The notes beneath the pieces were generated by a model. The model saw only the letters and a list, made by a program, of their open reading frames with translations. It did no database searches and was not told where the DNA came from. Made by a program: the position numbers and the translations under genes. From IMG/VR virus record IMGVR_UViG_3300017969_000006, positions 35,772 to 99,771 of that record: a stretch of DNA of 64,000 nucleotides. The stretch is one strand, 5' to 3'. Origin of the DNA: a virus. Shown in pieces: positions 1-64,000 of this stretch; position 1 is the stretch's first letter, and every line of letters begins with the position of its first letter.

Positions 1-934
1 TCACGTCATAAATGATATTGATTGTGCATGAAACTTCGATAGGTGTGTAGTTGTAAACCCCGATATAAAGTCCTGCAATTGACCGATTAGTCACATCTAA
101 TTGAATGTCGTAAAGTTCCGCATTAGTGAGCGTTCGATCGATTCCATAAACAAAAACTGACGCATATCCCGGTGCGTTAGGAGCAACAAAATCTAAACCA
201 CCACCTGCATCGCCGTTGGTTAGATCATAAACCTTGGCTTGGGAAACATTGGAATATTGCGTCACGATATGTGATCGCATTTGTTCAGTTGTTGCGAATG
301 ATGCTGACAAAGCCCGAATAGCCGTCGTGCATCTCGCCAAGTAGGTGATGTCTGTTTCGGCATTCGTTCCATTGGAAAAATCAGCGAGAGCACTAACATC
401 ACCAAGTTCAGGGATAACAGTTTGACAAACAAACTCCGCTCCTTCAGGAACCAAAGGATGAATTCCAGTCAGAGTCGAAAGCACTTCAACTTCAACATAA
501 TGCAGAGGATCTGTCTCCGTTTGATTTGCGCCTCTCAGAATTGCAATTGCATCAGTGTTTTCATAAGTGAACGATTGATCATCACCCGCAACACTGATTG
601 TGTAACTGAAGGTTGTTCCTGCTGGGATATAAACATCTACAAACTCGCCAGCAAACAAACGCAATGTGACAGAAGCCCTAGTGCCCTCATCGCGGTATAC
701 CCCAAGTATGCGGGCAACACCTTCCATAATTCTCGGCGGTAGGCGATTGATCGCTGCCGTATTTAGCGTTGTCATGTATGACATTGCTTGGAAAATTGCA
801 TCGTCAACCGTTCCTTGACGCAAGGTAAAATCAGGAAGAGTTAAGCGGGCAAGTTCGATTGCGCCAAAGTAAACGTCAACCGGATTAACATCGTAGGGAG
901 TGAGATCTACGTACTCCGAAAAATCTGATGGCAT
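1..934 (-). CDS. Baseplate J-like wedge protein (runs off left edge; not in ORF track)
   Basis: Manual translation from ATG 934: MPSDFSEYVDLTPYD...AINRLPPRIMEGVARILGV...IPAGT...NGTNAETDITYLAR...APGYASVFV; open to window edge; baseplate J-type motifs and position after gp25-like gene. Confidence 0.8.
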   Translation of the reverse strand, partial: MPSDFSEYVDLTPYDVNPVDVYFGAIELARLTLPDFTLRQGTVDDAIFQAMSYMTTLNTAAINRLPPRIMEGVARILGVYRDEGTRASVTLRLFAGEFVDVYIPAGTTFSYTISVAGDDQSFTYENTDAIAILRGANQTETDPLHYVEVEVLSTLTGIHPLVPEGAEFVCQTVIPELGDVSALADFSNGTNAETDITYLARCTTAIRALSASFATTEQMRSHIVTQYSNVSQAKVYDLTNGDAGGGLDFVAPNAPGYASVFVYGIDRTLTNAELYDIQLDVTNRSIAGLYIGVYNYTPIEVSCTINIIYDV

Positions 935-937
935 ACG

Positions 938-1240
938 TCATCGTCTCCTGAACGAAAAGTTGACAATGTTTTCACCCTCGTCGTTGATTGCTGATTCAAC
1001 TGATTCAATTTCAACCTCAGGCACAAAACGTGAAGCGTGCAAGACAAATGCACCTTTTTCGACACCGTTAAATGTTGGATCCCAGATACCAAAATCGGGA
1101 GTCAAGGGGAGCGACTGTGGCTCCGTCAAGGTGCAAATAGACAACAACTGCTTGTAATAGTCGTCAGTACCATCGACATCTCTCACAAGGCCATTGGCAT
1201 CAAATTGTAAAGGGAACTTCATTGCGTCCATAATTACCAC
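938..1240 (-). CDS. gp25-like baseplate wedge / sheath initiator
   Basis: 100 aa, FPLQF...TEPQSLPLTPDFGIWDP pattern; lies between spike and baseplate J. Confidence 0.65.
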   Translation of the reverse strand: MVIMDAMKFPLQFDANGLVRDVDGTDDYYKQLLSICTLTEPQSLPLTPDFGIWDPTFNGVEKGAFVLHASRFVPEVEIESVESAINDEGENIVNFSFRRR

Positions 1241-1253
1241 CGTAACAATTCTA

Positions 1254-1670
1254 TCAATGATAACCCTGAAGGGTGCTTACCTGCGATTGAAGGGTACTTA
1301 CCTGCGATTGCAGGGTGCTTACCTGCGACTGAAGGGTGCTTACCTGCGACTCCAGAGCGTCTATTCGATTATCCAGCGATGCAGCGTAGGTTTGCAGTGC
1401 AAATACGTCATACGACCTATCCAACGCGCCAATTACAACAAGATTGTTTTTATTATGGTCAATAAACGCGCAAAGGACCCGCTCATTGACCTTCAGTGGT
1501 TGCTTCGGTGTAGAAAACACAACCGAACAATCCGTGATAGTGATACCAAGCATGGGAACCTTAACTGCGACACGACGCGTAGATCCGACATGCGTGACAG
1601 TGCCGATATAAATACCGCCACCCGGTTCCGGATGGGAGGCACCACTAGCAGCAGAAACAAAACCAGCCAT
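1254..1670 (-). CDS. Baseplate spike (gpV-like OB fold) with C-terminal coiled coil
   Basis: IYIGTVTHV...VAVKVP...PLKVNERVLCAF OB-fold pattern; heptad QVSTLQS repeats. Confidence 0.6.
   Translation of the reverse strand: MAGFVSAASGASHPEPGGGIYIGTVTHVGSTRRVAVKVPMLGITITDCSVVFSTPKQPLKVNERVLCAFIDHNKNNLVVIGALDRSYDVFALQTYAASLDNRIDALESQVSTLQSQVSTLQSQVSTLQSQVSTLQGYH
1267..1350. repeat. 4 x 21-bp tandem repeat (TGAAGGGTGCTTACCTGCGAY) encoding heptad SQVSTLQ on the minus strand
   Basis: Units at 1267, 1288, 1309 and 1330 with 1-2 substitutions. Confidence 0.95.
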
Positions 1671-2761
1671 CAGTTTCCAAACCTTTCCATGTAATCAAAC
1701 ACGGACTCGAATTTCTGTCCAACAGCAAGTTGATTAATTTCTTTATCTTCACGCTCTGGTGAGCGAAATTCGATACTGACCGGGTCATTACCCAAATGCG
1801 AGTAACTCACATTACTAATAATATACGGCCCCTGCATTGTCGGATAATTTGTCACATGCACCGTCATTCCAGCACGCAATTTTGACCCAGAAGACCGTTC
1901 CAACTCAGCAGAACCTTGCACGGCAAGAGGGTCGTTGTCTGAGCGGCGAAGACTTGGCATTGAAACAAGTTTGAATGTGTCATCCGACCTGCTTGGATAA
2001 CGGATGGGGCAAACATTCATTTCCGTAGCATTTTGCATATAGGGAATAACTTCCTCTTTTGGAATATTTTGGAAGTCTGAACCCCATCTACCCAGTAAAT
2101 ATTTTTGAGAACAGAAAAACAAAACGCCTTCCGACTCAAACACGACAAACTTCGCATCAGAGGCCAGTCGCGAAAGAACATCCCAAGTCGAGTCAGCGGC
2201 ACGATCGTTAGTTGCCTTATTTATCTTTTGTGTTTTTGAAGTAGATTCTGCAACGCAATCAAGACCATAATCATGGGCAACGTTAATAACCCAGTTGTGT
2301 CCGGTTCCCTTGATGCTTGAAGGATTTTTGTCACGGCGCATCTGCTGTACAGCCTTGTTTCTCAATTCCAGCGTCCATACTGGTTCGCTTGCCGGGCCGG
2401 AAGCACAAGCAGCAGAAGCAATTTCGAGTGACATGAATTGATGTGCGGCGAGCGTTTCTGCCGCTCCGACACCGTAACCATCCATAAGTTTGAGATCTGT
2501 GAGTGTGGATGTTTTAAAATAGACATCGCGACCAATAGCAAAATAGTTCGCTCGAGCAAGTTCGAAATTTGGGTCGTGAACACGAACAGTGAGTTGTGTC
2601 GCGAGATCGATTCCCATTTCAACTTGAATGTCGAGAATCGCATCCCGAATATCGCTTTTACCATCTATCAGTGTTGGGTCATCCCAAACAAGGTCGGTTC
2701 GTCGGTCGACGAACTCGGCAGTACCACTAGACGTCCAATAATCGCTGTAAACATCACTCAT
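1670..2761 (-). CDS. Baseplate hub (gpD/gp27-like)
   Basis: QLTVRVHDP, STWDVLSRLASDAKFVVFESEGVLFF, LRAGMTVHV...GPYIISNVSY; synteny. Confidence 0.7.
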   Translation of the reverse strand: MSDVYSDYWTSSGTAEFVDRRTDLVWDDPTLIDGKSDIRDAILDIQVEMGIDLATQLTVRVHDPNFELARANYFAIGRDVYFKTSTLTDLKLMDGYGVGAAETLAAHQFMSLEIASAACASGPASEPVWTLELRNKAVQQMRRDKNPSSIKGTGHNWVINVAHDYGLDCVAESTSKTQKINKATNDRAADSTWDVLSRLASDAKFVVFESEGVLFFCSQKYLLGRWGSDFQNIPKEEVIPYMQNATEMNVCPIRYPSRSDDTFKLVSMPSLRRSDNDPLAVQGSAELERSSGSKLRAGMTVHVTNYPTMQGPYIISNVSYSHLGNDPVSIEFRSPEREDKEINQLAVGQKFESVFDYMERFGN

Positions 2762-4308
2762 ACCGGAGTAGCCAGACCGCTAATCAAATTTACATCAAAA
2801 TTCTTCCCTGCTCCATCAACACCGGAACTGAACAACGGAGCAGAGCCTTGGTCGCTGCTGGTGGGTTTCTTGATTGCCGGCACAGGAATAGAGAACTTCG
2901 GCATTGAAAATTTTACAACTGTCAATTTTTCGATCGGGATTTCCCTTAACGTCAAACGAATTGTTGCCGCTGTGATTTCGCGACTTTGAGAATTCATTGA
3001 CCGCCGCAGTGATGTCACCTGCATGTCGGTAATAACGAACTCCATCGGCTTCCCCGTCTCGGCAGCACGTTTCAACTGGATACGGAACATGTCATCCAAG
3101 TTAAACACTGAAACAGGGGCACGTCGTTGCGACATGCGACGCAATGTATCGATGCGTGCTTGAACACTATTGAAGATGCCATCAGGCACAGTGGCACCGC
3201 CTTGTTCAACTCGATCCTCAGCGACTGTAAATTCCATTTCGGCTTGCATGAGGCTCCAGCCAGCCCATTCAACAAGTGGATAGTTCCCCTGACGATCAAT
3301 ATCCACCCATTCTGAACCCAGACCAGAATAACTAATAGTATTCGGAACATAAGGGAAGTAGAAAATATCTTGACGCGACTCTGAACGTTTCCCACCCGAA
3401 ACCGTAGTGTCGGTAACGTATTCAGTGTAAGTCTGAATAATTTGGGGTCGTAGATCCGGCGCTTTGTCGGGGGGAGCAGAGTAACCAAAAGGCGCTTTAA
3501 TAGTCACTTTTCTCGTAGCGGGCGTAGGCGCAATGGCATCCCGTGCAGGACTATTCGATGGACCAGTCTGCCTAGAACCCGAAGGACTACTCGCGTTGCC
3601 GCTCTGACGTTTTACTGACTCGCCAGTAATCGACTGAGACGGGTCAAAATACCAACGAATATACGCATCTGTATATCCAGCGTTCTTCAATGCTTCTTCC
3701 GCTTTACCCTTCAAAGACGCAATTGCGCCATGTAGCGCATAACTGCTAGAGAAATCCGACGATTCAAGAGAACTGATTTGTCGGCGCACACCGTTTGTAA
3801 TACGATCCATTTCAGAACGCGTGTTACTAAGTTGATCAGACAGACGATCATCAGATGAAGTTGCTATCGCATACGGGGTCATGCTTGGAGACGAAAGATT
3901 CGCACCATTTGAAGTTGTTGACGAAGCGTACGCCTGTTCTCTCTGAACTTGAGCAATCCATGCATCTTTTTGAAACGTCGTTTTGACCTTATATTGCGGG
4001 TTGTATCCGTAGATTTTTGAACCAACCTTGTAATGAGACGCAGACGAGCCCGCTGGCCAAACCCATTTAGCGTAGGTTTTAGTGTAATTACTAATGCTGT
4101 ACGGGTTATCAGGGTGTCCGGGCCCTAAAGTTTTCGTGTACGTTTCACTCTTCGCTTTGCCCCACAGGCGTTGAACGTAATAGGTGTTTCCGACTTTCTG
4201 TAAACCCCAGTAAGATTCAACCCGATACATAGTGTCTTGGTAACACAACGTGCCGGTTTCGTTCCGAACCGTATAAGCAATATTTACAGGCCAGTTTTCG
4301 CCACTCAT
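2758..4308 (-). CDS. Tail tube initiator-like baseplate protein with N-terminal extension
   Basis: C-terminal FYFPYVPNTISYS...WVDIDRQG..PL...FVITDMQV...ATIRLTLRE; directly after tape measure. Confidence 0.5.
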   Translation of the reverse strand: MSGENWPVNIAYTVRNETGTLCYQDTMYRVESYWGLQKVGNTYYVQRLWGKAKSETYTKTLGPGHPDNPYSISNYTKTYAKWVWPAGSSASHYKVGSKIYGYNPQYKVKTTFQKDAWIAQVQREQAYASSTTSNGANLSSPSMTPYAIATSSDDRLSDQLSNTRSEMDRITNGVRRQISSLESSDFSSSYALHGAIASLKGKAEEALKNAGYTDAYIRWYFDPSQSITGESVKRQSGNASSPSGSRQTGPSNSPARDAIAPTPATRKVTIKAPFGYSAPPDKAPDLRPQIIQTYTEYVTDTTVSGGKRSESRQDIFYFPYVPNTISYSGLGSEWVDIDRQGNYPLVEWAGWSLMQAEMEFTVAEDRVEQGGATVPDGIFNSVQARIDTLRRMSQRRAPVSVFNLDDMFRIQLKRAAETGKPMEFVITDMQVTSLRRSMNSQSREITAATIRLTLREIPIEKLTVVKFSMPKFSIPVPAIKKPTSSDQGSAPLFSSGVDGAGKNFDVNLISGLATPV

Positions 4309-7300
4309 CGCCGCTCCCTATCAGACTGCTCGCGTGCTTTAATTCGAGACATCACAGTGTCAGCAATAAGTTGCGGATCTGCTCCAGAACCATTCACGTT
4401 AATCGTGTAGTTGTACGTCATATTTCCAGCAGTAGACCCCATGGTGGCCGGCGAGGAAGAGTCACCGGTGTTCGGTACCGCATGCAAATGACGAGAACCA
4501 GCGGAACCATGGAACTCCGCAAAACCGCCGCCGTTTTCAATCATTTGTTTGTACTGACCGAGGTTGTCTCCGATCAGGTCGAGAGCACCGCCCTTAATGT
4601 GGTCAGAACTTGGGCTTCCGAGATTGAAATTGCGCCAACCAGATGTCACAATTTGTTTGCCGTTAATCATCGATGACAGCGAACGGTGTGCCGCCATGGT
4701 GCGACCAAATCGTCCAGAAGCAGTGTCACCCCTCGGCGAGGAAGTATCCGAAGAACCTCCTGTGCTTGGAGGTGTCGTCGTCGTCGGGTCTGTCTCAATA
4801 CCCAAGTCGGCGAGAGCATCATTCATCGCTTTCGTCAACCTACCCAACTGCGAAATGAATTCATCAGTCTGACCTTCAAGGCTCTTGCCCGTATCCTCAA
4901 TCTCGTTAATCATGATGTCAAGACCATACGATTTGAGAATGGCTTCAATTTCAGACTGCGACTTACCCTCAAAAATGTCGCCCGTGATACCCTCAGCCAA
5001 TCTTCGAACACCAGCCGATCCCAAAGCCGAATAGCGGCCTTCAAAGTTGGTTCCTTGAGCAACGGAGAATCCTGCATTTCTCAATACGCTCTGAATTTGC
5101 TCGGTAACCATACTGTTATCAGCAATACTTCCTGTACCAATGGTATCGAGGAACTGAGCAATAGGCCCAAAACTGCGAAGAGCACCCTCCATTCCCTCCA
5201 GAGTTCTGCCTTGACCAAACGCTGCGCCGCCACGACCAAACTGTCTCGTGAACTCCTGATTGGCACGGAAAACGTCGCCGCCATACAACGACACCAACGA
5301 GTCGTAAATCGCTGTGAGTTGCTCTCCGATATCTGCTGATGTGAGAGAGCCCTCGGAATTCATCTCAACCAGAGCGCGAGCCGCCTCGTCCATAATCAAC
5401 GGTGCGTTCTCTGCCTCAATTGACTTATTTAGTTGCGCAAAAACATCGGACGCTTCGTCAGCCATAGCGCCTTGCAACTGCTGATATGACTGAATCATGT
5501 TTTGCGTCAAGGAAGCAATCATGTCCGACGTTTTCGCTGTAGCGTCATACAGATTGGTACCAGTTTCATGAGCGAGACTAATAATTTGGTCTTCAGTCAT
5601 ATGAAGCGCATCTCGCAGACCGCTCATCCGGTCGTTATATGTTGAATCTGCGAAATCAATCGCATCAACAAATGCCTCAACCTGCGGAGTCAGTTTTTCT
5701 AACGCCTCTTTAGGTTTTTCCATCATCTCGGCTAATTGTTCCGTCGAGATTTCAAGACCAAGCGCTCGACGGTTATCGTAAATATTTTGGATTTGCTCTT
5801 TTCGATATGCGTCATCTATATTGGCACCACGACGATTCAAGAGAAGACCCATGCCGGCTGCTCCAAGGGGGCCACCCAGCAGATAACCGCCACCCATCAG
5901 AGCCGCACCTTTTAAGCCCCCGACGCCACCCATGCTCTTTCGATTCGGGTCACCCTTAATAGCCTGTCGTGAACTGGCAGCAACCTTTCGCAACTCATCA
6001 ACATTGAAGACCGAACCAAGATTGCCACTCACCGCAGCAAGTTCTTTAGCCGTTGAACCCTTCAAACCCGCGAGTGCCTCAGAGAACATCGACGATCCGA
6101 TTTCCTCACCGGCTTCCCGTGCCGCATCTTTCTTCGCATTGTTTTTATTCCAAAACGACTTGACGCCACCCACAACACCACCGGCAATGGCACCAATAAT
6201 CGCTCCATGAATACCGAACTGTGCGCCCATCGCGGCACCACCGGCGGCACCACCCAAAGTTCCGACAACAGAATTCTCTGCCGTAAGAGCAGTTCCCAAA
6301 CCGGCGACACCGAGACCCATCAACGGATTAAATCCAGCAACCATCGAACCCAACGCCATTGCACCCTGAGTTTCCTCAGGCATAAATTGGCTCGCAATAC
6401 CTAAGCCAGCCATGGTACCCATGCGGGCCGTGCCGGAATTATTGAAACGACCCACGCCCTCCATGAAACGCTGCCTCGTCGGAGTTCCCGTTCGCCACGA
6501 ACGTGGACCATACTGGCCGGAGAAACGTTGCAGGGCGCTCGGCCCAGCCCATACTGGGCTTCCAGCCATGTACCCGCTCGCACCCGGAGTACCAAGGCCA
6601 CGATTGTATTGCTGTGCGGCACGCAACCCCGACATACCGCCGTTGCGGTACGCGCTATAGAGGCTTTGACGCTGAGCCGCTGTCCCTGCAACAGGAGGAG
6701 GCAACATTCCCCCGCTCGTTTGGCTACGCATCCCGTTTGCCGGACCCGGATACAACTGTCCGCCAGCAGTACCACCGGTAACATTAACAACACCAGCATT
6801 AACATTCATGGTCCCAGTGTTCTTCGGGACAAAACCACCTTTGGTGTTTTTCATGGAACGGAACATGATGCCCGCACCCATCAGCAACCCGAACGCACCG
6901 AAACCATCACCCATGCCACCGAAAATGCTGGCAGATGCTTTGAAAACCTGACCAAGTGCACTGACGATCTGTTTTACGCCCTCAAGGATTTTATTGACAA
7001 ACGGAAGTGCTTTGAAGAACAACTCACGTGACACATCCATGATTTCGCCGAACTTGGCGAGGATTGCCCCAACCTTGGTGCCAAATTCTTCAAGGTTTTC
7101 CCTATTGTCTTGAATCATCTCATTGAGAGATCCGAACCCTTCACGGAATCTATCAATGACAGGCATAAAGATGTTTTTCAACATCTGCTCTAAAACTCGT
7201 GCGCCTTCAATTAACGGCCGGAGCGACTCCTTAATATTATTCCAGCCTTTAGTAAACCTTTCCCAACGGTCAGCCATCCGTTGCATCATTCCGGTTGCTC

Positions 7301-8453
7301 GAGGCAAGTAGTCGCGAATCAACATGACAAAAATGTCGGAAAGTTTCTCGGCGAAACCACCCACACTGTCAATAAATGGTCCGTTGCCGAAACGGATCAA
7401 TTCGCCTTGGACTCTACGGAATGCGTTCTCGAAAGTATTAAGAACTTCTCGGGTGACTTCCTTCAGGGGTTTCAAAAACTGTTGACCGAAGTCAGCGAAG
7501 TTATTTTGGATCTCAGTGAAACCACCCTTAAGCACACTAACCAACGTGCTATTCACAGCCCCAAACTGGCCTTCAACACCGCCAAGAACAGCAAGGTTTC
7601 CTGAAAGAATTGCCTCTTTCAATTCTTCAGCCGTATTGATGCCCTGCTTTTTCGCTTCCTCCATGGCTTTTTTCATCTCAGGCCCGAGCGCTTCAGCCGC
7701 TTTAGTAATTTCACCAAACGACTTCTTCGGATCCTGCAACAAACCAATAAACTCGCCGGCGGCTTTTACGCCTTGCTCGAGTGGCTGGCCAGCAGAAGCA
7801 AAATCCATCAAACCTTTAAGGAGATTTTGTGATCCACGAGTGAAGGTGGAATTCTTAGACACCGCAGCATATGCGGCATTCAAATTCTTCAGACCAACAG
7901 AAGCAAGTGCGGTATCGGTATGCAAGCCGCGCATCACGACTCGTACCTGATTCAGGTTGCTACCGAACTCACCAAACCCTGAATTGCGTCCCTTGTAGGC
8001 ATGCATTGCTGCTGTTTGTTCACGCATGGCGGCAGCAACGGCAGCAATTGCGACAGCGGCAGCAGCGGCACCGGCGGCAACAACATTAAGCATTGCATGA
8101 TACGCCCTACCTAACAGGTTGCCAGCCTTAAAAAGGGCATGAACGCCAATCATTGCAGCACCCATCAGCGCAAATTCGGCGACTGTTGCTTTCAACATGA
8201 GGCCCAGTCCCTTAAGGGAGACCTTGCCAAACATCGCAACCATTTTGTCTACGGAGTCAAAATGTCTCTTCCACGATTTGGTGATGTTCGTGAGCCGCTT
8301 ATTTACAGCGTCGTTGTAACCCTTGGAAAAAGCATTCAACTTAGCCTGAGTTGCTGTGGCAGCAGCACCGATCTGAAGAAGACCATTACGAACTTTTCGG
8401 AGTTGGCGTTCCCCAATTGCCCCAATTTTAATTCGTAGTGATGCTTGTTCCAT
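4305..8453 (-). CDS. Tape measure protein with C-terminal M15/LAS-type peptidase motif
   Basis: 1382 aa, Ala/Gly-rich and helical; follows tail chaperone; C-terminal TSGWR...SDHIKGGALD...HLH. Confidence 0.85.
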   Translation of the reverse strand: MEQASLRIKIGAIGERQLRKVRNGLLQIGAAATATQAKLNAFSKGYNDAVNKRLTNITKSWKRHFDSVDKMVAMFGKVSLKGLGLMLKATVAEFALMGAAMIGVHALFKAGNLLGRAYHAMLNVVAAGAAAAAVAIAAVAAAMREQTAAMHAYKGRNSGFGEFGSNLNQVRVVMRGLHTDTALASVGLKNLNAAYAAVSKNSTFTRGSQNLLKGLMDFASAGQPLEQGVKAAGEFIGLLQDPKKSFGEITKAAEALGPEMKKAMEEAKKQGINTAEELKEAILSGNLAVLGGVEGQFGAVNSTLVSVLKGGFTEIQNNFADFGQQFLKPLKEVTREVLNTFENAFRRVQGELIRFGNGPFIDSVGGFAEKLSDIFVMLIRDYLPRATGMMQRMADRWERFTKGWNNIKESLRPLIEGARVLEQMLKNIFMPVIDRFREGFGSLNEMIQDNRENLEEFGTKVGAILAKFGEIMDVSRELFFKALPFVNKILEGVKQIVSALGQVFKASASIFGGMGDGFGAFGLLMGAGIMFRSMKNTKGGFVPKNTGTMNVNAGVVNVTGGTAGGQLYPGPANGMRSQTSGGMLPPPVAGTAAQRQSLYSAYRNGGMSGLRAAQQYNRGLGTPGASGYMAGSPVWAGPSALQRFSGQYGPRSWRTGTPTRQRFMEGVGRFNNSGTARMGTMAGLGIASQFMPEETQGAMALGSMVAGFNPLMGLGVAGLGTALTAENSVVGTLGGAAGGAAMGAQFGIHGAIIGAIAGGVVGGVKSFWNKNNAKKDAAREAGEEIGSSMFSEALAGLKGSTAKELAAVSGNLGSVFNVDELRKVAASSRQAIKGDPNRKSMGGVGGLKGAALMGGGYLLGGPLGAAGMGLLLNRRGANIDDAYRKEQIQNIYDNRRALGLEISTEQLAEMMEKPKEALEKLTPQVEAFVDAIDFADSTYNDRMSGLRDALHMTEDQIISLAHETGTNLYDATAKTSDMIASLTQNMIQSYQQLQGAMADEASDVFAQLNKSIEAENAPLIMDEAARALVEMNSEGSLTSADIGEQLTAIYDSLVSLYGGDVFRANQEFTRQFGRGGAAFGQGRTLEGMEGALRSFGPIAQFLDTIGTGSIADNSMVTEQIQSVLRNAGFSVAQGTNFEGRYSALGSAGVRRLAEGITGDIFEGKSQSEIEAILKSYGLDIMINEIEDTGKSLEGQTDEFISQLGRLTKAMNDALADLGIETDPTTTTPPSTGGSSDTSSPRGDTASGRFGRTMAAHRSLSSMINGKQIVTSGWRNFNLGSPSSDHIKGGALDLIGDNLGQYKQMIENGGGFAEFHGSAGSRHLHAVPNTGDSSSPATMGSTAGNMTYNYTINVNGSGADPQLIADTVMSRIKAREQSDRERR

Positions 8454-8471
8454 TGGGCTGAACCCCTACAA

Positions 8472-8675
8472 CTAAGACCGATTTTGTCGTGCTTTTCGCT
8501 CCTGTTCCTCACGGTCGCGCTCTATAACTTTAGCACAGGCCATAAGTAGTACCCATTCGTCATCGTCAAGGGCGAGCAAATCCAAAGGATTTGTTCCCCA
8601 TAACTCTCCTAGTCGAGCCGAAGAAATCACATAGGAATCTTCGGTTAATTCATCTAGGAGTCCTTCGTAGGGTCC
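8472..8675 (-). CDS. Tail assembly chaperone C-terminal extension (gpGT-like), -1 frame, no obvious own start
   Basis: -1 frame relative to 8654..9175 reads GPYEGLLDELTEDSYVISSARLGELWGTNPLDLLALDDDEWVLLMACAKVIERDREEQERKARQNRS*. Confidence 0.65.
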   Translation of the reverse strand, partial: GPYEGLLDELTEDSYVISSARLGELWGTNPLDLLALDDDEWVLLMACAKVIERDREEQERKARQNRS

Positions 8676-9175
8676 ACAGCATCTACGGTCTCCCCATATC
8701 CAGCGGCCTCAAGGATAGCGAGTGCCGCAGCCTCTACGTGGGGATCAGTGTGGAAAAAAGCCATAACGGCGTCTGGTACAGGACGGGTACAGTCCGTAGA
8801 TGCAAGTATATCAGCGGAGGCAAAGTTGAGTGGGAAGCCATTCTCATCGAATACTTCTTCCTCATCCATTTCAATGCCGATAGTCGTGTGCCCGACCACG
8901 TAAGCAGCAAACTTGGTTGGGTCCATTCCGTTACGAGTGTCCTCGCCAGCGTTGCGACGCCAAGCCTTCATCTGCTTCTGCGTGATGTTCGGACTGATCT
9001 TCAGGGCAACACCCGGACGATCAGGAACTTCCAAGATGACTTCAGGTCGCGTTACCTTCGCTGAAATCTTCTCTTTCAACCTGTCGAGAGGTGATTCAAC
9101 CTTGCTTGAGCCAGCCGCCTTTGCCGGAGCCGGATCATCAGGGGTGTCGTTGTCAATATACAGTGAGTCGCTCAT
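8654..9175 (-). CDS. Tail assembly chaperone (gpG-like)
   Basis: 173 aa acidic protein between tube and tape measure, ending ...VDPTKDS. Confidence 0.7.
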   Translation of the reverse strand: MSDSLYIDNDTPDDPAPAKAAGSSKVESPLDRLKEKISAKVTRPEVILEVPDRPGVALKISPNITQKQMKAWRRNAGEDTRNGMDPTKFAAYVVGHTTIGIEMDEEEVFDENGFPLNFASADILASTDCTRPVPDAVMAFFHTDPHVEAAALAILEAAGYGETVDAVDPTKDS

Positions 9176-9224
9176 GGTTCGTCAACCTAGCACAGTCAGC
9201 GCGATTTTGGCGCAACAATGCAAC

Positions 9225-9253
9225 GCGGCCCACCCCATTTCGGGATGAGCCGC
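9225..9253 (-). terminator. Hairpin terminator after tail tube gene
   Basis: Minus strand GCGGCUCAUCCC-GAAAU-GGGGUGGGCCGC, 12-bp stem whose G-U pairs form only on the minus strand, followed by GUUGCAUUGUU. Confidence 0.65.
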
Positions 9254-9287
9254 AAAGCCGTAAAACCTAGGTTTTATCGAGTTTTTA

Positions 9288-9752
9288 TCAGGATGCAGAG
9301 TTCACATTCTGAATAGCAAACGTCAGAGCGAAAGTCGCCGGAGCGCCAGATGACGAGTCACCCTCAGGCTCCGTGATTCCGACAAGCAGAGCGTTCGAGT
9401 AGACGCGGTCGGTGCCGATCACCTCGATGTCGCAGTCGTACGTTTTCACGTTGACGTTGTAGTACGCCTGACCGACGAGCGGACGCAACTGGGCCAACTT
9501 GCGGGCAAGACCGGCGGCTCCGTCACTCTCGGTGTAGTCATCGTCGTAATGAGCGGTGAGCGTAATGTCACCAATCTCGAACGGCGCGCAAAGAACCGTA
9601 GGGAACTTCGCTCCACCTTCATAGATTTTCTCAACCGACGCCGTGATCTCACCGCCGGACACCTGAGCGAAACGAAAGCCCTCCCACTTGGGGTGGTTCG
9701 TATCAACTGGTGCGATATCGGCGAGGATCTGTCGCTGTGAAGTTTTGGCCAT
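9288..9752 (-). CDS. Tail tube protein
   Basis: 154 aa directly after sheath; FAQVSGGEITA...EGDSSSGAPATFALTF. Confidence 0.8.
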   Translation of the reverse strand: MAKTSQRQILADIAPVDTNHPKWEGFRFAQVSGGEITASVEKIYEGGAKFPTVLCAPFEIGDITLTAHYDDDYTESDGAAGLARKLAQLRPLVGQAYYNVNVKTYDCDIEVIGTDRVYSNALLVGITEPEGDSSSGAPATFALTFAIQNVNSAS

Positions 9753-9769
9753 CTGTCATTCTCCCTTGG

Positions 9770-11248
9770 TCAGACAACCGAGTTGGTCAGGTTGCTCTTA
9801 ACGATGTCGACTTCGATCTTGTCGCCGACACTCGACACGCGGATACCGACCTTGGCCTTGATAAGACCATCAGCCAACTGGGTAACAGGGTTGAGCGACG
9901 TATCGCACTTAACCGTGTATCCATAGTCGATCCGCTTGCCGTTTGCGTCGAACGCCTCATAAAGGGCGCCGGCGAGACGAAGAGGTTCAAGCACAGCGAT
10001 GAGTTTCGCCTCAACGCTGGCAAAAATGTTGTTACGTCCGTCGATGACGCTGAAGAGAAGATCTTCAAGCGTGCGATTGGCCTCGACAACCACGTGGTTG
10101 ACAAGATCCTGCGCCGTCATGTAACGGAAGTTGCTGGTGTCCGACGAGAGCGAACGAGCGCCATAGATGCGAATCGTGTTATTGATCGTGCGAATGGCGT
10201 TCACGTGTGCTTCGTCCAGTGCATCTCCCGCCGACTTGTCGAGAGCAAACTCGATTCCGTTGACGTAGCGTGCGTTCGAGATGATGCCTGCGCCGGGCTG
10301 CTGAGGTCCAACCTGATTGTGTGCGCGGGAGCGAACACCGGCAGCGTAGCCAAGCGGTGGAATCAGACGGTTGATGCCCGGAGTGGAAGTTGGAACATAA
10401 ACCCACGGGTAAAACACCGCAGCATGCTCACCATTAGCAGCACCGAGCGCTTCCGACCTGCCGTTAGCACCAGCAGTCACTGCGGTGGTACCAGCCGGAT
10501 AGTGATGGATGCTCATACGGTTGTTGGTGTTCGCGTGGGCGATAAGCGCGTCACGGACGACAGCGGAAGTTGTCTCTGGGCACCCAACAACGCCAGTTCC
10601 AAAAGAATTGAGGAACAAGTCGAGAGCAGCCGAGTACTGGTTGTCACCGGGGGCTCCACCGTCGCTCACCACTGAATTGTCAGCGTTCGTGGTCGGGAAC
10701 GCAGTTGAAGCAACTGGAGCGGGCATCAACGTGCCGGTGATTTCCGCCGTCACATATCGAGAAGCAATAGCGCTCGTGTTGATGCGTCCGACCATCTGAG
10801 CAAGCGACAAACAGTCACCAGTGTTGTACACCATGGTGCCTTCCCAATAAAGGCGAAGAGCCGAACTGTTTGCAGCAACACCGATGACGACTTCGTAATT
10901 GAGATCGTCTACCCATGTTCCCGGACCGTTGGCGGTAAGTTGCAATGCCGAATCAGCGTTGACATCATCGAGTTCGATGTACGAAGTGACTGGGTTGGCG
11001 CCAGTGACTCGAGCGACGTAACACTGGGTGCCGCCCTCCTCGAAGAATGCTTTAACGGTGTCATGCAGGTAGCCGTTTGAGACGTATCCGCCGTAGAGGG
11101 CCTCGTACTCTTCCATGCTGTTGACTTTTGAGGCCTGATCGGCAGGACCACGCTCGGTGATACCTGCAAAAAAAGCCTGTGACGATTCGCGAGTGGTGTT
11201 CCCGGTAGGGCCACTTCGCACTGCTGTTGAAATTACGACTCCCGGCAT
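9770..11248 (-). CDS. Contractile tail sheath protein
   Basis: MPGVVI..., FFAGITERGP, AFFEEGG..CYVARV, AAVFYPWV, IRIYGARSLS. Confidence 0.93.
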   Translation of the reverse strand: MPGVVISTAVRSGPTGNTTRESSQAFFAGITERGPADQASKVNSMEEYEALYGGYVSNGYLHDTVKAFFEEGGTQCYVARVTGANPVTSYIELDDVNADSALQLTANGPGTWVDDLNYEVVIGVAANSSALRLYWEGTMVYNTGDCLSLAQMVGRINTSAIASRYVTAEITGTLMPAPVASTAFPTTNADNSVVSDGGAPGDNQYSAALDLFLNSFGTGVVGCPETTSAVVRDALIAHANTNNRMSIHHYPAGTTAVTAGANGRSEALGAANGEHAAVFYPWVYVPTSTPGINRLIPPLGYAAGVRSRAHNQVGPQQPGAGIISNARYVNGIEFALDKSAGDALDEAHVNAIRTINNTIRIYGARSLSSDTSNFRYMTAQDLVNHVVVEANRTLEDLLFSVIDGRNNIFASVEAKLIAVLEPLRLAGALYEAFDANGKRIDYGYTVKCDTSLNPVTQLADGLIKAKVGIRVSSVGDKIEVDIVKSNLTNSVV

Positions 11249-11348
11249 AGGATTCTTCCCTTTTCTTGCGTCGGACGGTCACTTGTAAGTGTAATCACAA
11301 TTGTACAGAACACTTATTCGTTTCCTTGCAACTGCTTTGTATAGGATA

Positions 11349-11747
11349 TCAGACCTCATCTTCCGATGAGTTGACATTTTCGGGTTCTTCCACCTTCTCC
11401 TCGACTTCGGGCGCTGCCTCTTCAGCGGTCTCCTCTTTGGGAGATTCTGCTGATTCATCGGACACCACTTCCTCGACGGGATCAGTTTTGGTTTTGGAGG
11501 GAGATTTCTTTGGCTTTGAAGGAGCATCCACACTGGTTTCGTCGATAGCGACGTCGCCGCGCTCAACAGCGGCCTTCAGGGTTGCGTCCTGCTTTTTAAG
11601 GCGACCCCAAGAACGTGCTGGCATGACCTGACCTTCATCGTTGATCATTACGCTGTAGGAGCGAAGGCTGTGGACACCAACTCCACCGTCCACTTTGGCC
11701 ATCGCTGCTTCTGAGCGTGTGCAAACTTCGAAATGATTTCCAGACAT
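11349..11747 (-). CDS. Hypothetical protein with acidic low-complexity tail
   Basis: ORF track 11349..11765; ATG 11747 lies 6 nt after TATACT. Confidence 0.55.
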   Translation of the reverse strand: MSGNHFEVCTRSEAAMAKVDGGVGVHSLRSYSVMINDEGQVMPARSWGRLKKQDATLKAAVERGDVAIDETSVDAPSKPKKSPSKTKTDPVEEVVSDESAESPKEETAEEAAPEVEEKVEEPENVNSSEDEV

Positions 11748-11761
11748 GTGTAGAGTATACC

Positions 11762-12025
11762 TCACTTACCTTTTAGAAGACGTCCAGTTTTACCGAACGA
11801 CGCCAATGTTTTCAAGAACTTTTTTTCCAGACCGTCTACGATTCTCGGGTTATCTTTTGACACGAGCCAGATTTCGTGTCGTTTCGTTTTGCATGAATGG
11901 TCACAGATTTCAAAGTTGTCTATACCGCTGCAAGCGACGACAACTTTGTCCTTTGTGTCATAGCCAAACGCATAAACATCAGACACGCCGTTATTCAATT
12001 TAATACAACAACCACAATTACTCAT
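11762..12025 (-). CDS. Hypothetical Cys-containing protein
   Basis: Start overlaps the upstream stop (ATGA). Confidence 0.5.
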   Translation of the reverse strand: MSNCGCCIKLNNGVSDVYAFGYDTKDKVVVACSGIDNFEICDHSCKTKRHEIWLVSKDNPRIVDGLEKKFLKTLASFGKTGRLLKGK

Positions 12026-12630
12026 AACTCAATGCTTTCCGTAGATCCCATTCCTCTAATAACCGTTTCGATATCGAACTCACCGACCTCACCCAAAGGC
12101 TCGCGCATCACAATCTCATTAATTGACAAGTCGTAACCCAAATACGAGCCAGCAAGCATTCGATCACCCTTCAATACAGTGAGGTCCGAGAACTGCTCCT
12201 GAATTGTTCCCTCATCAACGAGAACTTGGAAAGTTTCCCGAGGATCGGTTGCCCTCAAACATGGGCGGTCAAGCAACGCTGAACGCACGACCGTAGTCAG
12301 ACGGTCTCTCATGGTCGTGGCCTCTTCAGACCCAGCATCACGTACCCAAATGTATGTTCGCATCTGATACGTGACCCGATACTCGGGATGACTCCGATCA
12401 AAACCAATTCGCTCAAAGTTCGATGTCGAGATAGCCACCGTAATCAGGGTCGGCCACGAATCCAAAGCAATTGGTTCGTAAGTCAAATACTTGCGGGGAT
12501 CAGGCAGTAGATAGTCATCTAAATTCCATCCGTTACGATACGAAACCAATCGAGTCGGAAGATCGAACTTGAGATACTCGTTTACATACTGTTTGGCGAA
12601 ATGTGCGCCATGCATCAAATCAATTGCCAT
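12022..12630 (-). CDS. Tail terminator / completion protein
   Basis: 202 aa between neck genes and sheath; WPTLITV...YRVTYQMRTYIWV. Confidence 0.55.
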   Translation of the reverse strand: MAIDLMHGAHFAKQYVNEYLKFDLPTRLVSYRNGWNLDDYLLPDPRKYLTYEPIALDSWPTLITVAISTSNFERIGFDRSHPEYRVTYQMRTYIWVRDAGSEEATTMRDRLTTVVRSALLDRPCLRATDPRETFQVLVDEGTIQEQFSDLTVLKGDRMLAGSYLGYDLSINEIVMREPLGEVGEFDIETVIRGMGSTESIEL

Positions 12631-12636
12631 AAACCA

Positions 12637-13098
12637 TCACCCGTCCACGTCGCCGTCTTTAATGTATTTAGCGGTTTTCTCTGCCCACTCGCGAGAGAAA
12701 TTCATCGGCTCATACACAACTTCACGTTTCGGCATCTTCGTAGTGCCGTACTGATGGAATTTAGCATACTTAATACCATTACCAAAAGTAGCCTCTTTAT
12801 CTCGAATCTCACTATCTGTACCACGCAGTTCACTGAGGCTTCGAAACAAGCGTCCACTCTGAACCATGGGCGGAGCACCGGGAAAATGAACAGATTTCCA
12901 AGATGCATACTCTGCATCGAGAGGCCGCCAACCGCCAGCAGCCAAGCCGTTGTCAAGGAAGTTTTGACGCCAGTCTCGCTGAAGTTGACGCCTCATGGCA
13001 CGAAACACCGGTTTGAAATTATCTGCGCGATGCATCATCCCGCGAAGGTCAGAACGAGTGCCGTCGTCCTCCCACTCAACATCAAAAAGAAGTGCCAC
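12637..13098 (-). CDS. Virion morphogenesis / tail completion protein (P2 gpS, Mu gpG-like)
   Basis: GGWRPL...MVQSGRLFRSL...YAKFHQYGTTKMPKR signature. Confidence 0.8.
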   Translation of the reverse strand: MALLFDVEWEDDGTRSDLRGMMHRADNFKPVFRAMRRQLQRDWRQNFLDNGLAAGGWRPLDAEYASWKSVHFPGAPPMVQSGRLFRSLSELRGTDSEIRDKEATFGNGIKYAKFHQYGTTKMPKREVVYEPMNFSREWAEKTAKYIKDGDVDG

Positions 13099-13100
13099 GG

Positions 13101-13724
13101 CTATGACACCTGAACGCGTCGATACCTCTTGACCGCCATCAATTCTTTTTCAAGAAAACCGGTTTCCATCGGCGCAACATTTCGTGGTTCCAAATCCTTG
13201 ACACCGACAACGTCGTCATGCATGTTTTGCATTTCACGAGTGGCAGCACGCAAAATCATCAACTTGAACATTTTGATGTCGTTGCCCGCCAAACCAGCGT
13301 CGTATGTGACTTCAACAATGTCATCCGCCCAACCACGGAAAAGATCCATCCCGTATCTGCGAACAACAAAATCACGATCCTCAGTCAAAGTTTCCCATTC
13401 CTGAAAACGTGGCTTCAACCTGACCTGAGAAACGGAGACAACCGGTGAATTGCGCAAATAAATCGTTGCAGGTGGCTGGGCATAAGTGATCGGATTCATC
13501 GTTGTATCTAGTGATGTGTTGTAGAAAAACGACGACATCGGAACGCCAACATGGTTTGCTGGAAGTTTGTATTCCTCGGTAAAAGTTCCAACCTCGATAG
13601 GTCGATTTAAGTACGCCTCGAGTTCGCTTTGCAATCCACCAAGCACCATTTCAGCGGCGTCCTCTTGACGCAGCGAAAAGGATATATCCATGTAATTTTT
13701 GAGATCAGCGATAGAAACAAGCAC
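13101..13724 (-). CDS. Head-tail adaptor (gp6/gp15-like)
   Basis: LVSIADLKNYM...ELEAYLNRPI...VEVTYDAG; probable GTG start at 13724 within ORF 13101..13835. Confidence 0.75.
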   Translation of the reverse strand: MLVSIADLKNYMDISFSLRQEDAAEMVLGGLQSELEAYLNRPIEVGTFTEEYKLPANHVGVPMSSFFYNTSLDTTMNPITYAQPPATIYLRNSPVVSVSQVRLKPRFQEWETLTEDRDFVVRRYGMDLFRGWADDIVEVTYDAGLAGNDIKMFKLMILRAATREMQNMHDDVVGVKDLEPRNVAPMETGFLEKELMAVKRYRRVQVS

Positions 13725-13740
13725 CAAGGCCCCCTTCGAA

Positions 13741-13908
13741 TTAGCCTCGGCGACGACGGCCGCGTTCGCGAATAATGTCACGAATCGTTTCGTCACGACG
13801 CCTGCGACCAACAAGACGACCGACGCCCTGCGCACCAGATCTAATCAAACGACGAAGAGTGCCCGGCCTACGGACGGTCTCATCTCCTGTTCTACCGGGT
13901 ACAGCCAT
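13741..13908 (-). CDS. Small Arg-rich basic protein
   Basis: ATG 13908 preceded by AAGGAG; MAVPGRT...RERGRRRRG. Confidence 0.55.
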   Translation of the reverse strand: MAVPGRTGDETVRRPGTLRRLIRSGAQGVGRLVGRRRRDETIRDIIRERGRRRRG

Positions 13909-13972
13909 GTCAATCTCCTTAAGGTGATGACATAAGTGTAGCACCAGAACACGTGCGTTTTTAAGAAAAATA

Positions 13973-14521
13973 CTAGCGATCTGGGCCCGGAGGTGGTTCA
14001 ACTAGAGCGCCACCGGCGTCAACTGTTCCCGCAGGAGCCTCAACCGGAACCCACGCACGAGAATACTGATGGTTTTTTACGTTTCGGCTTTTCAGAATCG
14101 TTCCATCTAGCATCAACTCGAGTTCATCGCCGCGCATCGACCACTGGCGATTGAAATCTTCTGCCTTAAACACACCAGAGCGTTTCAGGGTGCGGACAAT
14201 GTTTGACAACTTTTTAGCAACGATGCTTCCACGGCCTCGATTGAGTTGAATATGAAGCGCCATTGCCTCAACCTCAGATATGTCTAAAGAACGCACGGGA
14301 ACAACGTCAAACTTCTCTCGCAGGTGTTTATTCCCTTGAATCAACATGACCCTCTGAGACCCATCAATGATTTGTTTCGTTGAAGAACGAATAACTATTG
14401 GAGTTAGCAGTCCGTAATCTCCAAGCGAGGAGGCCAAGGTCAGCAGATCCGGCCGAAGAATATGGGTGGCGTTCCATGTTGGAACAACAAGTTCATCAAT
14501 TTCCATGTACTCAAGCATCAT
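13973..14521 (-). CDS. ibrB: IbrB-like ParB/Srx-domain protein
   Basis: GLLTPIVI...IIDGSQR...HIQLNRGRG; directly downstream of IbrA-like gene. Confidence 0.7.
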   Translation of the reverse strand: MMLEYMEIDELVVPTWNATHILRPDLLTLASSLGDYGLLTPIVIRSSTKQIIDGSQRVMLIQGNKHLREKFDVVPVRSLDISEVEAMALHIQLNRGRGSIVAKKLSNIVRTLKRSGVFKAEDFNRQWSMRGDELELMLDGTILKSRNVKNHQYSRAWVPVEAPAGTVDAGGALVEPPPGPDR

Positions 14522-15653
14522 TATCCTCGCTCAACTTTTCCAGTGCTTTACGGCGAAGAGTATCCGCCCTTGTTTTTGGCCCAACAGGTGACGCCGCCAA
14601 CGTGGTCAACTCGTTCAACAGCAAGTTGCGAATCAGCCAGTTCAGTGGATATGAATACGGATCGGCAGCGTGCTTCTTCCTGAATTCAGCAACGAAGGCT
14701 CTCGCCCTAGTTTGCTTCGTCGGGCCTATCATGAAAGTGCCCACTACGTCTTTGACGCCGTCCCAACCACGAGACGCAAACTTTTCAATGACCTGTTCGA
14801 TGTCATACTCTGGCCACCATCTACGTTGAGCATCGATGTATGGGAAGCATTCGTAGAGCCTGTCGTAGAACTCCGGTTCTGTCGCAACAAGATCCCCAAT
14901 ACGTCGAATGGCAACGGAGTGTAAGGGAATACCAACCCGCGTGTTTGATCCTGTAAGTGCGGCAAGATCATAATATTCGCAATACGGTGCACCATGTTCC
15001 TCAGAGATGAATTTGAATACATCATCGGTATTCCAGTCATAGATGACCTTCGCGAATTTAAGTGGAACACCGCTCTTCAGTCGGTACGGCTTCACAATGT
15101 AGTTCTCGTGGAGTTTCTGAACACATGACCTGTAACGAATCATGGATTCCGATGCTCGAACACCGGTAATAAAAGCGGTCGAACCCTTTTTCCCCTGCAT
15201 GGTGTAATAGTCAACAGATTCCGGAAGGCTTTTGCTGTGATCTAGGCCAAACGAGTAACCGGTAATCGCATCATCCGGCATCTCGCGAACAAGACGACCC
15301 TCTGAGCGTCGTTGATCACCCCACAAAATGACAGACTGCCGGCGACCCAAAACCCAAACCTCAGCACCATAAGGCAGGCAATACCACTCCATGTCGACCC
15401 AGTCAAAATTCTTGACCATGTTGACATAGTCAATGACTACGGGTGAGACCATTTCCTCGTCACGAAAAATAACTTTCACAGGGCCGAGGCCACGCTCTTC
15501 GTGAATTTCTTTGGCCAAATACAAGACTGCTGTTGAGTCTTTTCCCCCAGAAAATTGGACGCAAACGGTATCGAACGAATCATAGATATGGCGAATTCGT
15601 TCACGCGCAGCATCGACAACGCTGATGTCTAGAAACATCCTCTGACGTGTCAC
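14511..15653 (-). CDS. ibrA: IbrA-like PAPS-reductase-family protein
   Basis: VQFSGGKDS, FRDEE, GVRASESMIR, IYDWNTDDVFK; GTG 15653 overlaps upstream stop. Confidence 0.8.
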   Translation of the reverse strand: MTRQRMFLDISVVDAARERIRHIYDSFDTVCVQFSGGKDSTAVLYLAKEIHEERGLGPVKVIFRDEEMVSPVVIDYVNMVKNFDWVDMEWYCLPYGAEVWVLGRRQSVILWGDQRRSEGRLVREMPDDAITGYSFGLDHSKSLPESVDYYTMQGKKGSTAFITGVRASESMIRYRSCVQKLHENYIVKPYRLKSGVPLKFAKVIYDWNTDDVFKFISEEHGAPYCEYYDLAALTGSNTRVGIPLHSVAIRRIGDLVATEPEFYDRLYECFPYIDAQRRWWPEYDIEQVIEKFASRGWDGVKDVVGTFMIGPTKQTRARAFVAEFRKKHAADPYSYPLNWLIRNLLLNELTTLAASPVGPKTRADTLRRKALEKLSEDNDA

Positions 15654-16264
15654 AACTTGCCTCGCTTGATCTTGCCTCGCTTGATGTCGTATGCGAGTTT
15701 GGTTTGAGTTGGCTTGGTAAACGGCGCAGGGTGCCTGAAAATACCAAGGTACAGGGCTTCCCATCGTTCCTGTGTTTCAATTCGAATCCAGTTCCCCCTA
15801 ATCAGAGGTGAGGGATAAGGTGCTCGCCCAAGCATCTCGTTGATCTCAACAACTGTGTATCCCTTGTCGCGGATTCGCTGTGCGATTTTTTTGCTGTAAG
15901 AGGAACGCACCAGTTGCTTGGGGCCGAAATTGTCTGGTCGAACCCGCAAGATCTTGCTTTCCGTTTCTCGCCAAACCATCTTGGATTTCCCGGAACGGAT
16001 TTTTTTGAGCGTTGCTTCATGTATGCCTGACCGTATTGCAACAGCGTTGATGCTAACCCCATGTTCCTTCAGGTAAAGCAAATGTCGTTGAGCAACGCCC
16101 GGATCAACCGAACGACTCGGCGGCTCAGGCCCAATCCCCTGCTTGAATCGTCGATGCAGACGCATACGCTCACGATTGTAGGTTCTGTGTGCGATTACGC
16201 ATGCCTCACACTTGCAACCCCTTGAATACCCGGCGTGCTCTCCGTGGCGTATCGGTTTGCTCAT
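15650..16264 (-). CDS. Zn-finger plus HTH DNA-binding protein
   Basis: HGEHAGYSRGCKCEAC and GVSINAVAIRSGIHEATLKKIRSG. Confidence 0.6.
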   Translation of the reverse strand: MSKPIRHGEHAGYSRGCKCEACVIAHRTYNRERMRLHRRFKQGIGPEPPSRSVDPGVAQRHLLYLKEHGVSINAVAIRSGIHEATLKKIRSGKSKMVWRETESKILRVRPDNFGPKQLVRSSYSKKIAQRIRDKGYTVVEINEMLGRAPYPSPLIRGNWIRIETQERWEALYLGIFRHPAPFTKPTQTKLAYDIKRGKIKRGKL

Positions 16265-16929
16265 GGGGAAACTCTACCGTGGGCCTCCCAAGCGTCAAAC
16301 GTCACCGGCATTTTTTCTTTGAATGAATACTCAATCGCGCCGGCATAATCCCGGATTTCCCTTTGAGCGGTAGAATCCGTACGCAAAGAGAGGAAGTTCA
16401 TAAGCGCCCTAGCGTTTACAGTCCAGTAAAACTCCGTGAATGTTGACACCGGGAGTACCGTTCTGGCAATTTCCTTCGCAACTCCCCGCTCAAGCAAATA
16501 GTTGTATGTTCTAAACGCCGCCTGATTCGACTGATTGATCACCTCGGAGACCTGCTCAGCCAACTCGTCATCAAGAGGTTCAAAAGTATAACTCCCCGGT
16601 TTACCCGTCTGCTTTCGACAATATTCTCCGACAGGCACATACCCAGCATTGTCCAAGCGGGTATACCGACCAGAAATTTCATTGAACGAACCAATGCGGT
16701 GCCGGAACCATTCGCGGGCGACAAAAATTGGACACTTGACGTGGAACCGAAATGAGTTGTGCTCGAAAGGCGTCCCATGACGCTCCCTCATCAGAAAATT
16801 AATGAGCCCCTCATCAGCATCACCCATGACCTCTCGCCTATCCCCAAAAGAAACTCTGGCGGCATTGACAACAGACAGATCATCAGCCATCGAATCGTCA
16901 AGTCGAACAAAACCATGTTCATGAATCAT
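16261..16929 (-). CDS. thyX: Flavin-dependent thymidylate synthase
   Basis: HGTPFEH, PIFVAREWFRHRIGSFNEISGRY, NARALMNFLSLR, AQREIR; ATG 16929 with GGAGG. Confidence 0.95.
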   Translation of the reverse strand: MIHEHGFVRLDDSMADDLSVVNAARVSFGDRREVMGDADEGLINFLMRERHGTPFEHNSFRFHVKCPIFVAREWFRHRIGSFNEISGRYTRLDNAGYVPVGEYCRKQTGKPGSYTFEPLDDELAEQVSEVINQSNQAAFRTYNYLLERGVAKEIARTVLPVSTFTEFYWTVNARALMNFLSLRTDSTAQREIRDYAGAIEYSFKEKMPVTFDAWEAHGRVSP

Positions 16930-16930
16930 C

Positions 16931-17713
16931 TTAGACCTCCGAATGCGCGTCGATAAAGGACATAATTTTCTCTGCCGTTGTAGACCCGTCGTAGCCGGGG
17001 TCATTCCGCAACCACCGAATAAAGTCATACCATCGACGTTGCTGCTCCGGATCGTCGAATACCAAGGTGTATTGAACGACAGCCTGAGGCGCAGAACCCG
17101 GTGACGCTACGGTCGAACCCTGAATTGCAACTTGCTTATGATCGACGTCACCACCGGCCACAATTTGACGCTCGCCGTCAGCGTTCTCTTCGACAATAGG
17201 ATTGTAAGTTGGCTTTGTGTCAACTATGACTGGCGGAACATAAGACGAAGAACCGACCGTCGGATCGTTGGCGTTAAATGATGCTTCCTCGTATGCGGCG
17301 ATTTCAAACTCGTCCCATCCAAGTCCATCGAAAAGGTCCTGATAGTTGTTCTCTGCCATCATTTCCATGAGTTCAAAAACCGCAGCGTTATCGCTTTGGC
17401 CTAGTTCAACAGTTCGGTTGTCAGCAAGAGCGAAGGCAATTGCTTTATCCATGTCACCATCCATGCGCACTGCCGCAACCTGAGTCCATCCCAGTCGTCG
17501 TGCTGCTTCAACTTGGTGATTCCCAGCGATTACCGTGAATGTTCCATCATCACCATTTGGAGTGATGACAATTGGACGCACTTGTCCGAATTCACGATAC
17601 GACGCCATGATTGCCTCAACGTTACCTTTTCGAGGATTACTAGGCAGTGGCGTCAAAACGCTGAGGTCGATAGCAAGATCGGCAATTGCTTTATCAATAT
17701 TGTTACTCACCAC
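16931..17713 (-). CDS. ParB-like N-terminal domain protein
   Basis: PSNPRKGNVEAIMASYREFGQVRPIVI...IAGNHQVEAARRLGW...ALADNR. Confidence 0.8.
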   Translation of the reverse strand: MVSNNIDKAIADLAIDLSVLTPLPSNPRKGNVEAIMASYREFGQVRPIVITPNGDDGTFTVIAGNHQVEAARRLGWTQVAAVRMDGDMDKAIAFALADNRTVELGQSDNAAVFELMEMMAENNYQDLFDGLGWDEFEIAAYEEASFNANDPTVGSSSYVPPVIVDTKPTYNPIVEENADGERQIVAGGDVDHKQVAIQGSTVASPGSAPQAVVQYTLVFDDPEQQRRWYDFIRWLRNDPGYDGSTTAEKIMSFIDAHSEV

Positions 17714-18164
17714 TAATCACCTCAATAACATCGATGTGAGCATTTTCCATGAACAAACGCACTCTAGCCCAATCTTCATACGCTGAATCGGAATAACAAA
17801 CCACCCTGACAATTCCACTGGAGGCAATTTGTTTGGCGCACCCGTAACAGGGTGGTCCGTTTACAATCAGGGTGCCACCAATCCTTTGACTGGGGTCAGA
17901 CCACAACAGCGCATTTGCTTCGGCATGTTGAGCGATGCAGTTGTCGTAAACCGCGCCATTGGCCGATCCCTCCGTATAGCGTGGACAATGACCGTCGACA
18001 CAATGACCAATTCCCGGCGGGGAGCCGTTATAACCCACTCCAGCGACACGGCCATTGGGCATTAGAACAACAGCGAAATACTGACGTTTAGCGCAAGTGG
18101 AAAACCTGCCGGCCAGATCAACGCACGACTCAAGCCAGTTCTTCTCGCGCCTTGATATTGTCAC
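17703..18164 (-). CDS. dCMP deaminase
   Basis: STCAKR, GYNGSP, HAEANAL, PCYGC. Confidence 0.9.
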   Translation of the reverse strand: MTISRREKNWLESCVDLAGRFSTCAKRQYFAVVLMPNGRVAGVGYNGSPPGIGHCVDGHCPRYTEGSANGAVYDNCIAQHAEANALLWSDPSQRIGGTLIVNGPPCYGCAKQIASSGIVRVVCYSDSAYEDWARVRLFMENAHIDVIEVISGE

Positions 18165-18508
18165 GGCCCAACCTGAACACGCACATTTGCATTCAGTGTC
18201 CGCATGGCATCAATTGACGTTCTAAGTGACAACAACTTTTCCCGCTTCGATTTCACAAGCGCTTCAGCAATCTTGAAATCGTATTGCTCATCCGCCATCT
18301 TGTAATCAGCCCAAGACTCACGTTCCTTAATTGAGCCCTTAGCGCTGAGATATTCTTTAGCCCAATTTGATTTATATAAGGCTTCTTTCTTCGCCGAATC
18401 TTCCGCTAATACTTCGAAGGCCTCCGTCTCATCTTCGAGATCAGCGATCAAACGAAGCAACTCGTCTTCGATTTCAACCTGACTAATAGGGCTGTTTCTA
18501 CGGTTCAT
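18161..18508 (-). CDS. Hypothetical coiled-coil protein
   Basis: 115 aa, helical, translationally coupled. Confidence 0.55.
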   Translation of the reverse strand: MNRRNSPISQVEIEDELLRLIADLEDETEAFEVLAEDSAKKEALYKSNWAKEYLSAKGSIKERESWADYKMADEQYDFKIAEALVKSKREKLLSLRTSIDAMRTLNANVRVQVGP

Positions 18509-19010
18509 TTCTCCACTCTATTTTTTCTAATGCGGCCAAATGTGATTCTGGCCAACTGTAAGATGACTCACCCAAATGCGCTAAAACCATCTGACGCAAA
18601 ATCCATGCGTCACACATATCGTCAGATCCAGAACCAGACCACACGATTCCGGTTCTCGCAGAAATTGAACTTACAACTTCGGTTTTCGAAGCATTCCCTT
18701 TTCCGGTGGCGAACTTCGCTCGTGAAGTGGGTGGTATTTCCACGTAAGGAATACCATGCTCATAAAAATCGACACGCAAAACTCCACCAAGTTCACCCAA
18801 AGCATGAGCGTGAGAATTTCTTGAAGAAAAGGAATATCCCTCGATCGCTATCAGATCTATCGAGTGCGCCCGCACAAGAGCGTTGACAAAATTACGTATC
18901 TGAATTAGACGTTCAGGACCTTTTGTCTTCGGCTGAAAAACCATCGTTTCATCGTCAGACATGCAAACACCAGTCGATGTCAGCGATGGATCAACACCAA
19001 GGACGTTCAT
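18498..19010 (-). CDS. ruvC: RuvC-like Holliday junction resolvase
   Basis: VLGVDPSLTSTG, IAIEG, KFATGKGNASK, DDMCDA; ATG 19010. Confidence 0.88.
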   Translation of the reverse strand: MNVLGVDPSLTSTGVCMSDDETMVFQPKTKGPERLIQIRNFVNALVRAHSIDLIAIEGYSFSSRNSHAHALGELGGVLRVDFYEHGIPYVEIPPTSRAKFATGKGNASKTEVVSSISARTGIVWSGSGSDDMCDAWILRQMVLAHLGESSYSWPESHLAALEKIEWRNEP

Positions 19011-19378
19011 TTCTCCCAGCCGTGTTTCGCTAAACCCAACTCGAATGCCAACTGCGGATAATTGCCAATTCGAACATGACATTCTCGACAGACTGCAATG
19101 CAGTTGGACTCATCAAGAATCGAACCGCCCTGACTTCTGCGAACAAGTTCGTGAATGTCTACACTCCCCCTACGAGTGTAAGCAATGACTCCATCGTGCC
19201 TCGCAAAAACCGGACACGCTTGACAGTATCTGTGATCGTCCAACATTTTTGCGACAAGTTTGCGTCGCTCAACATATTCTGCTTCACGTTTCTTGCTACG
19301 CACTTTCAATGGCGAACCACGCTTCAGACCACCAGACCTCTTCAAAGGGGTCCGCTTCATCGGTTTGCCACGCTTCAC
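19007..19378 (-). CDS. HNH endonuclease-like protein
   Basis: CQAC...DIHELVRRSQGG...NCIAVCRECH. Confidence 0.75.
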   Translation of the reverse strand: MKRGKPMKRTPLKRSGGLKRGSPLKVRSKKREAEYVERRKLVAKMLDDHRYCQACPVFARHDGVIAYTRRGSVDIHELVRRSQGGSILDESNCIAVCRECHVRIGNYPQLAFELGLAKHGWEK

Positions 19379-19929
19379 AACAACGCAGCATCCACGTTGT
19401 CGAACTCCCAGCGATTATCGAGGGTAGCCCACAGTGCTTTGTCGACCTCAGTTTCTTCCATGTTGTACTCCTGCAACATGGTCCGATGCATCTTGATAGC
19501 GCGACGATAAAAATCTGCGGTTTCCCAAGGGCTTTCCTCGATGACCTGACCGTTTTCAATCATCGCATTAACTTGGTTCAAGCGTCTTTGAACAAAGAAC
19601 CTAAATCGCTCAACCTTGTTTCGCTTAGATTTGTATGCCGACTCAGCGGTCTTCAATAATTTTGCACCATCACGGCCAAGCGCTTTGTACCTAGATGCAT
19701 CGGCTTCAGAGTCAGCATCAATATCGTCAATCTGTCCGTTCAAGTTTTCAACAAGTACCTGAAGGGCCCGTCTCCACTTGTCCCAGTTCTCTTGCTTCAT
19801 TAATGTCTGTCTTTGATCTGGCGACAGTTTATTTTTGACTTCTTCAGCCACCATTTGTGCAAAAATTTCGTCCGGAATCACCACTACCTCCAAGCAGGGC
19901 AAATTGTTTTGTAGGCGCACCAATCGCAA
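19375..19929 (-). CDS. Hypothetical protein (true start probably near 19884)
   Basis: Coupled ORF in the recombination cluster. Confidence 0.55.
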   Translation of the reverse strand: MRLVRLQNNLPCLEVVVIPDEIFAQMVAEEVKNKLSPDQRQTLMKQENWDKWRRALQVLVENLNGQIDDIDADSEADASRYKALGRDGAKLLKTAESAYKSKRNKVERFRFFVQRRLNQVNAMIENGQVIEESPWETADFYRRAIKMHRTMLQEYNMEETEVDKALWATLDNRWEFDNVDAALL

Positions 19930-20666
19930 AGCCGTGAGGTGCGAGTTTCGAATTGATGTGTCTCACACGCCTCATCAATAAGACGCTTCGTGATAGTTAC
20001 ATACTCAATTGTATCGCTTCTATCCTGATCAGTGAATGGAACTTTATATTTAGTCCCATCCTTCAAATACAACAGTTCGAGTTGATCAGGTTCACATACT
20101 CCGAGTTCACCAATCAGCGTCCCATAAATCCGCAGTTGCAAAAATTTGTCATCGACCCATCGCTTTGCAGGAGTTTTTCCGGTTTTGTAATCGGAAATAA
20201 CATTTGTGTCACCGATGGTTAAACGGTCGATGAAACCCTTCAATGTCACACCATTAATCTGGCCATTCAACTCGTACTCAATGTGGGTTGCGTCAACTTG
20301 CTTAGGGTTCTCGACATTGAAGATGTTCTCCAGACACCACCACGAGTTCCAGCGGAACATTCTGATGACATCTGGATCAGTACCAATCCAAGGCGTTACG
20401 CGTTCGAGCCATTCACTGTTCTCCCACGTGCTCGCAGCAAGTGACTTTAGGTTCGCTAAATTCCTATCGTCGGATGGGAGCACGTAGAAGTATTCCAATG
20501 TTTCATGCACAAAGTTACCCATCAGCGTCGCCTGCGTTGGCTCGTCTGGGATCATGTCGATTTTTGAGAACCGAAACTTCTGCGGACACTGATTGAACGT
20601 GCCCATTGATGATGGCGATAAATGCGGTGGGGGGACTAGAACATCACTACTCGCCATTAGGCTCAA
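19884..20666 (-). CDS. PD-(D/E)XK RecB/Cas4-like exonuclease
   Basis: LSPSS...CP, GNFVH, GFIDR, DYKTGK, CDWCAYKTICP. Confidence 0.9.
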   Translation of the reverse strand: MSLMASSDVLVPPPHLSPSSMGTFNQCPQKFRFSKIDMIPDEPTQATLMGNFVHETLEYFYVLPSDDRNLANLKSLAASTWENSEWLERVTPWIGTDPDVIRMFRWNSWWCLENIFNVENPKQVDATHIEYELNGQINGVTLKGFIDRLTIGDTNVISDYKTGKTPAKRWVDDKFLQLRIYGTLIGELGVCEPDQLELLYLKDGTKYKVPFTDQDRSDTIEYVTITKRLIDEACETHQFETRTSRLCDWCAYKTICPAWR

Positions 20667-21291
20667 CCCATTCCCCGCCCATCATAATGCGAACGCACTC
20701 ACCGATTAGAAACTCCAGATCGACAGCCGACGCGGTTTCCAAAGTGGGCTTAGGGGCGCCGTCGGCATACTCCGACCATACCTGTCCAAGTTCAGCCTTC
20801 TGATCGGCATTCAATTCCTTAGTGTGGCTAATGAAAGAAGTCCACAGTGCGATGATTTCTTCACTAACGACAGGCTTGGAAGCCTCCTCGTCAATGGCCA
20901 AAGCCTCGTCGGTTCGTGCGAGGTAGAGGCCGATACCGAACTGTTGAGCGGCCTTCTTGAGAGCGTCCGAAACGGCGCCCTTGAACTCGTCACCAAGATC
21001 AACAATGTCTCCGTTCTTGGTGCGCTTAATCTTCTGACCGCCAATGCCATCCTTCCAGACCAACGTGCCGTCAATGGTGGTTTCGATGCGAACATGGGCG
21101 ACAATGAAGTCAGGATCAAGTTGGTCTCGGGCGCACGAGATGATCTGGCTACTCCACTTTTCTACACCAAACACCTTGTTCATTCGAGTGATGACTTCAC
21201 TGACGGGAATGTAAGTCAGGTTCGCACCACCCTTTTTAAGGGTCCGTTCAACCTCTCGGGGAAACGGTTCGTACAGGTCATTCAATTCCAT
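20647..21291 (-). CDS. Rad52/Rad22 (Sak-like) single-strand annealing protein
   Basis: LTYIPVSEVITRMNKVFG...FKGAVSDALKKAAQQFGIGLYL. Confidence 0.9.
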   Translation of the reverse strand: MELNDLYEPFPREVERTLKKGGANLTYIPVSEVITRMNKVFGVEKWSSQIISCARDQLDPDFIVAHVRIETTIDGTLVWKDGIGGQKIKRTKNGDIVDLGDEFKGAVSDALKKAAQQFGIGLYLARTDEALAIDEEASKPVVSEEIIALWTSFISHTKELNADQKAELGQVWSEYADGAPKPTLETASAVDLEFLIGECVRIMMGGEWVEPNGE

Positions 21292-21794
21292 TACTTCGCC
21301 TTTCCAATATTGCCCTTGCGGACAATGACGCTGGTTTTTGCTTCTGACTCGCAGTAGTTGTCAGGGTTGATTCCAATTTCATTCAACTTTGATGCACGCC
21401 AATACGAAGGCTGAACAAAGTCCAACATACGCATGGCGACATCCTCCGAAGACATGACAACCTCGCCGGTATCCATGTCAATCGATGATTGAACGATTCT
21501 ACGCACGACGTCGTTTGCAATGTCCTTGTGACGCCACTTTGTGCGAGACGATGACATCTTGCGTTCGATTTCAGCACCGTCACGCAACTTGATGAATTCA
21601 TTGTTTCGCATCAGGACGCCCATTCGTGCTTCGACAGAAGAATAGACGTACGAGAGATCCGTCTTGAGAAGATTCAGTTCGAGCATCAAATTTGCGGCAT
21701 CTTCCACATTGACCTCATCGGACAAATATTCCGCGAGTGCATCATCGAGATCCGCGATTTGACGCCGAAGATCAGCAATCAAGTTAGTAATCAT
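21291..21794 (-). CDS. Hypothetical protein
   Basis: 167 aa coupled to the annealing-protein gene. Confidence 0.6.
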   Translation of the reverse strand: MITNLIADLRRQIADLDDALAEYLSDEVNVEDAANLMLELNLLKTDLSYVYSSVEARMGVLMRNNEFIKLRDGAEIERKMSSSRTKWRHKDIANDVVRRIVQSSIDMDTGEVVMSSEDVAMRMLDFVQPSYWRASKLNEIGINPDNYCESEAKTSVIVRKGNIGKAK

Positions 21795-21826
21795 TGTTCC
21801 CCTTTAATAAGTGTGGGTGGTTGTTG

Positions 21827-23131
21827 TTATACGACGATAGCAACTCTTTTTCGCTGTGGCAACCCCAAACCTGTTAAATGTGTGAACGCCCCCACAGCAG
21901 AGTCGACTTGGTCATCATGTGGCGCGGCCTCCGGGAACGCCGATAACTCATCAAGCCATTCTGTTAACCATGGGGCGCGTACACATCTGACGTTGCCGTT
22001 GGCAACAGCAGCAGCAAATGGCCGTGCGCGCGTAACCTTGTCTCCAGTCGAACGGATTCCAGCAAAATCATAGCCAGACAGCACATATCGAGCATACTGA
22101 TCGACAAGGGCCTTCCCTGATGAACCCGGCTCTTGCTCCATGCGAATCGCAACATGCCTTCCGTCTTCGTACGCCGTTTGAGCGATCAGTTGTTCAACCT
22201 TCTCGCCCTTGACCCTTGCTTTCTTTACATCAAGGATGTATGCGATGCCCTGATCGAACAGCATCAACGTACCCACAGTCCAGTCAGGGTCCGGGTTGGA
22301 CTGTGATGGTTCGGTGGCAGCCAAGTCCCAGAATCGAACAGCCCGGGCAGCAGATGAAATCTCAGGAACCTCATGCTGATCGAGAAGAACAACATTTTCA
22401 CGTTCAAAAAGACTGCCAAGCGTAGTTGACCACCAATCACCTTCTTCGAGCCGGCGTCGCTCAACAGGGTCAAGCGCTTGAAGGGTCTGTCTGTAGGAAG
22501 CAGCGTCGATACCCGGGTTGTCCGTCAACTTCGACGGAACGAAAATCCGGTTGTGTTCGAGACCTTCAACAATGAATCGTTGCCGCACCCAGTTGGGCGC
22601 CGGGTTGGAAGCAGCCCTCATCCGTAGTGGCACCTTGGACAGGGGGCCGTTTGCTGGACGACGCAAACGCGAGAACATGTAGCGGTAGTCCGATTCGCGA
22701 ATCTCGGTGACCTCGTCCATTCCGATAAATTGAAATTCAGCACCCTTATAACGCAAATAGTCCTGCTGATTGTTCAAATACCCGAAAGATATGCGTGCGC
22801 CAGACGGGAAAACTGCCGTGTAGTTATTGGCGTTCCACCGAACGTCATCTTCGGCAGCAATCCAAGATTGGAAACGGTCCATGATTGCTCCGGGCAAAGC
22901 AAGGTCAGCGTAGGTGCGCCTAAACAGGATTGCGCTATACCCGGGCACATCGACATATTGAAGTGCCGACATCAAAAGGGCCGAACTTTTACCGCCACCG
23001 GCCGCTCCGCCAAACAGGGCCTCGAGAGCGTACGTACGCAAAAAGACCTTTTGCGTCAACGATGCGGACTCTGGACAGTACAGCGCTTCCTTCGGCTGCA
23101 AATAATCTAAAACCTTTTGCCAATCTTCCAC
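21827..23131 (-). CDS. terL: Terminase large subunit
   Basis: LFGGAAGGGKS Walker A, IGMDEVTE Walker B, AASNP, RFWDLAA, HDDQVDS nuclease motifs. Confidence 0.93.
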   Translation of the reverse strand: MEDWQKVLDYLQPKEALYCPESASLTQKVFLRTYALEALFGGAAGGGKSSALLMSALQYVDVPGYSAILFRRTYADLALPGAIMDRFQSWIAAEDDVRWNANNYTAVFPSGARISFGYLNNQQDYLRYKGAEFQFIGMDEVTEIRESDYRYMFSRLRRPANGPLSKVPLRMRAASNPAPNWVRQRFIVEGLEHNRIFVPSKLTDNPGIDAASYRQTLQALDPVERRRLEEGDWWSTTLGSLFERENVVLLDQHEVPEISSAARAVRFWDLAATEPSQSNPDPDWTVGTLMLFDQGIAYILDVKKARVKGEKVEQLIAQTAYEDGRHVAIRMEQEPGSSGKALVDQYARYVLSGYDFAGIRSTGDKVTRARPFAAAVANGNVRCVRAPWLTEWLDELSAFPEAAPHDDQVDSAVGAFTHLTGLGLPQRKRVAIVV

Positions 23132-23189
23132 TGAGAGACCTTTCGCGCTATTACCAGAATAGACGACAACGTTGCGCTATGTTGTGAGT

Positions 23190-23387
23190 ATGGCCGAGCA
23201 GATAAAAACGAAGTGGCGACGCATGCGTGAAAAAGTCAACCGCGTTAATGTTGCCAACCTTCTGATGCTATTATTTATAGTGTTTACCAGTATTGGTGTC
23301 GCTCTTGTCGCCCCTTCGGCGGGATGGGGTTTCATTGCTGCTGGTGTAACAAGCGGCATATTCGGCTATCTGCTGGGACTTGAATAA
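23190..23387 (+). CDS. Small two-TM membrane protein preceding the portal
   Basis: Two hydrophobic segments; ATG 23190 lies 6 nt after TATGTT. Confidence 0.6.
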   Translation: MAEQIKTKWRRMREKVNRVNVANLLMLLFIVFTSIGVALVAPSAGWGFIAAGVTSGIFGYLLGLE

Positions 23388-23389
23388 GC

Positions 23390-25375
23390 ATGGCATGGAA
23401 CTCCTTTGAAAAGAAGTCACTCAACAACATTGAGTCGAAAGCCGCACGGGTGTCGGTCGGTGCGCCCATTGCCAACAACCCCAGTTACGCCGGAAAAGGT
23501 TACCGAGACCCTTGGGACATTGAACGTGCGTACAAAGAGGGGATGCAGAAAGTTGTCTGGGTATCGCGATGCATCGACGCGATTGCCGGCAACCAAGCGC
23601 GACTACCAGTAATTCTTCGGCAAAACAATGATCCCGAAGGAAAGATCGTTACCAAAAAGAATCTTGGAAACGGCAGCATTCTCGACATCCTGAACACGAA
23701 GGCGAACGAAGGCGAAAACTCCTTCATCTTCCGTTACAGGCTTTCCGCCCAACTTCTGATGAGCACACGAGGTGCTTTCATTGAGAAGATTAGGGGGCGC
23801 GATGGTCGAATTATCGGGCTGAACTTGCTTCCCCCTCAGTACACGTCACCAATTCCTGACCCGAGGCGCTTCGTTGCTGGCTATGAAGTGCTCATGCCTA
23901 ACGGCGAGAAAATCATCATGAAGCCAGATGATGTCATTTGGATTCGCCGTCCGCACCCCATTGACCCATACCTGTCGATGACTCCAATGGAATCAGCAGG
24001 TATCGCGATCGAAATCGAAAACCTTGCGAAACTTTATAACCGCAACTATCTCATCAACGATGGCCGACCGGGTGGTCTCCTTGTTCTCAAGGGAGAAATC
24101 GACGAGGATGATAAAGATGAACTACGTAATCGTTTCCGAGGAAATCTTGGACGCACCGGCGCAACAACGGTAATCGCCGCTGATGATGGTGTTGACTACG
24201 TCGACACCTCGTCGAGCCCCCGCGATGCTGCTTACATTCAGATGCGGCAAATCACGAAAGAAGAGATTCTCGCCTCCTTCGGCGTGCCTGAATCGGTCAT
24301 CGGTAATGCTGCGGGTCGAACATTCTCGAATGCTGCCGAGGAAATCCGAGTTTTCTGGATTGAGACGATGATGCCTCACTTGGAGCATCTTGCTCGAGGG
24401 CTGGACGAAGCAGACGAGAAGCATTATGTCGACTTCGACACCTCTGAAGTTCCGATCCTTGTGATTTACAAGCAGGAGCGGGAAAGATACCTGCTCGATG
24501 AACTCCAGCAAGGTCTCATCACCCCAAATGAATACCGCGAGGCAACCGGTCGGAAAAAGGTGGAATCAGAACTTGCCGATTCCATGTTGATGAATCCCAA
24601 CCTCACGCCTGTCGGAAACACAGAAAAACCGATGCCCGGGCCAGAAGCGCAAATGGGTGGAGGGGCCCCCGGAATGCCGGGAGCGATGCCGGGAGCGATG
24701 CCCGGACAACCGGGAGAAACGCCAGCGGCAATGCCGCCGCAGCAGCCGGGCGCCGCACCGCTTGATCCAAACACCATGCAGGGCGCTATGGCGGCTGAGC
24801 AGGCTCCGATGGAAACAACTAACGTTGAGCCACCGGAAGGACAGTTGGCGGATCCGGCGTTCGGTAATGTGAATACCAAATCTGACATAGATGCCGATCT
24901 TGAGCGTTGGACTCAAATCCTTGAGCGGTCACTTGAAAGGCTTGTTGAGCGACAGCAGCGAGTTGTGCTTGAAAAAGTAAGTGGTCAGAAAGCGCGAAAA
25001 GCACTTGCCGAGGGAACAATCGATCCGGACAGCGTAATGCCATTAGACGTCTGGACGAAGCAGTTGGAAGAAGACATTCTTCCTGTCTTGAACTCAATTA
25101 TGAAGGACGGGCAGGGTTTTGATGTGAAGTCGGAAAATAACGACGACATGGTTGTTCATGCCAACGCTGCACTCAGTCGCATTAAAACTGTGGTTTCTGA
25201 TACCCGCACGTTTTTGGATATTGAGATCAATAAGTGTATGGCCATTCCAGACGGTGAATTGCGCCTGAAAGTGCTTCGTTCTGCGCTTACAGGGCATTTT
25301 GCCTATCTGATGGGCAAGAAGGTTAACGAGATTGCGACCGCAGAGGCTCGCAGGGCTTGGAAATTGGCCAAGTAG
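23390..25375 (+). CDS. HK97-family portal protein with Pro/Gly/Met linker and C-terminal helical extension
   Basis: WVSRCIDAIA, NDGRPGGLL, EEILASFGVPESVIG, GLITPNEYREATG. Confidence 0.93.
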   Translation: MAWNSFEKKSLNNIESKAARVSVGAPIANNPSYAGKGYRDPWDIERAYKEGMQKVVWVSRCIDAIAGNQARLPVILRQNNDPEGKIVTKKNLGNGSILDILNTKANEGENSFIFRYRLSAQLLMSTRGAFIEKIRGRDGRIIGLNLLPPQYTSPIPDPRRFVAGYEVLMPNGEKIIMKPDDVIWIRRPHPIDPYLSMTPMESAGIAIEIENLAKLYNRNYLINDGRPGGLLVLKGEIDEDDKDELRNRFRGNLGRTGATTVIAADDGVDYVDTSSSPRDAAYIQMRQITKEEILASFGVPESVIGNAAGRTFSNAAEEIRVFWIETMMPHLEHLARGLDEADEKHYVDFDTSEVPILVIYKQERERYLLDELQQGLITPNEYREATGRKKVESELADSMLMNPNLTPVGNTEKPMPGPEAQMGGGAPGMPGAMPGAMPGQPGETPAAMPPQQPGAAPLDPNTMQGAMAAEQAPMETTNVEPPEGQLADPAFGNVNTKSDIDADLERWTQILERSLERLVERQQRVVLEKVSGQKARKALAEGTIDPDSVMPLDVWTKQLEEDILPVLNSIMKDGQGFDVKSENNDDMVVHANAALSRIKTVVSDTRTFLDIEINKCMAIPDGELRLKVLRSALTGHFAYLMGKKVNEIATAEARRAWKLAK

Positions 25376-25409
25376 CAGTTTACGTAAATAACTCGCAGTT
25401 TACGTAAAC
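25375..25409. promoter_or_regulatory. Direct repeat GCAGTTTACGTAAA x2 (20-bp period), each containing palindrome TTTACGTAAA
   Basis: Copies at 25375-25388 and 25395-25408, upstream of the prohead protease. Confidence 0.6.
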
Positions 25410-25485
25410 CCTTTATTTTGCTCGTATTAGTTGCATTACGTCAACTACGCTTCGTTTATTATATTTAGTGTCGAAGGAGCGAAAA

Positions 25486-27168
25486 ATGCCCACTAACGAA
25501 CTTACCGATCTCGAAATCAAAGCAGCGCCAGCCGGCCAGATGACCGTAAATCAGGCAAAAGGCATCGTCGAGGCTTTCGTTGCAGGAATTGGCAACAAAG
25601 ACTCTGTGGGCGATATTTGCGCCTCGGGAGCGTTCAACGCGAGCCTTAAGCGCCGCAAGCCACGCGTGGTGTGGGGACACAACTGGAATGACCCAATCGG
25701 TAAAGTGCTTGAAATCTATGAGGTTCCGGCTACCGACCCCCGCCTTCCGGAAAAGATGAAACGTGCCGGAATCGGTGGACTTTACGCAAAAGTTCAGTTC
25801 AACCTCAACAGTGAAAAAGGACGCGAAGCGTTCGCAAATGTCCAATTTTTCGGTTTAGAGCAAGAATGGTCAATCGGATACAAAACGCTCGACGCCATTT
25901 TCGATCCCGCCAAGCAAGCGAATGTTCTCAAAGAAGTCGAACTTTACGAAGTCAGCCCAGTTCTTCATGGCGCAAACCAGTTGACGGGAACAATTTCCGT
26001 AAAAGCAGCGAAGCAGAAACTGCGCGACCCCAAGGGTGGGCTGACCGCCGCTGGGCGACGTCACTTCAACCAGACCGAAGGATCGAACCTCAAGCCGGGC
26101 GTTAAAGGTCCTGCTGATACGCCGCAAAAAATGCGTCGGAAAGGCTCGTTTCTGACTCGCTTCTTCACAAACCCATCCGGGCCAATGAAAAAGCCGGACG
26201 GCAAGCCGACTCGCCTCGCACTTTCAGCGGCTGCATGGGGCGAACCAGTTCCACAAAACCGCAGTGACGCAGCCAAACTCGCCGCAAAAGGACGTCGACT
26301 CCTTGAACGCTACGAGAATGCGAAGAAAAAAGATGCTGATTGGGACGAGGAGCAAATCGACTATACGGTCTTTGAGAACTTCTTCGCCGAGGATAACCCC
26401 GAGTTCAAAACGCTCGAAACTGACGAGGGATTCTCTATTAACGATATTGAAATCGACGAGGTCGACGAAAAGGGCCACTACATGATGCGTATGGTTCCAC
26501 GCAGAGCCCCAGAAAGCCCCCGCCGTGACATTTTCGCAGAAGGCGAAGCGCAATCCCTCAATGCGGAGAAGCGAAACGCCCTTGAAATGGAAATTGCTTC
26601 ACGAACCCAGATGCCGATCAAACTCATTGAGGCGACGGAAAACTTGGCTGTCTTTGCTAAGAGTAAGCCAGATGGTACTAAGAAGTTTTACCGCCTTCCA
26701 TACCACTGGGACACTGAAACCCAGCAATACATGTTTGGCAAGCCAGAGCGCGTCGAGCCAGCGATGATGTGGCGCCCACGGAAGCCACGCGTCGTCGTCC
26801 CATCACAAATGCCGTCAATGCCGGTTGAAGTAAAGCCTCAAGGTGAAGGGCGAGGCGAGTACAACAACCCTGTAACCGTGAAGTTTGAAGAAGATGAGAA
26901 AAGCGCAATCGATCAAATGATGGAGTGGCTTGATGAATCTGAAGATGTCGAAATGAAGGAAGATGCTGTTCGCTTCATCATCGAATGCGACATGGAAGAT
27001 GCCTTCAACGTGAAATCTGCATTCGACCCAATCTTCGATTACTACAAAGTTGACGTCGAAGTTACTGAAGATGGAATTGAAGTTCTGTCAGAGGCTTCTG
27101 ACGACTTCTTGAATGCCATTGCGGTTGCTTCCAAATCGATCTTCGGGGAGACCGAAAAAAAAGTCTGA
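25486..27168 (+). CDS. HK97-type prohead protease with DUF6321-like domain and acidic tail
   Basis: GNKDSVGD, WGHNW (His), EWSIGY (Ser), ELYEVSPVLHGAN; DPKGGLTAAGR...PTRLAL...W; ATG 25486 with AAGGAG (ORF track start GTG 25468). Confidence 0.92.
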   Translation: MPTNELTDLEIKAAPAGQMTVNQAKGIVEAFVAGIGNKDSVGDICASGAFNASLKRRKPRVVWGHNWNDPIGKVLEIYEVPATDPRLPEKMKRAGIGGLYAKVQFNLNSEKGREAFANVQFFGLEQEWSIGYKTLDAIFDPAKQANVLKEVELYEVSPVLHGANQLTGTISVKAAKQKLRDPKGGLTAAGRRHFNQTEGSNLKPGVKGPADTPQKMRRKGSFLTRFFTNPSGPMKKPDGKPTRLALSAAAWGEPVPQNRSDAAKLAAKGRRLLERYENAKKKDADWDEEQIDYTVFENFFAEDNPEFKTLETDEGFSINDIEIDEVDEKGHYMMRMVPRRAPESPRRDIFAEGEAQSLNAEKRNALEMEIASRTQMPIKLIEATENLAVFAKSKPDGTKKFYRLPYHWDTETQQYMFGKPERVEPAMMWRPRKPRVVVPSQMPSMPVEVKPQGEGRGEYNNPVTVKFEEDEKSAIDQMMEWLDESEDVEMKEDAVRFIIECDMEDAFNVKSAFDPIFDYYKVDVEVTEDGIEVLSEASDDFLNAIAVASKSIFGETEKKV

Positions 27169-27194
27169 GGGGTCGCGCTCAAAGTTTCGACCCC
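27154..27194 (+). other. Putative -1 programmed frameshift signal (A AAA AAA + 6-nt spacer + GGGGTCG/CGACCCC hairpin)
   Basis: A8 at 27155-27162; stem 27169-27175 pairs with 27188-27194; the -1 frame is open into ORF 27315..30038. Confidence 0.7.
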
Positions 27195-30038
27195 AACGCT
27201 GTAGATGGTGACGAGGACGGTCTCGTTCAGGAGGGCACCCCCTTCGAGCGTCCAGCCACACCCAATGTCGCTCGCGCCCTTAGGAGCGCCACAAGTTCCG
27301 CCGGATTCGACGGGATGAAACGCGACGATATGGCGAAAATGCGTTCAGAAGAATTCAACGAGGCGGTACAGAAACAGTTCGAAAAAGCAAAGGAACTGAG
27401 GGCCGAACTGTACGAGAAATATCCAAAACTGGATGCGATGCTTGCAGCGCAGCAGATTGCGACCGTCACTTCAGTTCGCACCGGTCAGGACATCCGTGAA
27501 GAAGATGTCATGGAAGAACTTCAAGATCTGCTGAAGATCGATAGCGACGAAATCGACGACCTAGCAGACATCATCGCCAGTACACGATTCAGCCAAGACC
27601 TCCTCGAAGCGGACGAAGCGCAAATGTCAATTTCTCGCGCTCGAGATTTCGTTGAGGAAACAACTGAGGACATGGGGAACATCTCGCTCGCAATCACCGA
27701 CATGGAAGAAGACGTAGAAACCGCTCTTGACCGAATCAAGAAAGAACTTGACGGCATGGAGATTTCTACAGGGCAATTCAAAGATCTTGCTGAATCCGAT
27801 GACCGTGCCGACGCAACCCGCAGGCTACTCACTGATTTGATTGACGACCGAGAAGAACTTGAGCAACAGATTCCTCAAATGGGCTACCTTCTTGAAGATT
27901 ACGACGAGGTCAAGGAGATGCGCGATCAACTCAAAGACCTCGTAGATGAACTCGAAGAACTTTCAAGTGGACCTGTTGAATCTAGGGAGCGGGGACGAGA
28001 TCTGCTTAAGCAAGGTTTCCTGAACGCTGACTCACTAAACACGGGGTACGACGAAGACAAGTTTCGTGAGATGCTTGGAAAGTTCCGCAAGACAAAGACT
28101 TACGAGCGTGCCACCGAAGGGATGACAATCGTCCGCAAGCGCAGTATTCCAAAATCTGAACCCGTTGCTGACAGCGACGCCGCAAGGGACATTCATGGAC
28201 TTGGAAAGCGCAGCATCATCAACATCCCGGAAACGGGCGTTCAGGTCATGCTCAACGATGATCAACGTGGCGATGCTCGTCGCACCATCGCTGGTCTCAG
28301 GTCATCAACACAAAATCCTGATGCTTTCGAGAAGATGGACGAGTGGCTTTCCGGTAAATCGCCCAATATTTCGCGAGATCAGCATGAGGAGATTTTCAAC
28401 GAGTTCGCAGATGCCGCCAACCGGGATTTGGATCTTGGAGACCTCCGACACGTCCGTGACGCGATCAACTTGGCGGCAATGTCTGAAGATGGAAAATGGA
28501 AAACGCCAAAGGCTGAGGGTGGATTCGATGGAAGACCAAAACCCGCTGGTCTGACTAAGCGCCAAAGAGCAGATTTGTTGGAGTGGGGGCAAAACGACGC
28601 AGATGACATGCTGCGTAGACGCTTCGTTGGTCTGAAAGAAGATGATGTGTCCCCCAAGGGGTGGATGATGCTCCGCAACGATTTTGGCGGTGGCATGCGT
28701 TCAGCAACTGGCGGTGGAAGCATCAATGAAACGCGTGACACCGGCAAGCGAGCACAGCGAGGTAGGCCGGTTGGCGCTGGTGATGAGAAGAAATTCAAGG
28801 GCAAACCGTTCTCGGAAGTAAAACCTGACAATTGGGATCAGTTGACTGCCGATGAGAGGTTTGACGAACTTCTTACGAATTTGCACCCTTCTAAGACCGG
28901 TCTTCGAGAAGTTGACTTCAACCGTTTGAGAAAAGAACTGGTGCTGGAGTCTCTCCGCTCAGATCAGGAAAGCGAGCGTGCTCGACGTCGGGCTCAGCGT
29001 CGGGAAGCGCTGGCGAACGTCAGGGTAAGCAAACCAACTGAGCGCCCTGCTGCTCGACCTGCTCCAGTTGCTACAACCGCTGAACAAGCCAAGAAGCAGC
29101 GTCAGCAGGAAGTCACGAAAATCGGCAACCGAGTTGCCCGTATTTCGTCAAATATTGACAAGCAGTTCGAGAGAGACGAAGAACGTGGTTTGGACCCCAA
29201 CGATGAGTCCCATAGAGATATTTGGGCGTCACTTACCGACATTTTGGAAGATAGCGATGAGTTAACCCTGTCTCAAGCAGAATCCATCGCTGCAACCCTT
29301 GACGACTACCTAGAAGAAGCATCCGGAGCAGATCTTACTGCAACCGAATCAAACAGTGTCCAAAATGCTCAGGTTCTTCGCGCAGATATGGGCGATCTGA
29401 TTGACAGATATAGGCTTGACCCGAATATCAGCAAGGGTGACAGTTCAGCGGCGGTCCGAATTGGCGGCGAAGGTGAAGAAGATGTCGCCACCACCGGCCG
29501 CTCCGCCGCACGATTCCTTTCCGAAGGCGGAATGCGATCATTTACCTCATACAAGCCTTCCCCAACCGTCCAAGAATACGCAGAAGCACGCAGAAGCCAA
29601 GGGCTACGCAGTCAACAGGCTGGACGAACCGTAATCAATGAGGAAGCGACATTCTTCAAGGCAATCGAAGATTCTCTGGCAAAAGAAATCAGAGAAGCAC
29701 GTAACGCCAACGATTCACGAACGGTTAAGGGGCTTGAACTACTTCAGCGAATTATGCGTCGTCAAGATTCAGGCAAAGTCTCGGATCGTCGAACCAACGC
29801 CGGCGCACTTTGGGTGACGGCAGACGAAGCCGATGAGATTTTGGACGCGATGATGTTTGCCCTTGACCGACAAATGGAAACAGGCGGATCTAGGGTGGAC
29901 CTGTATGCACAATTTGTCGAAATTATCTCGGCTGCCGCAATGGGGACATTCATCAGCAAGACGACCTCGGAGGTTTCGTCACGAACCCAAGCACGAACGA
30001 ACAGTCAAGGACGACAAGTAAATATCCCGAATCAGTAG
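27162..30038 (+). CDS. Tagged cargo protein 1 (frameshift extension of the protease; ORF track 27315..30038)
   Basis: -1 frame reads SLRGRAQSFDPNAVDGDEDGLVQEGTPFERPATPNVARALRSATSSAGFDG, then continues into MKRDD...; largely helical, five [GA][LM]RS motifs. Confidence 0.75.
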   Translation, partial: SLRGRAQSFDPNAVDGDEDGLVQEGTPFERPATPNVARALRSATSSAGFDGMKRDDMAKMRSEEFNEAVQKQFEKAKELRAELYEKYPKLDAMLAAQQIATVTSVRTGQDIREEDVMEELQDLLKIDSDEIDDLADIIASTRFSQDLLEADEAQMSISRARDFVEETTEDMGNISLAITDMEEDVETALDRIKKELDGMEISTGQFKDLAESDDRADATRRLLTDLIDDREELEQQIPQMGYLLEDYDEVKEMRDQLKDLVDELEELSSGPVESRERGRDLLKQGFLNADSLNTGYDEDKFREMLGKFRKTKTYERATEGMTIVRKRSIPKSEPVADSDAARDIHGLGKRSIINIPETGVQVMLNDDQRGDARRTIAGLRSSTQNPDAFEKMDEWLSGKSPNISRDQHEEIFNEFADAANRDLDLGDLRHVRDAINLAAMSEDGKWKTPKAEGGFDGRPKPAGLTKRQRADLLEWGQNDADDMLRRRFVGLKEDDVSPKGWMMLRNDFGGGMRSATGGGSINETRDTGKRAQRGRPVGAGDEKKFKGKPFSEVKPDNWDQLTADERFDELLTNLHPSKTGLREVDFNRLRKELVLESLRSDQESERARRRAQRREALANVRVSKPTERPAARPAPVATTAEQAKKQRQQEVTKIGNRVARISSNIDKQFERDEERGLDPNDESHRDIWASLTDILEDSDELTLSQAESIAATLDDYLEEASGADLTATESNSVQNAQVLRADMGDLIDRYRLDPNISKGDSSAAVRIGGEGEEDVATTGRSAARFLSEGGMRSFTSYKPSPTVQEYAEARRSQGLRSQQAGRTVINEEATFFKAIEDSLAKEIREARNANDSRTVKGLELLQRIMRRQDSGKVSDRRTNAGALWVTADEADEILDAMMFALDRQMETGGSRVDLYAQFVEIISAAAMGTFISKTTSEVSSRTQARTNSQGRQVNIPNQ

Positions 30039-30127
30039 AACGTCAATAAGTACTCCACAGAATAAGCCAATTTTGGGGTACAATTTGACAAACGGTCCTC
30101 ACGAAAAAACAGTTTAAATACCTCTGC

Positions 30128-31690
30128 ATGGTCACAGGCAAACAGGCTATGATGCCATGTAGTGGTTGTAGCATCTCTAAGAGATGTTTACTGAATAACA
30201 TGCAGTACAAGGAGCCTACCAACATGGAACAAGAAGAGAAAGCAGTCATCAAGATCGATGCCGAGGGCAAGATGATGAACTGCGCCAAAGGCCATGGTGG
30301 AGACGACTGCGGCTACAAAACTGGCGCGAAGATGTGCGGCAAGTGTGGAGCCATGGCAGTTGAAGTAAAAGATGACGATGCCGACTCCGAAGATCTCGAG
30401 GCCAAGTCCTACGATGAAATCGACGAAGACGACGAAATTATCGAAAAGGCACTCGCCGCCGTTGCTACCGATGAAGACGAGGACGAGGACGAGGAAGAGT
30501 CCGACGAGGAATCGGATGATGACGCCGAGATGAAGGCTGTTGGCAACGCTCCACAGATGGATGAAGAAGAAGACGAAGAAGACGAAGACGAAGAAGAGGA
30601 CGACGTTGCCCCCGCAGAGGCCGCCCCAGCCGAAGAGGCCACTCCTGCCGATGATGAGCCCACCCCTGATTCTGATGCCGAGATGGAAGAAGAAGAAGAC
30701 GAAGACGAGGAAGAGGACGACGAAGAGGAAAAAGGCTGGATGGGTGACGCTCGCAAGCGCCGCCTCCAGACCATGGGGCGCAAATCTGCCGACCTTGGTC
30801 AGACCGGCTTCCTCTGCGCCGTCGAGCGCAAGGTGTACCCGGGAAGCGCATCCGTCTGTGACGACTGCCCGGGTGGATGTATCGCCGAAAAAGGCATGCC
30901 CGGTCTCATCGAAATCGAAGGCAAGGCCGAAGCAGAGTTCAACGGTACCGTCATTGATTCCGGATACTCGCAGGACAGCGACATCTACGTCATTGACCTT
31001 GAAGTTAAGGACGGACACGCCATCGAAGTGTTCATGGAGGGATCCACTGGCGAAACCCTCGGCTTCCATCGTCTCGACGACTCTGTGTTTGAGCAGAAAT
31101 CGCTGACCGCTGACACCGAACTAATCGATTTCAACGTCGCTGCCGAAATTGCCGTCAAATCAATCGAAGGGGTTGAAGGCATCGTTACCGCTGTGGAGCC
31201 TGACACCTTCGAAGGCTTTGACGTTTACGCAGTAGAGGTCGACGGTATTGATGGCAAGTCATATGACGTATTCGTCGCTCTAGACGGAGAAGTGCTTGGT
31301 TTCGACACTTACGAACCGGACGAGGCGGAAGAGATTGAAGCCGAAGCGGCAGAAATCGCCCTCAAGCGTGCGTTTAATGAATCCCAGCGAGAGGAAATGG
31401 CCAAAGAAGGTCTTGCGCTTCCTGATGGTTCTTTCCCAATTTCCAATGTTGACGATCTGCGCAACGCAATCATGGCCCATGGCCGCGCCGTCGACAAGGA
31501 GAAAGCCAAGAAGCACATCATTAAGCGCGCCCGAGAAATGGGTAAGGAAGAGATGATTCCTGCTGCTTGGACATCCGCCAAGAAAGAAGACGCCGAGGTG
31601 AACGACATCAACGACGCAAGTTTCATGCGTTCGCTGGTCGAGTTTGAAATGCTCATGAACGAGGACGACAGCAACGACGGGAACTCCTGA
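30128..31690 (+). CDS. Acidic head-associated protein: Cys clusters, PepSY-like repeats, C-terminal DUF6582-like domain
   Basis: Long D/E tracts; AAEIAVKSIEG..VTAVE...YAVEV...YDVFVALDGEVL; QREEMAKEGLALPDGSFPISNVDDLRNAI...HIIKRA; alternative ATG 30224 has AAGGAG. Confidence 0.7.
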   Translation: MVTGKQAMMPCSGCSISKRCLLNNMQYKEPTNMEQEEKAVIKIDAEGKMMNCAKGHGGDDCGYKTGAKMCGKCGAMAVEVKDDDADSEDLEAKSYDEIDEDDEIIEKALAAVATDEDEDEDEEESDEESDDDAEMKAVGNAPQMDEEEDEEDEDEEEDDVAPAEAAPAEEATPADDEPTPDSDAEMEEEEDEDEEEDDEEEKGWMGDARKRRLQTMGRKSADLGQTGFLCAVERKVYPGSASVCDDCPGGCIAEKGMPGLIEIEGKAEAEFNGTVIDSGYSQDSDIYVIDLEVKDGHAIEVFMEGSTGETLGFHRLDDSVFEQKSLTADTELIDFNVAAEIAVKSIEGVEGIVTAVEPDTFEGFDVYAVEVDGIDGKSYDVFVALDGEVLGFDTYEPDEAEEIEAEAAEIALKRAFNESQREEMAKEGLALPDGSFPISNVDDLRNAIMAHGRAVDKEKAKKHIIKRAREMGKEEMIPAAWTSAKKEDAEVNDINDASFMRSLVEFEMLMNEDDSNDGNS

Positions 31691-31713
31691 AGGCTGGGAA
31701 AGAGTGGCCCACT

Positions 31714-34700
31714 ATGGCCAACATCCGGGCCGAACGAGTAATACTTTCTGATCGCGTCAACACCTATCGACGTGATTACGAAACCATTGGTGCTCTCTTT
31801 CGGATAAAGAGTGCGGTACTTGCTTCCCAAGAGAGCCTTGACCCAAACATCTCTGTAAAAGCGTTAAATCAGGATCTTCCCAAAAAAGATAAAAAAGATT
31901 CTGAGAAGCGCACTTCTGGTACGGGAGTTGAAGAACAACTCCCCGAACTTCGCTATGCGCCTAACGGCAAACGTGGCCGTGGCGACGTACTCAAACTGCA
32001 TGTAACCCCACGCGACCTCACAACTGGCAACGAACCAAACTTTGGTTGGATTCCTGCTCCTGAGAAAAAATCCGAAGAGGAAACACGCAAACAAATGCGT
32101 GAACTGTTGGATTGGAAGAAGCGCCGACCCAAAGTTCGCGTCAGGAGTTTTCGTGCTGACCCAAGAACAGGTCAACGAGTAGAGGATTCCGGTGTCGATG
32201 TCGAAGTAAAAGGACTCGGCAGAAAACTGAACCAGATTGTTCCCGGAGGGAATTTGTCCTCACGTGCGGCTGGGGCAGTTGGAGTACTAACTGACGCAAA
32301 CGGGAAATTCCGATGCCCGCCCGGAACCCCGGCAGCCAACCAGTTCACCGATGAATTTGGTACAAACTGTTTCAAACCAGCACTCTCCTCGCGTCGACTC
32401 ATTGGAGCGATGCGTCGGTGGTTCGACAAATATGTTGAACTCGGAGAACAAATCCAACTGCTTGAAAGCATGGGCATATACGGTGTCGGGCCAGACGACC
32501 TAACCCCTCAATACAGGCAAAACATCCGAAACATGGTTCGGGCTGCTGGAAGTGTTGCGCCAAAAGAACGCGTCCAAGAAGTTCAATCCCGAATGGACAC
32601 CGCAATTGATGCCCTCCAAACACGACTTGGAACGACTCGCGACACCACAGACAATGCCGACATGTGGACCGCGCTGGCAACGCTGGCCGCCGATGAATGG
32701 CAAGACCTTGACTTCTCAGGGATTTTTTCCGGACCGGAAGGCTGGGGTTCGTGGAACAAAAACATGCTTGCCGACCCAAAGGGTCGCACTCCTCAAGCAG
32801 CAGCAGATCACACTGCCGACGTTCGTAGCCAATACATCTCAATGTTTGACAACTGGGTGTCGGACGGCCCAATGCGCCAAAGGTACCGAGATGGAGACCC
32901 CGAAGCCAGAGCCCTCATTGACGAAATGGTTACCCGCCATCTGGCAGCAGAGCGTGGCTTCTTAAAGGCGATTCTTCAGGAGTATCAAGAATCCCCGGAA
33001 ATCATGCGTCAAGTAAAGACGCTAGGCCGAACGCAAATCCGTGATGGCGAGGCGTTTGATGACTATTGGCGAGTAGATGGAGAATGCAGCCCGGCAGGTT
33101 TCCACCCCAGAGATGGGTTCGCTCTGAATATTGACTTCAACGCGGCAGCAGTGGCTCTGAAACCAGCAATCCAAAACGGACTAGCAAATTACACTTCTGA
33201 CGGCCGCATCCTCTTATTCGATATCGACCCCAACGATGTGTCTCGCTCATTCACTTCGGAAGCCGAACAGTGGGCCGAAATCGGAAACCTGATGCAGAAC
33301 ACCGTCGATCTTGAACGGTGGCGAAATGTTTACGCTCAAGACCTTTCTACCGCACGCCACGGCTCAATCGAAGCAAAGGGTGTGCATATCGCAAAACATG
33401 AACTTGGTCACGCCCGCCAGTACCAGTTCATTAAAAATGCCGTCTTGGACACCCACGCCAAAACAGGCTCCACCTACTTAGTCAACTCAACTTCAGGTCA
33501 AATTGAACGGCTCGACGTTTCTCCCGATCAGTGGACTAACCAGCAATGGGTTGATGTGGTGACGAGTCAGGTTCAACGTCTTATCCCAGAAAAGTACCTC
33601 GCCGATGGCTTCCCACCGACGTCGCTTGAGACGTTCGAAGGAACAATGCTTCACATCATGGCGGGAAGGTATTACCAAGACGAAGTTCAAAATTTCTTCA
33701 ACTTGAATGATGATGCCAAACGAGGACAGTCGGCATTGATGATGCTCGAAGGCATGACAGAATTGCGCGCGCTTCGAGATATGGGTGTCCTCATGGATCC
33801 AGAACTCGACCGGCTCGTGTCATGGATGGACGACGTTGACCCCAGAACACCGGAACGCCCTGATCCGCAAGGAGTTATCTGGCCGCCGCCGACAAGTTCA
33901 GCAATGCAAGTGTTCCAGCCGGATCCCAATGGAACGTGGGACACAATTAGCCGCACCCCGATTGAAGATCCAAACCCGTTCATTCCTGACCTTGGCGGAA
34001 AACAGGAACATATCGATGCCATCAATTCACGCATCTCAAGTCTCAATCGCAGTCTTCCCGACGCCGAAAGAGACCTTTTTGATCCAAGAAGCGAAGTCGT
34101 CGAAATCCAGAACGGCAATGACGTTGTCGAACAACTGAGAAGTGGCAAAACCGCTCTCGACATTGAAAACCTGACGGTTAAGAAACAGCAAATCATTGAC
34201 CGCGAAGTACTTGCTGAGGACATCGCAGCAACAGGAGAAATCGACGATGTTGGGGATCTCGAGGTCGGCGATGCCATCCGATTCAAAGGATTCAAAACAC
34301 TTGATCGCCGCATGGATGCTGATCAAGAACAAGACCTTTCGGCTGACGAAGGAAAACGGAAAGTCAACTTTGTTCTACCTAAGGGAACAAAAGGCATCGA
34401 AAAACAAAACCCGGCGAACAACGAGCCCGATCAGGTTGAGATTCCCGGCGGAGAATACGAAGTCCGTTCTGTTAACCCAGATGGAACTGTCACGCTAGTT
34501 CCCCGCAGCCAAGATGATGCCGACACCGTTGCTCGTCGCCTCATCGACAGTCTTGATGGAAGTTCCGACATAGACGACGTTCGCGATGCTGTAAGAACAG
34601 TTCAGAAACGGGCGCAGAAGTACGTCCAGAAAAAGGAAAAGATTCGTCGAGCCACGCGATCCAGCGACCCGGCCACCGCACAACGTATGGAGCGGCGCAA

Positions 34701-37700
34701 TGCGGCGATTGTCGAAGAAATTCGGCAACGTGGAGCAAACCCATTCCGCGTAACCGACAGAGATATCGAACGCATCTGGGGCTCTGTAAGACCCGGTGAA
34801 CGTCCACCATTCACCCGTGCCCAAGCAGAAGAGGCTTACGGACGTGCGCTCGAAACTATCGAAGATCTCCGTGGCCGACCAACAACTGGGCGATTTGGTC
34901 GAGCATTGGAAGCAACTGATGAAGTCAGAGAATTCCTAGAGACCGCCCGCCAAAGCGAAATCGGTGCGCGTATTGAACGCGCTGTAATGGAGTACCACAA
35001 CGGTTTCGATTCACGCCCACGATACCGGACCGACATGGACGGCCTTCAGAGCATCATTGACACAGGGGACTCACGTGGCCTCATCCCGCCACGCGGTTCT
35101 CAGTGGGATCCGTTCCTTGATGCTGAAGATGCCATGCAAGGGTTCACTCCAGATGATGGAATTCGTCCACTCTTCGGCAATCTGCTGCACGCTGACGATG
35201 ACAGCGCCATTCAACGCTACTTGGACAACATCAAGGGTTACGCCGCTATTCGAGACTCGGAGTTCTTCGATCGGGTAACTGAGTCGCCACTCGGCAAAGT
35301 CCTAACCGGAGATGTCGAATTGGTTCTTCGTGCCGATGTCGCTCGCCGAACCGGATACGGAATTGGTGATGCACGAGGTCAAATCGCGTTTGGCGTCATG
35401 ATTCACGACGACGATCCAGCGCGTGTCCGTCAAGCACTCCTGACACGTCGATTTGGCGGACCTATTGACGACACCGCAACCACAGGCGCAGCATTGGACT
35501 TCTTGCACGCAGACCTGACCGGTGACTACTCGGGAATCAGAACCCCGATGGACACCCTTTCCCTTGACGCTGGCCTCAGCGTAGACGTCAGAGATCGAAC
35601 TATCCGTGGACGAGTAGACGCAGATGCATTTATCGCAGGCGGATTCAACGGCGAAGAACTAGAAAATGTTCGAATCGGTAGTGCTTCACTGAACTACAAA
35701 CGTCAATTCCTAGCACCAGCAGAAGTCGGCGCGAACAACAGCGAACTCCGCAAGAGGCTCGGTCTTGCCGGTCTCTCTAAAACTGAAGTAGACACCGTGT
35801 TTGAGTTCGCTCAAAGCGGCCGCCTCGACCTCGAATCAGCCGACTTGCTACGAATGAACAAAGCAGCACGGGAACAGGCAGACCGTTTCGCAAGAGTCGG
35901 TATCAGCACAACTTTCACCAACGATAAGGGCATTAACGTCCTTGATGGTGCTTCGGTATCGGTAGAAACACCGGGTATTGGCCGCATCGAAGCATCCAAG
36001 CGTGCCGACGACATCCTGCGTGTACGCCTTGAGGGAGAAATCGCCGAGCGCGCAGAAGACATTGCCAAACAAATTCGATCTGGTGTTGGTCTTCGTTCAG
36101 CAACCTCTTCACCACGCCGAGACGCCCCAATCAATGTCGTTGACCCCTTTAGTGATGACCCATTTGGCGGTGTGGTTGACCGAGCACGGACTGTTGTCAC
36201 CGACCGTATTCGCGACGAAGTAAGCGAAAGAGCAACGGCGCTTGCAACAGAGAAGATTGGCCGTCTGGGAGCCAAACTTTCCCGTCGTCAAGTTCAGAAT
36301 CGCGGCATACAAAGAGTTGGCATGAACGTTCTTCAATCGGACCGAGCAGAAAATTTGCTTCGTCGGGCCGGACTTGAGACAGACGACATTGAGAACATCC
36401 GCTTTGTCGGTGAACTTGCTGCTGCCTTCGGAACTTCCGGACCGGCCGGCGTCGGATTGGTTCTCGCTCGACGCGGAAGCCGTGAAGGAATCGATTTTGG
36501 TGTTCGCAAAGCACGCGAACAAGGTTGGATCACCGACAGCCAAGCCAACGCAATCTTGCGCGCCGCAGACACCGTTGCACCAGAAGGACTTCCTGATGCG
36601 GTGACGAACGCAATTGGTGAACAAGCGCAGCGAGCCATCAACTCAGACGCAGCCGATCGTGCTAGGGAAATCGCAAGCGCCGCCGCTGAACGTGTGCGTG
36701 AACTTGACCTTGGTGATCGTGTTGGGGACATTTTTGATAGGGGTCGCACGGCCGATACTCCTGCTCTTCCGTCCACACCCAACGACCCATTCTCCGCGAA
36801 TGATCCGTTCGCACCTATCTCCGGTGGAGGGCTTCGCTCTCAAACTGGGCGTTCGATTCTCGCACAGTCGAAACCAATTTTTGACATTGAATCTGATGAC
36901 GACATCAACAAATTGGCCGACGAACTGCGAACCCTTACGCAACCAGATTCAAGAAACCCTAATAACCACGTGAGCATCATGGCAGAAGAGTTGCGAGACA
37001 TTATTGGCGATATAGAAACTCCTGATCTTCTCACTGGTGAACCACGCAAATATGCGGAAGACATCACTGACAGCATTCCTTCATATATTGCCAACAGAGT
37101 ACGCGAGCAACTGGGCGATATGCCGCTTTCTGACGAACAGAAGCAACGCGTTGGGGAACTGCTCGCGGCATCCGAGCAGATGCGAGAACTTGACGCCTTC
37201 CGGTTTGACATCATGCAACGGAGGACACCTGATCAAGTCACTGATACGAATGACCCATTTGGTGGTCCACCACCAAGAAGGCCAAGCGCACCACCACCAA
37301 GAAGGCCTACAGCAAACGACCCATTCTCTGACGGTCCAGAAGAAGTTCCAGAAACGCCGCCTCAGTACACCGCTGCGCAAGCACGCGAACGTCTCGATGA
37401 GATCCTTGCAGATTCAACGATTTTTACAACCGAATTCAATCAGCGCCAATCAACTATCACCGAGCGAGAAAATCGTCGATCCGAAGTGGAAACACGCAGG
37501 CAAGAACTTGAGTCAGTAATCAATGAACTGGCTAGATACGAAATGGTTACCGCTGACCGTCTGACAGAAGAAATTGATAGAACTGCACCAGTTGGAAAAG
37601 CCACAACCACACAAGCGGCCAAAATCGATCCCAGACAACACGCCCCACAGCAAGGCATTGTTCGTGACCCCAAAGAGGTCCAGCGAATCGCAGAACAGAC

Positions 37701-38742
37701 TGTCGCTCCCGCTGCCGACCTCACCTTGCCAGAACACCGTGATGAGTTGCGCACGCTCCTGCTCGAGAACGAAAACATCACCAAATGGCTTGGCCTCATT
37801 CAGGAACGAACCCCCATCATCAAGGAGGGGATCGGCAACTGGATGAATGATGTTTACGCCCTTAACCCACCCCCCGCAGACTGGGACGTCAATGAAATAT
37901 GGCGAGAGTCCGGAGGCTTGGTCGGAGCGCGACTTACCGAAGCGCTCATTAGAAGCAGAGGTTATGACGCGCCAGCAATGACTGTAAATGAAGCAGAAAT
38001 GGATCTTCTTCTAGCCACCCGTGGACTTATGCCGATCTCACGTGGTGCTACCAACAACATGCAACGCGCAACCCTTGATTCGTCAGAAGAATTCCTCACC
38101 GGAGGCGGCATTGACGGTGCTGGGCTCTATTTCGCTATCGAAGGAACAAGCCCCACCCGACTGGGTGGCGGACATCACGAGGCCGACGGCTACATCGAAG
38201 GCGTATCAGATGCTTCTGTTATCCGTGGCGCGCTAAACCCCGGCGCGAAAGTAATGCAAATTTCTGCTGCAACACGAATGGCTGAAGAATACCGGTTGGA
38301 AACTCTAGGTGAGGATGTTGGTGCAGGAGGGGAAGCGAACCCTCTGATCGCCCTGAGGCGCAGCCTCGTGAACGACCCATCTCAGGCCGATTTGTTGGAA
38401 GCGTTAGATTCGGCGATTGTTGATTCAACCGACCCAGCAAAGTTTGACGGAGGATCAGTTAACGGACGGACAGTAATTCCGTTGCTCTTGGGCTATGACG
38501 CTACAATTTCCGAGACACGAGATGATAACCGCGTTGTCATTCTGAACCGCTCGGCAGCAATCCTGCAAGACACAACGTATACGGGTCAAGAGTGGGCTGA
38601 GGCAAAACCATGGGATCGCCTCTTGGAACGCGCCAAAGTGCTTGGTGCCGACATGGACATTCCTATCGGCCTATCACCGGAAGAAAGAACACAGTGGGTT
38701 CTTGAGAAGTTGGAAACAGAATTTGGAGCGATCAGTGGATAG
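31714..38742 (+). CDS. 2342-aa polyvalent protein: zincin peptidase plus several ADP-ribosyltransferase-like domains
   Basis: HELGH (33397) + EGMTE (33748); VLPKGTKG ART-like segment; RPLFG...VELVLRADVARRT DUF3626-like segment; C-terminal GAGLYFA...LLGYDA...VILNRS. Confidence 0.7.
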   Translation: MANIRAERVILSDRVNTYRRDYETIGALFRIKSAVLASQESLDPNISVKALNQDLPKKDKKDSEKRTSGTGVEEQLPELRYAPNGKRGRGDVLKLHVTPRDLTTGNEPNFGWIPAPEKKSEEETRKQMRELLDWKKRRPKVRVRSFRADPRTGQRVEDSGVDVEVKGLGRKLNQIVPGGNLSSRAAGAVGVLTDANGKFRCPPGTPAANQFTDEFGTNCFKPALSSRRLIGAMRRWFDKYVELGEQIQLLESMGIYGVGPDDLTPQYRQNIRNMVRAAGSVAPKERVQEVQSRMDTAIDALQTRLGTTRDTTDNADMWTALATLAADEWQDLDFSGIFSGPEGWGSWNKNMLADPKGRTPQAAADHTADVRSQYISMFDNWVSDGPMRQRYRDGDPEARALIDEMVTRHLAAERGFLKAILQEYQESPEIMRQVKTLGRTQIRDGEAFDDYWRVDGECSPAGFHPRDGFALNIDFNAAAVALKPAIQNGLANYTSDGRILLFDIDPNDVSRSFTSEAEQWAEIGNLMQNTVDLERWRNVYAQDLSTARHGSIEAKGVHIAKHELGHARQYQFIKNAVLDTHAKTGSTYLVNSTSGQIERLDVSPDQWTNQQWVDVVTSQVQRLIPEKYLADGFPPTSLETFEGTMLHIMAGRYYQDEVQNFFNLNDDAKRGQSALMMLEGMTELRALRDMGVLMDPELDRLVSWMDDVDPRTPERPDPQGVIWPPPTSSAMQVFQPDPNGTWDTISRTPIEDPNPFIPDLGGKQEHIDAINSRISSLNRSLPDAERDLFDPRSEVVEIQNGNDVVEQLRSGKTALDIENLTVKKQQIIDREVLAEDIAATGEIDDVGDLEVGDAIRFKGFKTLDRRMDADQEQDLSADEGKRKVNFVLPKGTKGIEKQNPANNEPDQVEIPGGEYEVRSVNPDGTVTLVPRSQDDADTVARRLIDSLDGSSDIDDVRDAVRTVQKRAQKYVQKKEKIRRATRSSDPATAQRMERRNAAIVEEIRQRGANPFRVTDRDIERIWGSVRPGERPPFTRAQAEEAYGRALETIEDLRGRPTTGRFGRALEATDEVREFLETARQSEIGARIERAVMEYHNGFDSRPRYRTDMDGLQSIIDTGDSRGLIPPRGSQWDPFLDAEDAMQGFTPDDGIRPLFGNLLHADDDSAIQRYLDNIKGYAAIRDSEFFDRVTESPLGKVLTGDVELVLRADVARRTGYGIGDARGQIAFGVMIHDDDPARVRQALLTRRFGGPIDDTATTGAALDFLHADLTGDYSGIRTPMDTLSLDAGLSVDVRDRTIRGRVDADAFIAGGFNGEELENVRIGSASLNYKRQFLAPAEVGANNSELRKRLGLAGLSKTEVDTVFEFAQSGRLDLESADLLRMNKAAREQADRFARVGISTTFTNDKGINVLDGASVSVETPGIGRIEASKRADDILRVRLEGEIAERAEDIAKQIRSGVGLRSATSSPRRDAPINVVDPFSDDPFGGVVDRARTVVTDRIRDEVSERATALATEKIGRLGAKLSRRQVQNRGIQRVGMNVLQSDRAENLLRRAGLETDDIENIRFVGELAAAFGTSGPAGVGLVLARRGSREGIDFGVRKAREQGWITDSQANAILRAADTVAPEGLPDAVTNAIGEQAQRAINSDAADRAREIASAAAERVRELDLGDRVGDIFDRGRTADTPALPSTPNDPFSANDPFAPISGGGLRSQTGRSILAQSKPIFDIESDDDINKLADELRTLTQPDSRNPNNHVSIMAEELRDIIGDIETPDLLTGEPRKYAEDITDSIPSYIANRVREQLGDMPLSDEQKQRVGELLAASEQMRELDAFRFDIMQRRTPDQVTDTNDPFGGPPPRRPSAPPPRRPTANDPFSDGPEEVPETPPQYTAAQARERLDEILADSTIFTTEFNQRQSTITERENRRSEVETRRQELESVINELARYEMVTADRLTEEIDRTAPVGKATTTQAAKIDPRQHAPQQGIVRDPKEVQRIAEQTVAPAADLTLPEHRDELRTLLLENENITKWLGLIQERTPIIKEGIGNWMNDVYALNPPPADWDVNEIWRESGGLVGARLTEALIRSRGYDAPAMTVNEAEMDLLLATRGLMPISRGATNNMQRATLDSSEEFLTGGGIDGAGLYFAIEGTSPTRLGGGHHEADGYIEGVSDASVIRGALNPGAKVMQISAATRMAEEYRLETLGEDVGAGGEANPLIALRRSLVNDPSQADLLEALDSAIVDSTDPAKFDGGSVNGRTVIPLLLGYDATISETRDDNRVVILNRSAAILQDTTYTGQEWAEAKPWDRLLERAKVLGADMDIPIGLSPEERTQWVLEKLETEFGAISG

Positions 38743-38959
38743 CAAACGAGTCACCACCGGAGATGACGGCATCCGTTTTCAGCCTAGCCAGACGTACTTG
38801 AAGTACATGGAAACCAGCGCTGTTCGTGAACTGCTTGATAAAGACCCCGACGTTGAACCGTACCTCCAGCAGATCTTTACTGCGCTGCCACAAGTCAGTG
38901 AAGTAATCGATCTTTACAAAAACACCTACATCATGGCGCTGCGTGAGGTTGAAGAATGA
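38735..38959 (+). CDS. Small protein coupled to the 2342-aa gene (candidate immunity/partner)
   Basis: GTG 38735 with GGAG upstream, overlapping the upstream stop; 74 aa. Confidence 0.55.
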   Translation: MDSKRVTTGDDGIRFQPSQTYLKYMETSAVRELLDKDPDVEPYLQQIFTALPQVSEVIDLYKNTYIMALREVEE

Positions 38960-41445
38960 GAGCAGTACTAATTGGTCAAGTTAGAAAAAACCCGGTCTAC
39001 TACGACCTAGACGGAAAAGAAACTGACGCGTTCGTTGTCGATAAAGAAAACAACGTTGTTCCGGTCAACGTTATCTCCCTCATTGGCAAAGGCCTCATAG
39101 AACCCATCAACGACTCCGACTTCACTGACTTCTTTTGGAATGGTTCCAAAGAGAGCAGCAAAAGATGGGAAAACATTTTTATCCATCGCGTTCAAGATGT
39201 GCCAGACAAACTGTTGCGTGGAGTTCAAATGCTTACCACTCCACCAAAAAAGAAGAATCCGGCGCGATCGAAAGCCGTTGAGGAAAAAGCGCTGAGAGCA
39301 GATGCCTACAAAGCGCTTGTTGAGAGCGAGCAGCACGAGAAAGCACTGGGTCGAAGTCTAAATCGATTCGGTGGAAGGGCTACTGCGGGTGTTCGTGGAT
39401 TCGTTCGTAATGCCCGATGGGACCCTGACGCATTGGATGCTGACGGTGATGGTTGGGTTCAGGAAGGAACACAGTTCGCTCGTCGGATAACCGGTGCTAA
39501 TGTGACGAAACCGAATAAGCCTTCTCCACCCGAAGTCAACGTTGAGCACTATCGCGCGCTTAGAAGTCAACAAAGGCGCAATTATCAGAACTATCTAAGC
39601 GGATCGATCAGTGAACGACTTGCAAAACGTAAAGCGCGATTCTACATCGACCGCATGGAGAAAGTTGACCAAATGATCGAAAGCCGTTTCTCTGACGGCA
39701 AGCGAATCAAGACCGTTGGCGATATGCGTAAAGCGTTTGAACGTGCTCATCCGGGTTTCATTACAGGTGACAGCACTGCCGAATACTTGAATAGCGCAGA
39801 TCCTGATGAGGAACTAAAAGACACGGTTAGGGAACATGGCTACATGTTTCTTTTGGCACTTATGTCGAATCCGGACCTAACGAAAGCAAACTGGAAATTC
39901 ACTAAAGTTGATCCATCCGAAGAGTTTTCTGGCGCCGCTGCTTTCAAAGGGCCGAACAAAATCGACAGACTTGGAAAAGCACGAGATTTGCCTCGAAACC
40001 GAAAAATGCTTATCGAGATCTCCTACAAAGATGAATTTCCCGAAGCGAAATTTAGAGATGCGCAACAAATGGATGCTCGTTTACGTTTGCAACTTGAGAA
40101 CACCAAGATTATTGCGTCCATATTGAGGTCTGATTTGCCAGACGATGAGAAGCAGGAGTTTGTTCGTCGTTTTCATGCTCGCTCAACAGCATTCCACGAA
40201 ATGACACATGGAAGCATGTATTTTAAAGCGTTCACAGATTCATTGGCGTCAGTCGGTTTACAGCCTGACGAAAAAACCGACGCCGATGCGATCTTGGATG
40301 AGGTGTATACAGCAATATCAGATTTAGCACCAGAAAAAGCATCCCTTCTTGCCGATCAATTCTGGGCAGAAACTATTGCCATGCCAGTTGCATTAGTCAA
40401 CCGTGTCTTGAATTATCTTATGCTTCGTTCCAGTATGGATCCAAGAGCGAAATCAACCATGCTTGATGCGATCAATGCGGATCTCACGGATGGTCAACCC
40501 AATGCCCCTGAACCATTGCGTGTCTCAAAGAAACTCTCCGCGTTTCTTAATGACAAGCAAATCCCGAAAAATCTTGCTAAGCCAAACGATCCACAAGATA
40601 CAACCTTCGAAGAAGGTGACGCTTTATCAATCAACTCGACTATGAACATACTTGCGCATCTGGTCAACGACTTGGGTTCTGGAAATGGTTACCAGAATAG
40701 GCTTCCGTGGGCTGGACGGAAGGCAGTTAACTTTGGTAAGAGCGAAGATGACATTGCCCTGAATTGGCCGCTCCTCTTGGAACATGGAATTCCAAATACA
40801 GACCTTGATTCAGAAGATGTAAAAACATTGCTTATGGCAAATATTCGCATTGGAGAAGTAATCTCGGAAGTGCTTCAATCAGGTAATCCAGACAGCATCA
40901 GGAATTTTGCTGCTATTGCGGCAAGTAACCAAACACAAATTGCTCCCGCTGTTTGGTTGGGCCTTACTGGGAATATCGCAAATCAAAGCATGCGTGAAGC
41001 ATACGTTCAATCCAGTATTCGAGGGGGAGTATCGCAACTTTGGGAAAGCGTTAAAGCAAGCGGCACGGACCGTGATCGAGGAAGAATCATTGACACCCTC
41101 GCCTTACTCTTGGGCGTATGGGACGACCTGACCCCACAGCAACGCGATCTTGCTAAGAACTATGCCGCAATGTCGGGTGGCGGTCTTTATGCTTCGTACG
41201 CTGGATATATCACTAACTTCACGCAGTTGGGTCGAGTTTTCGATGGACTCAACTATGAACTGCTCGCCGAACTTGGCCCCTTAGCCCTATTCGGCAATGT
41301 GGCAGAAATGGCGGATGAACAGGCTGGCGGGATTCGCGAACTTGACCCATCTGAACCAACATATGAAGCATTGCAGAAATTGATTTCGTGGCTGTGGCCC
41401 GAACTCCCCTTCGCGTTAAACGGTAAAGAGAAGGCAAAGTCATGA
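38956..41445 (+). CDS. Tagged cargo protein 2, zincin-like metallopeptidase
   Basis: HEKALGR, WDPDALDADGDGWVQEGTQF, ALRSQQ; HEMTH (40195) and distal LYASY...ELLAE (41257). Confidence 0.7.
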   Translation: MRAVLIGQVRKNPVYYDLDGKETDAFVVDKENNVVPVNVISLIGKGLIEPINDSDFTDFFWNGSKESSKRWENIFIHRVQDVPDKLLRGVQMLTTPPKKKNPARSKAVEEKALRADAYKALVESEQHEKALGRSLNRFGGRATAGVRGFVRNARWDPDALDADGDGWVQEGTQFARRITGANVTKPNKPSPPEVNVEHYRALRSQQRRNYQNYLSGSISERLAKRKARFYIDRMEKVDQMIESRFSDGKRIKTVGDMRKAFERAHPGFITGDSTAEYLNSADPDEELKDTVREHGYMFLLALMSNPDLTKANWKFTKVDPSEEFSGAAAFKGPNKIDRLGKARDLPRNRKMLIEISYKDEFPEAKFRDAQQMDARLRLQLENTKIIASILRSDLPDDEKQEFVRRFHARSTAFHEMTHGSMYFKAFTDSLASVGLQPDEKTDADAILDEVYTAISDLAPEKASLLADQFWAETIAMPVALVNRVLNYLMLRSSMDPRAKSTMLDAINADLTDGQPNAPEPLRVSKKLSAFLNDKQIPKNLAKPNDPQDTTFEEGDALSINSTMNILAHLVNDLGSGNGYQNRLPWAGRKAVNFGKSEDDIALNWPLLLEHGIPNTDLDSEDVKTLLMANIRIGEVISEVLQSGNPDSIRNFAAIAASNQTQIAPAVWLGLTGNIANQSMREAYVQSSIRGGVSQLWESVKASGTDRDRGRIIDTLALLLGVWDDLTPQQRDLAKNYAAMSGGGLYASYAGYITNFTQLGRVFDGLNYELLAELGPLALFGNVAEMADEQAGGIRELDPSEPTYEALQKLISWLWPELPFALNGKEKAKS

Positions 41446-41780
41446 ATCAGAAAGAATGGAACAAAAAACTCGAGAAAACTACCGGTTTTCCAATCAGTGA
41501 AATGTTCACTGCGCTATCCAGTGATCAACTGATTGGGAAGATTCGGGAGGCTGAAGATGGAAAGGATCCATTCGCTGACAAAAGAATGGAAAAATTTGAG
41601 CAATTTCTTGATGTCCATTCAAATAAGCGCGTAAACCCAAACAATCCTTTTAGGGACGATCGAGATCGTGAAATTTGGTCAACGATCGAGTTCCGGACAG
41701 TTCTCTTGCCTCCAAAAGAACGAAATAAGCGGATTCCAACCTATTTCGGACCGAATCGAGTACAACTAGAAGTTTCCTAG
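41442..41780 (+). CDS. Small protein coupled to the 829-aa gene (candidate immunity/partner)
   Basis: ATGA overlap, 112 aa. Confidence 0.6.
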   Translation: MNQKEWNKKLEKTTGFPISEMFTALSSDQLIGKIREAEDGKDPFADKRMEKFEQFLDVHSNKRVNPNNPFRDDRDREIWSTIEFRTVLLPPKERNKRIPTYFGPNRVQLEVS

Positions 41781-41813
41781 CATCATCATTATCTATTCTA
41801 AACTGGATACACC

Positions 41814-42449
41814 ATGGATGAAATCGAAGTCAAAGGCCCACAAGATGTAATCCTCGACCTTCCACAGGAACGAGTCACGGCGATTACTGGCGGCAGGGGA
41901 CCGCGTCGCGGCAACCTTGAGAGGTTGTTGCGCTATTGGCGTCCCATCATGAAAAAGCCGGGTGGATTCAGAAGGTGTCGTGTAATTCTTGCGGACCACC
42001 CAGAACTTTACCCACTCGAACGAATCTGTGCTTGGCTGCACCATGAGACAACCGGTCTTTGGCCCAATGAGGGATGTCACCATCCCGGAATGAAAAACTG
42101 TAGAGGAAAACTCAAGAAGCGGAACTGGTCTGATGCCGACTGGAGCAAGAGGATGGCTCGACGCTTCAAAAAGAACAAGAAATCTATCTTTGATCATCAA
42201 GTTGATGACATGTTCTACGGTGATTTTATTGAACGTAAAGAACTTGAAACAGATTTCGACTATAATCAAGTAGTTACCGAAACAGATTTCAAGCATGCGA
42301 TGTCCGTTTTGTCAGACTTCATGGACATGGAACCTGATTTCGTCTCGTATATCAGAGATTACGAAAACTGGGAAATCGTCGGAGACGACGAAAACGGCGA
42401 TGAAATTTCGGCAACATTCGTGAAAACCGAAGATTGCGGATGTGACTGA
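41814..42449 (+). CDS. Head-associated protein with Cys/His domain
   Basis: GNLERLLRYW...PGGFRRC...ICAWLHHETTGLWP; begins MDEIEVKG. Confidence 0.65.
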   Translation: MDEIEVKGPQDVILDLPQERVTAITGGRGPRRGNLERLLRYWRPIMKKPGGFRRCRVILADHPELYPLERICAWLHHETTGLWPNEGCHHPGMKNCRGKLKKRNWSDADWSKRMARRFKKNKKSIFDHQVDDMFYGDFIERKELETDFDYNQVVTETDFKHAMSVLSDFMDMEPDFVSYIRDYENWEIVGDDENGDEISATFVKTEDCGCD

Positions 42450-44404
42450 TGGCCACTTCATACATTTACGAAAAAGAAGTTGATTGTGAAGCGTGTCCAA
42501 GTGTTCGCGTGAAAAGAACGATCATCGCCAAACTCGAACAGAAAGAAAACGTTCGTTACCTCCGGCAAACTCGCGCAAATCGTGAAGAACTCGTGCAATT
42601 TAAAGCACTTTCTAAACGAAACGGGAATATTCGCCAGTATGACGTCAAACGAGTTGGCGCAATCGGGTCAAGTAGCCGTCTGGGGCAAGCAGCCCAAGCA
42701 ATCGGAACCATTGCCACCCCCGGAAATATTTCCCCTTACCGCAGCCCAATCAGGTCAGGAATTGCTCGTGCCCTGACTCCCGGCAAACCCGGTGGTATGC
42801 GTGGTGTACGTCGCCGGGGACGAACCTCTAGGTGTCCAGAAGGATTCCAGTACGGTGGTCGTTTTACTGACAATGAATTCTCGACATGTGGGCAACAGTT
42901 GTTCGATGTTCCATCTCCCCTTGGCGCAACAATTCGCGCAATTCGTGAGCAGCAAAGAGCCGCCGCTCGAGGACCAGCCCAACCGCGAACTGCCGCTACG
43001 CCAATTGCCTCACAAGGAACAGTGAATCGTGACCGTGCCGTTCGTGCGGCACAAATTCCGCGCGTGTCAGCCACCACGAAGAAAACCGATCGCGATAAGA
43101 GCACCGCTGAAGTAATCAAAACGATGGGCAAGCCAGACATCAACGCCACTCGCCTCGTCCGACGTGACGGATATGTTCTCGAGCCAGTCGTGACACCCCG
43201 AGTTCTTCGAACCATCCCAGACAACCGAGACATGGTTGATGCAACATTTATTCTGACTGCCAAGAATCGCGCAGACCTTGGCGACCAAGAACTTGGGCTT
43301 CTTTCAAATACAGGCGTAACCAACGTCACGTATGTTTTTCAAGACGGATCTTACGTTCAGATTCGAAAAGTTCGTTCATTGACCCGTGGTGAGCGACGCA
43401 AGTTGGGTCGCACCGTGAACGCGGCGATGAAAGTTGATAACGAAAGTGACCCTCTTGCACGCCTGAAATACGTTTCAGATGAGACCGGTGATGGCATCGA
43501 TCTCGTTGAGAGCCTACGAGGCGGTCGCACGATTCAAAAAATCCTTTCCGGGAAAGGCAAAGTTTCGAGATCGAAAGATTCAGAAACTGTCGATCCGCTT
43601 GGAGACGCCGCAAAAACAGTTCGAGACGGAGGAGACATCTCCTCTATCCGCCCAACAATCCTGCAAGAAGCGATTGGTAAAACGAATCTCTTCAAAAAGA
43701 CAGGTACTGACAAGTACAAGGCTGCCGATGGCAGGGTTTACACACTGCGCACTTCGGGCAAGTCAGGCGAACACATTACGCAAGCCATGTCATCCGCAGT
43801 CCAAGACCACCTCGGACTCAACGGTGTTGATATCGCATTTGTCGGTAAGGGATCATCGAAGCGCAAGTACTTGTCCATGACCCCGGAATCCGAGATCGTC
43901 GACGGTGCGCTTTCCAAAGAGAAGTCATTCAATGACCTCGATGTGGACGACGTGGCAAAACTTTTCGTATCTGACATGGTTATGGATATAGAAAGTCGCG
44001 CCAGCAACACGGTTGCGATCTTCGACAAGGGGGATGAGTCGTCGCTCATTGCGACATTTGCCCAAAGTGAACTCGTGGATCTTTCGGATGCCAAAATTCG
44101 TGAACGTACCCAGAAAAAGATTCGCGACATGAAAGCATTGCAACCCGACAGCATTTACAGTAAATACTATAAGAGTTTGAAGGCTGAACAGCGCCGACAA
44201 ATGCAAGAAGAGATCGACAAACTCATTGCGAAAGCACGCGAATTTAACTTCACCAAATTCCGCGACAAACTCTACGCAGATGGAGAACTCTCCTCAGCGG
44301 AGAAGACACACTTGAACATTATTGCTAAAATTATTAAGACACGTATTGATGTACTTACCGACAGTAGGGAAGTTTTGATGCGTGTTCTCGGAGGTCAGAA
44401 GTGA
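42449..44404 (+). CDS. 651-aa cargo-like protein with RCPxG..FTD..C motif and degenerate HipA/PI3K-like C-terminus
   Basis: RCPEGFQYGGRFTDNEFSTC; DGRVYTLR...AVQDHLGL...VAKLFVSDMVMDIESRASN. Confidence 0.6.
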   Translation: MATSYIYEKEVDCEACPSVRVKRTIIAKLEQKENVRYLRQTRANREELVQFKALSKRNGNIRQYDVKRVGAIGSSSRLGQAAQAIGTIATPGNISPYRSPIRSGIARALTPGKPGGMRGVRRRGRTSRCPEGFQYGGRFTDNEFSTCGQQLFDVPSPLGATIRAIREQQRAAARGPAQPRTAATPIASQGTVNRDRAVRAAQIPRVSATTKKTDRDKSTAEVIKTMGKPDINATRLVRRDGYVLEPVVTPRVLRTIPDNRDMVDATFILTAKNRADLGDQELGLLSNTGVTNVTYVFQDGSYVQIRKVRSLTRGERRKLGRTVNAAMKVDNESDPLARLKYVSDETGDGIDLVESLRGGRTIQKILSGKGKVSRSKDSETVDPLGDAAKTVRDGGDISSIRPTILQEAIGKTNLFKKTGTDKYKAADGRVYTLRTSGKSGEHITQAMSSAVQDHLGLNGVDIAFVGKGSSKRKYLSMTPESEIVDGALSKEKSFNDLDVDDVAKLFVSDMVMDIESRASNTVAIFDKGDESSLIATFAQSELVDLSDAKIRERTQKKIRDMKALQPDSIYSKYYKSLKAEQRRQMQEEIDKLIAKAREFNFTKFRDKLYADGELSSAEKTHLNIIAKIIKTRIDVLTDSREVLMRVLGGQK

Positions 44405-47400
44405 AACAGTACGCTTTAGTAAAGGACATGGTTAACGGCTCGTCTTACTATGGCGTTGTCATCCGTGAAAATGGGCTTACCGAATGCAAAGGTGTTTCAG
44501 GTGTAGGCGAAAAGTGGGCGGAATCTTACAACAACGCCGAAACTAAGTCCCTTGACGATGGTCTTCCCTATGGTGTGAAAATCGGAGAATTCCATGCGTT
44601 GACTCAAAGCGAGGAAATCCTTGTCGAACACATGCTTGACGGCAACACTGTTCGTTTCCCAGACAGAACTCAACTGAAGCAACTGTCTTTCCACAAAACA
44701 GACGCTAATTCAAGCCTTCCTGCCGTTTCAAACACGCCGCTTTCAGCATTTTTGATGGATGACCTGCAAACCGCAGTTGACTACAAGATTCGCGCTTTCC
44801 TCTCCGACTCTGCGAGAGCGTCAGTGATGCTGAAGTCACGTCTTGAAAGATACGGCATCAGCGACACAACTGTCGGCTTCAAGTCTGCAAGCAATAACAG
44901 TTTCCTGAATGAAGACATGTCCAGTGTGGCTCGTGGACATGGCAATCTTCGACGTGCGCTGTTGGATATCAGAGACGCAAAATCAACCTTCCTAGAAAAT
45001 CATCCGGGATATCAGGTTGGAATCGAGGAAAAAGCAATCGGGCGTAGCCTCGGTCGAGGTGCGCGCATTGGCAGACGTGCGGCTCGCGCCTTCAAGCCAT
45101 ACGACCCGAACGCAATCGATGGCGACATGGACGGAATTGTTCAAGAAGGAACACCTTGGGAACGTCCAGCAGTCAGAGTTGGTGGACGTGGCGTTCGCTT
45201 AACCCCAACGCAGCAGCGGGCAAGAAGCGAAATTGCTCCAGATGTCGGGATGCGTAGCCGGACGGGTGATGGAGAAAGCATTCAGGACAGGCTTACAGCG
45301 GCGCGTAACAGTCGACAGCAAAAACTTGCCGATCGCATGCGTGAAATGGGTTTCGACGATGACAATCAAAAAGAAATCAATGACTGGCTGAGAACCTTTA
45401 ACCCGGAAGATTTCGAATATACCGACATTGATGATCTCGAGATTGAAGGTCTGACCTCGCGCCGTGGCTCATCCAGCCCTACCGGCAGCATTTTTGGTCA
45501 GCGCCGTTACTCAAGCGAGGATTGGATCGAAGGCCAACTCGATGAGGGGCCGCTTGCTGGTTCTTTCTTTGAACTTCGAACCGCACGCGATTACACCGAA
45601 AGCAACTTTAATGATCCGGGTGAAACGCTCGGTGGTAATGATGAGTTGACTGTTTACACGCCTGATGGTGTCGTTCTCAGTTTCGAAAACGAAACATGGG
45701 AAGACTCTTTGGACCTTATCAATGTCCGCGCACCGGGCGGTGATGGCCTTCGGTCAAGAAGTCGACGCGGGGATGACGAGGACTACCCTCGTATCGACCC
45801 CGATCTCATCAACAGGTTGCGAAATGAACGATTTGTTCCCGAGACAAGTCGTTCTGGTCGTGCACGTCAAAACCGCATCATTAACACCCCGAACGCTGAT
45901 GGTGGTCCACCACGTCGTGCAGTCCGGGAGCGCTCTGGCCGAGTTGTCCCAGAACCACCGGCACGTGATCGGAGCGGACTGCGCAGCAGGACCGGTGACA
46001 CCGCCAACAGAAATGCCGAATTGACCGGTGTAGGAACAACCGTCCCCAAAGCCATGAAGGCAAACAGGAAGTTCTTCCAAACACTTGCTGCCAACGGATT
46101 CGTTTGGGACGACAAGCCTGACACCAGTGGCAGAGTTAGGATTTTCCTACCCGACCGCATGTCCGACTGGACACTTGACCAGCCCGACAGCGTCCGTAAT
46201 CAGTGGGGCAAATTCAAACCAGCCCGCGAAAATCAGGCAGCCGGCTTCATTCACGTACACCCCGGCAAGGACACGCCACAACGTCCTGAAAACATGGCGA
46301 AACGTTTCCTGCGCACCATTTTTGGCGACACCGCATGGGACGACATGGAAGCAAACGCCAAGAAACCCGGCGATAAGCGCGGCACTGGTCGAATCGGAGT
46401 AATTCCTTCAACTAGCACCGGCGCGACTGGATTGCGTTCCGCAACGTCTCGTGCTCGCACTCGTACTGCCTCAACGGAAAGAGTAGCAACGCCCACCACA
46501 ACCGGACGAAGCCTCCGCTCGGGCCAACTGCGCAAACTTGGAAAGCCCGGTGTCGCAAGAGGTGAAAGCGACGGAAAAATCTGGGAACAATTGGATGACA
46601 ACCAACGCGATTTGTTCAAGCAATTTGCACAGGCGCGTGAAGTTCAGTTGATGCGGAATCTCACTCAGGATGCGAGAATGCGAAAGTTCCGCAACAAGAT
46701 GATAGATGATGGCGATTTCGACGAAATCGACGAGGACGGCAACGTTGTGCGGAATTACAACAAACCGCTTGCTCGAAACATCATCCCATTGGCGCAACGA
46801 GAAATTGACGATCTGCTTCGCGATGAAAAAATCACGGAGGAAACCCACGTAAAGTGGCAGAAAACTTTGGACGACATCAAGACGTTGCGCAACATGAAGG
46901 AAAGCGACAACTACGAAGCGCTGGAGCACCTGCATCCGGCAAGTCGTGCCAAGATCATCAAGGACGCTCGGGGTGAAGATTCAAGCATTCCGGGTGTTCG
47001 TGCACTGAAGGCTGATGGTCCGTCAACGTTCTTCGGTGATCAAGCCCGTACAGCCAGTGGTCGTAGCGCCGGTAAGAATCGGAAACCGAAAAGGAAGCGG
47101 CCTTTCGCTGACCGCATTATCACACCGAATGTTGAACGACTACAGCGTCGGGCGGCTCGTCGTCAACGAGCACAAGCGATTCGTCGGGGAGGCCTTGTTC
47201 GCGGTCAAGAGGCTGACGTTTCTGCAACGCAAAATGCTCGACGCAAACTGGCTCGTCAACTTCGTCGAGCACGACGCAGATTTAAAGGAGAACGCGACGA
47301 AAGAGCGATCCGTAAAATCTTTGACGAAAAGAAGAAAAATCACCCATTGGCCCGTACAAAAGAAGGCGCTCCAGAAGTCAATGACAAGTACGTTGATTAC

Positions 47401-48246
47401 CTTGCCTTCGTCGGATCAAATATTGATAAACGTCAAAAAGGTGAACTCTCATCAGACGTTCGCGACAGCGTCCTTCGAGACCTTTGGCAAAACGGAGGAT
47501 TCAACCAACGCCCCGAACTCATTTCTGCGGACGAGATGCAGGCCCTCAGCGATGCGGGTTGGCAGGTTCTACACCGAGGAGTTGACAGACTGGGAACTCA
47601 AGCACAAGCAAACACAGATTCGTACAAGGAAGACTTGGACCGTTTCACGCCCGGCGAAACTAATCTACGAGCACATGGCGTTGGCGAATACTGGGCTGCT
47701 CCGGGGAGTGGGCACTGGGGAGGTTACGGTTCTGGCATGCTTGCCTTCATTGACCCAGAAGGCAAAAGGATCCAGAGGAATAAACTCAAGGGATTATCAG
47801 ATGAATCTTGGCCAGCAATGAAGGAAATCCAAGATCTCATCGATGAACTAGGTGATGGAGTTGCACAAGGTGAAGACCCTGCAAACTTCGTTGATCAAGT
47901 AATGGAACGACTCCGCTCCAATGGTCTCGAAGGTCTCCTCGAAAAAGATAATGAAATCATCCAAGTGGCTCGCCAATTGCTCGACAGGTACAAGGGCATG
48001 ACCCCGAATGACACAAAGCGTGAAAATACGTGGAATGCCATTCAATATATGCTCGGCCAATCGAGGCAGGCGCAATGGTCAGGCGGAGAGGGATATTGGG
48101 CTCCAATCCTCGGCTACGACTACGTCACCTCAAACGAGGGCGTGTTCCTTGTTCACAACCGAGGCAGTGTTGCTGTGCTTGACGTCGCCGAACCGCTCAG
48201 CGGCGGAGCAGCAAAGACAATTGTAGATGGCCTCAATGAAGGGTAA
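44401..48246 (+). CDS. Tagged cargo protein 3 (1281 aa), multi-module with C-terminal ART-like domain
   Basis: EEKAIGR, YDPNAIDGDMDGIVQEGTPWERPA, four G[LM]RS motifs; C-terminal GFNQRP...LHRGV...HGVGEYWA...ILGYD...VHNRG. Confidence 0.7.
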   Translation: MKQYALVKDMVNGSSYYGVVIRENGLTECKGVSGVGEKWAESYNNAETKSLDDGLPYGVKIGEFHALTQSEEILVEHMLDGNTVRFPDRTQLKQLSFHKTDANSSLPAVSNTPLSAFLMDDLQTAVDYKIRAFLSDSARASVMLKSRLERYGISDTTVGFKSASNNSFLNEDMSSVARGHGNLRRALLDIRDAKSTFLENHPGYQVGIEEKAIGRSLGRGARIGRRAARAFKPYDPNAIDGDMDGIVQEGTPWERPAVRVGGRGVRLTPTQQRARSEIAPDVGMRSRTGDGESIQDRLTAARNSRQQKLADRMREMGFDDDNQKEINDWLRTFNPEDFEYTDIDDLEIEGLTSRRGSSSPTGSIFGQRRYSSEDWIEGQLDEGPLAGSFFELRTARDYTESNFNDPGETLGGNDELTVYTPDGVVLSFENETWEDSLDLINVRAPGGDGLRSRSRRGDDEDYPRIDPDLINRLRNERFVPETSRSGRARQNRIINTPNADGGPPRRAVRERSGRVVPEPPARDRSGLRSRTGDTANRNAELTGVGTTVPKAMKANRKFFQTLAANGFVWDDKPDTSGRVRIFLPDRMSDWTLDQPDSVRNQWGKFKPARENQAAGFIHVHPGKDTPQRPENMAKRFLRTIFGDTAWDDMEANAKKPGDKRGTGRIGVIPSTSTGATGLRSATSRARTRTASTERVATPTTTGRSLRSGQLRKLGKPGVARGESDGKIWEQLDDNQRDLFKQFAQAREVQLMRNLTQDARMRKFRNKMIDDGDFDEIDEDGNVVRNYNKPLARNIIPLAQREIDDLLRDEKITEETHVKWQKTLDDIKTLRNMKESDNYEALEHLHPASRAKIIKDARGEDSSIPGVRALKADGPSTFFGDQARTASGRSAGKNRKPKRKRPFADRIITPNVERLQRRAARRQRAQAIRRGGLVRGQEADVSATQNARRKLARQLRRARRRFKGERDERAIRKIFDEKKKNHPLARTKEGAPEVNDKYVDYLAFVGSNIDKRQKGELSSDVRDSVLRDLWQNGGFNQRPELISADEMQALSDAGWQVLHRGVDRLGTQAQANTDSYKEDLDRFTPGETNLRAHGVGEYWAAPGSGHWGGYGSGMLAFIDPEGKRIQRNKLKGLSDESWPAMKEIQDLIDELGDGVAQGEDPANFVDQVMERLRSNGLEGLLEKDNEIIQVARQLLDRYKGMTPNDTKRENTWNAIQYMLGQSRQAQWSGGEGYWAPILGYDYVTSNEGVFLVHNRGSVAVLDVAEPLSGGAAKTIVDGLNEG

Positions 48247-48255
48247 ACTATTGAC

Positions 48256-48639
48256 ATGAGTGATACAACTAACGAATGGGGCGAAGATCTGCAAGAGGTA
48301 GAGCGTCGACAGCAATTCACCGACCGGTTTAACGAGTTGATGGACTTGACCGACTACCCGCCATTTTCAATCAATCTTGAAAAACACAACGAGTATCGCG
48401 AAGAAGTCATGGCCTACAGCGTGAAAATCTCTGAACAAATTCGTGAAAGCGACGCAATCGAAGATCGACCATTCTCAACACTTATGGCGAAATGGGAAGA
48501 TGACCTTGACGAGGCCAAACTCTACAAACAGCGTTATGGTAGGGATTTTGTTGGCGCCCAGAAAGCGGCCGCAAAGAATGACGGCATCTCCATGCGTGAC
48601 GTAAAGCCCATCGGACCACCATCAGCATATAAAGACTGA
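48256..48639 (+). CDS. Small protein after the 1281-aa gene (candidate immunity/partner)
   Basis: 127 aa; ATG lies 6 nt after its own TAAACT box. Confidence 0.6.
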   Translation: MSDTTNEWGEDLQEVERRQQFTDRFNELMDLTDYPPFSINLEKHNEYREEVMAYSVKISEQIRESDAIEDRPFSTLMAKWEDDLDEAKLYKQRYGRDFVGAQKAAAKNDGISMRDVKPIGPPSAYKD

Positions 48640-50243
48640 TGAATAAAGGGGCCGCCGGGAAAGCGCGAGCACTCCGACGCGCTAAAGAATTGGGATGCAC
48701 TGGTGCACACAAACATCCTGACGGCGGCTGGATGGCATGCTCCACCCATGAAGAGTACGAGCGTTTAGAAGCCGAAGAAGAGTCCGAGCAAGAAGAAAAA
48801 TCCGTTCTTTCTCGTGTTCGTGAATTCCAAAGTGTTCGCGAACGAAAAGGCAAACGCCGCAAAAAGAAAAATAAAAAGAACTGGGAAAAACTCGGTGAAC
48901 GTGGCGTTGTTTCAATCGACACAATCACTGGCGGCGGGCTCGTTTCGGGCGCTGTCGCTGGAAAAGTTGCATCAGCAATCCCCCGTGACGGAGAAGAAGA
49001 TGTTTTTACCGACATCAACTCAGCACGTCGAAGGGCGCGACAACTGGGATGTATCGGAGTTGCACGACGTCGTTCCACTGGCGGTCAAGTCGTATGGACT
49101 CCGTGTTCAAACATCACCGACTATGCGCGACGCACAGGAAGCACCGCCCTTGGCCGTCGATACATAGAACGAATGCGACGGCAAGAAGCGCGTCGAATCG
49201 TTGAAGAAGAACGCAAGCGCGGTCGCTACAAGCGTAAAATTTCCCTATTTGAAGAACTTCACGGGAAAGCGCTCGGCAGGAAAATCCGTCAGGCTGCTGC
49301 TGTTTTCGATGCCAATGCCACGGATGGTGACAACGACGGGATGGTGCAAGATGGCACCGCTTTTGCTAGACCAGCAATCCCCAAGGGTGTCGGTAAGTCG
49401 AAAACATGGAAAGACCTCATTGAGATGGAGCCCGGTTGGATGTCCGAGGCACCAAAAAACATTCAAAGAGCAGCGTCGCAGGAAGCGAGAGAAAAACACC
49501 GGAAATTACGTGTTTCTGGGCTTCGTTCGCAGCAAACCGGGTCCGGTGGTCGTGCTCAAGTGAGTCGAATCATGCAACAAGTCATGCCAGAGCATCGTGG
49601 AAAAGAGGATAGAACCCTCTATTTCATTGGCGGAACAACTGGTGCGGGGAAGTCAACTCTCACCCGAAATGACAGATTTGGGATACCGGGGCCTGATGCT
49701 GCTGCACATATTGACCCTGATGAGATTAAGGCCGGTTTGGTTGGCTGGGATAATGGCCGTGGTGCTGGTGCCGTTCACGATTCTTCACGACGAGTTACCG
49801 ATCACGCCATGAAAGCAGCGGCTGAGGAAAAAACCGATATGGTCGTTCAGGGTACTGGCAAGAGGACTGAGCACCTTCAAATGGCTCGTCAAAATGGATA
49901 TGCAACTGTTGGGCACTTTGTTCATATTCCCGGTGACGAAGCAGATCGCCGGATTGTTCAGCGAAATGCTGACAATAGGCAGAATGGTGGAGCGATAATC
50001 CCGGAATGGTTTGGGAGCCAGATTGGTCGTGAACTACAGCCGATTGTTCCTCGTCAAATTACATCCGGATTATTTGATGAATTCTTCTTGTGGGATAACA
50101 GCGGAGACACACCCGTTCTGATTGCTAAGCGCACCAAAGACGGAAATTACAACATCAATGATATTGATGCTTTCAATGATTTCTTTAGTCCGACCGGAGC
50201 CGAGTACGTCAAGAACTACTGGGATAGTAAGTCAAGTAGTTAA
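48639..50243 (+). CDS. Tagged cargo protein 4: two DUF3721-like repeats plus zeta-toxin-like P-loop kinase
   Basis: AKELGCTGAH...WMAC and ARQLGCIG...WTPC; HGKALGR, FDANATDGDNDGMVQDGTAF, GLRSQQ; GGTTGAGKST, HIDPDEIK, VVQGT, LWDNS. Confidence 0.8.
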   Translation: MNKGAAGKARALRRAKELGCTGAHKHPDGGWMACSTHEEYERLEAEEESEQEEKSVLSRVREFQSVRERKGKRRKKKNKKNWEKLGERGVVSIDTITGGGLVSGAVAGKVASAIPRDGEEDVFTDINSARRRARQLGCIGVARRRSTGGQVVWTPCSNITDYARRTGSTALGRRYIERMRRQEARRIVEEERKRGRYKRKISLFEELHGKALGRKIRQAAAVFDANATDGDNDGMVQDGTAFARPAIPKGVGKSKTWKDLIEMEPGWMSEAPKNIQRAASQEAREKHRKLRVSGLRSQQTGSGGRAQVSRIMQQVMPEHRGKEDRTLYFIGGTTGAGKSTLTRNDRFGIPGPDAAAHIDPDEIKAGLVGWDNGRGAGAVHDSSRRVTDHAMKAAAEEKTDMVVQGTGKRTEHLQMARQNGYATVGHFVHIPGDEADRRIVQRNADNRQNGGAIIPEWFGSQIGRELQPIVPRQITSGLFDEFFLWDNSGDTPVLIAKRTKDGNYNINDIDAFNDFFSPTGAEYVKNYWDSKSSS

Positions 50244-50394
50244 CTAGATAAGGGCCTTATGTAATGCCCTTAAAAAAATAGTGTTATTTGCCTTATTTGG
50301 GGCTAGTGATGTTGTACCTTATAGGTAAGGGCGCGTGCTTACGTAGGCCTTGTAAACCATCCATCACGTAATTCTTCCAAGGAGAAGACCCATC

Positions 50395-51711
50395 ATGGCA
50401 GATTCAAGCCGCATTACGGAGTTGCAGACCGCGCTCCAGAGCAAGATGGACGAGAACAAGGCCATTGCCGACTCGTTCAAAATTGAGGACGGCGTCGTCG
50501 TCGTCGAAAATGACCAGAAGTCCGCGTTCGACGCGAACATGAAGGACATCAAGGAGATCAAGTCACTGATCGCCGGCCTTCAGGACTTCAGCGAAGTTCA
50601 GTCGTGGAGTGCAGAGTCGGTTGAGTCCGTCGCTGCTGCCGCTGCTGCTGGCGAGGGCCTCCGCGAGGCTCGCGCTCAGTTCAAGTCGATCGGTGAGGAA
50701 TTCCTCGCTTCCGACGAGTTCAAGAGCCTTCAGGGTGGCCGTAACGGCGCGAACATGCCGTCGCCATTCCAGTACTCTGGCTCGCTGACCACCAGCGGTT
50801 ACGGCGTTAAGGACATCTACTCGGCGATGCCTTCCGGCACCCCGGGTCAGTTTGGTTCGATCCAGCGCGATCCGATTGTGATCCCGCCGCAGCGCACCAA
50901 GCGCGTCCGCGACCTGTTCCCGACCCGCACCACTTCGGCTGCGATCATCGAGTACTTCCGCATGACCGGATTCACCAACAACGCGGCGACCGTCGCTGAG
51001 CGTGGTGGCACCCCCGAGACGTTCGCTGCGAAGCCGCAGTCGACGATGACCTTTGAGGGCGCTCAGGCTCCCGTTCGCACCATCGCTCACTGGGAGGCCG
51101 CTCACCGTAACGTCCTCGCCGACGAGCCGCAGTTGCGTTCGATCATCGACAACGAGTTGATGTACGGCCTCCGTCTTCAGGAAGACGCTCAGATCCTCTC
51201 TGGTGACGGAACTGGTGAGAACCTCACTGGTGTTCTCAACACCACTGGTATCCAGACCTACGACTGGTCCGACGGTGCGCTCAGCCCGGTTCCGGACACG
51301 AAGGCTGACGCGATTCGTCGCGCCGCCACGCTTTCGTTCCTCGCCTACTACGAGCCGACCGGCGTCGTTCTTCACCCGAACGACTGGGAGGACATCGAGT
51401 TGACGAAGGACAGCAACGGTCAGTACCTCGTCGCGGTTTCGGTCGCGATGGGTGGCGAGCCGCGCGTCTGGCGTCTCCCGGTCGTCGAGACCCCCGCTAT
51501 CACCGAGGGCACCGCTCTCGTCGGTGCGTTCGGTACCGGCGCCCAGTTGTACGACCGCGAGCAGGCGAACATCCGGATCTCCGAGCAGCACTCGGACTTC
51601 TTCGTTCGCAACGCGATCGTGGTGCTCGCCGAGCAGCGTCTGGCCCTCGCGGTCAAGCGTCCGGAGGCCTTCGTGAAGGTTTCCTTCGACGGCGCTCCCG
51701 AGGCTCCCTGA
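50395..51711 (+). CDS. Major capsid protein, HK97 fold with N-terminal delta domain
   Basis: VRDLFP, VAERG...KPQS, VRTIAHW, QEDAQILSGDGTGENLTGVL, VLHPNDW, FVRNAIVVLAEQRLALAVKRPEAF; AAGGAG RBS; strong codon bias. Confidence 0.95.
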   Translation: MADSSRITELQTALQSKMDENKAIADSFKIEDGVVVVENDQKSAFDANMKDIKEIKSLIAGLQDFSEVQSWSAESVESVAAAAAAGEGLREARAQFKSIGEEFLASDEFKSLQGGRNGANMPSPFQYSGSLTTSGYGVKDIYSAMPSGTPGQFGSIQRDPIVIPPQRTKRVRDLFPTRTTSAAIIEYFRMTGFTNNAATVAERGGTPETFAAKPQSTMTFEGAQAPVRTIAHWEAAHRNVLADEPQLRSIIDNELMYGLRLQEDAQILSGDGTGENLTGVLNTTGIQTYDWSDGALSPVPDTKADAIRRAATLSFLAYYEPTGVVLHPNDWEDIELTKDSNGQYLVAVSVAMGGEPRVWRLPVVETPAITEGTALVGAFGTGAQLYDREQANIRISEQHSDFFVRNAIVVLAEQRLALAVKRPEAFVKVSFDGAPEAP

Positions 51712-51751
51712 TCCTCGGATCAACAACTAACGGCCTAGAGCCGTAGGAACG

Positions 51752-51784
51752 TCCCCCGGGTTAGTCCCCGGGGGATTTTCCTTT
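51752..51784 (+). terminator. Intrinsic terminator after the capsid gene
   Basis: TCCCCCGGG-TTAGTC-CCCGGGGGA followed by TTTTCCTTT. Confidence 0.85.
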
Positions 51785-51802
51785 ATATGTACAATGTTTA
51801 AT

Positions 51803-51964
51803 ATGGCAAAGAACAGCAACGCCGACAACGATTATTGGGATGAATACAAACGGATTGGTCGAGACTTCAGGGGTGGACCAGAAGACCTCGAGGAACTTGT
51901 TGTTGATGAACATCGGCACGTGCGTATCCATCGCCGTAGAAAAGAAAAGATGACCGACGAATGA
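51803..51964 (+). CDS. Small hypothetical protein (53 aa, below ORF-track cutoff)
   Basis: ATG 7 nt after TACAAT; MAKNSNADNDYWDEYKR...; stop overlaps the next start. Confidence 0.5.
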   Translation: MAKNSNADNDYWDEYKRIGRDFRGGPEDLEELVVDEHRHVRIHRRRKEKMTDE

Positions 51965-52326
51965 TGACTCTGTACACCTATCGGGCACGGCTTGACCGTG
52001 TTGTTGACGGAGACACCGTCGACCTAACCATTGACCTTGGATTTGATATCCACCACAAAGTCCGTTGTCGTCTTTATGGAATCAACACTCCCGAGAGCCG
52101 AACAAAAGACCTTGCTGAAAAAGAAAAAGGTCTTGCCGCTAAAGCCTACGTGGAAGACTGGTTTAATTGGAATAAAGAGTGTTTTGTTCAAACCATGAAG
52201 GATGGCAAAGGCAAGTATGGTCGCCTTCTCGCCAATATCTACCCAGACGAAAAGTGTGAGTTCTCTCTTAACGAACAGTTAGTTGACTCCGGTCACGCTG
52301 TCGAATACTTTGGTGGAGCACGATAA
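51961..52326 (+). CDS. Staphylococcal-nuclease-like (SNase) protein
   Basis: RVVDGDTV, RLYGINTPESR, GKYGRLLA, LNEQLVDSGHA. Confidence 0.9.
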   Translation: MMTLYTYRARLDRVVDGDTVDLTIDLGFDIHHKVRCRLYGINTPESRTKDLAEKEKGLAAKAYVEDWFNWNKECFVQTMKDGKGKYGRLLANIYPDEKCEFSLNEQLVDSGHAVEYFGGAR

Positions 52327-52328
52327 TC

Positions 52329-52610
52329 ATGTCGGATTCGCCCGGATGGTGGGTGAATTCTAACGACCATTACTGGAACCTAGATGGGACCCCAGCAAAG
52401 GCAATGCTCATCAAACGGCTACGAGAAAACGTAAAAATCGTCTCACTTATGCCATGGACATCCGATGTTTACGGATGTTACCCATGTGATGTTTACTGGG
52501 TGGACAGAGAAACATGTTGGGTCTGTGGTGACGAGGGTTTGCTCCTCGCCAACGCACAGACCAAAATCAACATGGTGAAGGACGCCCACAGGGGCAACAC
52601 CATCACTTGA
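52329..52610 (+). CDS. Hypothetical Zn-ribbon protein
   Basis: CYPC...CWVC. Confidence 0.5.
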   Translation: MSDSPGWWVNSNDHYWNLDGTPAKAMLIKRLRENVKIVSLMPWTSDVYGCYPCDVYWVDRETCWVCGDEGLLLANAQTKINMVKDAHRGNTIT

Positions 52611-54528
52611 TTGGACATGCGCCCGTAGCGCAGTCATCCATAACGACGTCCTCCGAGAAGATTGACTGCACCAAGGGAACCGAGAAGTCAATCTTTTCCA
52701 ACATCTTCTTGTACTCATCTTCAGTACATTCCTCGTAAGGCGGAAGCGGGAAGTTGTGATCCGAGTGCAGAAGGAACGAGACAGACTTGACACCGTCGGT
52801 GTAATTCTTCGACAGCCACTCACGGATGTCGTCAAGTTCTTCAATTCGATAGTAGACGGTTACGGACACAGCGTTGTCTGCCCAGACGGTCTGCATCTTC
52901 TTAACCCATTCCAACTGGTCAATAGCAGTCATGTCAGCAGCAAGTACTGAACCCTCTGGCGATTCACATGGGAACTCAACAACATAGCGAGTGCGATCTT
53001 CGCGTCCATCGATGCCCACGTCCCACTTGACTGGGTAGCCGCGCCGACGGCAAGCATCAACCAACGGATCTGAAGAGCCAAATCGAACACGACGAATGTA
53101 ATGACGAGCATACGCAGGATGAACACCCGGAGTCACACCCGGTAGCAGAGCCAACGTTCCAGAAGGCTGAACAGTAGTCAGACGAATCGACTTCGGGAAA
53201 CCATGCTCCGCCGAATACTTCTCATCGAGACCTTCCAGATACTCGTACACCGGATCGAGCCACGAAATCTGCTTTTCCGATGCCTGAAGAATGCCCGTCA
53301 CCGACTGACCAAGACGAGCGTTCTTCGAAACGATCTTCGTAGTCTTCTCGTAAGGATATGACAGACGCGTGATCTGCTTCTGAGTCATGTAGAGCAGTTC
53401 TGAAATTTCCCGGAACTGAGCAAGCGACTCGATATTTGGAAGGAAGATCGTCGAAAGGTTGCACGACTCCCCGTCGCCAAGAGCAATTTCAGCACACGGG
53501 TTATAACCCTCAATGCTCGGGTCTGCCTTCTTGTGTCCCAGACGACCAAACTTGCGTGCCAACTTTCGGTTGACAAGACCGTATGGTTCCCCTGAGCCGT
53601 CGTAACCCTTCCACACCTCGGGCACAATTTCTTCCCACGCGTCAGCGTAAATCGAGTTGTTGGAGTTTGCGCGCCATGCGGGCACGTTGCCGGCAGACCA
53701 GTTCTTTGCCCGAAGGAAGAGAACATCATCCGGGTCTCCGATCGCGATTTGAGCGGAACGTCGCGATGAACCAGAAACCACAATACGCCCAATGATGTTG
53801 CAAATGTCGAGGACATCAACGGAACGCAACTTCTTGCCAACGCGAGCATCCATGACCTTGCAGATATCCTCGATGCCGTCGATCAACGCACCCGGACCTG
53901 ATGCCGTGCCACCAAACGTCTTGAGTGGTGCACCGTACTCGCGGATGAGAATCGTTGAATACGAGAACGACTTGCCCGTGTAGAAGTACGACTTCAAAAC
54001 GGAATGAACCAGACGCGACCACCCCTGACGCGAGTCGGGGACAATGATGTCGGCGTCATTCGTCTTCTCATGAGAGATAGCAACACCCGACTTGACCTTT
54101 GGCAACTCGTGAATTTTTGCGCGTTCCACCGAGAACCCGACGCCACCACCGAGCATGAGGTGATCGAACAGGAATTCGAAGTCCTCAACCTTTTCAATGT
54201 TGACGAAGTAACAGTTATTCAGGGAAGCAGCGTTGAACTGCTGAACCAACGGGGTACCCAACTGCCACAACGCACGACCCGAAAATGAACACCGCAAATT
54301 GAACATGTGATCGAACAATGTCTCGGCCTGCTTCTTGGTGTAAGGAACACCGATCTCTCCAGCGCCCTCAATGACTCGAGCGATTGTTTCTGGCCAAGTT
54401 TCAATCGTTCCGTCATCTTTCGGACGGCTGTAGGTACGCAGATAGACAATCTCGCCCATTCCATTAAAGCCCCACGGAGGTGTTTTTTGGGCGTACGAAT
54501 CTAGGAACGACTGTTCAAGCAGGGTCAT
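52603..54528 (-). CDS. nrdJ: Class II (AdoCbl-dependent, monomeric RTPR-type) ribonucleotide reductase
   Basis: YLRTYSR, SGRALWQLG, LNNC, GGGVGFSV, NPCAEI, CNL, TTVQPSGT, C-terminal CATGACPIK. Confidence 0.93.
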   Translation of the reverse strand: MTLLEQSFLDSYAQKTPPWGFNGMGEIVYLRTYSRPKDDGTIETWPETIARVIEGAGEIGVPYTKKQAETLFDHMFNLRCSFSGRALWQLGTPLVQQFNAASLNNCYFVNIEKVEDFEFLFDHLMLGGGVGFSVERAKIHELPKVKSGVAISHEKTNDADIIVPDSRQGWSRLVHSVLKSYFYTGKSFSYSTILIREYGAPLKTFGGTASGPGALIDGIEDICKVMDARVGKKLRSVDVLDICNIIGRIVVSGSSRRSAQIAIGDPDDVLFLRAKNWSAGNVPAWRANSNNSIYADAWEEIVPEVWKGYDGSGEPYGLVNRKLARKFGRLGHKKADPSIEGYNPCAEIALGDGESCNLSTIFLPNIESLAQFREISELLYMTQKQITRLSYPYEKTTKIVSKNARLGQSVTGILQASEKQISWLDPVYEYLEGLDEKYSAEHGFPKSIRLTTVQPSGTLALLPGVTPGVHPAYARHYIRRVRFGSSDPLVDACRRRGYPVKWDVGIDGREDRTRYVVEFPCESPEGSVLAADMTAIDQLEWVKKMQTVWADNAVSVTVYYRIEELDDIREWLSKNYTDGVKSVSFLLHSDHNFPLPPYEECTEDEYKKMLEKIDFSVPLVQSIFSEDVVMDDCATGACPIK

Positions 54529-54618
54529 TTGGGGCCTCTTTCGAAGTATTTTGTGCGGTTATGACGGGTAGTAAATCCCCGTTTGTCGATTGTATCTGAC
54601 CGACAAATACTGAAAGCG

Positions 54619-54939
54619 TTAAGCCAATCCGAGATTTCTTGCTTCTTCGAGAGGAATGTGTTTTCCTGCCGGATATTTAAGGACTTTAGCGACGGTGAAC
54701 GGAGTAATTTTTTTCTCCTCCCACACATCTTCCTCGAGCAGAAAGGTTTGAGACTCAACCAAGGATTCGATCTGGTTGTATCCGGCCACATGTTCTGGTG
54801 GCTGAAGATCTCCTTTGCAGTCACCAGTAGGGTGGCCACATACCGGACATGGCTCCCTGCTTGCAGCAGAAAAGCCAACTTCCAGACCATCAATGCGGAT
54901 CACTCCGTCATTTCGTCCGAAAGAGTTGTATCCGATCAT
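54619..54939 (-). CDS. Hypothetical protein with CPVCGHPTGDC motif
   Basis: ATG 6 nt after TACAAT. Confidence 0.6.
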   Translation of the reverse strand: MIGYNSFGRNDGVIRIDGLEVGFSAASREPCPVCGHPTGDCKGDLQPPEHVAGYNQIESLVESQTFLLEEDVWEEKKITPFTVAKVLKYPAGKHIPLEEARNLGLA

Positions 54940-54963
54940 CCCTTAATTGTACCCCTCATAGCG

Positions 54964-55590
54964 TTAGAACTCTTGGACATTGAAGCCAGCGGCATTCAGC
55001 ATCGTGATTGGATCCTCACCGAGGGTTTCGTCTTCATCCGAACACGGCCCCCTGAGAGTTGCTGCGATCATAGCGGGGATGATTGCCTCGCGCAACACCG
55101 AAGCGGCACCTTGCGTGTATGCGACATTATCTTCCCACCAGATGTGTTCTTTATTAATATAACTATATGGCGCACTTATTAACATTACATTAGGAGAATC
55201 ATCTACGCCGAGTGAAACGTGAGTCACAGTCACGCATTCCCTTACGTTTTTATTGCCATCGGCAAATAATGCGGCAAGATTCTTCCCCGCCGTCATCTCC
55301 GGAGTTTGAGAATGAAATCCTTCGGCCACAAACGTAACCTCGTCACAACCCCAAAAATACCTCATTGCGTGTAAAGCGCCAAGACACATCTCGAATCGTT
55401 CTTGCAAATCCTTCTTCATGAATTCACGAGTTAATTGGACAACAAGAGCAAGTTCGTCTCCTACCCACCCAAAGAAATTGAATGGGATATCCTTACCAAC
55501 ACCCTCATCAGCAATGAGAACTTCTTTCGCGATCTGGGCAGAAGTCAGCGAAAGCGCAACCTTGGAATATATGTCTGGATATTGGTCCAC
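54964..55590 (-). CDS. Hypothetical protein
   Basis: 208-aa ORF with globular composition. Confidence 0.6.
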   Translation of the reverse strand: MDQYPDIYSKVALSLTSAQIAKEVLIADEGVGKDIPFNFFGWVGDELALVVQLTREFMKKDLQERFEMCLGALHAMRYFWGCDEVTFVAEGFHSQTPEMTAGKNLAALFADGNKNVRECVTVTHVSLGVDDSPNVMLISAPYSYINKEHIWWEDNVAYTQGAASVLREAIIPAMIAATLRGPCSDEDETLGEDPITMLNAAGFNVQEF

Positions 55591-55636
55591 GACTGGCTAC
55601 AATAGTCCACGCACGCCAAAATCAAGGGAGAAATCA

Positions 55637-55975
55637 ATGGCAAGCAAGAAACCGGCAAAGAAAACCCCAGCGAAAAAGGCACCCGCCAAGAAAACGGCGC
55701 CAGCCTCAGGAAAGAAGACCGCTGCTGCTAAGAAATCCGCAGCAAAGAAGGCACCTGCAAAGAAAGCACCTGCAAAGAAAGCACCTGCCAATGCAGCACC
55801 GAGGAAGCGCGCTCAGGCAACTGGCCCATACGCTGGGAACAACACTGAAGCAAAACAGTTCACGGAAGCACCAGCACCTGCTCCTGCTCCGGTTGAGACC
55901 ACAGCCGAAAAGATTGATATTGTCGTCGAGAAGCCATCTTGGCGCTCGCGTCTCGTGGCGGTCTTCAAAAAATAA
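55637..55975 (+). CDS. Histone H1-like PAKK-repeat protein
   Basis: ATG 55637 with AGGGAG; KKPAKKTPAKKAPAKK...; 15-bp DNA repeats at 55744-55788. Confidence 0.7.
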   Translation: MASKKPAKKTPAKKAPAKKTAPASGKKTAAAKKSAAKKAPAKKAPAKKAPANAAPRKRAQATGPYAGNNTEAKQFTEAPAPAPAPVETTAEKIDIVVEKPSWRSRLVAVFKK

Positions 55976-55993
55976 CCGCGTAGGGCAGGCCTG

Positions 55994-56671
55994 ATGGCAC
56001 TCGAAGTTCGAGACAATTTCATCAATCCAGAGTTATTCGAAGCAGTTCGCCTCGATGAAGGTTTCTTTCCGCCAGAAATGGAAGGAATCAACATTGGCGA
56101 ATACCTGAACGAATTTCATGACGAAGAATGTGACTGCTACGCCCCATACATGTTTTGGGATGGATGGCATAATTCGCCCGCAGACACAACTCGCAAAAAA
56201 GTAATTCAAGAAATTTGGTCGACCCCGGGCTTGCTCCCATGCGACATTGATGACGTCGTCGGCTTCGAATACTGGACACGAACGTTTCTACCCGGACAAT
56301 TTTTGGCTGTGCACTGCGATGAAGACACGTTCTTGTACCAGAAATCGCAAATATTTCGTGGCCCCATCATCGGATGTGTTTGGTATGGGCCATCCGAAGC
56401 AACAGGCGGATTTCTTGAACTTCACGACAATATCCTCAAAGAAGGAAGAGGCGTTTTAGAACGCAATTTACTTGACCCGATGATGTCACCCATTGAAGAA
56501 CGTGAGCGAATTAAGTACCAGCCGAATCGCCTAGTCGTATTCGACGCCGGTCACCGCCTACATGAAACAACGAAGACACTTTCAGGAAAACGTCAGGTCA
56601 TGGTAATCAATGTTTGGCTCAAAGATAAACCTCCGACTGCTCTAGAGACTGGTGAGTTCTTTTACGAATAA
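55994..56671 (+). CDS. 2OG-Fe(II) oxygenase
   Basis: GFEYW...LAVHCDED...NRLVVFDA...HET...R.VMVIN. Confidence 0.8.
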   Translation: MALEVRDNFINPELFEAVRLDEGFFPPEMEGINIGEYLNEFHDEECDCYAPYMFWDGWHNSPADTTRKKVIQEIWSTPGLLPCDIDDVVGFEYWTRTFLPGQFLAVHCDEDTFLYQKSQIFRGPIIGCVWYGPSEATGGFLELHDNILKEGRGVLERNLLDPMMSPIEERERIKYQPNRLVVFDAGHRLHETTKTLSGKRQVMVINVWLKDKPPTALETGEFFYE

Positions 56672-57314
56672 AAAAATTATGCAACTCGAACGAATATCGC
56701 TTATTGAACTTGGTGTTTGGGTAGGAAAAATTGATGAGGTCAACCCAAAACAAATCTCGTCGGATATCCATAATTACGCTCAAACCATCGATCAGGAATG
56801 CCCTGATTACGGCGTAATTTCGCGCGGGTTCGTTCAATTTGAAGATTTGGTAATGCCGATCACACCGGAAGTTACAAAACTGGAAACAGCCGTAAAAGCG
56901 CGCCTCCATCATCTAACAGGCAGAGACTACGAGATCCACGATATGTGGGCTGTTGACCTCGAATACAATCAGAGTGTCATCGCCCACTCACACCACTCCA
57001 ATCTTCACGTACATCCCCACGAGTACTACAGCGTCACTTATTATCCGCAAGTGCCCGAGGGCTCCGCAGAACTCGTTTTCAACTACGACTACTGCAACAT
57101 GATGAGCGGCACCGCAAGTGTGAAACCGGAAGTCGGAACGTGTGTCATTTTCAACTCATACATCCAACACATGACGTCTCGCAACAAATCCGATACGTCT
57201 CGTCTCGTTGTAAGCATGAACCTCGGGCCCGTTGACCCAACGGTTGACCCAAATGCTGATTGGTCCGTGTACTGGAACAGGCCTGTAATCGAAAATCCCG
57301 AGCCGCATAAATGA
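56652..57314 (+). CDS. 2OG-Fe(II) oxygenase (HxH type)
   Basis: MWAV...AHSH...YSVTYY...PEVG..VIFNSYIQH...RLVVSMN. Confidence 0.8.
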   Translation: MSSFTNKKIMQLERISLIELGVWVGKIDEVNPKQISSDIHNYAQTIDQECPDYGVISRGFVQFEDLVMPITPEVTKLETAVKARLHHLTGRDYEIHDMWAVDLEYNQSVIAHSHHSNLHVHPHEYYSVTYYPQVPEGSAELVFNYDYCNMMSGTASVKPEVGTCVIFNSYIQHMTSRNKSDTSRLVVSMNLGPVDPTVDPNADWSVYWNRPVIENPEPHK

Positions 57315-57727
57315 CAACAGAACATCGCCGCTCACCTCGCAAAAAAGTTACAAACATCGAACGGGTTGGCGCATGGGGAAAAGTGCGGTACCTGCATCAT
57401 CTCGAGTGCGGCCATGTCGAGTCGCGCCCAAGAGCGTCGTCGGCCCCACGCCTCGGCTGTGTGATGTGCTTGCGCATCTCCGAAAAAGAAGCGGAACTCG
57501 AAGATTTACTAATAGTTAACGAGAATCCTGTTGACATTGGACACGATGCAGGCCAAGATGAAATACGACTCGCAAAGACAGCCAGCATCATCGCCAAAAG
57601 ATTCGGTGTGCCAGTCGAAGCAGTCGACATACACGTTGCAATTGGGCCAGAAGGCACACTCGTCTACAACGGTGGACTGGTGTTCCTCTCTGGGGAAGAC
57701 ATATTCCGGTTAGTGGGAGAACGATGA
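57311..57727 (+). CDS. Hypothetical Zn-binding protein
   Basis: LECGH...CVMC. Confidence 0.55.
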   Translation: MTTEHRRSPRKKVTNIERVGAWGKVRYLHHLECGHVESRPRASSAPRLGCVMCLRISEKEAELEDLLIVNENPVDIGHDAGQDEIRLAKTASIIAKRFGVPVEAVDIHVAIGPEGTLVYNGGLVFLSGEDIFRLVGER

Positions 57728-58059
57728 ACAGTAAGGTTGAGCCGGTACCAGCCGGCGCCGGTGCATGCTACGAAATGCCAGTGTCTTGGTGGTTTCCGCA
57801 TTTTGATCCAAGACGAAATGGTTCAATCGCAGTGATGCGACAGAACCGTGAAAAAGCGATCGAAATCTGCAATTCATGCGAATACAAAGAACAGTGTCTT
57901 GAGTGGAGCCTGCATCACGAACCTCTAGGCGTGTGGGGAGGTATGCCAGAATACCCACGAGCGGTTCTTCGAGCGAAGCGTGGTATCGAATGCTCGAACA
58001 ATGCGTTTATCTCTGTTCCCGGAAAAGGGGTACGTAACGTATCTGCGGTGAAAGGCTGA
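57724..58059 (+). CDS. whiB: WhiB-family Fe-S transcription factor
   Basis: AC...WWFP...ICNSCEYKEQCLEW...GVWGG. Confidence 0.9.
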   Translation: MNSKVEPVPAGAGACYEMPVSWWFPHFDPRRNGSIAVMRQNREKAIEICNSCEYKEQCLEWSLHHEPLGVWGGMPEYPRAVLRAKRGIECSNNAFISVPGKGVRNVSAVKG

Positions 58060-59834
58060 TGTATGGCCACACCGAAACTCTCCTGTCGAAACTAGACGGC
58101 GTCGTAAAATCTGCGAACGGATGGGAAGCACGATGCCCATGCCGTCAAGATGACCGCAACCCATCACTTTCCGTTAAAGAAAATTCCGATGGAAAAATCG
58201 TCATGTTCTGTCACAGGAACAACGGATGTGGTGCCGCTGAAATCTGCTCGGCTATCGGTTTGCAACTTTCAGATTTAATGCCACCATCTGACAAGACGCA
58301 AACTGCATCAATCGATTATCCAAAACAGGAACGTCCAAAACTAAAGTTCGTCGCAAAATACGAATACCGCGACGCCGACGGAACCCTGCTTTTTGAGAAA
58401 GTTCGATACACCGAACCCGATGGCAAAAAGACTTTCCGCCAACGCAAGCCCGACGGATCTGGGGGCTGGACATACAGCCTTGGAGACACCCCAAAGGTGT
58501 TATATAACCTGCCCGCCGTCTTAGAGGCAAAAGCAAACGGAGAACCAATCTTTCTCGTGGAAGGAGAGAAAGATGCAGACGCTCTCATCTCAATGGGTGC
58601 TTGTGCCACAACTATGCCCGGAGGGGCAGGTAAATGGCTCGACATACACACTGAGGCTCTCGCTGGAGCAATCGTGGACGTTATCGTCGACAACGACGAG
58701 CCCGGACGCCGACATGCACACCTTGTCGCAGGCATCCTCACTCAAGCCGGTTCGGACGTAGCGATTTGGCGAAGCCAAACTCAAAAAGACATTTACGACC
58801 ACCTGCAAGCGGGTGGGTCAACCACCGACCTCGAACAGATCCCATACGAAACCCTGATCTCTGAGTTTGCTGGCCAAACAATCGAGCCAGAAGAACAGGA
58901 AGAAGACGGTGACGAGCCAGAACTTGTCGAGCACACTCCGCAAGAAAAAGCAATCCTCGACATCGCCCATCTGCTCACGTCAGATAAAAACCCAAAACAC
59001 ATTCTTCTAAAAATCGCTGACATCGCCTTATCACAAGGCCAAGAGTTCTCGCAGCCAGATCCGGGCCGACTGGTGAACTGGGATGACTTCGTCATGGAGG
59101 AAACTGACGATTCGTATGAATGGCTCCTACCCGGACTATTGGAAAAACAAGAACGAGTAATGGTCGTAGCCGCTGAAGGTGTTGGCAAAACCATGCTTGC
59201 CCGTCAAGTGGCGATCTGCTCAGGATACGGAGTTCACCCATTCACTTTTCAACGCATGCCACGTGTACGCACGCTCACCGTTGACCTAGAGAACCCTGAG
59301 CGAATCATCAAACGAACGTCCGACAAAATCGTCGGAGCAGCAAAGTCAATGGGTTACGAACGCAAAGGTGACAACCATCTTGTTATCAAGCCGGACGGCC
59401 TGAACCTGCTATCGGTGCAAGACCGAATGATCTTGGAACAACACATCGAGGCAGTCGAGCCAGAAATCCTAGTAATGGGACCCCTCTACAAAGCATTTCT
59501 CGACCCCGGTACTAAAACTTCTGAAGCGGTTGCAATCGAAGTCGCAAAATATCTCGACCGCATACGGTCAACCTACAACTGTGCGCTCTGGTTGGAACAC
59601 CACGCTCCACTTGGAGCATCACAAACCTCTCGCGAGTTACGTCCGTTTGGATCCGCTGTCTGGTCACGTTGGCCAGAGTTTGGACTCGCGTTACAGCCAG
59701 ACCCCGTTCGCCCTCACGATTTTGTTTACGACGTAAATCATTTCCGTGGTGCTCGAGACCTTCGCGCATGGCCCACGCAAATGACACGCGGCAAGAAGTT
59801 TCCGTTCGAAGTATTGGAGTTTATGAAAGTATGA
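58059..59834 (+). CDS. Primase-helicase (Zn-binding + Toprim + RecA/AAA helicase)
   Basis: CPC...NPSLS...CH, VEGEKDAD, DNDEPG, AAEGVGKT, RPFGS. Confidence 0.9.
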   Translation: MYGHTETLLSKLDGVVKSANGWEARCPCRQDDRNPSLSVKENSDGKIVMFCHRNNGCGAAEICSAIGLQLSDLMPPSDKTQTASIDYPKQERPKLKFVAKYEYRDADGTLLFEKVRYTEPDGKKTFRQRKPDGSGGWTYSLGDTPKVLYNLPAVLEAKANGEPIFLVEGEKDADALISMGACATTMPGGAGKWLDIHTEALAGAIVDVIVDNDEPGRRHAHLVAGILTQAGSDVAIWRSQTQKDIYDHLQAGGSTTDLEQIPYETLISEFAGQTIEPEEQEEDGDEPELVEHTPQEKAILDIAHLLTSDKNPKHILLKIADIALSQGQEFSQPDPGRLVNWDDFVMEETDDSYEWLLPGLLEKQERVMVVAAEGVGKTMLARQVAICSGYGVHPFTFQRMPRVRTLTVDLENPERIIKRTSDKIVGAAKSMGYERKGDNHLVIKPDGLNLLSVQDRMILEQHIEAVEPEILVMGPLYKAFLDPGTKTSEAVAIEVAKYLDRIRSTYNCALWLEHHAPLGASQTSRELRPFGSAVWSRWPEFGLALQPDPVRPHDFVYDVNHFRGARDLRAWPTQMTRGKKFPFEVLEFMKV

Positions 59835-60313
59835 AACTGGTTGATCTACACCCGTGGGAGTATGACCATGCGCTGAGTGTTGCTGCTCGCCGGTGTGCTG
59901 CCAACTGGGGTAAACAAGATGCTCCGCATTACCACCGCAAGAACATGGAGGACGACCGGACTGCTCAAGCAGCGGCTTGCGTCTGCGAGTTGGCTGTCGC
60001 AAAAGCAACGAACCGCTATTGGTCTGGACATGTTTGGCACAAGAGCGAACATCACTTGTATCGGGATCTCGCCGATGTAGGTGAAAACATTGAAGTCCGA
60101 CGTATCCGCACCCGCATGTCTGCCGCTGTAAGGCGACACCAGTTGGGAAAAGGTTTAGTATTATTTGTAGCAAGGCCTGTATTGCCAGAAATGACACAAG
60201 TCGAAATATTTGGCTGGAAAAAATATGACGAGGCATGGGAAATCGGCGAACCGGCCTCATATGACCCCGACAACACCCGCGTAATCGGAGTTGAACATTT
60301 GGAACAATTATGA
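59831..60313 (+). CDS. Hypothetical protein (PD-(D/E)XK-like)
   Basis: ATG 59831 overlaps upstream stop; CELAVAK...ADVGENIEVR. Confidence 0.6.
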   Translation: MKLVDLHPWEYDHALSVAARRCAANWGKQDAPHYHRKNMEDDRTAQAAACVCELAVAKATNRYWSGHVWHKSEHHLYRDLADVGENIEVRRIRTRMSAAVRRHQLGKGLVLFVARPVLPEMTQVEIFGWKKYDEAWEIGEPASYDPDNTRVIGVEHLEQL

Positions 60314-60984
60314 GCGACGACAGTGGAAAAGCCCTATCACGAGAATTCTTAGCCGAACGTGACCTGCGCATCTTCAAAATGAGGCAGGCCGGCGTGACGA
60401 CAACTGAAATTGCGCGACGCTTCAATGTCAGCACATCAGTTGTGTCGAAAGCGGTCGGTCGTCAACTCGAAAAAATGAACCGGGAAGCCATGATGGCTTA
60501 CCCTGAAGTTTTGCGAATGGAACTGGAACGCTTAGATGCGCTACAAGCCGCAATATGGCCGATGACACAACATCGACGAGTGACCCTTGACGATGGGCAA
60601 GAAGTTTCAGTTGAACCTGACATGAAAGCAATTCAGCAGGTGCTGAGCATCATGGATCGTCGCTCAAAACTTCTTGGAATGGACCAGAACAACCTCACCG
60701 TTCAAATGGACATTTCCACAGACACCGCGACCCCGATCCGAGTTTCCATGGCAAGCGAAACCGACACGGGTGCCGCACCAGTCGACGCATTTGACCCTAA
60801 AGAAGAAGCCCGCCAACTACTAGAACTCATGGGCAGATCCGGCGTCCTCCCAGACGCAGAAGTGCAGCAAATGTTAGGAACAGGGACAGAAGAGGAACAA
60901 GACATCGAGGAAGCCGAGATCGTCGAAGTTATCCGAGATGTTGAAGTGCTAGAAAATTACAGAGGCAACGATGAGTCAGATTGA
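60310..60984 (+). CDS. HTH protein, candidate terminase small subunit
   Basis: MRQAGVTTTEIARRFNVS...MELERLDALQAAIWP...AIQQVLSIMDRRSKLLGMD. Confidence 0.6.
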   Translation: MSDDSGKALSREFLAERDLRIFKMRQAGVTTTEIARRFNVSTSVVSKAVGRQLEKMNREAMMAYPEVLRMELERLDALQAAIWPMTQHRRVTLDDGQEVSVEPDMKAIQQVLSIMDRRSKLLGMDQNNLTVQMDISTDTATPIRVSMASETDTGAAPVDAFDPKEEARQLLELMGRSGVLPDAEVQQMLGTGTEEEQDIEEAEIVEVIRDVEVLENYRGNDESD

Positions 60985-61687
60985 CGGACTAGAACAACTT
61001 TACATTTTCCCGAACTTCCTAGACGAGGACGAAATCAACCTCTGGAACAATCGGCTCCGCGCAGAAACATTCTGGAAAGAAATTCCAGCGAGTGACCACG
61101 AACACTCAACTCAAAGAAACCACATTTCCATCGACGGCGACAATATGCGCAACGACCTTTCATTGCTTCAAGACAATGAGGTCCTAGTATCAAAAATCAA
61201 CGCCAAGGTCGAACAAATTTTTGGGGAACATTTTCTCACGCCCACAACCCTTTACTATCGGAAGTGGGTTGCCGGAATGACACAAGGGCTGCACCATGAC
61301 GCATGCTACGAGTATGGGGCAGGTCTAGATTGGCGCACAAACAGCGAAGCAAAAGAATCGGCTTTCCCTATTGCTTTTCACGACGTAGCAACCGTCCTCT
61401 ACTACAACGACGATTTTGAAGGCGGAGAAATCTTTTTCCACCGGCCAAATATCTCATTGAAGCCGGAACGCGGAATGCTCATCATGATGCCATGCACCGA
61501 CAGATACATTCATGGAGTAAATGAGATCACCTCTGGCGAACGATACATTTCCGCCCACTTCTGGACACGTGCAAAAACGATCGCAATGTGTCTGGGTCAC
61601 GATAAAACCCGCATAAATGAATGGATATACAAGTACTCCGACTGTGATAAGGTTGACCGCCTACTCAGTGACATGCGGCGACACTAG
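60971..61687 (+). CDS. Prolyl-4-hydroxylase-like 2OG-Fe(II) oxygenase
   Basis: LHHD...VLYYNDDFEGGE...HGVNEITSGERY. Confidence 0.85.
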   Translation: MSQIDGLEQLYIFPNFLDEDEINLWNNRLRAETFWKEIPASDHEHSTQRNHISIDGDNMRNDLSLLQDNEVLVSKINAKVEQIFGEHFLTPTTLYYRKWVAGMTQGLHHDACYEYGAGLDWRTNSEAKESAFPIAFHDVATVLYYNDDFEGGEIFFHRPNISLKPERGMLIMMPCTDRYIHGVNEITSGERYISAHFWTRAKTIAMCLGHDKTRINEWIYKYSDCDKVDRLLSDMRRH

Positions 61688-61706
61688 AAAGATGTAGTAT
61701 CTAGAC

Positions 61707-62066
61707 ATGAGCGAAGAATCAACAGAAATTGAAATCACCTCCATCGAGGATCTGCCCTCAGTCGACTCCGAACAGTTGGCCGAAGTCACCTCATCTCCAT
61801 CGCATTTCCAATCCGTCCTACTAACCACGAACGAGTGGGGAACATTTGAAGTTCGATGGAACGGCACCACTTTCATCCTCCTTAAGGGCATTGCAACACA
61901 CACCTCTGAAGGAAAACCTCCAATTGTTTCGTACGAGGTTCTCGGACATCAAAACCCCGATGAGGAAGTGGACTATCCGTTCCCGCTTGACCTTTCAGTT
62001 CTCGAGCGAATCGGTCGCGTCCTCATCCACACCGTCAATACCGCTGCAAGCGAGGACGACGAGTAA
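61707..62066 (+). CDS. Hypothetical acidic protein
   Basis: ATG 6 nt after TAGTAT. Confidence 0.55.
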   Translation: MSEESTEIEITSIEDLPSVDSEQLAEVTSSPSHFQSVLLTTNEWGTFEVRWNGTTFILLKGIATHTSEGKPPIVSYEVLGHQNPDEEVDYPFPLDLSVLERIGRVLIHTVNTAASEDDE

Positions 62067-62075
62067 ACTGCCAGT

Positions 62076-63518
62076 GTGCGCATCCTAGGGATTAACGACT
62101 CAAGCCACGACGCAGCAGTAAGTGTAATTGACAACGGAGAAATCGTTTTTGCGGCGCACAGCGAACGCTACAACAAACAAAAAAACACTTACGCAATTTC
62201 TGACGACCTGATTGAAGAGGTCATGTCGGATCCGCCCGACTTGATTGCTTACTTTGAGAAACGTCCATTTAAGCGGGCTCGCAGATTTAGACACGGAGGC
62301 ATCAACGGTGCCTACCAAAACCTATACAAAAAACTGCATAAATATCAATGGCCAAAAGAGGTGCAGGTCTCACACCACTACAGTCATGCAGCCGCCGGAT
62401 ATTTCACGTCGACATTTGCGGAAGCAACAGTAGTTGTACTAGATGCCATCGGCGAATTTGAAACCGCAACGATTTGGGACGCCAGCGGAAACAATATCCG
62501 CAAACGAGAATCGCTACGGTACCCGATTTCATTCGGATTGTTCTACAGCGCATTCACCGATCTAGTCGGGCTAAAACCCGGCTTTGACGAATACGTACTT
62601 ATGGGAATGGCCGCCTACGGAGACCCATCCCGATACGCGGCCGAGATCAACAAAATGTTCCCAAAGTGGAACAGCCAGACACAGAACTTCCACCACGGAG
62701 TCAACTGGCCGCACCCAATCATCTGCGAACAAGACAAATACGATATAGCAGCAGCAGTTCAACTCATATATCAAAATCGTTTAATTGACCTGATGCGCTA
62801 TGTGCGGCGCGACTCACCCACACAAAACCTTGTTTTCATGGGCGGCTGCGCACTCAACTGTTCAGCCAACACGAAACTTCTTGACATCTGGGACGAAGTT
62901 TGGATAATGCCGAATCCCGGCGACGCCGGCTCAAGCCTCGGTGCCGCACTAGCAATCTACGGATCACACATCGAATGGCGCGGCCCATACCTCGGTCACG
63001 ACATCGGCGGCGACTTTTACCCATCCGAAGACATCATCGACGTACTGCTACGAGACAAAATTGTTGCAGTCGCAAACGGAAGAGCCGAATTCGGTCCGCG
63101 AGCATTGGGGAACCGTAGCCTTTTGGCTGATCCCCGACCAGCCGACATGAAAGATCGCGTGAACCAAGTTAAAAAACGGGAACCTTTCCGTCCATTCGCA
63201 CCAATCATTATGGAAGATCACGTGTCCGAATGGTTCGAAATTGACCGCCCCGTCCCATACATGCAATTTGCCGTAAAAGCGCGCTTTCCAGAACTCATGC
63301 CGGCCGTAGTGCACCACGACGGAACATCACGAATCCAAACCGTGAACGAATATCAACACCCCGGCCTCTACGACGTTTTATCAATGTGGTATCACCAAAC
63401 CGGGATGCCAGTTCTATTAAATACCAGTCTCAATGTTCGTGACCAGCCTATGCTCAACGACGAACTCGATGCCCTAGTATGGCAAGAAATGAACCCACAA
63501 GTAAAACTTGTAACGTGA
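62076..63518 (+). CDS. NodU/CmcH-family carbamoyltransferase
   Basis: ILGIN..SHDAA, HHYSHAA, DAIGE, MGMAAYG, GGCALNC, EFGPRALGNRSLLADP, KKREPFRPFAP, LLNTSLN. Confidence 0.93.
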   Translation: MRILGINDSSHDAAVSVIDNGEIVFAAHSERYNKQKNTYAISDDLIEEVMSDPPDLIAYFEKRPFKRARRFRHGGINGAYQNLYKKLHKYQWPKEVQVSHHYSHAAAGYFTSTFAEATVVVLDAIGEFETATIWDASGNNIRKRESLRYPISFGLFYSAFTDLVGLKPGFDEYVLMGMAAYGDPSRYAAEINKMFPKWNSQTQNFHHGVNWPHPIICEQDKYDIAAAVQLIYQNRLIDLMRYVRRDSPTQNLVFMGGCALNCSANTKLLDIWDEVWIMPNPGDAGSSLGAALAIYGSHIEWRGPYLGHDIGGDFYPSEDIIDVLLRDKIVAVANGRAEFGPRALGNRSLLADPRPADMKDRVNQVKKREPFRPFAPIIMEDHVSEWFEIDRPVPYMQFAVKARFPELMPAVVHHDGTSRIQTVNEYQHPGLYDVLSMWYHQTGMPVLLNTSLNVRDQPMLNDELDALVWQEMNPQVKLVT

Positions 63519-63527
63519 GGAAATACG

Positions 63528-64000
63528 ATGGCACCAAAACACTTTGCCGACAACTGGATCGCTGACTGGTCGCAAAATGACGCAGATCGAATCAAACGAG
63601 AGCAACGTTTTGCTCACTTCCGCGCACACACCCACATCCACGGTCTTCCAAAATTTTCGAAGTTGACCAAACCTGACAAACAGTATTGGGCGGCCCTCAC
63701 ATACAAAGACGTAGCAGAAATTTCTCGAAATCAAGAGATTTTCTGTGCAAGCGAAGGGTATCTGATTACAGATTTGCCGCGTGACATTTTCGAATATTTT
63801 GGTTCCCTACTGGCGCTCGACAATCCTCGACATAACGAAGTTCGGTCAATCGTTCAGCGAGCATTTGGGGCATCAAACGTAGCCAAACTAACCACGATGA
63901 TCGAACAAGTCACAGCGGATATTGTCGACGATGTAATCGAGAAACACCCTGAGCGAAAGTGTGACATTCACACTGAACTCTCAGCGCGACTACCAACTGA
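63528..64000 (+). CDS. Cytochrome P450, CYP124/CYP125-like (N-terminal part; runs off right edge, not in ORF track)
   Basis: Manual translation: ...YWAALTYKDVAEISRNQEIF...EYFGSLLALDNPRHNEVRSIVQRAF...CDIHTELSARLP; GAGG RBS. Confidence 0.85.
   Translation, partial: MAPKHFADNWIADWSQNDADRIKREQRFAHFRAHTHIHGLPKFSKLTKPDKQYWAALTYKDVAEISRNQEIFCASEGYLITDLPRDIFEYFGSLLALDNPRHNEVRSIVQRAFGASNVAKLTTMIEQVTADIVDDVIEKHPERKCDIHTELSARLPT

Follow-up and report, generated by a model that had tools for sequence, protein, structure and literature searches.

Giant tagged proteins between the prohead protease and capsid genes of an uncultured phage: a putative head-internal cargo set

Known loading systems and how the locus compares

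In phage T4, the internal proteins IPI-III and Alt carry a capsid targeting sequence of ~10 N-terminal residues, ending in LxE, that is removed by gp21. The locus described here, a block of giant genes between the prohead protease and major capsid genes of an uncultured phage, is proposed to follow a similar logic, in which an address peptide loads unrelated proteins, the head protease removes the address and injection follows. However, its tag is internal (aa 125-260), lies behind an anchor domain, spans 50-90 residues of unrelated sequence and obeys no LxE rule, so membership of the T4-type system was rejected even though the proposed working resembles it. In the herpesvirus UL26-type system (assemblin), an N-terminal protease is fused to the scaffold and cuts before Ser at repeated x-A/S sites (the slash marking the cut), with two products made in a set ratio via a nested transcript. 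A protease of the same fold heads a downstream polypeptide here too, but enzymes rather than a scaffold follow it, and frameshifting would replace the nested transcript.

Other parallels come from phiKZ-like giant phages, where the SPN3US ejection proteins gp53 and gp54 are processed by prohead protease gp245 (PMC10052503, PMC7411985). Many internal head proteins of SPN3US have long N-terminal propeptides (111-254 aa), which its prohead protease removes at a short motif (PMC10052503), and are ejected into the host. The SPN3US protease is of the T4 gp21 type and cuts after Glu, whereas the joints described here are G[LM]RS-type; its substrates show no sequence similarity to the cargo here and are single proteins rather than multi-module chains, with no protease-cargo fusion. 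Membership of the phiKZ/SPN3US system was rejected on these joints and on cargo that lacks PHROG or phage-database matches. Encapsulin targeting peptides (GSLxIGSLK) attach cargo to the inside of an HK97-fold shell (PMC10960027), as does the C-terminal capsid-targeting tail of HK97 gp4. These peptides are short and Gly/aliphatic/basic, like the first part of the tag (KGIGRSLGG, SLFGRIGRRIG), a resemblance only, but they lack its two further conserved parts.

The kind that fits best is that of polyvalent proteins; Iyer, Burroughs, Anand, de Souza and Aravind (2017) predicted that such proteins are packaged and processed and reach the recipient cell along with the DNA. Their modules include MPTase-PolyVal, ART-PolyVal, ArdC-N, zeta, kinase and nuclease domains, the first three being hallmarks of proteins that travel with DNA (PMC5512222). 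As here, they are very long chains of many domains whose genes lie among virion genes; portal/MuF fusions occur among them. In contrast, their assemblin-like peptidase is described as 'always at the C termini' (PMC5512222), while an S78 protease stands at the chain head in the present group. Term searches of PMC5512222 returned no mention of a three-part tag, lineage-specific joints, a 22-44 kb protease-capsid block or a slippery site at the junction.

Gene layout and cargo domains

The window, meaning the whole 64,000-nucleotide stretch analysed, derives from an uncultured salt-marsh phage of ~150 kb; whole-genome counts cover 99.8 kb. Gene calls and domain searches place 23.2 kb of co-oriented genes between protease and capsid, encoding in order g907, g520, g2342, g829, g112, g211, g651, g1281, g127 and g534 (Table 1). 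Six of the proteins are large, at 534-2342 aa. From portal to capsid every gene is on the plus strand, many with overlapping stop and start codons. The first-pass annotation had described such a gap filled with giant genes, and the portal, S78 and PF05065 identities bear it out.

Table 1. Features of the head module (window positions, nt)
Feature	Position	Strand	Description
Portal protein	23390..25375	+	Opens head module; PF04860, E 3e-48
Prohead protease	25468..27168	+	566 aa; S78 domain, DUF6321, ~300-aa C-terminal domain
A8 run	27155..27194	+	Slippery heptamer A AAA AAA in phase (27156-27162) within the run, GC stem after it; probable -1 frameshift site
7-bp GC stem	27169-27175 / 27188-27194	+	6 nt downstream of heptamer
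-1 frame stretch	27162..27314	+	51 codons, no start codon; tag FDPNAVDGDEDGLVQEGTPFERP and ALRS
ALRS in -1 frame stretch	27276-27287	+	
g907	27315..30038	+	First cargo protein; four G[LM]RS joints: aa 327, 460, 739, 763
g520	30128..31690	+	Very acidic, net charge -102
g2342	31714..38742	+	N-terminal domain, RCP-type tag, zincin-like domain, joints at aa 1459 and 1706
g2342 RCP-type tag	32209-32370	+	KGLGR aa 166 to C219
g2342 HELGH	33397-33411	+	Zincin-like domain
Small ORF	38642-38959	+	Doubtful
g829	38956..41445	+	Small beta domain (aa 1-95), disordered DGD-type tag, ALRS, zincin-like domain
g829 DGD-type tag	39340-39471	+	
g829 ALRS	39556-39567	+	
g829 HEMTH	40195-40209	+	Zincin-like domain
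g112	41442-41780	+	Small gene; orthologues in 2 closest relatives
g211	41814-42449	+	Small, Cys- and His-rich; orthologues in 5/5 complete relatives, 54-67% identity
g651	42449..44404	+	RCP-type tag; C-terminal HipA/PI3-4-kinase-like domain, aa ~396-650
g651 RCPEG..FTD..C	42830-42889	+	Tag, aa 128-147
g1281	44401..48246	+	N-terminal domain, DGD-type tag, four joints: aa 283, 449, 526, 677
g1281 DGD-type tag	45031-45153	+	
g127	48256..48639	+	Small, acidic; overlaps start of zeta-like gene
g534	48639..50243	+	DUF3721, DGD-type tag, GLRS, zeta-toxin-type P-loop kinase
g534 DGD-type tag	49266-49358	+	
g534 GLRS	49518-49529	+	
g534 Walker A GTTGAGKS	49632-49655	+	aa 332-339
Major capsid protein	50395..51711	+	HK97-type, ~97-aa delta domain; PF05065, E 1e-46

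The portal is 42% identical to those of Brevibacterium phage Cantare and Gordonia phage GMA6, and the capsid ~50% identical to those of Cantare and Bendigovirus. The protease matches PF04586 (S78, 47 bits; cut-off 21), PF19846 (99.6 bits) and phrog_80 (E 9e-32). With its His and Ser motifs, GHNW at aa 70-73 and WSIGY at aa 134-138, it has the features of an HK97-type (S78) protease; both motifs fall inside stretches common to relatives (patterns VWGHNWND and FFGLEQEW), and 338 related stretches were found in IMG/VR. Junction alignment predicts a mature capsid end at QFK/SIGEEF, with GEGLRE 12 residues upstream.

Most cargo of this lineage has no domain that searches recognise. For example, g907 has no match in Pfam, PHROG or PDB, although its C-terminal module past aa 763 is kept at the ends of protease polyproteins in three relatives (G001-G003). 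The acidic g520 is probably scaffold-like; it is kept in 6/6 genomes compared, and its C-terminal PDGSFPI..NAI..GRA motif is also the C-terminal extension of the GMA6 protease. In g1281 both ends are conserved, the N-terminal domain plus tag on one side and the last ~700 aa on the other, while the middle modules differ between genomes.

Four proteins of the window carry enzyme-like modules. g534 matches PF12518, PF06414 and PF13671; PF06414 at 35.8 bits (cut-off 22.3) and a Walker A motif identify a zeta toxin/AAA_33 kinase, as previously annotated. An antitoxin-like role for the adjoining g127 is only a guess. For g651, an Atlas structure search returned HipA_2/HipA_C/PI3_PI4_kinase clusters (TM 0.55-0.66 by target); no homologue was found among 50,697 cultured-phage records. 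The HExxH motif reported earlier is invariant or nearly so in both g829 and g2342. An alignment of 12 g829 homologues shows H414, E415 and H418 invariant and the tag as the best-conserved part. Foldseek found nothing significant, no third metal ligand was found, and the AlphaFold2 models are of uneven quality: pLDDT is 71.5 for g829, with residues 97-217 below 50, and a poor 50 for g2342. Nevertheless, the two independent models lead to the same zincins at middling scores. For g829, a VIA search ranked anthrax lethal factor first (Z 8.8), ahead of PPEPs, M1 aminopeptidases and thermolysin; for g2342, the lethal factor catalytic domain came first (Z 7.5), then PPEP-2/3. The models thus suggest zincin-like proteins nearest to the lethal factor/PPEP (M34) fold. 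ART-like folds, by contrast, had only a language-model lead of 0.84 in the window and were negative in hhalign.

The protease to capsid arrangement, with 22-44 kb of giant co-oriented ORFs in between, is kept in 10 relatives with both genes on one contig, 5 of them complete or nearly so. The six cargo proteins do not assort freely: they keep synteny as a set, and related phages have orthologues of them. Searches of phage records found no cultured phage with these proteins. Relatives place several unrelated conflict-type domains on one polypeptide, as expected of polyvalent proteins: protease-headed chains combine S78 with UvrD, ArdC-N and MPTase-PolyVal (G004) or with Mor/HTH and sigma-70 region 4 (G005), and a G003 protein joins DUF3721, sigma region 4 and zeta. 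The UvrD, ArdC-N, MPTase-PolyVal, Mor and sigma-70 region 4 modules of G004 and G005 are hallmarks of DNA-accompanying proteins for which entry into the host is predicted (PMC5512222). RNase T is also found among the modules of relatives. In the window, the zincin-like, zeta and HipA-like modules are spread over several chains, encoded among virion genes on an IMG/VR viral contig. Polyvalent signature domains or portal/MuF fusions are present in relatives and in other tag-bearing proteins; the window's own proteins have no Pfam match to MPTase-PolyVal, ART-PolyVal or ArdC-N.

Tag, joints and protease junction

The three-part tag runs from K[AGS][LI]GR through a basic Gly/Arg-rich stretch to either FDPNAxDGDxDGxVQEGTxFERP or RCPxG..FTD..C, and sits 60-250 residues inside the protein. 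An HMM built from relatives only, with no window sequence included, matched 4 of 1862 stop-to-stop frames in the 99.8-kb genome (E 2e-13 to 1e-15): three are g829, g1281 and g534, and the fourth is the frame that precedes the start codon of g907. The first-pass annotation had likewise reported the tag in four proteins, and no further match appeared in the whole genome up to E 10. The RCPxG..FTD..C motif is present in two proteins, as first reported, namely g2342 (aa 200-219) and g651, and is conserved in relatives. This motif is a second form of the tag, so that each of the six large proteins is tagged.

More widely, the tag model covers 840 clusters at 50% identity. Tags follow Phage_portal and Mu_F domains and precede GNAT, ART-PolyVal, HipA/PI3-4-kinase and zincin modules; 38 of the 143 best tag-bearing clusters are headed by a protease, with the tag at about residue 430-640. 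In g829 the tag is the most conserved segment and yet has a prediction of disorder, which would suit a partner-binding peptide. The tag is a candidate loading signal. In other lineages, however, it is repeated ahead of every module in chains already anchored by portal, MuF or protease, which a junction or processing cassette would fit at least as well. The Lys of the first motif stays unchanged where the capsid P1 residue changes.

Of the recurrent [GA][LM]RS sites of the first-pass annotation, the G[LM]RS form is strongly over-represented: it occurs 11 times in 7514 cargo residues (shuffles: mean 0.31, maximum 3 in 2000 trials) and once in the 24,017 residues encoded elsewhere in the genome. 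The joint motif differs by lineage (G[LM]RS, GLAS[ST]T, R[FL]SSG, GLSSG, SLRSSG, GFAS, ISGRMG, GP[VI]GxM), and joints fall in stretches of low hydrophobicity (p 1e-15). Homology blocks stop at joints, and modules are inserted or swapped exactly there. For instance, homology between g534 and its G003 and G005 orthologues breaks exactly at the joint, where ~290 aa are inserted in G003; in G005, ~4900 aa are inserted between tag and zeta kinase. The first joint of g829, g1281 and g534 lies 201-294 residues from the N terminus, the same size class as the SPN3US propeptides, in keeping with the proposed processing. The P1' residue of joints is small (Ser; Ser/Ala/Gly in G005), like the predicted mature capsid N terminus. 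The capsid maturation junction is joint-like in three lineage groups only (GEGLRE, [QH]LSSR, RRM/S), and no joint-like sequence was found there in G003, G006, G007 or G008.

In nearly all relatives, the protease ORF continues in frame through the tag into 590-2589 more residues. In the window this continuity is broken at the A8 run, which is identical in contigs from 3 DNA runs and 1 RNA-library run; the frame break is real. The start-less -1 frame that follows matches the tag HMM (E 2.7e-15), and relatives L004-L010 encode its peptide in frame. A -1 shift would join the protease to g907 as a 1523-aa fusion. Of 17 distinct junctions in relatives, 16 have an in-phase slippery heptamer at this point of the linker, compared with an expectation of 4.7, and one locus (L066) has the flipped arrangement of the window. 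The downstream stem folds at -16.1 kcal/mol, no stabler than shuffled sequence (z only -0.75). With an X XXY YYZ heptamer and a conserved start-less -1 frame, the A AAA AAA site is a probable -1 ribosomal frameshift site.

Packaged cargo and its alternatives

We favour, with moderate confidence, the view that the interval encodes head-internal cargo, a conserved polyvalent set that is packaged, processed by the protease and injected with the DNA. The shared tag and repeated joint suggest that the proteins enter the head, are cleaved into parts and reach the host by injection, and in-frame fusion to protease, portal or MuF would place chains inside the prohead by construction. The cargo system first proposed is partly supported, by the head operon position, these fusions, the hallmark modules of relatives and the lineage-specific joints; its ART-like folds were not confirmed in the window. 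Points against the favoured view are the capsid junction that is joint-like in some lineages only, the unchanging Lys of the tag, the ordinary stability of the stem, the scarcity of recognisable domains in this lineage's cargo and the middling zincin fold scores. The course we infer, from frameshifting and packaging to cleavage, its enzyme and injection, would run as follows. Late in infection, the cargo proteins would be made and built into the prohead, the large ones with an N-terminal anchor domain, a disordered three-part tag and enzyme modules split by joints. g907 would be made as an S78 protease fusion by -1 frameshifting at A AAA AAA, and chains would be loaded with the protease or through anchor and tag. 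The joints would then be cut, most likely by the prohead protease, removing anchor and tag like a long propeptide. The freed enzymes, in the window two zincin-like proteases, a zeta-type kinase and a HipA/PI4K-like kinase, would be ejected with the DNA and function in the newly infected host.

Packaged chains might instead be cut by zincin- or MPTase-type peptidases that the cargo itself carries (g2342, g829), whether inside the head or once injected, rather than by S78. The giant RCP protein keeps its HExxH zincin-like domain in 5/6 genomes compared, HExxH motifs recur in G005 cargo, and the match between capsid junction and joint motif is inconsistent; Iyer et al. propose autoproteolysis by MPTase domains in polyvalent proteins (PMC5512222). 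We consider this rather unlikely, given that the S78 protease physically heads chains, that the small P1' of joints matches the predicted mature capsid N terminus and that joint-like sequence lies just ahead of the capsid end in three lineage groups. The tag itself could instead be a calcium-triggered self-processing element, its DxDxDG loop binding Ca2+ and a nearby Asp-Pro breaking in RTX-like fashion, so that exposure of the virion to extracellular calcium would break up the chains. The FrpC self-processing module is a folded domain of ~177 aa, unlike the short tag with its predicted disorder; Asp-Pro occurs in only 103/184 tags, and G004 and G005 have a degenerate acidic loop. Despite a DxDxDGxxxE core that fits the Excalibur calcium-binding pattern, cross-matching of the tag model to an Excalibur-repeat protein, Asp-Pro 4-5 residues upstream in many tags and the established Ca2+-dependent Asp-Pro self-cleavage of FrpC (PMC7078468), this is the least probable of the readings considered.

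Other readings give the proteins little or no effector role after ejection or deny them a place in the virion. As an inner body, core or scaffold with a part in DNA organisation or head-size control, they would occupy the usual scaffold gene site between protease and capsid, next to the scaffold-like g520, and much of their sequence is helical or disordered without an enzyme signature. Kinase, zincin, helicase, ArdC-N, sigma region 4, RNase T and ART modules nevertheless have no obvious use in a capsid, and free module exchange among relatives is unlike a structural scaffold, making a mainly structural role improbable. It is very improbable that they are late cytoplasmic polyproteins of the producing cell, serving assembly, lysis timing or phage exclusion: non-structural genes are sometimes present in late operons, so position could be incidental, but chains are fused in frame to protease, portal or MuF in hundreds of clusters, and anti-restriction and sigma-like modules would hardly be useful so late.

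Beyond the window, head-internal cargo of this kind may follow a delivery grammar shared by hundreds of uncultured lineages, with a head-assembly anchor (protease, portal, MuF or a small N-terminal domain), a conserved disordered tag and joint-separated enzyme modules, a joint that co-evolves with the head protease, and frameshifting at a conserved protease-cargo junction site that sets the ratio of free protease to chain. We put this forward tentatively, as a possibility that may well fail. If it is true, the tag and joints could serve for loading HK97-type capsids with proteins of choice and for releasing these.

The block between protease and capsid

The source of the window is a 99.8-kb IMG/VR viral contig estimated to be 67% complete, and near-identical DNA is present in 13 salt-marsh metagenome runs from 2018. 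As the first-pass annotation had claimed, the prohead protease (S78 family) and capsid genes are held apart by a long run of co-oriented genes, which spans 23.2 kb and lies entirely on the plus strand. The interval holds g907, g520, g2342, g829, g112, g211, g651, g1281, g127 and g534 (numbered by length in amino acids; 7514 residues in sum), whose products are termed cargo here. These genes are closely spaced, and overlaps of stop and start codons are frequent. Portal, protease domain and capsid share 40-50% identity with their counterparts in the actinophage myoviruses Cantare and Bendigovirus. Nucleotide and other metabolic genes flank the head block.

Features of the window and their coordinates
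Feature	Coordinates	Strand	Remarks
1382-aa protein	4305-8453	-	Gly-zipper match; tape measure possible
PAPS-reductase-like protein	14511-15764	-	
ThyX	16261-17028	-	
Large terminase	21827-23131	-	strand opposite to portal
Portal	23390-25375	+	
Prohead protease	25468-27168	+	566 aa; S78 domain, DUF6321, long C-terminal domain
Slippery site A AAA AAA	27156-27162	+	3' end of protease gene
g520	30128-31690	+	
g211	41814-42449	+	211 aa, Cys/His-rich
g127	48256-48639	+	small, acidic
Capsid	50395-51711	+	HK97-type
Staphylococcal-nuclease-like gene	51961-52326		directly 3' of capsid gene; PF00565, E 1.6e-8
Ribonucleotide reductase	52603-54528	-	class II-type
Carbamoyltransferase	62076-63518	+	

In ten related genomes with both genes on one contig, the protease-capsid distance is 22-44 kb, and cargo makes up 15-25% of the genome across this family of phages. 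Gene order is syntenic in five complete or near-complete relatives: a protease-headed chain, an acidic protein of ~500 aa, a giant protein with RCP and HExxH motifs, small genes, an RCP protein of ~650 aa, a further giant, one small gene, a tagged protein (with a C-terminal zeta-like kinase in relatives G001-G003) and the capsid. Because of this synteny, the cargo is a conserved set rather than a free assortment. Among the small genes, g211 is 54-67% identical over all five complete relatives, far above its giant neighbours, and weakly matches phrog_6439. The g127 gene overlaps the 5' end of the gene for the zeta-type kinase, which is where an epsilon-like antitoxin would sit, and it has orthologues only in the two closest relatives.

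A shared tag at the protease-cargo junction

A three-part peptide, the tag, had been claimed in four window proteins. A profile built from relatives alone, run on the 1862 open frames of the whole genome, matched four of them and no others (E 2e-13 to 1e-15): g829, g1281, g534 and the frame immediately 5' of the g907 start codon. The tag consists of K[AGS][LI]GR, a basic Gly/Arg-rich part (ATGGVRGFVR in g829) and FDPNAxDGDxDGxVQEGTxFERP. The motif RCPxG..FTD..C, likewise confirmed in g2342 and g651, is preceded by the same KxLGR start and basic middle, and it is thus the tag's second form. With the two forms counted together, all six large cargo proteins are tagged, 60-250 residues from the N terminus. 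When profiles of the g829 and g2342 families were compared, only the KALGR part aligned, and weakly.

The tag is also found well beyond the window, as the profile matches 840 clusters at 50% identity with E <= 0.001, 146 of them with E <= 1e-10. The best 143 include 38 protease-headed clusters, 51 like g1281, g534 or g829, and 50 with other cargo. Some tagged chains are headed by Phage_portal and Mu_F domains and carry three to five tags, one ahead of each GNAT, ART-PolyVal or zincin module. It is only through such domain fusions and the loci of the protease-headed family that the sequences point to confinement of the tag to head modules; a viral-contig scan (P0014) for the genomic context of distant tag-bearing proteins gave no match. 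One profile match is an Excalibur-repeat protein, and the DxDxDG core of the tag thus resembles a calcium-binding loop.

IMG/VR contains 338 stretches encoding relatives of the protease. In nearly all relatives, the protease frame runs through the tag into 590-2589 further residues. The protease is therefore best described, at the level of sequence, as the head of a putative polyprotein with the tag as its junction. In the window, the protease gene ends in GAA AAA AAA GTC TGA, and the -1 frame from 27162 provides 51 codons without a start codon, encoding the full tag and ALRS ahead of the annotated g907 ATG. An assembly error at this A8 run was considered and rejected, since positions 26700-27700 are identical in four independently assembled contigs (three DNA runs and one RNA library).

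Of 17 distinct junctions among relatives, 16 have a slippery heptamer (A AAA AAA, G GGA AAA or C CCA AAA) in phase at this place in the linker, against 4.7 predicted by synonymous resampling. Where the fusion is in frame, a stop codon closes the -1 frame within 1-12 codons, so that a shift would produce free protease. The arrangement is flipped in the window and, independently, in the relative locus L066, with a zero-frame stop and a -1 frame that gives the fusion. L066 (2560-2800) belongs to an unrelated lineage, and its zero-frame stop lies 8 codons past CGA AAA AAA, with the -1 frame leading into tag and cargo. We infer a conserved -1 frameshift that, in the window, would yield free protease as well as a protease-g907 chain of 1523 aa. 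A stem is present 3' of the window's slippery site, but it is no more stable than shuffles.

Cargo modules, joints and a possible route into the head

Most cargo has no recognisable domain, and Pfam searches of the close relatives' giants added nothing. Several enzyme-like modules proposed in the first-pass annotation were nevertheless recovered. The product of g534 is a zeta-type P-loop kinase, and the HExxH motif is invariant in g829 and nearly invariant in g2342. For these two putative zincins, two independent models gave the lethal factor/PPEP group as best match at moderate scores (Z 8.8 and 7.5, respectively). Foldseek of the g829 model found no match at E <= 0.001, and phmmer of g829, g2342 and g1281 against the PDB found no usable one. 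The proposed ART-like folds were not confirmed in window proteins, as g1281 offers a lead from a feature score of 0.84 alone and hhalign against an ART-PolyVal segment gave 1.6% probability. In its C-terminal third, g651 is similar in fold to HipA/PI3-4-kinases; BLASTP against a tagged HipA/PI3-4-kinase protein detected no similarity. Elsewhere, protease-headed chains carry UvrD, ArdC-N and MPTase-PolyVal (G004) or Mor and sigma-70 region 4 (G005), and a G003 giant contains RNase T.

The g520 protein has N-terminal CxxC pairs, a long Asp/Glu run and a net charge of -102. At its C terminus lies PDGSFPI..NAI..GRA..KKHI, a motif that equals the extension found C-terminally on the protease of Gordonia phage GMA6. 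Given this motif and its extreme acidity, g520 is probably scaffold-like, and the shared motif suggests a scaffold domain that may be either free or protease-fused.

Recurrent [GA][LM]RS sites had also been noted, and the enrichment of G[LM]RS holds: 11 copies in cargo against a shuffle mean of 0.31 (maximum 3 in 2000 trials). Outside the cargo, the genome's other 24,017 residues contain one copy, GMRSQTSGG in the 1382-aa protein, with ~1 expected by chance. When such a joint is defined as the most frequent short motif in a lineage's cargo, it differs between lineages: G[LM]RS in the window, G001 and G002, GLAS[ST]T in G003, R[FL]SSG in G004, GLSSG in G009, SLRSSG in G008, GFAS in G010, ISGRMG in G006 and G007, and GP[VI]GxM followed by a small residue in G005. 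Hydrophobicity around joints is low (p 1e-15), and the g829 model places the joint in a disordered stretch just N-terminal to the folded enzyme. The joint behaves as a module boundary, since homology blocks between genomes terminate there and inserts fall there. For example, the G003 orthologue of g534 has, precisely at its joint, an insert of ~290 residues that includes sigma-70 region 4. In a 5345-aa protein of G005 (L088-L090), in which 11 GP[VI]G-type joints are listed, ~4900 residues of other modules lie between the g534-type N-terminal domain (anchor) with its tag and the C-terminal zeta kinase. In three other genomes, the last joint precedes the final g907 module.

The cargo genes belong to the late genes, with products fused to proteins incorporated into the prohead. 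Packaging in the head and injection with the DNA is the simplest reading, as it accommodates late genes, fusion to prohead components and modules of use only early in infection. The first part of the tag resembles encapsulin targeting peptides (GSLxIGSLK, PMC10960027), and the acidic g520 is a candidate binding partner for its basic middle. A junction or processing cassette fits as well as a loading signal, given that chains headed by portal and MuF repeat the tag ahead of each module. Anchor and tag would act as a long propeptide, and the head protease of phage SPN3US removes propeptides of 111-254 residues from ejection proteins (PMC10052503). Joints would then be candidate cut sites. The predicted mature capsid end reads K, R or M, then S[IV]G, and has a small P1' residue in common with the joints. 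A joint-like sequence lies just N-terminal to this end in three lineage groups (GEGLRE; [QH]LSSR in G004 and an RRM|S site in G005, both by eye only), with no match in four lineages. In a position-matrix test of each lineage's joint at its own capsid maturation site, scores were positive only in the window, G001 and G002 and in G009. This reappearance is suggestive only, and its inconsistency across lineages leaves the prohead protease one candidate for the cutting enzyme, with the cargo zincins as the main alternative.

Known systems and significance

Polyvalent proteins, T4 internal proteins and phiKZ-type ejection proteins are systems of a similar kind, and the packaging and injection predicted for polyvalent proteins by Iyer et al. 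(PMC5512222) agree with this reading of the tagged cargo. That 2017 survey places an assemblin-like peptidase only at C termini, whereas here the protease heads the chain. Term searches of the survey and further literature searches yielded no description of a protease-headed chain, a conserved disordered tag or its breadth, lineage-specific joints doubling as module-exchange points, a 22-44 kb protease-capsid block, or a conserved slippery site at the junction.

Of the cargo proteins compared with 50,697 cultured-phage records, none has a relative there. Additional genes lie between portal and capsid in Gordonia Bendigovirus, Brevibacterium Cantare and Streptomyces Gilgamesh, with none of the tags or joints. 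In Gilgamesh (record 31978-45852), a hypothetical ORF of 4624 aa separates a portal-MuF fusion from the capsid gene, and this cultured phage could serve as a tractable model for head-cargo giants.

Proteins delivered by phages govern the first minutes of infection, through anti-restriction, transcription takeover and the poisoning of host enzymes. To our knowledge, how such proteins are loaded is known for only a few model phages. The tag and joints might supply parts with which to load proteins into HK97-type capsids or encapsulin-like shells, and the cargo, most of which lacks a recognisable domain, is a reservoir of unexplored enzymes with possible effects on hosts. Three rules emerge from this family, namely an address made of anchor and tag, lineage-specific joints for module swaps, and a fusion dose perhaps set by frameshifting, which could explain how large uncultured phages vary their injected arsenal.

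What the first reader, a model, noticed from the sequence alone, without database searches (positions are those of the whole stretch)
27154..27314. Hidden -1 frameshift fuses the prohead protease to a 958-aa cargo extension
Seen: the protease ends GAA AAA AAA GTC TGA. Six nt after the A8 run is a 7-bp GC stem (GGGGTCG 27169-27175 / CGACCCC 27188-27194), the classical slippery site-spacer-hairpin geometry. The -1 frame is open from 27162 into ORF 27315..30038. The 51 codons before the annotated ATG encode the full conserved tag (EKK-SLRGR..FDPNAVDGDEDGLVQEGTPFERPA..ALRSAT) and have no ATG or evident RBS of their own, so they are most simply explained as translated via the shift. The product would be about 1,520 aa. 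Inference: frameshifting sets the ratio of free protease to protease-cargo fusion. Phage frameshifts are best known in tail chaperone and capsid/tail genes, not the maturation protease.
Basis: partly seen in the sequence, partly recalled or inferred. Interest (0 to 1): 0.85.

Follow-up and report, generated by a model that had tools for sequence, protein, structure and literature searches.

The report
Slip site joins phage protease to cargo
In an uncultured salt-marsh phage, the head-maturation protease gene ends in a run of eight A's where a one-base backward slip would fuse it to a 958-residue downstream protein, and the same slippery site is kept in every related phage examined, so this looks like a family-wide recoding signal rather than an error or a dead gene.

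Summary
The protease ORF (25486..27168) ends GAA AAA AAA GTC TGA. The -1 frame is open from 27102 to 30038, has no ATG, GTG or TTG before 27315, and encodes the conserved tag. A 7-bp GC hairpin starts 6 nt after the A-run.

A8 is not an assembly error. Logan contigs from two DNA runs and two RNA-library runs match it exactly, and the 560-aa protease was called on 29 contigs.

All 59 related loci with DNA carry protease and cargo in one frame. That would normally suggest a broken gene. But every one (26 distinct junctions) has an in-phase slippery heptamer, G_GGA_AAA or A_AAA_AAA, at the homologous codons. These codon choices are used for 1% and 4% of the same dipeptides elsewhere in those genes. 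Most also have a hairpin 4-8 nt downstream, and the closest clade shows a local drop in synonymous change.

The nearest relative (83% identical protease) stops at the same Lys-Lys, on the contig that carries an intact 904-aa cargo gene.

Best reading (about 0.72): programmed -1 frameshifting. The window is the polarity-flipped form of a dnaX-like site: zero frame gives free protease, -1 frame gives the fusion. No protein evidence exists and the cargo's function is unknown. Unchecked notes from this scan flag a similar case in another genome.

The parts
25486..27168 (+). Prohead protease gene (zero frame, 560 aa from ATG 25486; GTG 25468 is the first possible start). It holds a Peptidase_S78 domain, DUF6321 and a roughly 300-aa C-terminal region, and ends ...ETEKKV-stop.
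   Evidence: Pfam PF04586 (47 bits, cutoff 21) and PF19846; PHROG head maturation protease. GAAGGAG lies 7 nt before ATG 25486. The exact 560-aa protein was called on 29 contigs.
27145..27150 (+). SD-like GGGGAG, 5 nt upstream of the heptamer. A possible stimulator, unproven.
   Evidence: Read from the sequence. Relatives have G-rich GGnGGTGG here, but those bases are Gly codons, so their conservation is ambiguous.
27156..27162 (+). In-phase slippery heptamer A_AAA_AAA, part of the A8 run 27155-27162. This is the proposed -1 slip site. It encodes the Lys-Lys of a predicted K|S maturation cleavage motif.
   Evidence: It is the only A8/T8 run in the window. The homologous codons in 59 of 59 fused relatives are G_GGA_AAA or A_AAA_AAA.
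27166..27168 (+). Zero-frame stop TGA, one codon after the heptamer, lying inside the spacer.
27169..27194 (+). Hairpin with a 7-bp GC stem (27169-27175 with 27188-27194), starting 6 nt after the heptamer. The 3' arm lies in the Phe-Asp-Pro codons of the tag.
   Evidence: MFE -14.1 kcal/mol, z -2.4. Nearly all relatives have a GC hairpin 4-8 nt after their heptamer. A helix in a common register shows 74% pairing, changes on both sides at 5 of 6 pairs, and 0 of 500 shuffles as good.
27162..27314 (+). 51 codons in the -1 frame with no ATG, GTG or TTG. They encode the three-part tag: K|SLRGR, the acidic box FDPNAVDGDEDGLVQEGTPFERPATP (27186-27263), and ALRSAT.
   Evidence: The acidic box matches the fused relatives at 23-25 of 27 residues, while 14-17 of 27 third codon positions differ.
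27162..30038 (+). -1 frame continuation: 958 codons plus the stop. It has five [GA][LM]RS motifs and a conserved C-terminal domain of about 150 aa with an unknown fold.
   Evidence: Homologous to the C-terminal two thirds of 1552-1683-aa protease fusions.
27099..27101 (+). Last stop (TGA) of the -1 frame upstream of the slip site. The two frames overlap over 27102-27168.
   Evidence: No other in-phase X_XXY_YYZ heptamer lies in the overlap (read).
39334..39570 (+). Second copy of the three-part tag, inside the 829-aa protein (starts at residue 127). No slippery heptamer at its K|A site.
45025..45260 (+). Third copy of the tag, inside the 1281-aa protein (starts at residue 209). No slippery heptamer.
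49260..49535 (+). Fourth copy of the tag, inside the 534-aa protein that also carries DUF3721 and a Zeta-toxin/AAA_33 kinase-like domain (starts at residue 208). No slippery heptamer.

Best explanation
The heptamer A_AAA_AAA at 27156-27162 is a programmed -1 ribosomal frameshift site.

Most ribosomes read GTC and TGA and release a 560-aa free protease that ends ...EKKV. A fraction pause over the heptamer, held up by the GC hairpin 6 nt downstream. Their two tRNA-Lys slip back one base, and they read on through 958 codons. That product is a 1517-aa protein: protease, then tag, then the large downstream protein.

The slip rebuilds the motif K|S-L-R-G. This motif also opens the tag in three other large head-block proteins and resembles the predicted delta-domain cut in the capsid protein (FK|SIG). 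Inference: the fusion is carried into the prohead by its protease part and then cut at that junction.

In every relative with DNA the same site sits inside a single in-frame fusion gene. There a -1 slip would end translation 2-12 codons later and give free protease, as in dnaX tau/gamma. The window's lineage is therefore the polarity-flipped version of an ancestral recoding site. Either polarity gives two products with a common N-terminus, and slip efficiency sets their ratio.

Shown: the sequence anatomy, A8 at contig level, heptamer and hairpin conservation, and purifying selection on the tag in the -1 frame.

Inferred: that ribosomes actually shift, how often they do, the cleavage, and the packaging role.
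For: 1. The anatomy is exact: in-phase heptamer, 6-nt spacer, 7-bp GC stem (-14.1 kcal/mol, z -2.4) and an open -1 frame.

2. It is not a sequencing error. Contigs from two DNA runs and two RNA-library runs are identical over 26700-27700, or for one RNA contig over 26968-27245. The 560-aa protease was called on 29 contigs.

3. The 1552-1683-aa homologues are continuous across the junction, reading ...GGGSKK-ALRSLRG...FDPNAIDGDEDG... The window reads ...ETEKK + SLRGR...FDPNAVDGDEDG only if the frame is shifted at the A-run.

4. In all 59 fused loci that hold both protease and the cargo C-terminal domain (26 distinct junctions), the homologous codons form G_GGA_AAA or A_AAA_AAA. Elsewhere in the same ORFs, Gly-Lys is coded that way in 4 of 402 cases and Lys-Lys in 16 of 404.

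5. In the closest clade, synonymous differences fall to 0.067 over GGSKKALRS, against 0.51 overall. This is the lowest value within +-140 codons.

6. Hairpins follow the heptamer in nearly all relatives, with compensatory changes.

7. The nearest relative's protease P0016 (83% identity, seen on 2 contigs) ends ...GGGQKKA-stop at the same Lys-Lys. The same 49-kb contig carries an intact 904-aa cargo gene, P0004 (67% identity). The split is therefore shared by two diverged lineages and the cargo stays under selection.

8. Tag DNA differs from the fused relatives at 14-21 of 27 third positions of the -1 frame, but at only 0-6 first or second positions.

9. The A8 is the only such run in 64 kb, against 7.6 expected.

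10. The K|[SA][LI][GR] motif is completed only in the frameshift product. The three other tags in the window have no heptamer.

11. An A_AAA_AAA site with a stem-loop is a proven -1 frameshift signal in an IS cluster (PMC4066793).
Against: - There is no protein or ribosome-level evidence of a trans-frame product.
- Every relative for which DNA could be fetched is in-frame. Its A-run, hairpin and tag could not be inspected.
- The hairpin's statistical support is modest: z is -0.8 when 98 nt are folded.
- The stop shortly after the heptamer in the -1 frame of fused relatives is not unusual; the background median is 8 codons.
- The SD-like element lies only 5 nt from the heptamer, closer than the 10-14 nt that I recall as stimulating -1 shifts in dnaX.
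- Two ATGs (27315, 27339) could start a tag-less protein, and gene callers chose 27339.
- Three tag-bearing protease fusions with a different, short cargo lack the heptamer.
- Earlier follow-up reports of this scan found similar-looking protease/capsid splits in Shigella elements to be deletion pseudogenes.
Confidence: 0.72

Rival explanations
1. Tolerated break. A small indel split an ancestral fusion gene. The downstream protein is now made only from its own ATG (27315 or 27339) without the tag, and the 51 start-less codons are an untranslated relic.
For: All 59 relatives with DNA are single in-frame genes. Gene callers start the protein at 27339, and at the equivalent Met in the relative P0004. 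Several genes in this block also lack a clear SD, so a missing RBS is no obstacle. Earlier follow-up reports of this scan found look-alike splits elsewhere to be pseudogenes.
Against: - The tag is intact: 23-25 of 27 residues match the fused relatives, while third codon positions are near saturation.
- The split appears to be shared with a lineage whose cargo is only 67% identical. A neutral 153-nt stretch should have decayed over that time.
- The break lies exactly on a heptamer that is selected in all in-frame relatives.
- The K|SLRG motif is rebuilt only by the shift.
Confidence: 0.12
2. Same fusion product, but made by transcriptional slippage. RNA polymerase adds an extra A in the A8 run, giving a share of A9 mRNAs that read through in frame.
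For: Runs of A are known slippage sites; Thermus dnaX with A9 is recalled from memory. Sharma et al. note that AAAAAAA is under-represented in all frames, possibly because of transcriptional slippage (PMC4066793). A8/T8 runs are depleted in this window: 1 found against 7.6 expected.
Against: - Most relatives use G_GGA_AAA, which has only four A's and is a poor polymerase slippage site but a classical ribosomal one. The heptamer is always in the X_XXY_YYZ phase, which matters only to ribosomes.
- A hairpin at 4-8 nt is the ribosomal geometry.
- RNA-library contigs show A8, although contigs hide minor variants and may derive from DNA.
Confidence: 0.09
3. Termination-reinitiation. Ribosomes finishing the protease at TGA 27166-27168 restart at the overlapping CTG (27165-27167, CTGA). 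This gives a separate tag-bearing protein that is not fused to the protease.
For: The stop and the in-frame CTG overlap, and GGGGAG lies 14 nt upstream. In other phages many tag-bearing proteins start only 10-45 residues before their tag.
Against: - CTG is a rare bacterial start codon.
- The product would lack the K|S part of the motif.
- This does not explain why in-frame relatives keep a slippery heptamer there.
Confidence: 0.04
4. Homopolymer sequencing or assembly error. The genome really has nine A's and one continuous gene.
For: Homopolymer runs are error-prone on some sequencing platforms, and relatives are in-frame.
Against: - Four independently built contig sets agree on A8. Two of them are from RNA libraries recorded as paired Illumina.
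- The truncated protease was called on 29 contigs.
- A second lineage stops at the same place.
- The window differs from its in-frame relatives by a net 10 nt here, not by one A.
Confidence: 0.02

Closest known systems
E. coli dnaX tau/gamma programmed -1 frameshift (A_AAA_AAG, downstream stem-loop, upstream SD-like element)
   Same: A Lys-Lys heptamer, a hairpin a few nt downstream and a G-rich element upstream. Two products share an N-terminus, one long and one ending just after the slip site. The fused relatives have exactly this polarity: zero frame long, -1 frame short.
   Different: In the window the polarity is reversed: zero frame short, -1 frame long. The heptamer ends in A rather than G. 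The SD-like element is 5 nt away, against about 10 nt in dnaX (from memory). The gene is a phage head protease polyprotein. No Rfam frameshift element matches.
IS3-family orfA/orfB -1 frameshift (A_AAA_AAG or A_AAA_AAA plus stem-loop)
   Same: The polarity matches the window: the upstream ORF stops soon after the heptamer and the -1 frame gives the fusion. An A_AAA_AAA cluster with a stem-loop is reported as a proven case (PMC4066793).
   Different: The gene content is unrelated: transposase rather than virion assembly proteins.
Phage structural-gene frameshifts: lambda G/GT (G_GGA_AAG), T7 10A/10B, and the MSTV1-like capsid Ig-domain extension
   Same: A -1 slip adds a C-terminal extension to a fixed fraction of a virion protein. 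The heptamer is of the G_GGA_AAx type, as in lambda G/GT (from memory). In MSTV1-like viruses most members frameshift and one is directly fused (PMC11375127). That is the same fused-or-shifted variation among relatives seen here.
   Different: Here the gene is the maturation protease, the extension is about 960-2300 aa, and most members are fused with the site internal. My library searches found no report of frameshifting in a prohead protease gene.
Nested protease/scaffold genes (lambda C/Nu3, Mu I/Z) and protease fusion genes of actinophages
   Same: One locus gives a protease-linked form and a free form of a head-interior protein at a set ratio. Protease fusions to scaffold, capsid or MuF-like proteins, and very large processed virion proteins, are described (PMC7302621).
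   Different: The nested genes share a C-terminus through internal initiation (from memory). Here the two products share an N-terminus through recoding.

Membership tests
Programmed -1 ribosomal frameshift site | X_XXY_YYZ heptamer in phase with the upstream frame | tested here: met
   A_AAA_AAA at 27156-27162 is in the phase of the protease frame.
Programmed -1 ribosomal frameshift site | Downstream coding sequence in the -1 frame, open across the overlap, with no start codon of its own for the conserved part | tested here: met
   The -1 frame is open over 27102-30038 and has no ATG, GTG or TTG before 27315. The tag lies in that start-less part.
Programmed -1 ribosomal frameshift site | Stimulatory RNA structure 5-9 nt downstream | tested here: met
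   A predicted 7-bp GC stem follows a 6-nt spacer, at -14.1 kcal/mol and z -2.4. The support is modest and predicted only. Relatives have hairpins at 4-8 nt.
Programmed -1 ribosomal frameshift site | Conservation of the signal among relatives beyond what the protein sequence requires | tested here: met
   59 of 59 fused loci keep a heptamer, against 1% and 4% use of those codon choices for the same dipeptides elsewhere. Synonymous change is suppressed locally. For the one other split lineage, only the protein end (KKA-stop) is known.
Programmed -1 ribosomal frameshift site | Observed trans-frame protein product | not testable with these tools
   No proteomic or reporter data are available.
Transcriptional slippage site | Homopolymer long enough for polymerase realignment (usually 9 or more) and indel-bearing transcripts | tested here: inconclusive
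   The run is A8, and RNA-library contigs show A8. Contigs hide minor variants. Relatives mostly have only A4 within G_GGA_AAA.
Caudovirus prohead serine protease (Peptidase_S78, HK97 type) | Pfam PF04586 match above the gathering score, located in the head module | tested here: met
   47 bits against a cutoff of 21, over residues 29-176. The portal gene is upstream and an HK97-fold capsid gene lies at 50395-51711.
Known RNA frameshift elements in Rfam | Covariance-model match | tested here: not met
   No match at E up to 10 over 26900-27500.
Pseudogene (fusion gene broken by an indel) | Decay of the downstream part, or restriction to one recent lineage | tested here: not met
   The 958-codon frame is intact, the tag is conserved, and the split is shared with an 83%/67%-identical relative that keeps an intact 904-aa ORF.

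The most novel reading that the evidence does not exclude
A whole family of uncultured phages, in which the prohead protease is fused to a 1000-2900-aa polyprotein, carries an ancestral dnaX-like -1 frameshift site exactly at the protease/cargo maturation cleavage site. The site's polarity has flipped at least once, in the window's lineage. A flip should be nearly neutral only if slip efficiency is close to one half, or if the head tolerates a wide range of cargo doses. If so, recoding would act as the dosing device for internal head proteins.
Probability: 0.55. Interest if true: 0.78.

Novelty: new variant of a known kind. Interest (0 to 1): 0.66.

Why it matters
Programmed frameshifting in phages is well documented for tail chaperones and some capsid proteins. 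My library searches found no report of it in a head maturation protease.

Here a slippery site is conserved across at least 26 distinct lineages, exactly where the protease joins a very large internal protein. One lineage has the reading-frame polarity reversed. This gives a natural pair of constructs for asking how phages meter the number of large internal proteins loaded per head.

It also matters for annotation. The 51-codon tag and the 1517-aa product are missed by gene callers, and the in-frame relatives probably also make an unannotated short protease.

Tried and rejected
The DNA of the only other split lineage (P0016/P0004, Logan contigs) could not be fetched.
- No match for this region in the phage GenBank collection by blastn or tblastn.
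- The metagenome scan with a two-sequence alignment found nothing.
- DNA-pattern scans for an A7 run followed by the tag found only in-frame forms in IMG/VR and JGI metagenomes and nothing in GTDB genomes.
- 54 complete stand-alone protease ORFs without the tag showed no -1 tag downstream. Short proteases ending in ...K are ordinary stand-alone forms, not further flipped sites.

**Arguments tested and dropped**
- I considered the near stop in the -1 frame of fused relatives as evidence. I rejected it because the background median distance is 8 codons.
- The \"no RBS\" argument is weak because several neighbouring genes lack an SD.

**Annotation attempts that found nothing**
- Rfam: no frameshift element.
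- Cargo function: no Pfam or PHROG match and no PDB sequence match. The C-terminal domain model (pLDDT 72) has no significant match in PDB or BFVD by Foldseek.
- Literature: no paper on frameshifting in a prohead protease and none mentioning DUF6321.

**Limit of the read check**
- Read laying gave contigs only. Minor A9 variants in DNA or RNA cannot be excluded, and the RNA-library contigs do not prove transcription.

Full report
**1. What is in the sequence**

The window is the last 64 kb of a 99,771-base IMG/VR virus record from a salt-marsh metagenome.

The gene order around the finding is as follows:
- terminase, on the minus strand
- portal, 23390-25375
- a 560/566-aa protein with a Peptidase_S78 prohead protease domain and DUF6321, 25468/25486-27168
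- about 23 kb of large genes with no known family
- an HK97-fold major capsid gene, 50395-51711

The protease frame ends GAA AAA AAA GTC TGA. The A-run spans 27155-27162, so A_AAA_AAA (27156-27162) is in the X_XXY_YYZ phase.

The -1 frame is open from 27102 to 30038. It contains no ATG, GTG or TTG before 27315. Reading it from the slip site gives KK-SLRGR, then the FDPNAVDGDEDG... box, then ALRSAT, followed by the body of the downstream protein.

A hairpin with a 7-bp GC stem (27169-27175 with 27188-27194) starts 6 nt after the heptamer. It folds at -14.1 kcal/mol with z -2.4 over 38 nt. The z-score drops to -0.8 when 98 nt are folded.

Two features are unusual for this DNA. This is the only A8 or T8 run in the window, against 7.6 expected. 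The 71-codon stretch without a start codon is the longest among open frames of 300 codons or more; the median over frames of 150 codons or more is 9.

**2. Is A8 real?**

Twenty-four public runs hold part or all of the stretch. They are salt-marsh samples from 2018: 13 DNA runs and 11 RNA libraries.

I laid Logan contigs from two DNA runs and two RNA-library runs on 26700-27700. Three contigs cover the whole stretch and one covers 26968-27245. All cross the A-run with no difference and no gap.

The exact 560-aa protease ending EKKV was called on 29 contigs. The RNA libraries are recorded as paired Illumina.

An A9 genome misread as A8 is therefore very unlikely. Only contigs were available, so minor variants cannot be excluded. 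RNA-library contigs also do not prove transcription.

**3. Relatives**

*Protein search.* After the window's own record, the best match to the downstream protein is a 904-aa protein, P0004 (67% identity). The next hits are eight proteins of 1552-1683 aa that carry the protease domain.

In two of these that I read in full (P0005, P0006), the junction runs continuously as ...GGGSKK-ALRSLRG...FDPNAIDGDEDG.... The window gives the same series only if the frame is shifted at the A-run.

*In-frame fusions.* I fetched 62 IMG/VR loci by protein homology and more by DNA pattern. In every locus that holds both the protease and the conserved C-terminal domain of the downstream protein, the two lie in one stop-free frame. 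That is 59 loci with 26 distinct junctions.

Taken alone, this suggests that the window carries a broken gene. Earlier follow-up reports of this scan found exactly that for look-alike protease/capsid splits in Shigella elements, so I tested this rival directly.

**4. The in-frame relatives carry the same slip signal**

*Heptamer.* At the codons homologous to the window's A-run, every fused relative has an in-phase slippery heptamer:
- A_AAA_AAA in the closest clade (TCA AAA AAA GCR CTT AGG), and again in a separate clade whose junction reads PKK.
- G_GGA_AAA in all the others.

*Not a by-product of the protein sequence.* Elsewhere in the same ORFs, Gly-Lys is written as G_GGA_AAA in 4 of 402 cases and Lys-Lys as A_AAA_AAA in 16 of 404.

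*Synonymous suppression.* In the closest clade (five distinct sequences), the rate of synonymous codon differences falls to 0.067 over GGSKKALRS, against 0.51 overall. This is the lowest nine-codon window within +-140 codons.

*Hairpin.* Nearly all relatives have a GC-rich hairpin 4-8 nt after the heptamer, built from different sequences. A six-pair helix in a common register is 74% paired. Five of its six pairs change on both sides, and no shuffle out of 500 does as well. Some clades use another register.

*Specificity.* The three other copies of the tag in this window have no heptamer at their K|A site. Three relatives whose protease is fused through the tag to a different, short sigma-region-4-like cargo also have none. 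The heptamer is therefore tied to the junction between the protease and this particular cargo.

*One argument rejected.* In the fused forms a -1 slip meets a stop after 2-12 codons. That is ordinary for these ORFs, where the background median is 8.

**5. The split is not a recent accident**

The protease of the nearest relative, P0016, is 83% identical and was seen on two contigs. It ends ...GGGQKKA-stop, at the same Lys-Lys plus one codon. P0004 lies on the same 49-kb contig.

Its end differs from the window's (KKV-stop) in a way that a single base change would explain: GTC to GCC. In the -1 frame that change would be synonymous. This is an inference, because the DNA could not be fetched.

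Both lineages keep a downstream frame of about 900 codons intact.

In the window, the 27-codon acidic box differs from the fused relatives at 14-21 third codon positions of the -1 frame, but at only 0-6 first or second positions. That is the signature of translation in that frame.

**6. Likely function**

The same three-part tag occurs inside three other large proteins of the head block, 126-208 residues from their starts. Its parts are:
- K|[SA][LI][GR][GR]
- an acidic FDPNAxDGDxDG-type box
- a later [GA][LM]RS motif

The acidic box alone matches at least 70 other protein clusters. Many of those proteins begin only 10-45 residues before it.

The capsid protein has FK|SIG at residue 97. This is where a delta-domain cut would be expected for an HK97-type protease, which I recall cuts after Lys.

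The slip site therefore coincides with a predicted maturation cleavage site. Free protease made by termination (...EKKV) would be almost the same as the protease released by cutting the fusion (...EKK).

My reading is that the protease part carries the large protein into the prohead. Cleavage then frees it, and the slip frequency sets how many copies are loaded.

What the large protein does is unknown:
- It has no Pfam, PHROG or PDB sequence match.
- A model of its conserved C-terminal domain (pLDDT 72) has no significant structural match.

**7. Mechanism and rivals**

*Ribosomal -1 frameshifting* fits best. The heptamer phase is conserved. Most relatives use G_GGA_AAA, which has too few A's for polymerase slippage. 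The hairpin spacing is the ribosomal one.

*Transcriptional slippage* on A8 could contribute in the window.

*Restart at the CTG* overlapping the stop (CTGA) is possible. It would not explain the conserved heptamer and would lose the K|S motif.

*A tag-less protein made from ATG 27315 or 27339* remains the main rival. The intact tag and the shared, old split argue against it.

*Sequencing error* is essentially excluded.

**8. Comparison with known systems**

- The fused relatives look like dnaX tau/gamma.
- The window looks like an IS3 orfAB site, for which an A_AAA_AAA plus stem-loop case is reported as proven (PMC4066793).
- Variation between shifted and directly fused forms among relatives has a parallel in the capsid Ig-domain extension of MSTV1-like viruses (PMC11375127).
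- Protease fusions and very large processed virion proteins are known in actinophages (PMC7302621).
- I found no report of frameshifting in a prohead protease gene, and no Rfam element matches.

**9. Verdict**

This is a new variant of a known mechanism: a family-wide recoding site at the protease/cargo junction, with the window as its polarity-flipped form. All of the evidence is computational.

The decisive missing items are the DNA of the second split lineage, read-level counts of the A-run, and any junction peptide.

Noticed in passing
window 39334-39570, 45025-45260, 49260-49535 (and 27154-27290): Four otherwise unrelated large head-block proteins share an ordered tag: K|[SA][LI][GR][GR], an acidic FDPNAxDGDxDG-type box, then [GA][LM]RS. 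The acidic box alone matches at least 70 other protein clusters at 50% identity, often 10-45 residues from the N-terminus.
   Followed up: partly
window 48639-50243: A 534-aa protein combines DUF3721, the tag and a Zeta-toxin/AAA_33 kinase-like domain (Pfam E 7e-9 and 3e-6). It is a candidate packaged enzyme.
   Followed up: no
window 50395-51711: The HK97-fold capsid protein has a single K|SIG motif at residue 97. It resembles the K|[SA][LI][GR] motif at the start of each tag and fits a delta-domain cleavage site.
   Followed up: partly
L081, L082, L086 (protease ORFs of 960-989 aa): A clade of relatives fuses the protease, through EEK|AVGRK and the same acidic box, to a short Pro-rich cargo with sigma-70 region-4-like helices. 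Related proteins (P0104, P0105, P0109) carry PF04545 and/or PF08281. These have no slippery heptamer.
   Followed up: partly
window 31714-38742: A 2342-aa ORF directly downstream in the head block has no Pfam or PHROG match. It carries two G-L-R-S motifs.
   Followed up: no
window 55518 (+) and 38010 (-): Two other open frames of about 160 codons have 91-codon stretches without ATG, GTG or TTG. These may be chance frames overlapping real genes.
   Followed up: no
window 29442-30035: The conserved C-terminal domain of the downstream protein models as a helical bundle with a small sheet (mean pLDDT 72). It has no significant match in PDB or BFVD.
   Followed up: yes

Follow-up and report, generated by a model that had tools for sequence, protein, structure and literature searches.

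Why should proteins with no other mutual similarity carry the same short, ordered series of motifs? The question is raised by a 64-kb stretch of DNA (hereafter the window) from an uncultured salt-marsh phage, which holds a head module in the order portal, S78 prohead protease, large ORFs and HK97-like capsid gene. An earlier note had described in four of its proteins a three-part tag, made up of a basic Lys segment (part 1), an acidic box and a short Arg-Ser motif (part 3), and had read it as a docking or packaging signal. The genes of the module that concern us, apart from the first copy of the tag, are the following.

23390-25375, + strand: portal protein gene, start of the head module (Pfam Phage_portal, E 3e-48; PHROG portal families)
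25468-27168, + strand: prohead protease ORF, with an S78 domain at aa 29-176 and DUF6321 at aa 186-257 (Pfam PF04586 and PF19846)
32209-32370, + strand: in a 2342-aa protein, a K-G-L-G-R site after which a different conserved module, a Cys box (RCPPG...FTD...C), takes the place of the acidic box
38956-41445, + strand: 829-aa carrier, with KALGR at 39340-39354, box at 39418-39486 and ALRSQQ at 39556-39573
44401-48246, + strand: 1281-aa carrier, with KAIGR at 45031-45045, box at 45100-45171 and GMRS at 45247-45258
48639-50243, + strand: 534-aa carrier, with a DUF3721 N-terminus, KALGR at 49266-49280, box at 49305-49376, GLRS at 49518-49529 and a Zeta_toxin/AAA_33 kinase domain (Pfam)
50395-51711, + strand: HK97-like major capsid protein (phmmer E 8e-57 to HK97 gp5, 1ohg)

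Four copies of the cassette in one head module

Scanning all six frames of the window with two box patterns, D.[ND]A.D[GA]D.DG and D[GA]D.DG.VQ[ED]GT, we found exactly four occurrences of the acidic box, all on the + strand (27189, 39421, 45103 and 49308). The pattern K[AS][LI]R?GR matches upstream of each (27159, 39340, 45031 and 49266) and just once elsewhere, at 19686 on the minus strand, and [LM]RS follows each box (27279, 39559, 45250 and 49521), so that the scan recovers all four three-part copies of the earlier note. A four-copy profile run against the whole 99,771-base record returned the same four copies and none further, and the number of matches to a 12-residue pattern expected by chance in 64 kb is effectively zero. 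Residues that two copies have in common are written with the same codon in only 3/13 to 9/13 cases; codons do differ between copies, as had been claimed, and conservation therefore acts at the peptide level.

An all-against-all BLASTP of the large window proteins aligned them in the tag regions only, which bears out the description of the carriers as unrelated; to call all four of them giant is generous for those of 534 and 829 aa. All four copies are internal in their proteins (aa 129-575). Named Pfam domains are present in just two of the window carriers, the protease fusion and the DUF3721+Zeta_toxin protein, and the 1281-aa carrier has further GLRS sites at 45745, 45976 and 46429.

Anatomy and distribution of the cassette

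The box is a large, uncatalogued and almost phage-only module. IMG/VR has at least 379 loci with the box, and the proteins that bear it form at least 839 clusters at 50% identity; a search of 185,579 prokaryote genomes yielded six loci, each of them in a MAG. The tag has no match in Pfam, PHROGs or the PDB, and a search for a cultured relative bearing it found none. Near-complete relatives of 132-145 kb, with an HK97-type capsid and an S78 prohead protease, have 1-5 significant boxes each, for the most part grouped in a span of 20-35 kb. In 47 of 80 related loci, the fetched locus includes a portal, protease or capsid gene on the same strand; a few boxes do fall outside head modules, for example in a 77-aa ORF of a complete 137-kb relative.

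The commonest architecture is a protease-cargo fusion: in many relatives the head protease itself bears the cassette in frame, and the carriers include in-frame PF04586+PF19846 fusions of 1300-3300 aa. The other carriers are of effector or polyvalent type: Zeta_toxin kinases, NUDIX, RNase_T exonuclease, ADPrib_exo_Tox (ART) and PI3_PI4-kinase-like proteins, and small proteins exist with two boxes and a peptidoglycan-binding domain. Across the family, 46 of 221 boxes lie within 40 residues of the protein start (15-35 residues from it) and 154 are internal; several proteins have two boxes. The box always precedes the cargo domains, and we rejected an encapsulin-type cargo-loading peptide as a candidate, its location being C-terminal.

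The cassette spans 45-110 aa and runs in the order K|[AGS]-[LI]-G-[RQ], an Arg-rich stretch of 10-25 residues, the acidic box and often a punctuation motif (part 3) within 50-100 residues. Of 161 distinct instances, 122 have part 1 at a distance of 10-29 aa before the box, with the consensus K-[AGS 93%]-[LI 96%]-[G 73%]. Lys-site motifs are box-adjacent in 94 of 114 cases, the rest corresponding to chance expectation, and they accompany 84 of 154 internal boxes as against 4 of 46 N-terminal ones, the pattern expected of a boundary signal. The maturation cleavage of HK97 gp5 takes place at K103|S104 (PMC10275583), and the mature protein begins S-L-G-S. Part 1 agrees with this site at P1, P1', P2' and P3' (K|S-L-G; PMC10275583), a match of sequence only; with Lys at P1, Ser-Leu-Gly behind it and an S78 protease present, it is a candidate HK97-type site. 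In the window's own capsid protein, the scaffold-like N-terminal part ends near E-F-K-S-L-Q-G-G-R (50716-50742), and EFK[ST]L.GG is kept in most of the 14 close-relative capsid proteins aligned, two having A at that position. The candidate Ser is 56 residues from the conserved R-x-x-V-R-D-L, compared with 26 in HK97, so that the equivalent of the HK97 site in this protein is uncertain.

Such tight coupling of Lys site and box could mean that the cassette is a processing junction only, the box being an exosite that places the protease on the Lys site while cargo enters via upstream domains (protease, DUF3721 or others), fused or bound. The prevalence of protease-cargo fusions and the prediction of the region as a disordered linker would agree with this, but for 42 of the 46 N-terminal boxes there is neither a Lys site nor anything upstream to remove, and the upstream domains of the window carriers have no mutual similarity. 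Moreover, the Lys site also precedes a different module, the Cys box, so that the acidic box is not required. We counted 22 distinct instances of the Cys box among the window and the fetched relatives, and its pairing with the Lys site recurs in several relatives of the 2342-aa protein. A role as a junction alone is, in our judgment, decidedly unlikely.

The box itself has 26 residues, [FY]DP[ND]A-x-D[GA]DxDG-x-VQ[ED]GT-x-[FW]-x-RPA. In the 161 instances, loop positions 0, 2, 4 and 5 are D, D, D and G at 100%, a figure due in part to the construction of the search pattern; position 7 is V/I and position 9 E/D, each at 99%. With Asp at 1, 3 and 5, Gly at 6, a hydrophobic residue at 8 and an acidic one at 9-12, the core reads as a putative DxDxDG calcium loop, as had been proposed, and the tag profile cross-matches eight true Excalibur calcium-binding repeats of one cellular protein via the loop DGDxDG-VV-x-E. 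The box is like Excalibur (PF05901) in having D-x-D-x-D-G, a hydrophobic position 8 and Glu/Asp at position 10 (compare DRDGDGxxCE); unlike Excalibur, it lacks the cysteines and the rest of the domain. Seven tags had no match in Pfam even at E 10, including the Excalibur, EF-hand and dockerin models, and we rejected an assignment to PF05901 because the box is below the Pfam threshold and has no cysteines.

The cross-match to Excalibur repeats would suit a module that, once released, binds calcium or the envelope and works in or on the host, as extracellular Excalibur/dockerin-type loops do, with no capsid role, and so would the small two-box proteins with a peptidoglycan-binding domain. This is very improbable given the absence of any score with those models, the occurrence of the box on cytoplasm-acting enzymes (kinase, NUDIX, exonuclease and ART) and on the head protease, and its near absence from cellular genomes. 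The start of the box, where Asp (91%) and Pro (86%) are conserved directly before the calcium-type loop, brings to mind FrpC, in which calcium-dependent Asp-Pro autocleavage is known, and the box might be a calcium-triggered element breaking its own Asp-Pro bond. However, the FrpC module has ~177 residues and the box 26, with no fold of its own predicted; 14% of boxes have no Pro, including window copy 4 (D-A), and no family model matches the box, all of which renders self-cleavage extremely improbable. AlphaFold predicts the tag as a basic helix followed by coil at low confidence (coil pLDDT 50-72), and in the protease fusion as a low-confidence linker between better-predicted domains, which would fit a linear motif dependent on a partner or a metal; we found no solved structural relative of the box.

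Part 3, generalized as G-[LMF]-[RAS]-S, was observed 375 times against 37 expected, about tenfold, with permuted controls at expectation. It occurs within 50 aa downstream of 26% of boxes and within 100 aa downstream of 37%, as against 3% within 100 aa upstream; put otherwise, there are 52 copies in the first 50 aa past boxes and five in the 300 aa before. The window's protease, portal and capsid protein have no such site, the third residue is lineage-specific, and no consistent co-variation was found between the motif and the N-terminal region of the capsid protein. Part 3 is only loosely coupled to the box in the wider family: it stands as a linker motif enriched after the box, but not as the fixed third member of a tag, being the first of many punctuation sites through the cargo.

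A putative frameshift site at the first copy

The first copy of the cassette follows the protease gene and comprises these features.

27156-27162, + strand: slippery heptamer A_AAA_AAA within an A8 run, read from the sequence
27159-27176, + strand: part 1, K-S-L-R-G-R, in the -1 frame
27162-30038, + strand: cargo extension of 958 aa, read in the -1 frame and containing G[LM]RS four times (28293, 28692, 29529 and 29601)
27169-27194, + strand: 7-bp GC stem-loop, 6 nt 3' of the heptamer (RNA fold -14.4 kcal/mol, z -1.78)
27186-27257, + strand: acidic box, in the -1 frame
27276-27293, + strand: part 3, A-L-R-S-A-T

Copy 1 lies in the -1 frame past the protease stop and 5' of the first start codon of the ORF at 27315-30038. 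It is thus outside any conventional ORF and would be expressed only via a -1 shift, which at the heptamer would join the protease to copy 1. The X_XXY_YYZ heptamer, the 6-nt spacer (range 5-9), the downstream structure and a -1 frame open to 30038 together make up a predicted frameshift signal, and the A8 run reads the same, free of indels, when each of four sequencing runs (two DNA and two RNA) is assembled on its own. The zero-frame protease product ends ...EKKV, one residue past the part-1 Lys and without the tag. In close relatives, an in-frame A7 occupies the same codons as the window's A8, protease and cargo are fused in one frame, and a -1 slip on the A-run would stop two codons past the Lys. 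The arrangement is thus swapped: the fusion would be the shifted product in the window phage, and the truncated protease would be the shifted product in its relatives.

Since the unshifted protease has no tag, the tag would not be the sole route into the capsid. Tag-free entry is needed for at least one head protein, and this speaks for a reading of the box as a post-cleavage N-terminal handle, which would tether cargo to the packaged DNA or the portal and lead it through the tail at ejection, with loading achieved by other means; the basic helix would then lie on DNA, and the acidic loop would act through divalent cations. Polyproteins with one box heading each segment (two boxes in several proteins) fit such a handle, as does the distance of N-terminal boxes from the protein start, 15-35 residues, which resembles the 10-29 from the Lys site. 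We know of no ejection leader of this kind in any phage, which counts against the idea, and many carriers have only the tag upstream of the enzyme domain, so that a different signal for loading would need to lie concealed among sequences that are unrelated. We regard the handle as unlikely.

Proposed role of the cassette and its relation to known systems

We give about an even chance to the cassette being a portable cut-and-address mark by which a large clade of uncultured phages labels cargo for the capsid interior. Its anatomy, conservation, phage-restricted distribution, head-module context and match to the HK97 site are shown; loading, cleavage and calcium binding are inferred. Inside the prohead, as it assembles, the precursor would be docked by its basic helix and box, plausibly on the scaffold-like, acidic N-terminal region of the capsid protein. 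A cut after the Lys by the co-packaged protease would then free all that lies upstream, the protease included, and leave each cargo piece headed by a box. Cleavage at the punctuation sites would follow, performed either by this protease or by a peptidase carried in the cargo, and would split the polyproteins into individual enzymes for ejection with the DNA. The punctuation motif and the Lys site differ, and one protease specificity may therefore not explain both. Besides the boxes outside head modules, the lack of co-variation and the uncertain capsid-protein site, two further observations count against this cut-and-address reading: the tagless default protease would have to enter the prohead without a tag or paired with tagged copies, and a box kept on each cleavage product suits a post-cleavage role at least as well as loading. 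The proposal of a packaging signal bracketed by two cleavage sites gains partial support from the context, the statistics and the apparent HK97-site match.

In T4, a capsid-targeting sequence (CTS) on internal proteins IPI-III and Alt is removed by the prohead protease gp21, and P1 DarB has an N-terminal packaging signal of 30 residues (PMC9024508). The cassette resembles these in being a short peptide shared by unrelated proteins, with a prohead-protease-type site and portable in principle, its role on head cargo here being presumptive. Unlike the T4 CTS, with which it has no sequence similarity, it is mostly internal, much longer (45-110 aa), equipped with a calcium-type loop and carried by the protease too, which is of the S78/HK97 type and not of the gp21 type. 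The HK97 protease gp4 reportedly has a capsid-targeting C-terminal tail, as described by Duda, Oh and Hendrix in 2013. The capsid protein and protease of the window are HK97 homologues, and the cassette lies C-terminal to the protease as does the gp4 tail; unlike here, HK97 has neither large cargo nor an acidic box, the protease of our phages being fused to 750-2600 further cargo residues or separated from cargo by a frameshift. Encapsulin cargo-loading peptides are C-terminal, ~10-20 residues long, Gly/Ser/Leu-rich and uncleaved. The cassette may be like them a short peptide addressing enzymes into an HK97-fold shell, but its position is N-terminal or internal, its composition is acidic, and a protease-type site goes with it.

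Polyvalent proteins of phages and conjugative elements combine disparate effector domains, including zeta-toxin kinases and ARTs, beside head genes, and their predicted fate is packaging, separation by cleavage and delivery along with the DNA (Iyer et al. 2017, PMC5512222). Relatives likewise combine unrelated effector or enzymatic domains, two or more to a polypeptide, beside head genes (Zeta_toxin+ADPrib_exo_Tox, DUF3626+RNase_T and S78+cargo). In that survey, assemblin-like peptidases are only C-terminal and MuF is the usual phage head anchor (PMC5512222), whereas our phages have the protease at the N-terminus, and we detected no MuF domain. Neither calcium nor a packaging signal came up in a word search of that paper (PMC5512222).

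If the frameshift holds true, the swapped arrangement at the A-run would illustrate clearly how recoding can fix the stoichiometry between a head enzyme and its passenger. If the proposed processing is true, the cassette would extend a model of S78 protease specificity beyond HK97, to Lys|Ser/Ala-Leu-Gly and G-phi-x-S, and would be a candidate tag to load foreign proteins into HK97-type shells. More tentatively, and with some doubt, the box may be a sequence-readable "address plus cut-here" code in ~140-kb environmental phages, in which the box would denote capsid cargo, Lys and G-phi-x-S sites would delimit the mature injected enzymes, and the calcium-type loop would act as a switch, holding cargo on the capsid interior or the DNA at high divalent-cation activity and releasing it in the host cytoplasm. 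Proteins injected with phage DNA are known for a handful of model phages and are unpredictable for uncultured ones; if the cassette marks capsid cargo, the injected proteome of hundreds of uncultured phages would become readable from sequence.

A tag shared by proteins of the head module

The four copies of the cassette (a K-[AS]-[LI]-(R)GR Lys site, an Arg-rich basic stretch, an acidic box and often an [LM]RS-type motif) all lie where the earlier note had placed them, with the box at 27186 in the −1-frame extension of the prohead protease and at 39418, 45100 and 49305 in proteins of 829, 1281 and 534 aa. In the six-frame translation there are exactly four matches to the box pattern common to the four, and a search of the whole record likewise gives four. 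Every copy has the Lys site before the box and [LM]RS after it, the four carriers lack similarity beyond the tag, and where residues agree between copies, about half of the codons differ. The observation is real and highly non-random; its interpretation as a metal-stabilised docking or packaging signal bracketed by two cleavage sites is partly supported. A single K-A-L-G-R beyond these turns up in the six frames (window 19686, minus strand); it falls outside the ORFs examined, with no box close by, and probably arose by chance. The copies fall within the following arrangement:

23-52 kb, + strand: phage head-morphogenesis module
23390-25375, + strand: portal gene (PF04860)
25468-27168, + strand: prohead protease with S78 and DUF6321 domains
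27156-27162, + strand: slippery heptamer A_AAA_AAA, with a 7-bp GC hairpin 6 nt downstream
about 23 kb between the protease and capsid genes, + strand: large ORFs
50395-51711, + strand: HK97-like major capsid gene (E 8e-57 against HK97 gp5)

The source IMG/VR record comprises 99,771 bases and is an estimated 67% complete, and the sequencing runs that contain the window's DNA come from a salt-marsh campaign. By capsid-protein comparison, the closest cultured phages are actinobacterial myoviruses, Gordonia phage Gray and Brevibacterium phage Cantare (~50% identity); the box is absent from both, although they too have non-structural genes between portal and protease. Using a profile of the four copies, we found relatives in at least 379 IMG/VR loci. 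The same profile matched 839 clusters (50% identity) when run on 1.84 billion representative proteins, and only six loci, all in metagenome-assembled genomes, among 185,579 prokaryote species represented by one genome each. In the relatives with flanks available, the carriers are adjoined on the same strand by portal, protease or capsid genes 53-91% identical to those of the window, and near-complete relatives (132-145 kb) have one to five significant boxes each, mostly clustered within 20-35 kb. One box of a complete 137-kb relative (G003:C1:131378-131473) is an exception to this head-module rule: its ORF, of 77 aa, runs on the opposite strand and is separated from the cluster in the head module by ~40 kb. 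The box did not prove common in unrelated non-virion proteins, a result named in the earlier note as one that would count against its reading. A tblastn search of 50,697 GenBank phage records with two tag copies gave no match even at E 10; this is weak evidence of absence, as low-complexity filtering is likely to hide the Asp/Gly core. Searches of Pfam, PHROGs and PDB sequences with the tag returned no family or entry covering the box, the sole PDB match, to designed ankyrin repeats, being rejected as chance, and in the literature on protease-cargo fusions we found no paper describing the tag.

Most often the carrier is the prohead protease itself: its S78 and DUF6321 domains continue in frame into 750-2600 further residues, and the cassette sits where the two parts meet. 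Other carriers contain Zeta_toxin with DUF3721 (as in the window's 534-aa protein), NUDIX, RNase_T, ADPrib_exo_Tox, DUF3626, PI3/PI4-kinase-like or HTH domains, and some have two to four boxes, each at the head of a new segment. This domain set is the repertoire described for phage-delivered effectors among the polyvalent proteins, whose assemblin-like peptidases are reported at C-termini only; a word search of the same paper showed that calcium and packaging signal are both unmentioned (PMC5512222). Three small proteins of 172-184 aa (P0169, P0182 and P0143) have two N-terminal boxes each; a PG_binding_1 peptidoglycan-binding domain scored in P0169 and P0143, the two that were scanned, and P0182 is similar in appearance. 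In some protease fusions (L047, P0204), a run of pentapeptide-repeat-like G-A-[DN]-L-[TS] units replaces the linker rich in G-phi-x-S in the cargo.

The Lys site and the end of the protease

A motif K-[AGS]-[LI]-G-[RQ] precedes the box by 10-29 residues in 122 of 161 instances. Among 183 non-redundant carriers, 94 of 114 Lys motifs are box-adjacent and the other 20 compare with 22 expected by chance, ruling out a general cut site scattered through the cargo. The motif accompanies 84 of 154 internal boxes, compared with 4 of the 46 at a true N terminus, the behavior expected of a boundary signal. The cassette as a whole might be a mere processing junction, a reading that we consider unlikely. 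The Lys motif is also separable from the box, since K-[AGS]-L-G-R precedes another conserved module, with two cysteines, in a 2342-aa protein and its relatives. This module, [RK]CP-x-G...F[TS]D...C, is found at window 32209-32370 in the 2342-aa protein, following a K-G-L-G-R site that resembles the one of the acidic-box tag, and at 42830-42889 in a 651-aa protein; the window and the fetched relatives together contain 22 distinct instances of it.

The HK97 capsid protein is cleaved between K103 and S104 (PMC10275583) and its mature chain starts with S-L-G-S, so that the tag motif matches the HK97 site at P1, P1', P2' and P3'. Moreover, most relatives' capsid proteins keep E-F-K-[ST]-L-x-G-G near the end of the scaffold-like N-terminal part. 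For the window's capsid protein, the mature chain is predicted to start with S-L-Q-G-G, at residue 111. Part 1 is probably a protease site.

Copy 1 lies in the −1 frame, just beyond the protease stop codon and before the first start codon of the next ORF, and would thus be expressed only via a −1 shift on A_AAA_AAA. Assembled run by run, two DNA and two RNA libraries each gave the A8 run with no indel, so it is not an assembly slip, although all of these runs come from one salt-marsh campaign and the source sample may be among them. In the window phage, the zero frame yields a tagless protease that stops one residue past the part-1 Lys, and the −1 frame a fusion. In five close relatives (L044, L051, L067, L070 and L072), the protease-cargo fusion is in frame through TCA AAA AAA GC[AG] CTT AGG, and a −1 slip on TCA AAA AAA would reach a stop two codons later; the CTT AGG pair is invariant across the five while adjacent codons vary. 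Either arrangement could thus give rise to the protease alone as well as to its cargo fusion, the two differing in which of these is made by default. The A-run is absent at the junction in more distant relatives. From the sequence, we infer that the part-1 Lys is the functional end of the protease.

Right after the protease extension, a 520-aa protein (window 30128-31690) with a Cys-rich N terminus and a very long Asp/Glu-rich tract showed no family match, box or punctuation motif, and could be a scaffold-like or DNA-mimic protein. Several relatives (L007, L008, L011-L013, L016, L017, L039, L046 and L068) have a small separate ORF with 58-83% identity to the protease's DUF6321 part, at a distance of a few hundred bases to ~2 kb on the downstream side of the capsid gene, DUF6321 thus existing both protease-fused and free; literature searches on DUF6321 and DUF3721 found nothing.

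The punctuation motif in the cargo

The third part of the tag is one instance of a punctuation motif, G-[LMF]-[RAS]-S, which occurs 375 times in the 183 carriers, compared with 37 expected, and with 35 and 54 occurrences of reversed and permuted controls. Just 5 copies lie within the 300 residues before the box, the first 50 residues after it contain the maximum of 52, and 9-18 copies per 50 residues follow beyond; one protein may have up to ~13. The window has eleven strict copies, all in cargo parts, its portal, protease and capsid protein being free of the motif. Which residue stands third depends on the lineage: G[LM]RS in the window and its near relatives, and GLAS, GLSS, GFAS or GFRS elsewhere. 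Because only 26% of boxes have the motif within 50 residues, the place that the earlier note gave to part 3 holds as a real ordered tendency, but not as a fixed element. The motif may be read either by the head protease or by a peptidase that the cargo itself carries. The capsid-protein N-terminal region of window-type relatives contains G-[LF]-R-E, which is missing from other G[LM]RS lineages, and given this inconsistency we rejected co-variation between this region and the motif as evidence.

The acidic box and a possible role of the cassette

Across 161 distinct instances, the box has the consensus [FY]DP[ND]A-x-D[GA]DxDG-x-VQ[ED]GT-x-[FW]-x-RPA, and many of its positions exceed 90%. Its core, D-x-D-x-D-G-x-V-x-E, conforms to the DxDxDG calcium-loop pattern, and through this loop the tag profile cross-matches a protein of cellular origin in which eight genuine Excalibur calcium-binding repeats occur, although the box does not pass the Excalibur model itself. 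Calcium binding by the box is a reasonable inference from these likenesses; that the box serves as a host-directed calcium or envelope module seems to us quite improbable. Membership of two known families was rejected, encapsulin-type loading peptides for the wrong location and FrpC-type self-processing for the wrong size, and we regard an Asp-Pro self-cleavage element as highly improbable. AlphaFold modeled the tag alone (51-row alignment) at low confidence (mean pLDDT 59), with coil after an Arg-rich helix. When the N-terminal 693 residues of the protease fusion from one relative were modeled (pLDDT 53), the cassette came out disordered between better-predicted domains, and the Lys site did not dock into the protease.

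We place at about even chances a combined reading in which one cut-and-address unit serves both loading and cleavage. Its basic helix and acidic box would bring precursors into the assembling prohead, where the N-terminal part of the capsid protein is a plausible docking partner, its 112 residues being net acidic (22 D/E versus 12 K/R); the protease would then cut after the Lys, and the punctuation sites would divide the cargo. The capsid-targeting tail of the HK97 protease is among the closest precedents for this cut-and-address reading. Others as close come from T4, with its capsid-targeting sequence, and from P1, with the DarB signal (PMC9024508). Two points argue against a pure loading role, namely that the default protease of the window phage has no tag and that every predicted cleavage product keeps its own box. 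The latter fits equally well with a post-cleavage role, in which the box would be a handle that anchors the product to DNA or portal or leads its ejection, a rather unlikely alternative. Cargo tagging combined with prohead-protease processing is a kind of system already known; what is new here is the sequence module, with its HK97-type site and calcium-type loop, together with the finding that the protease carries it and that its first copy involves recoding.
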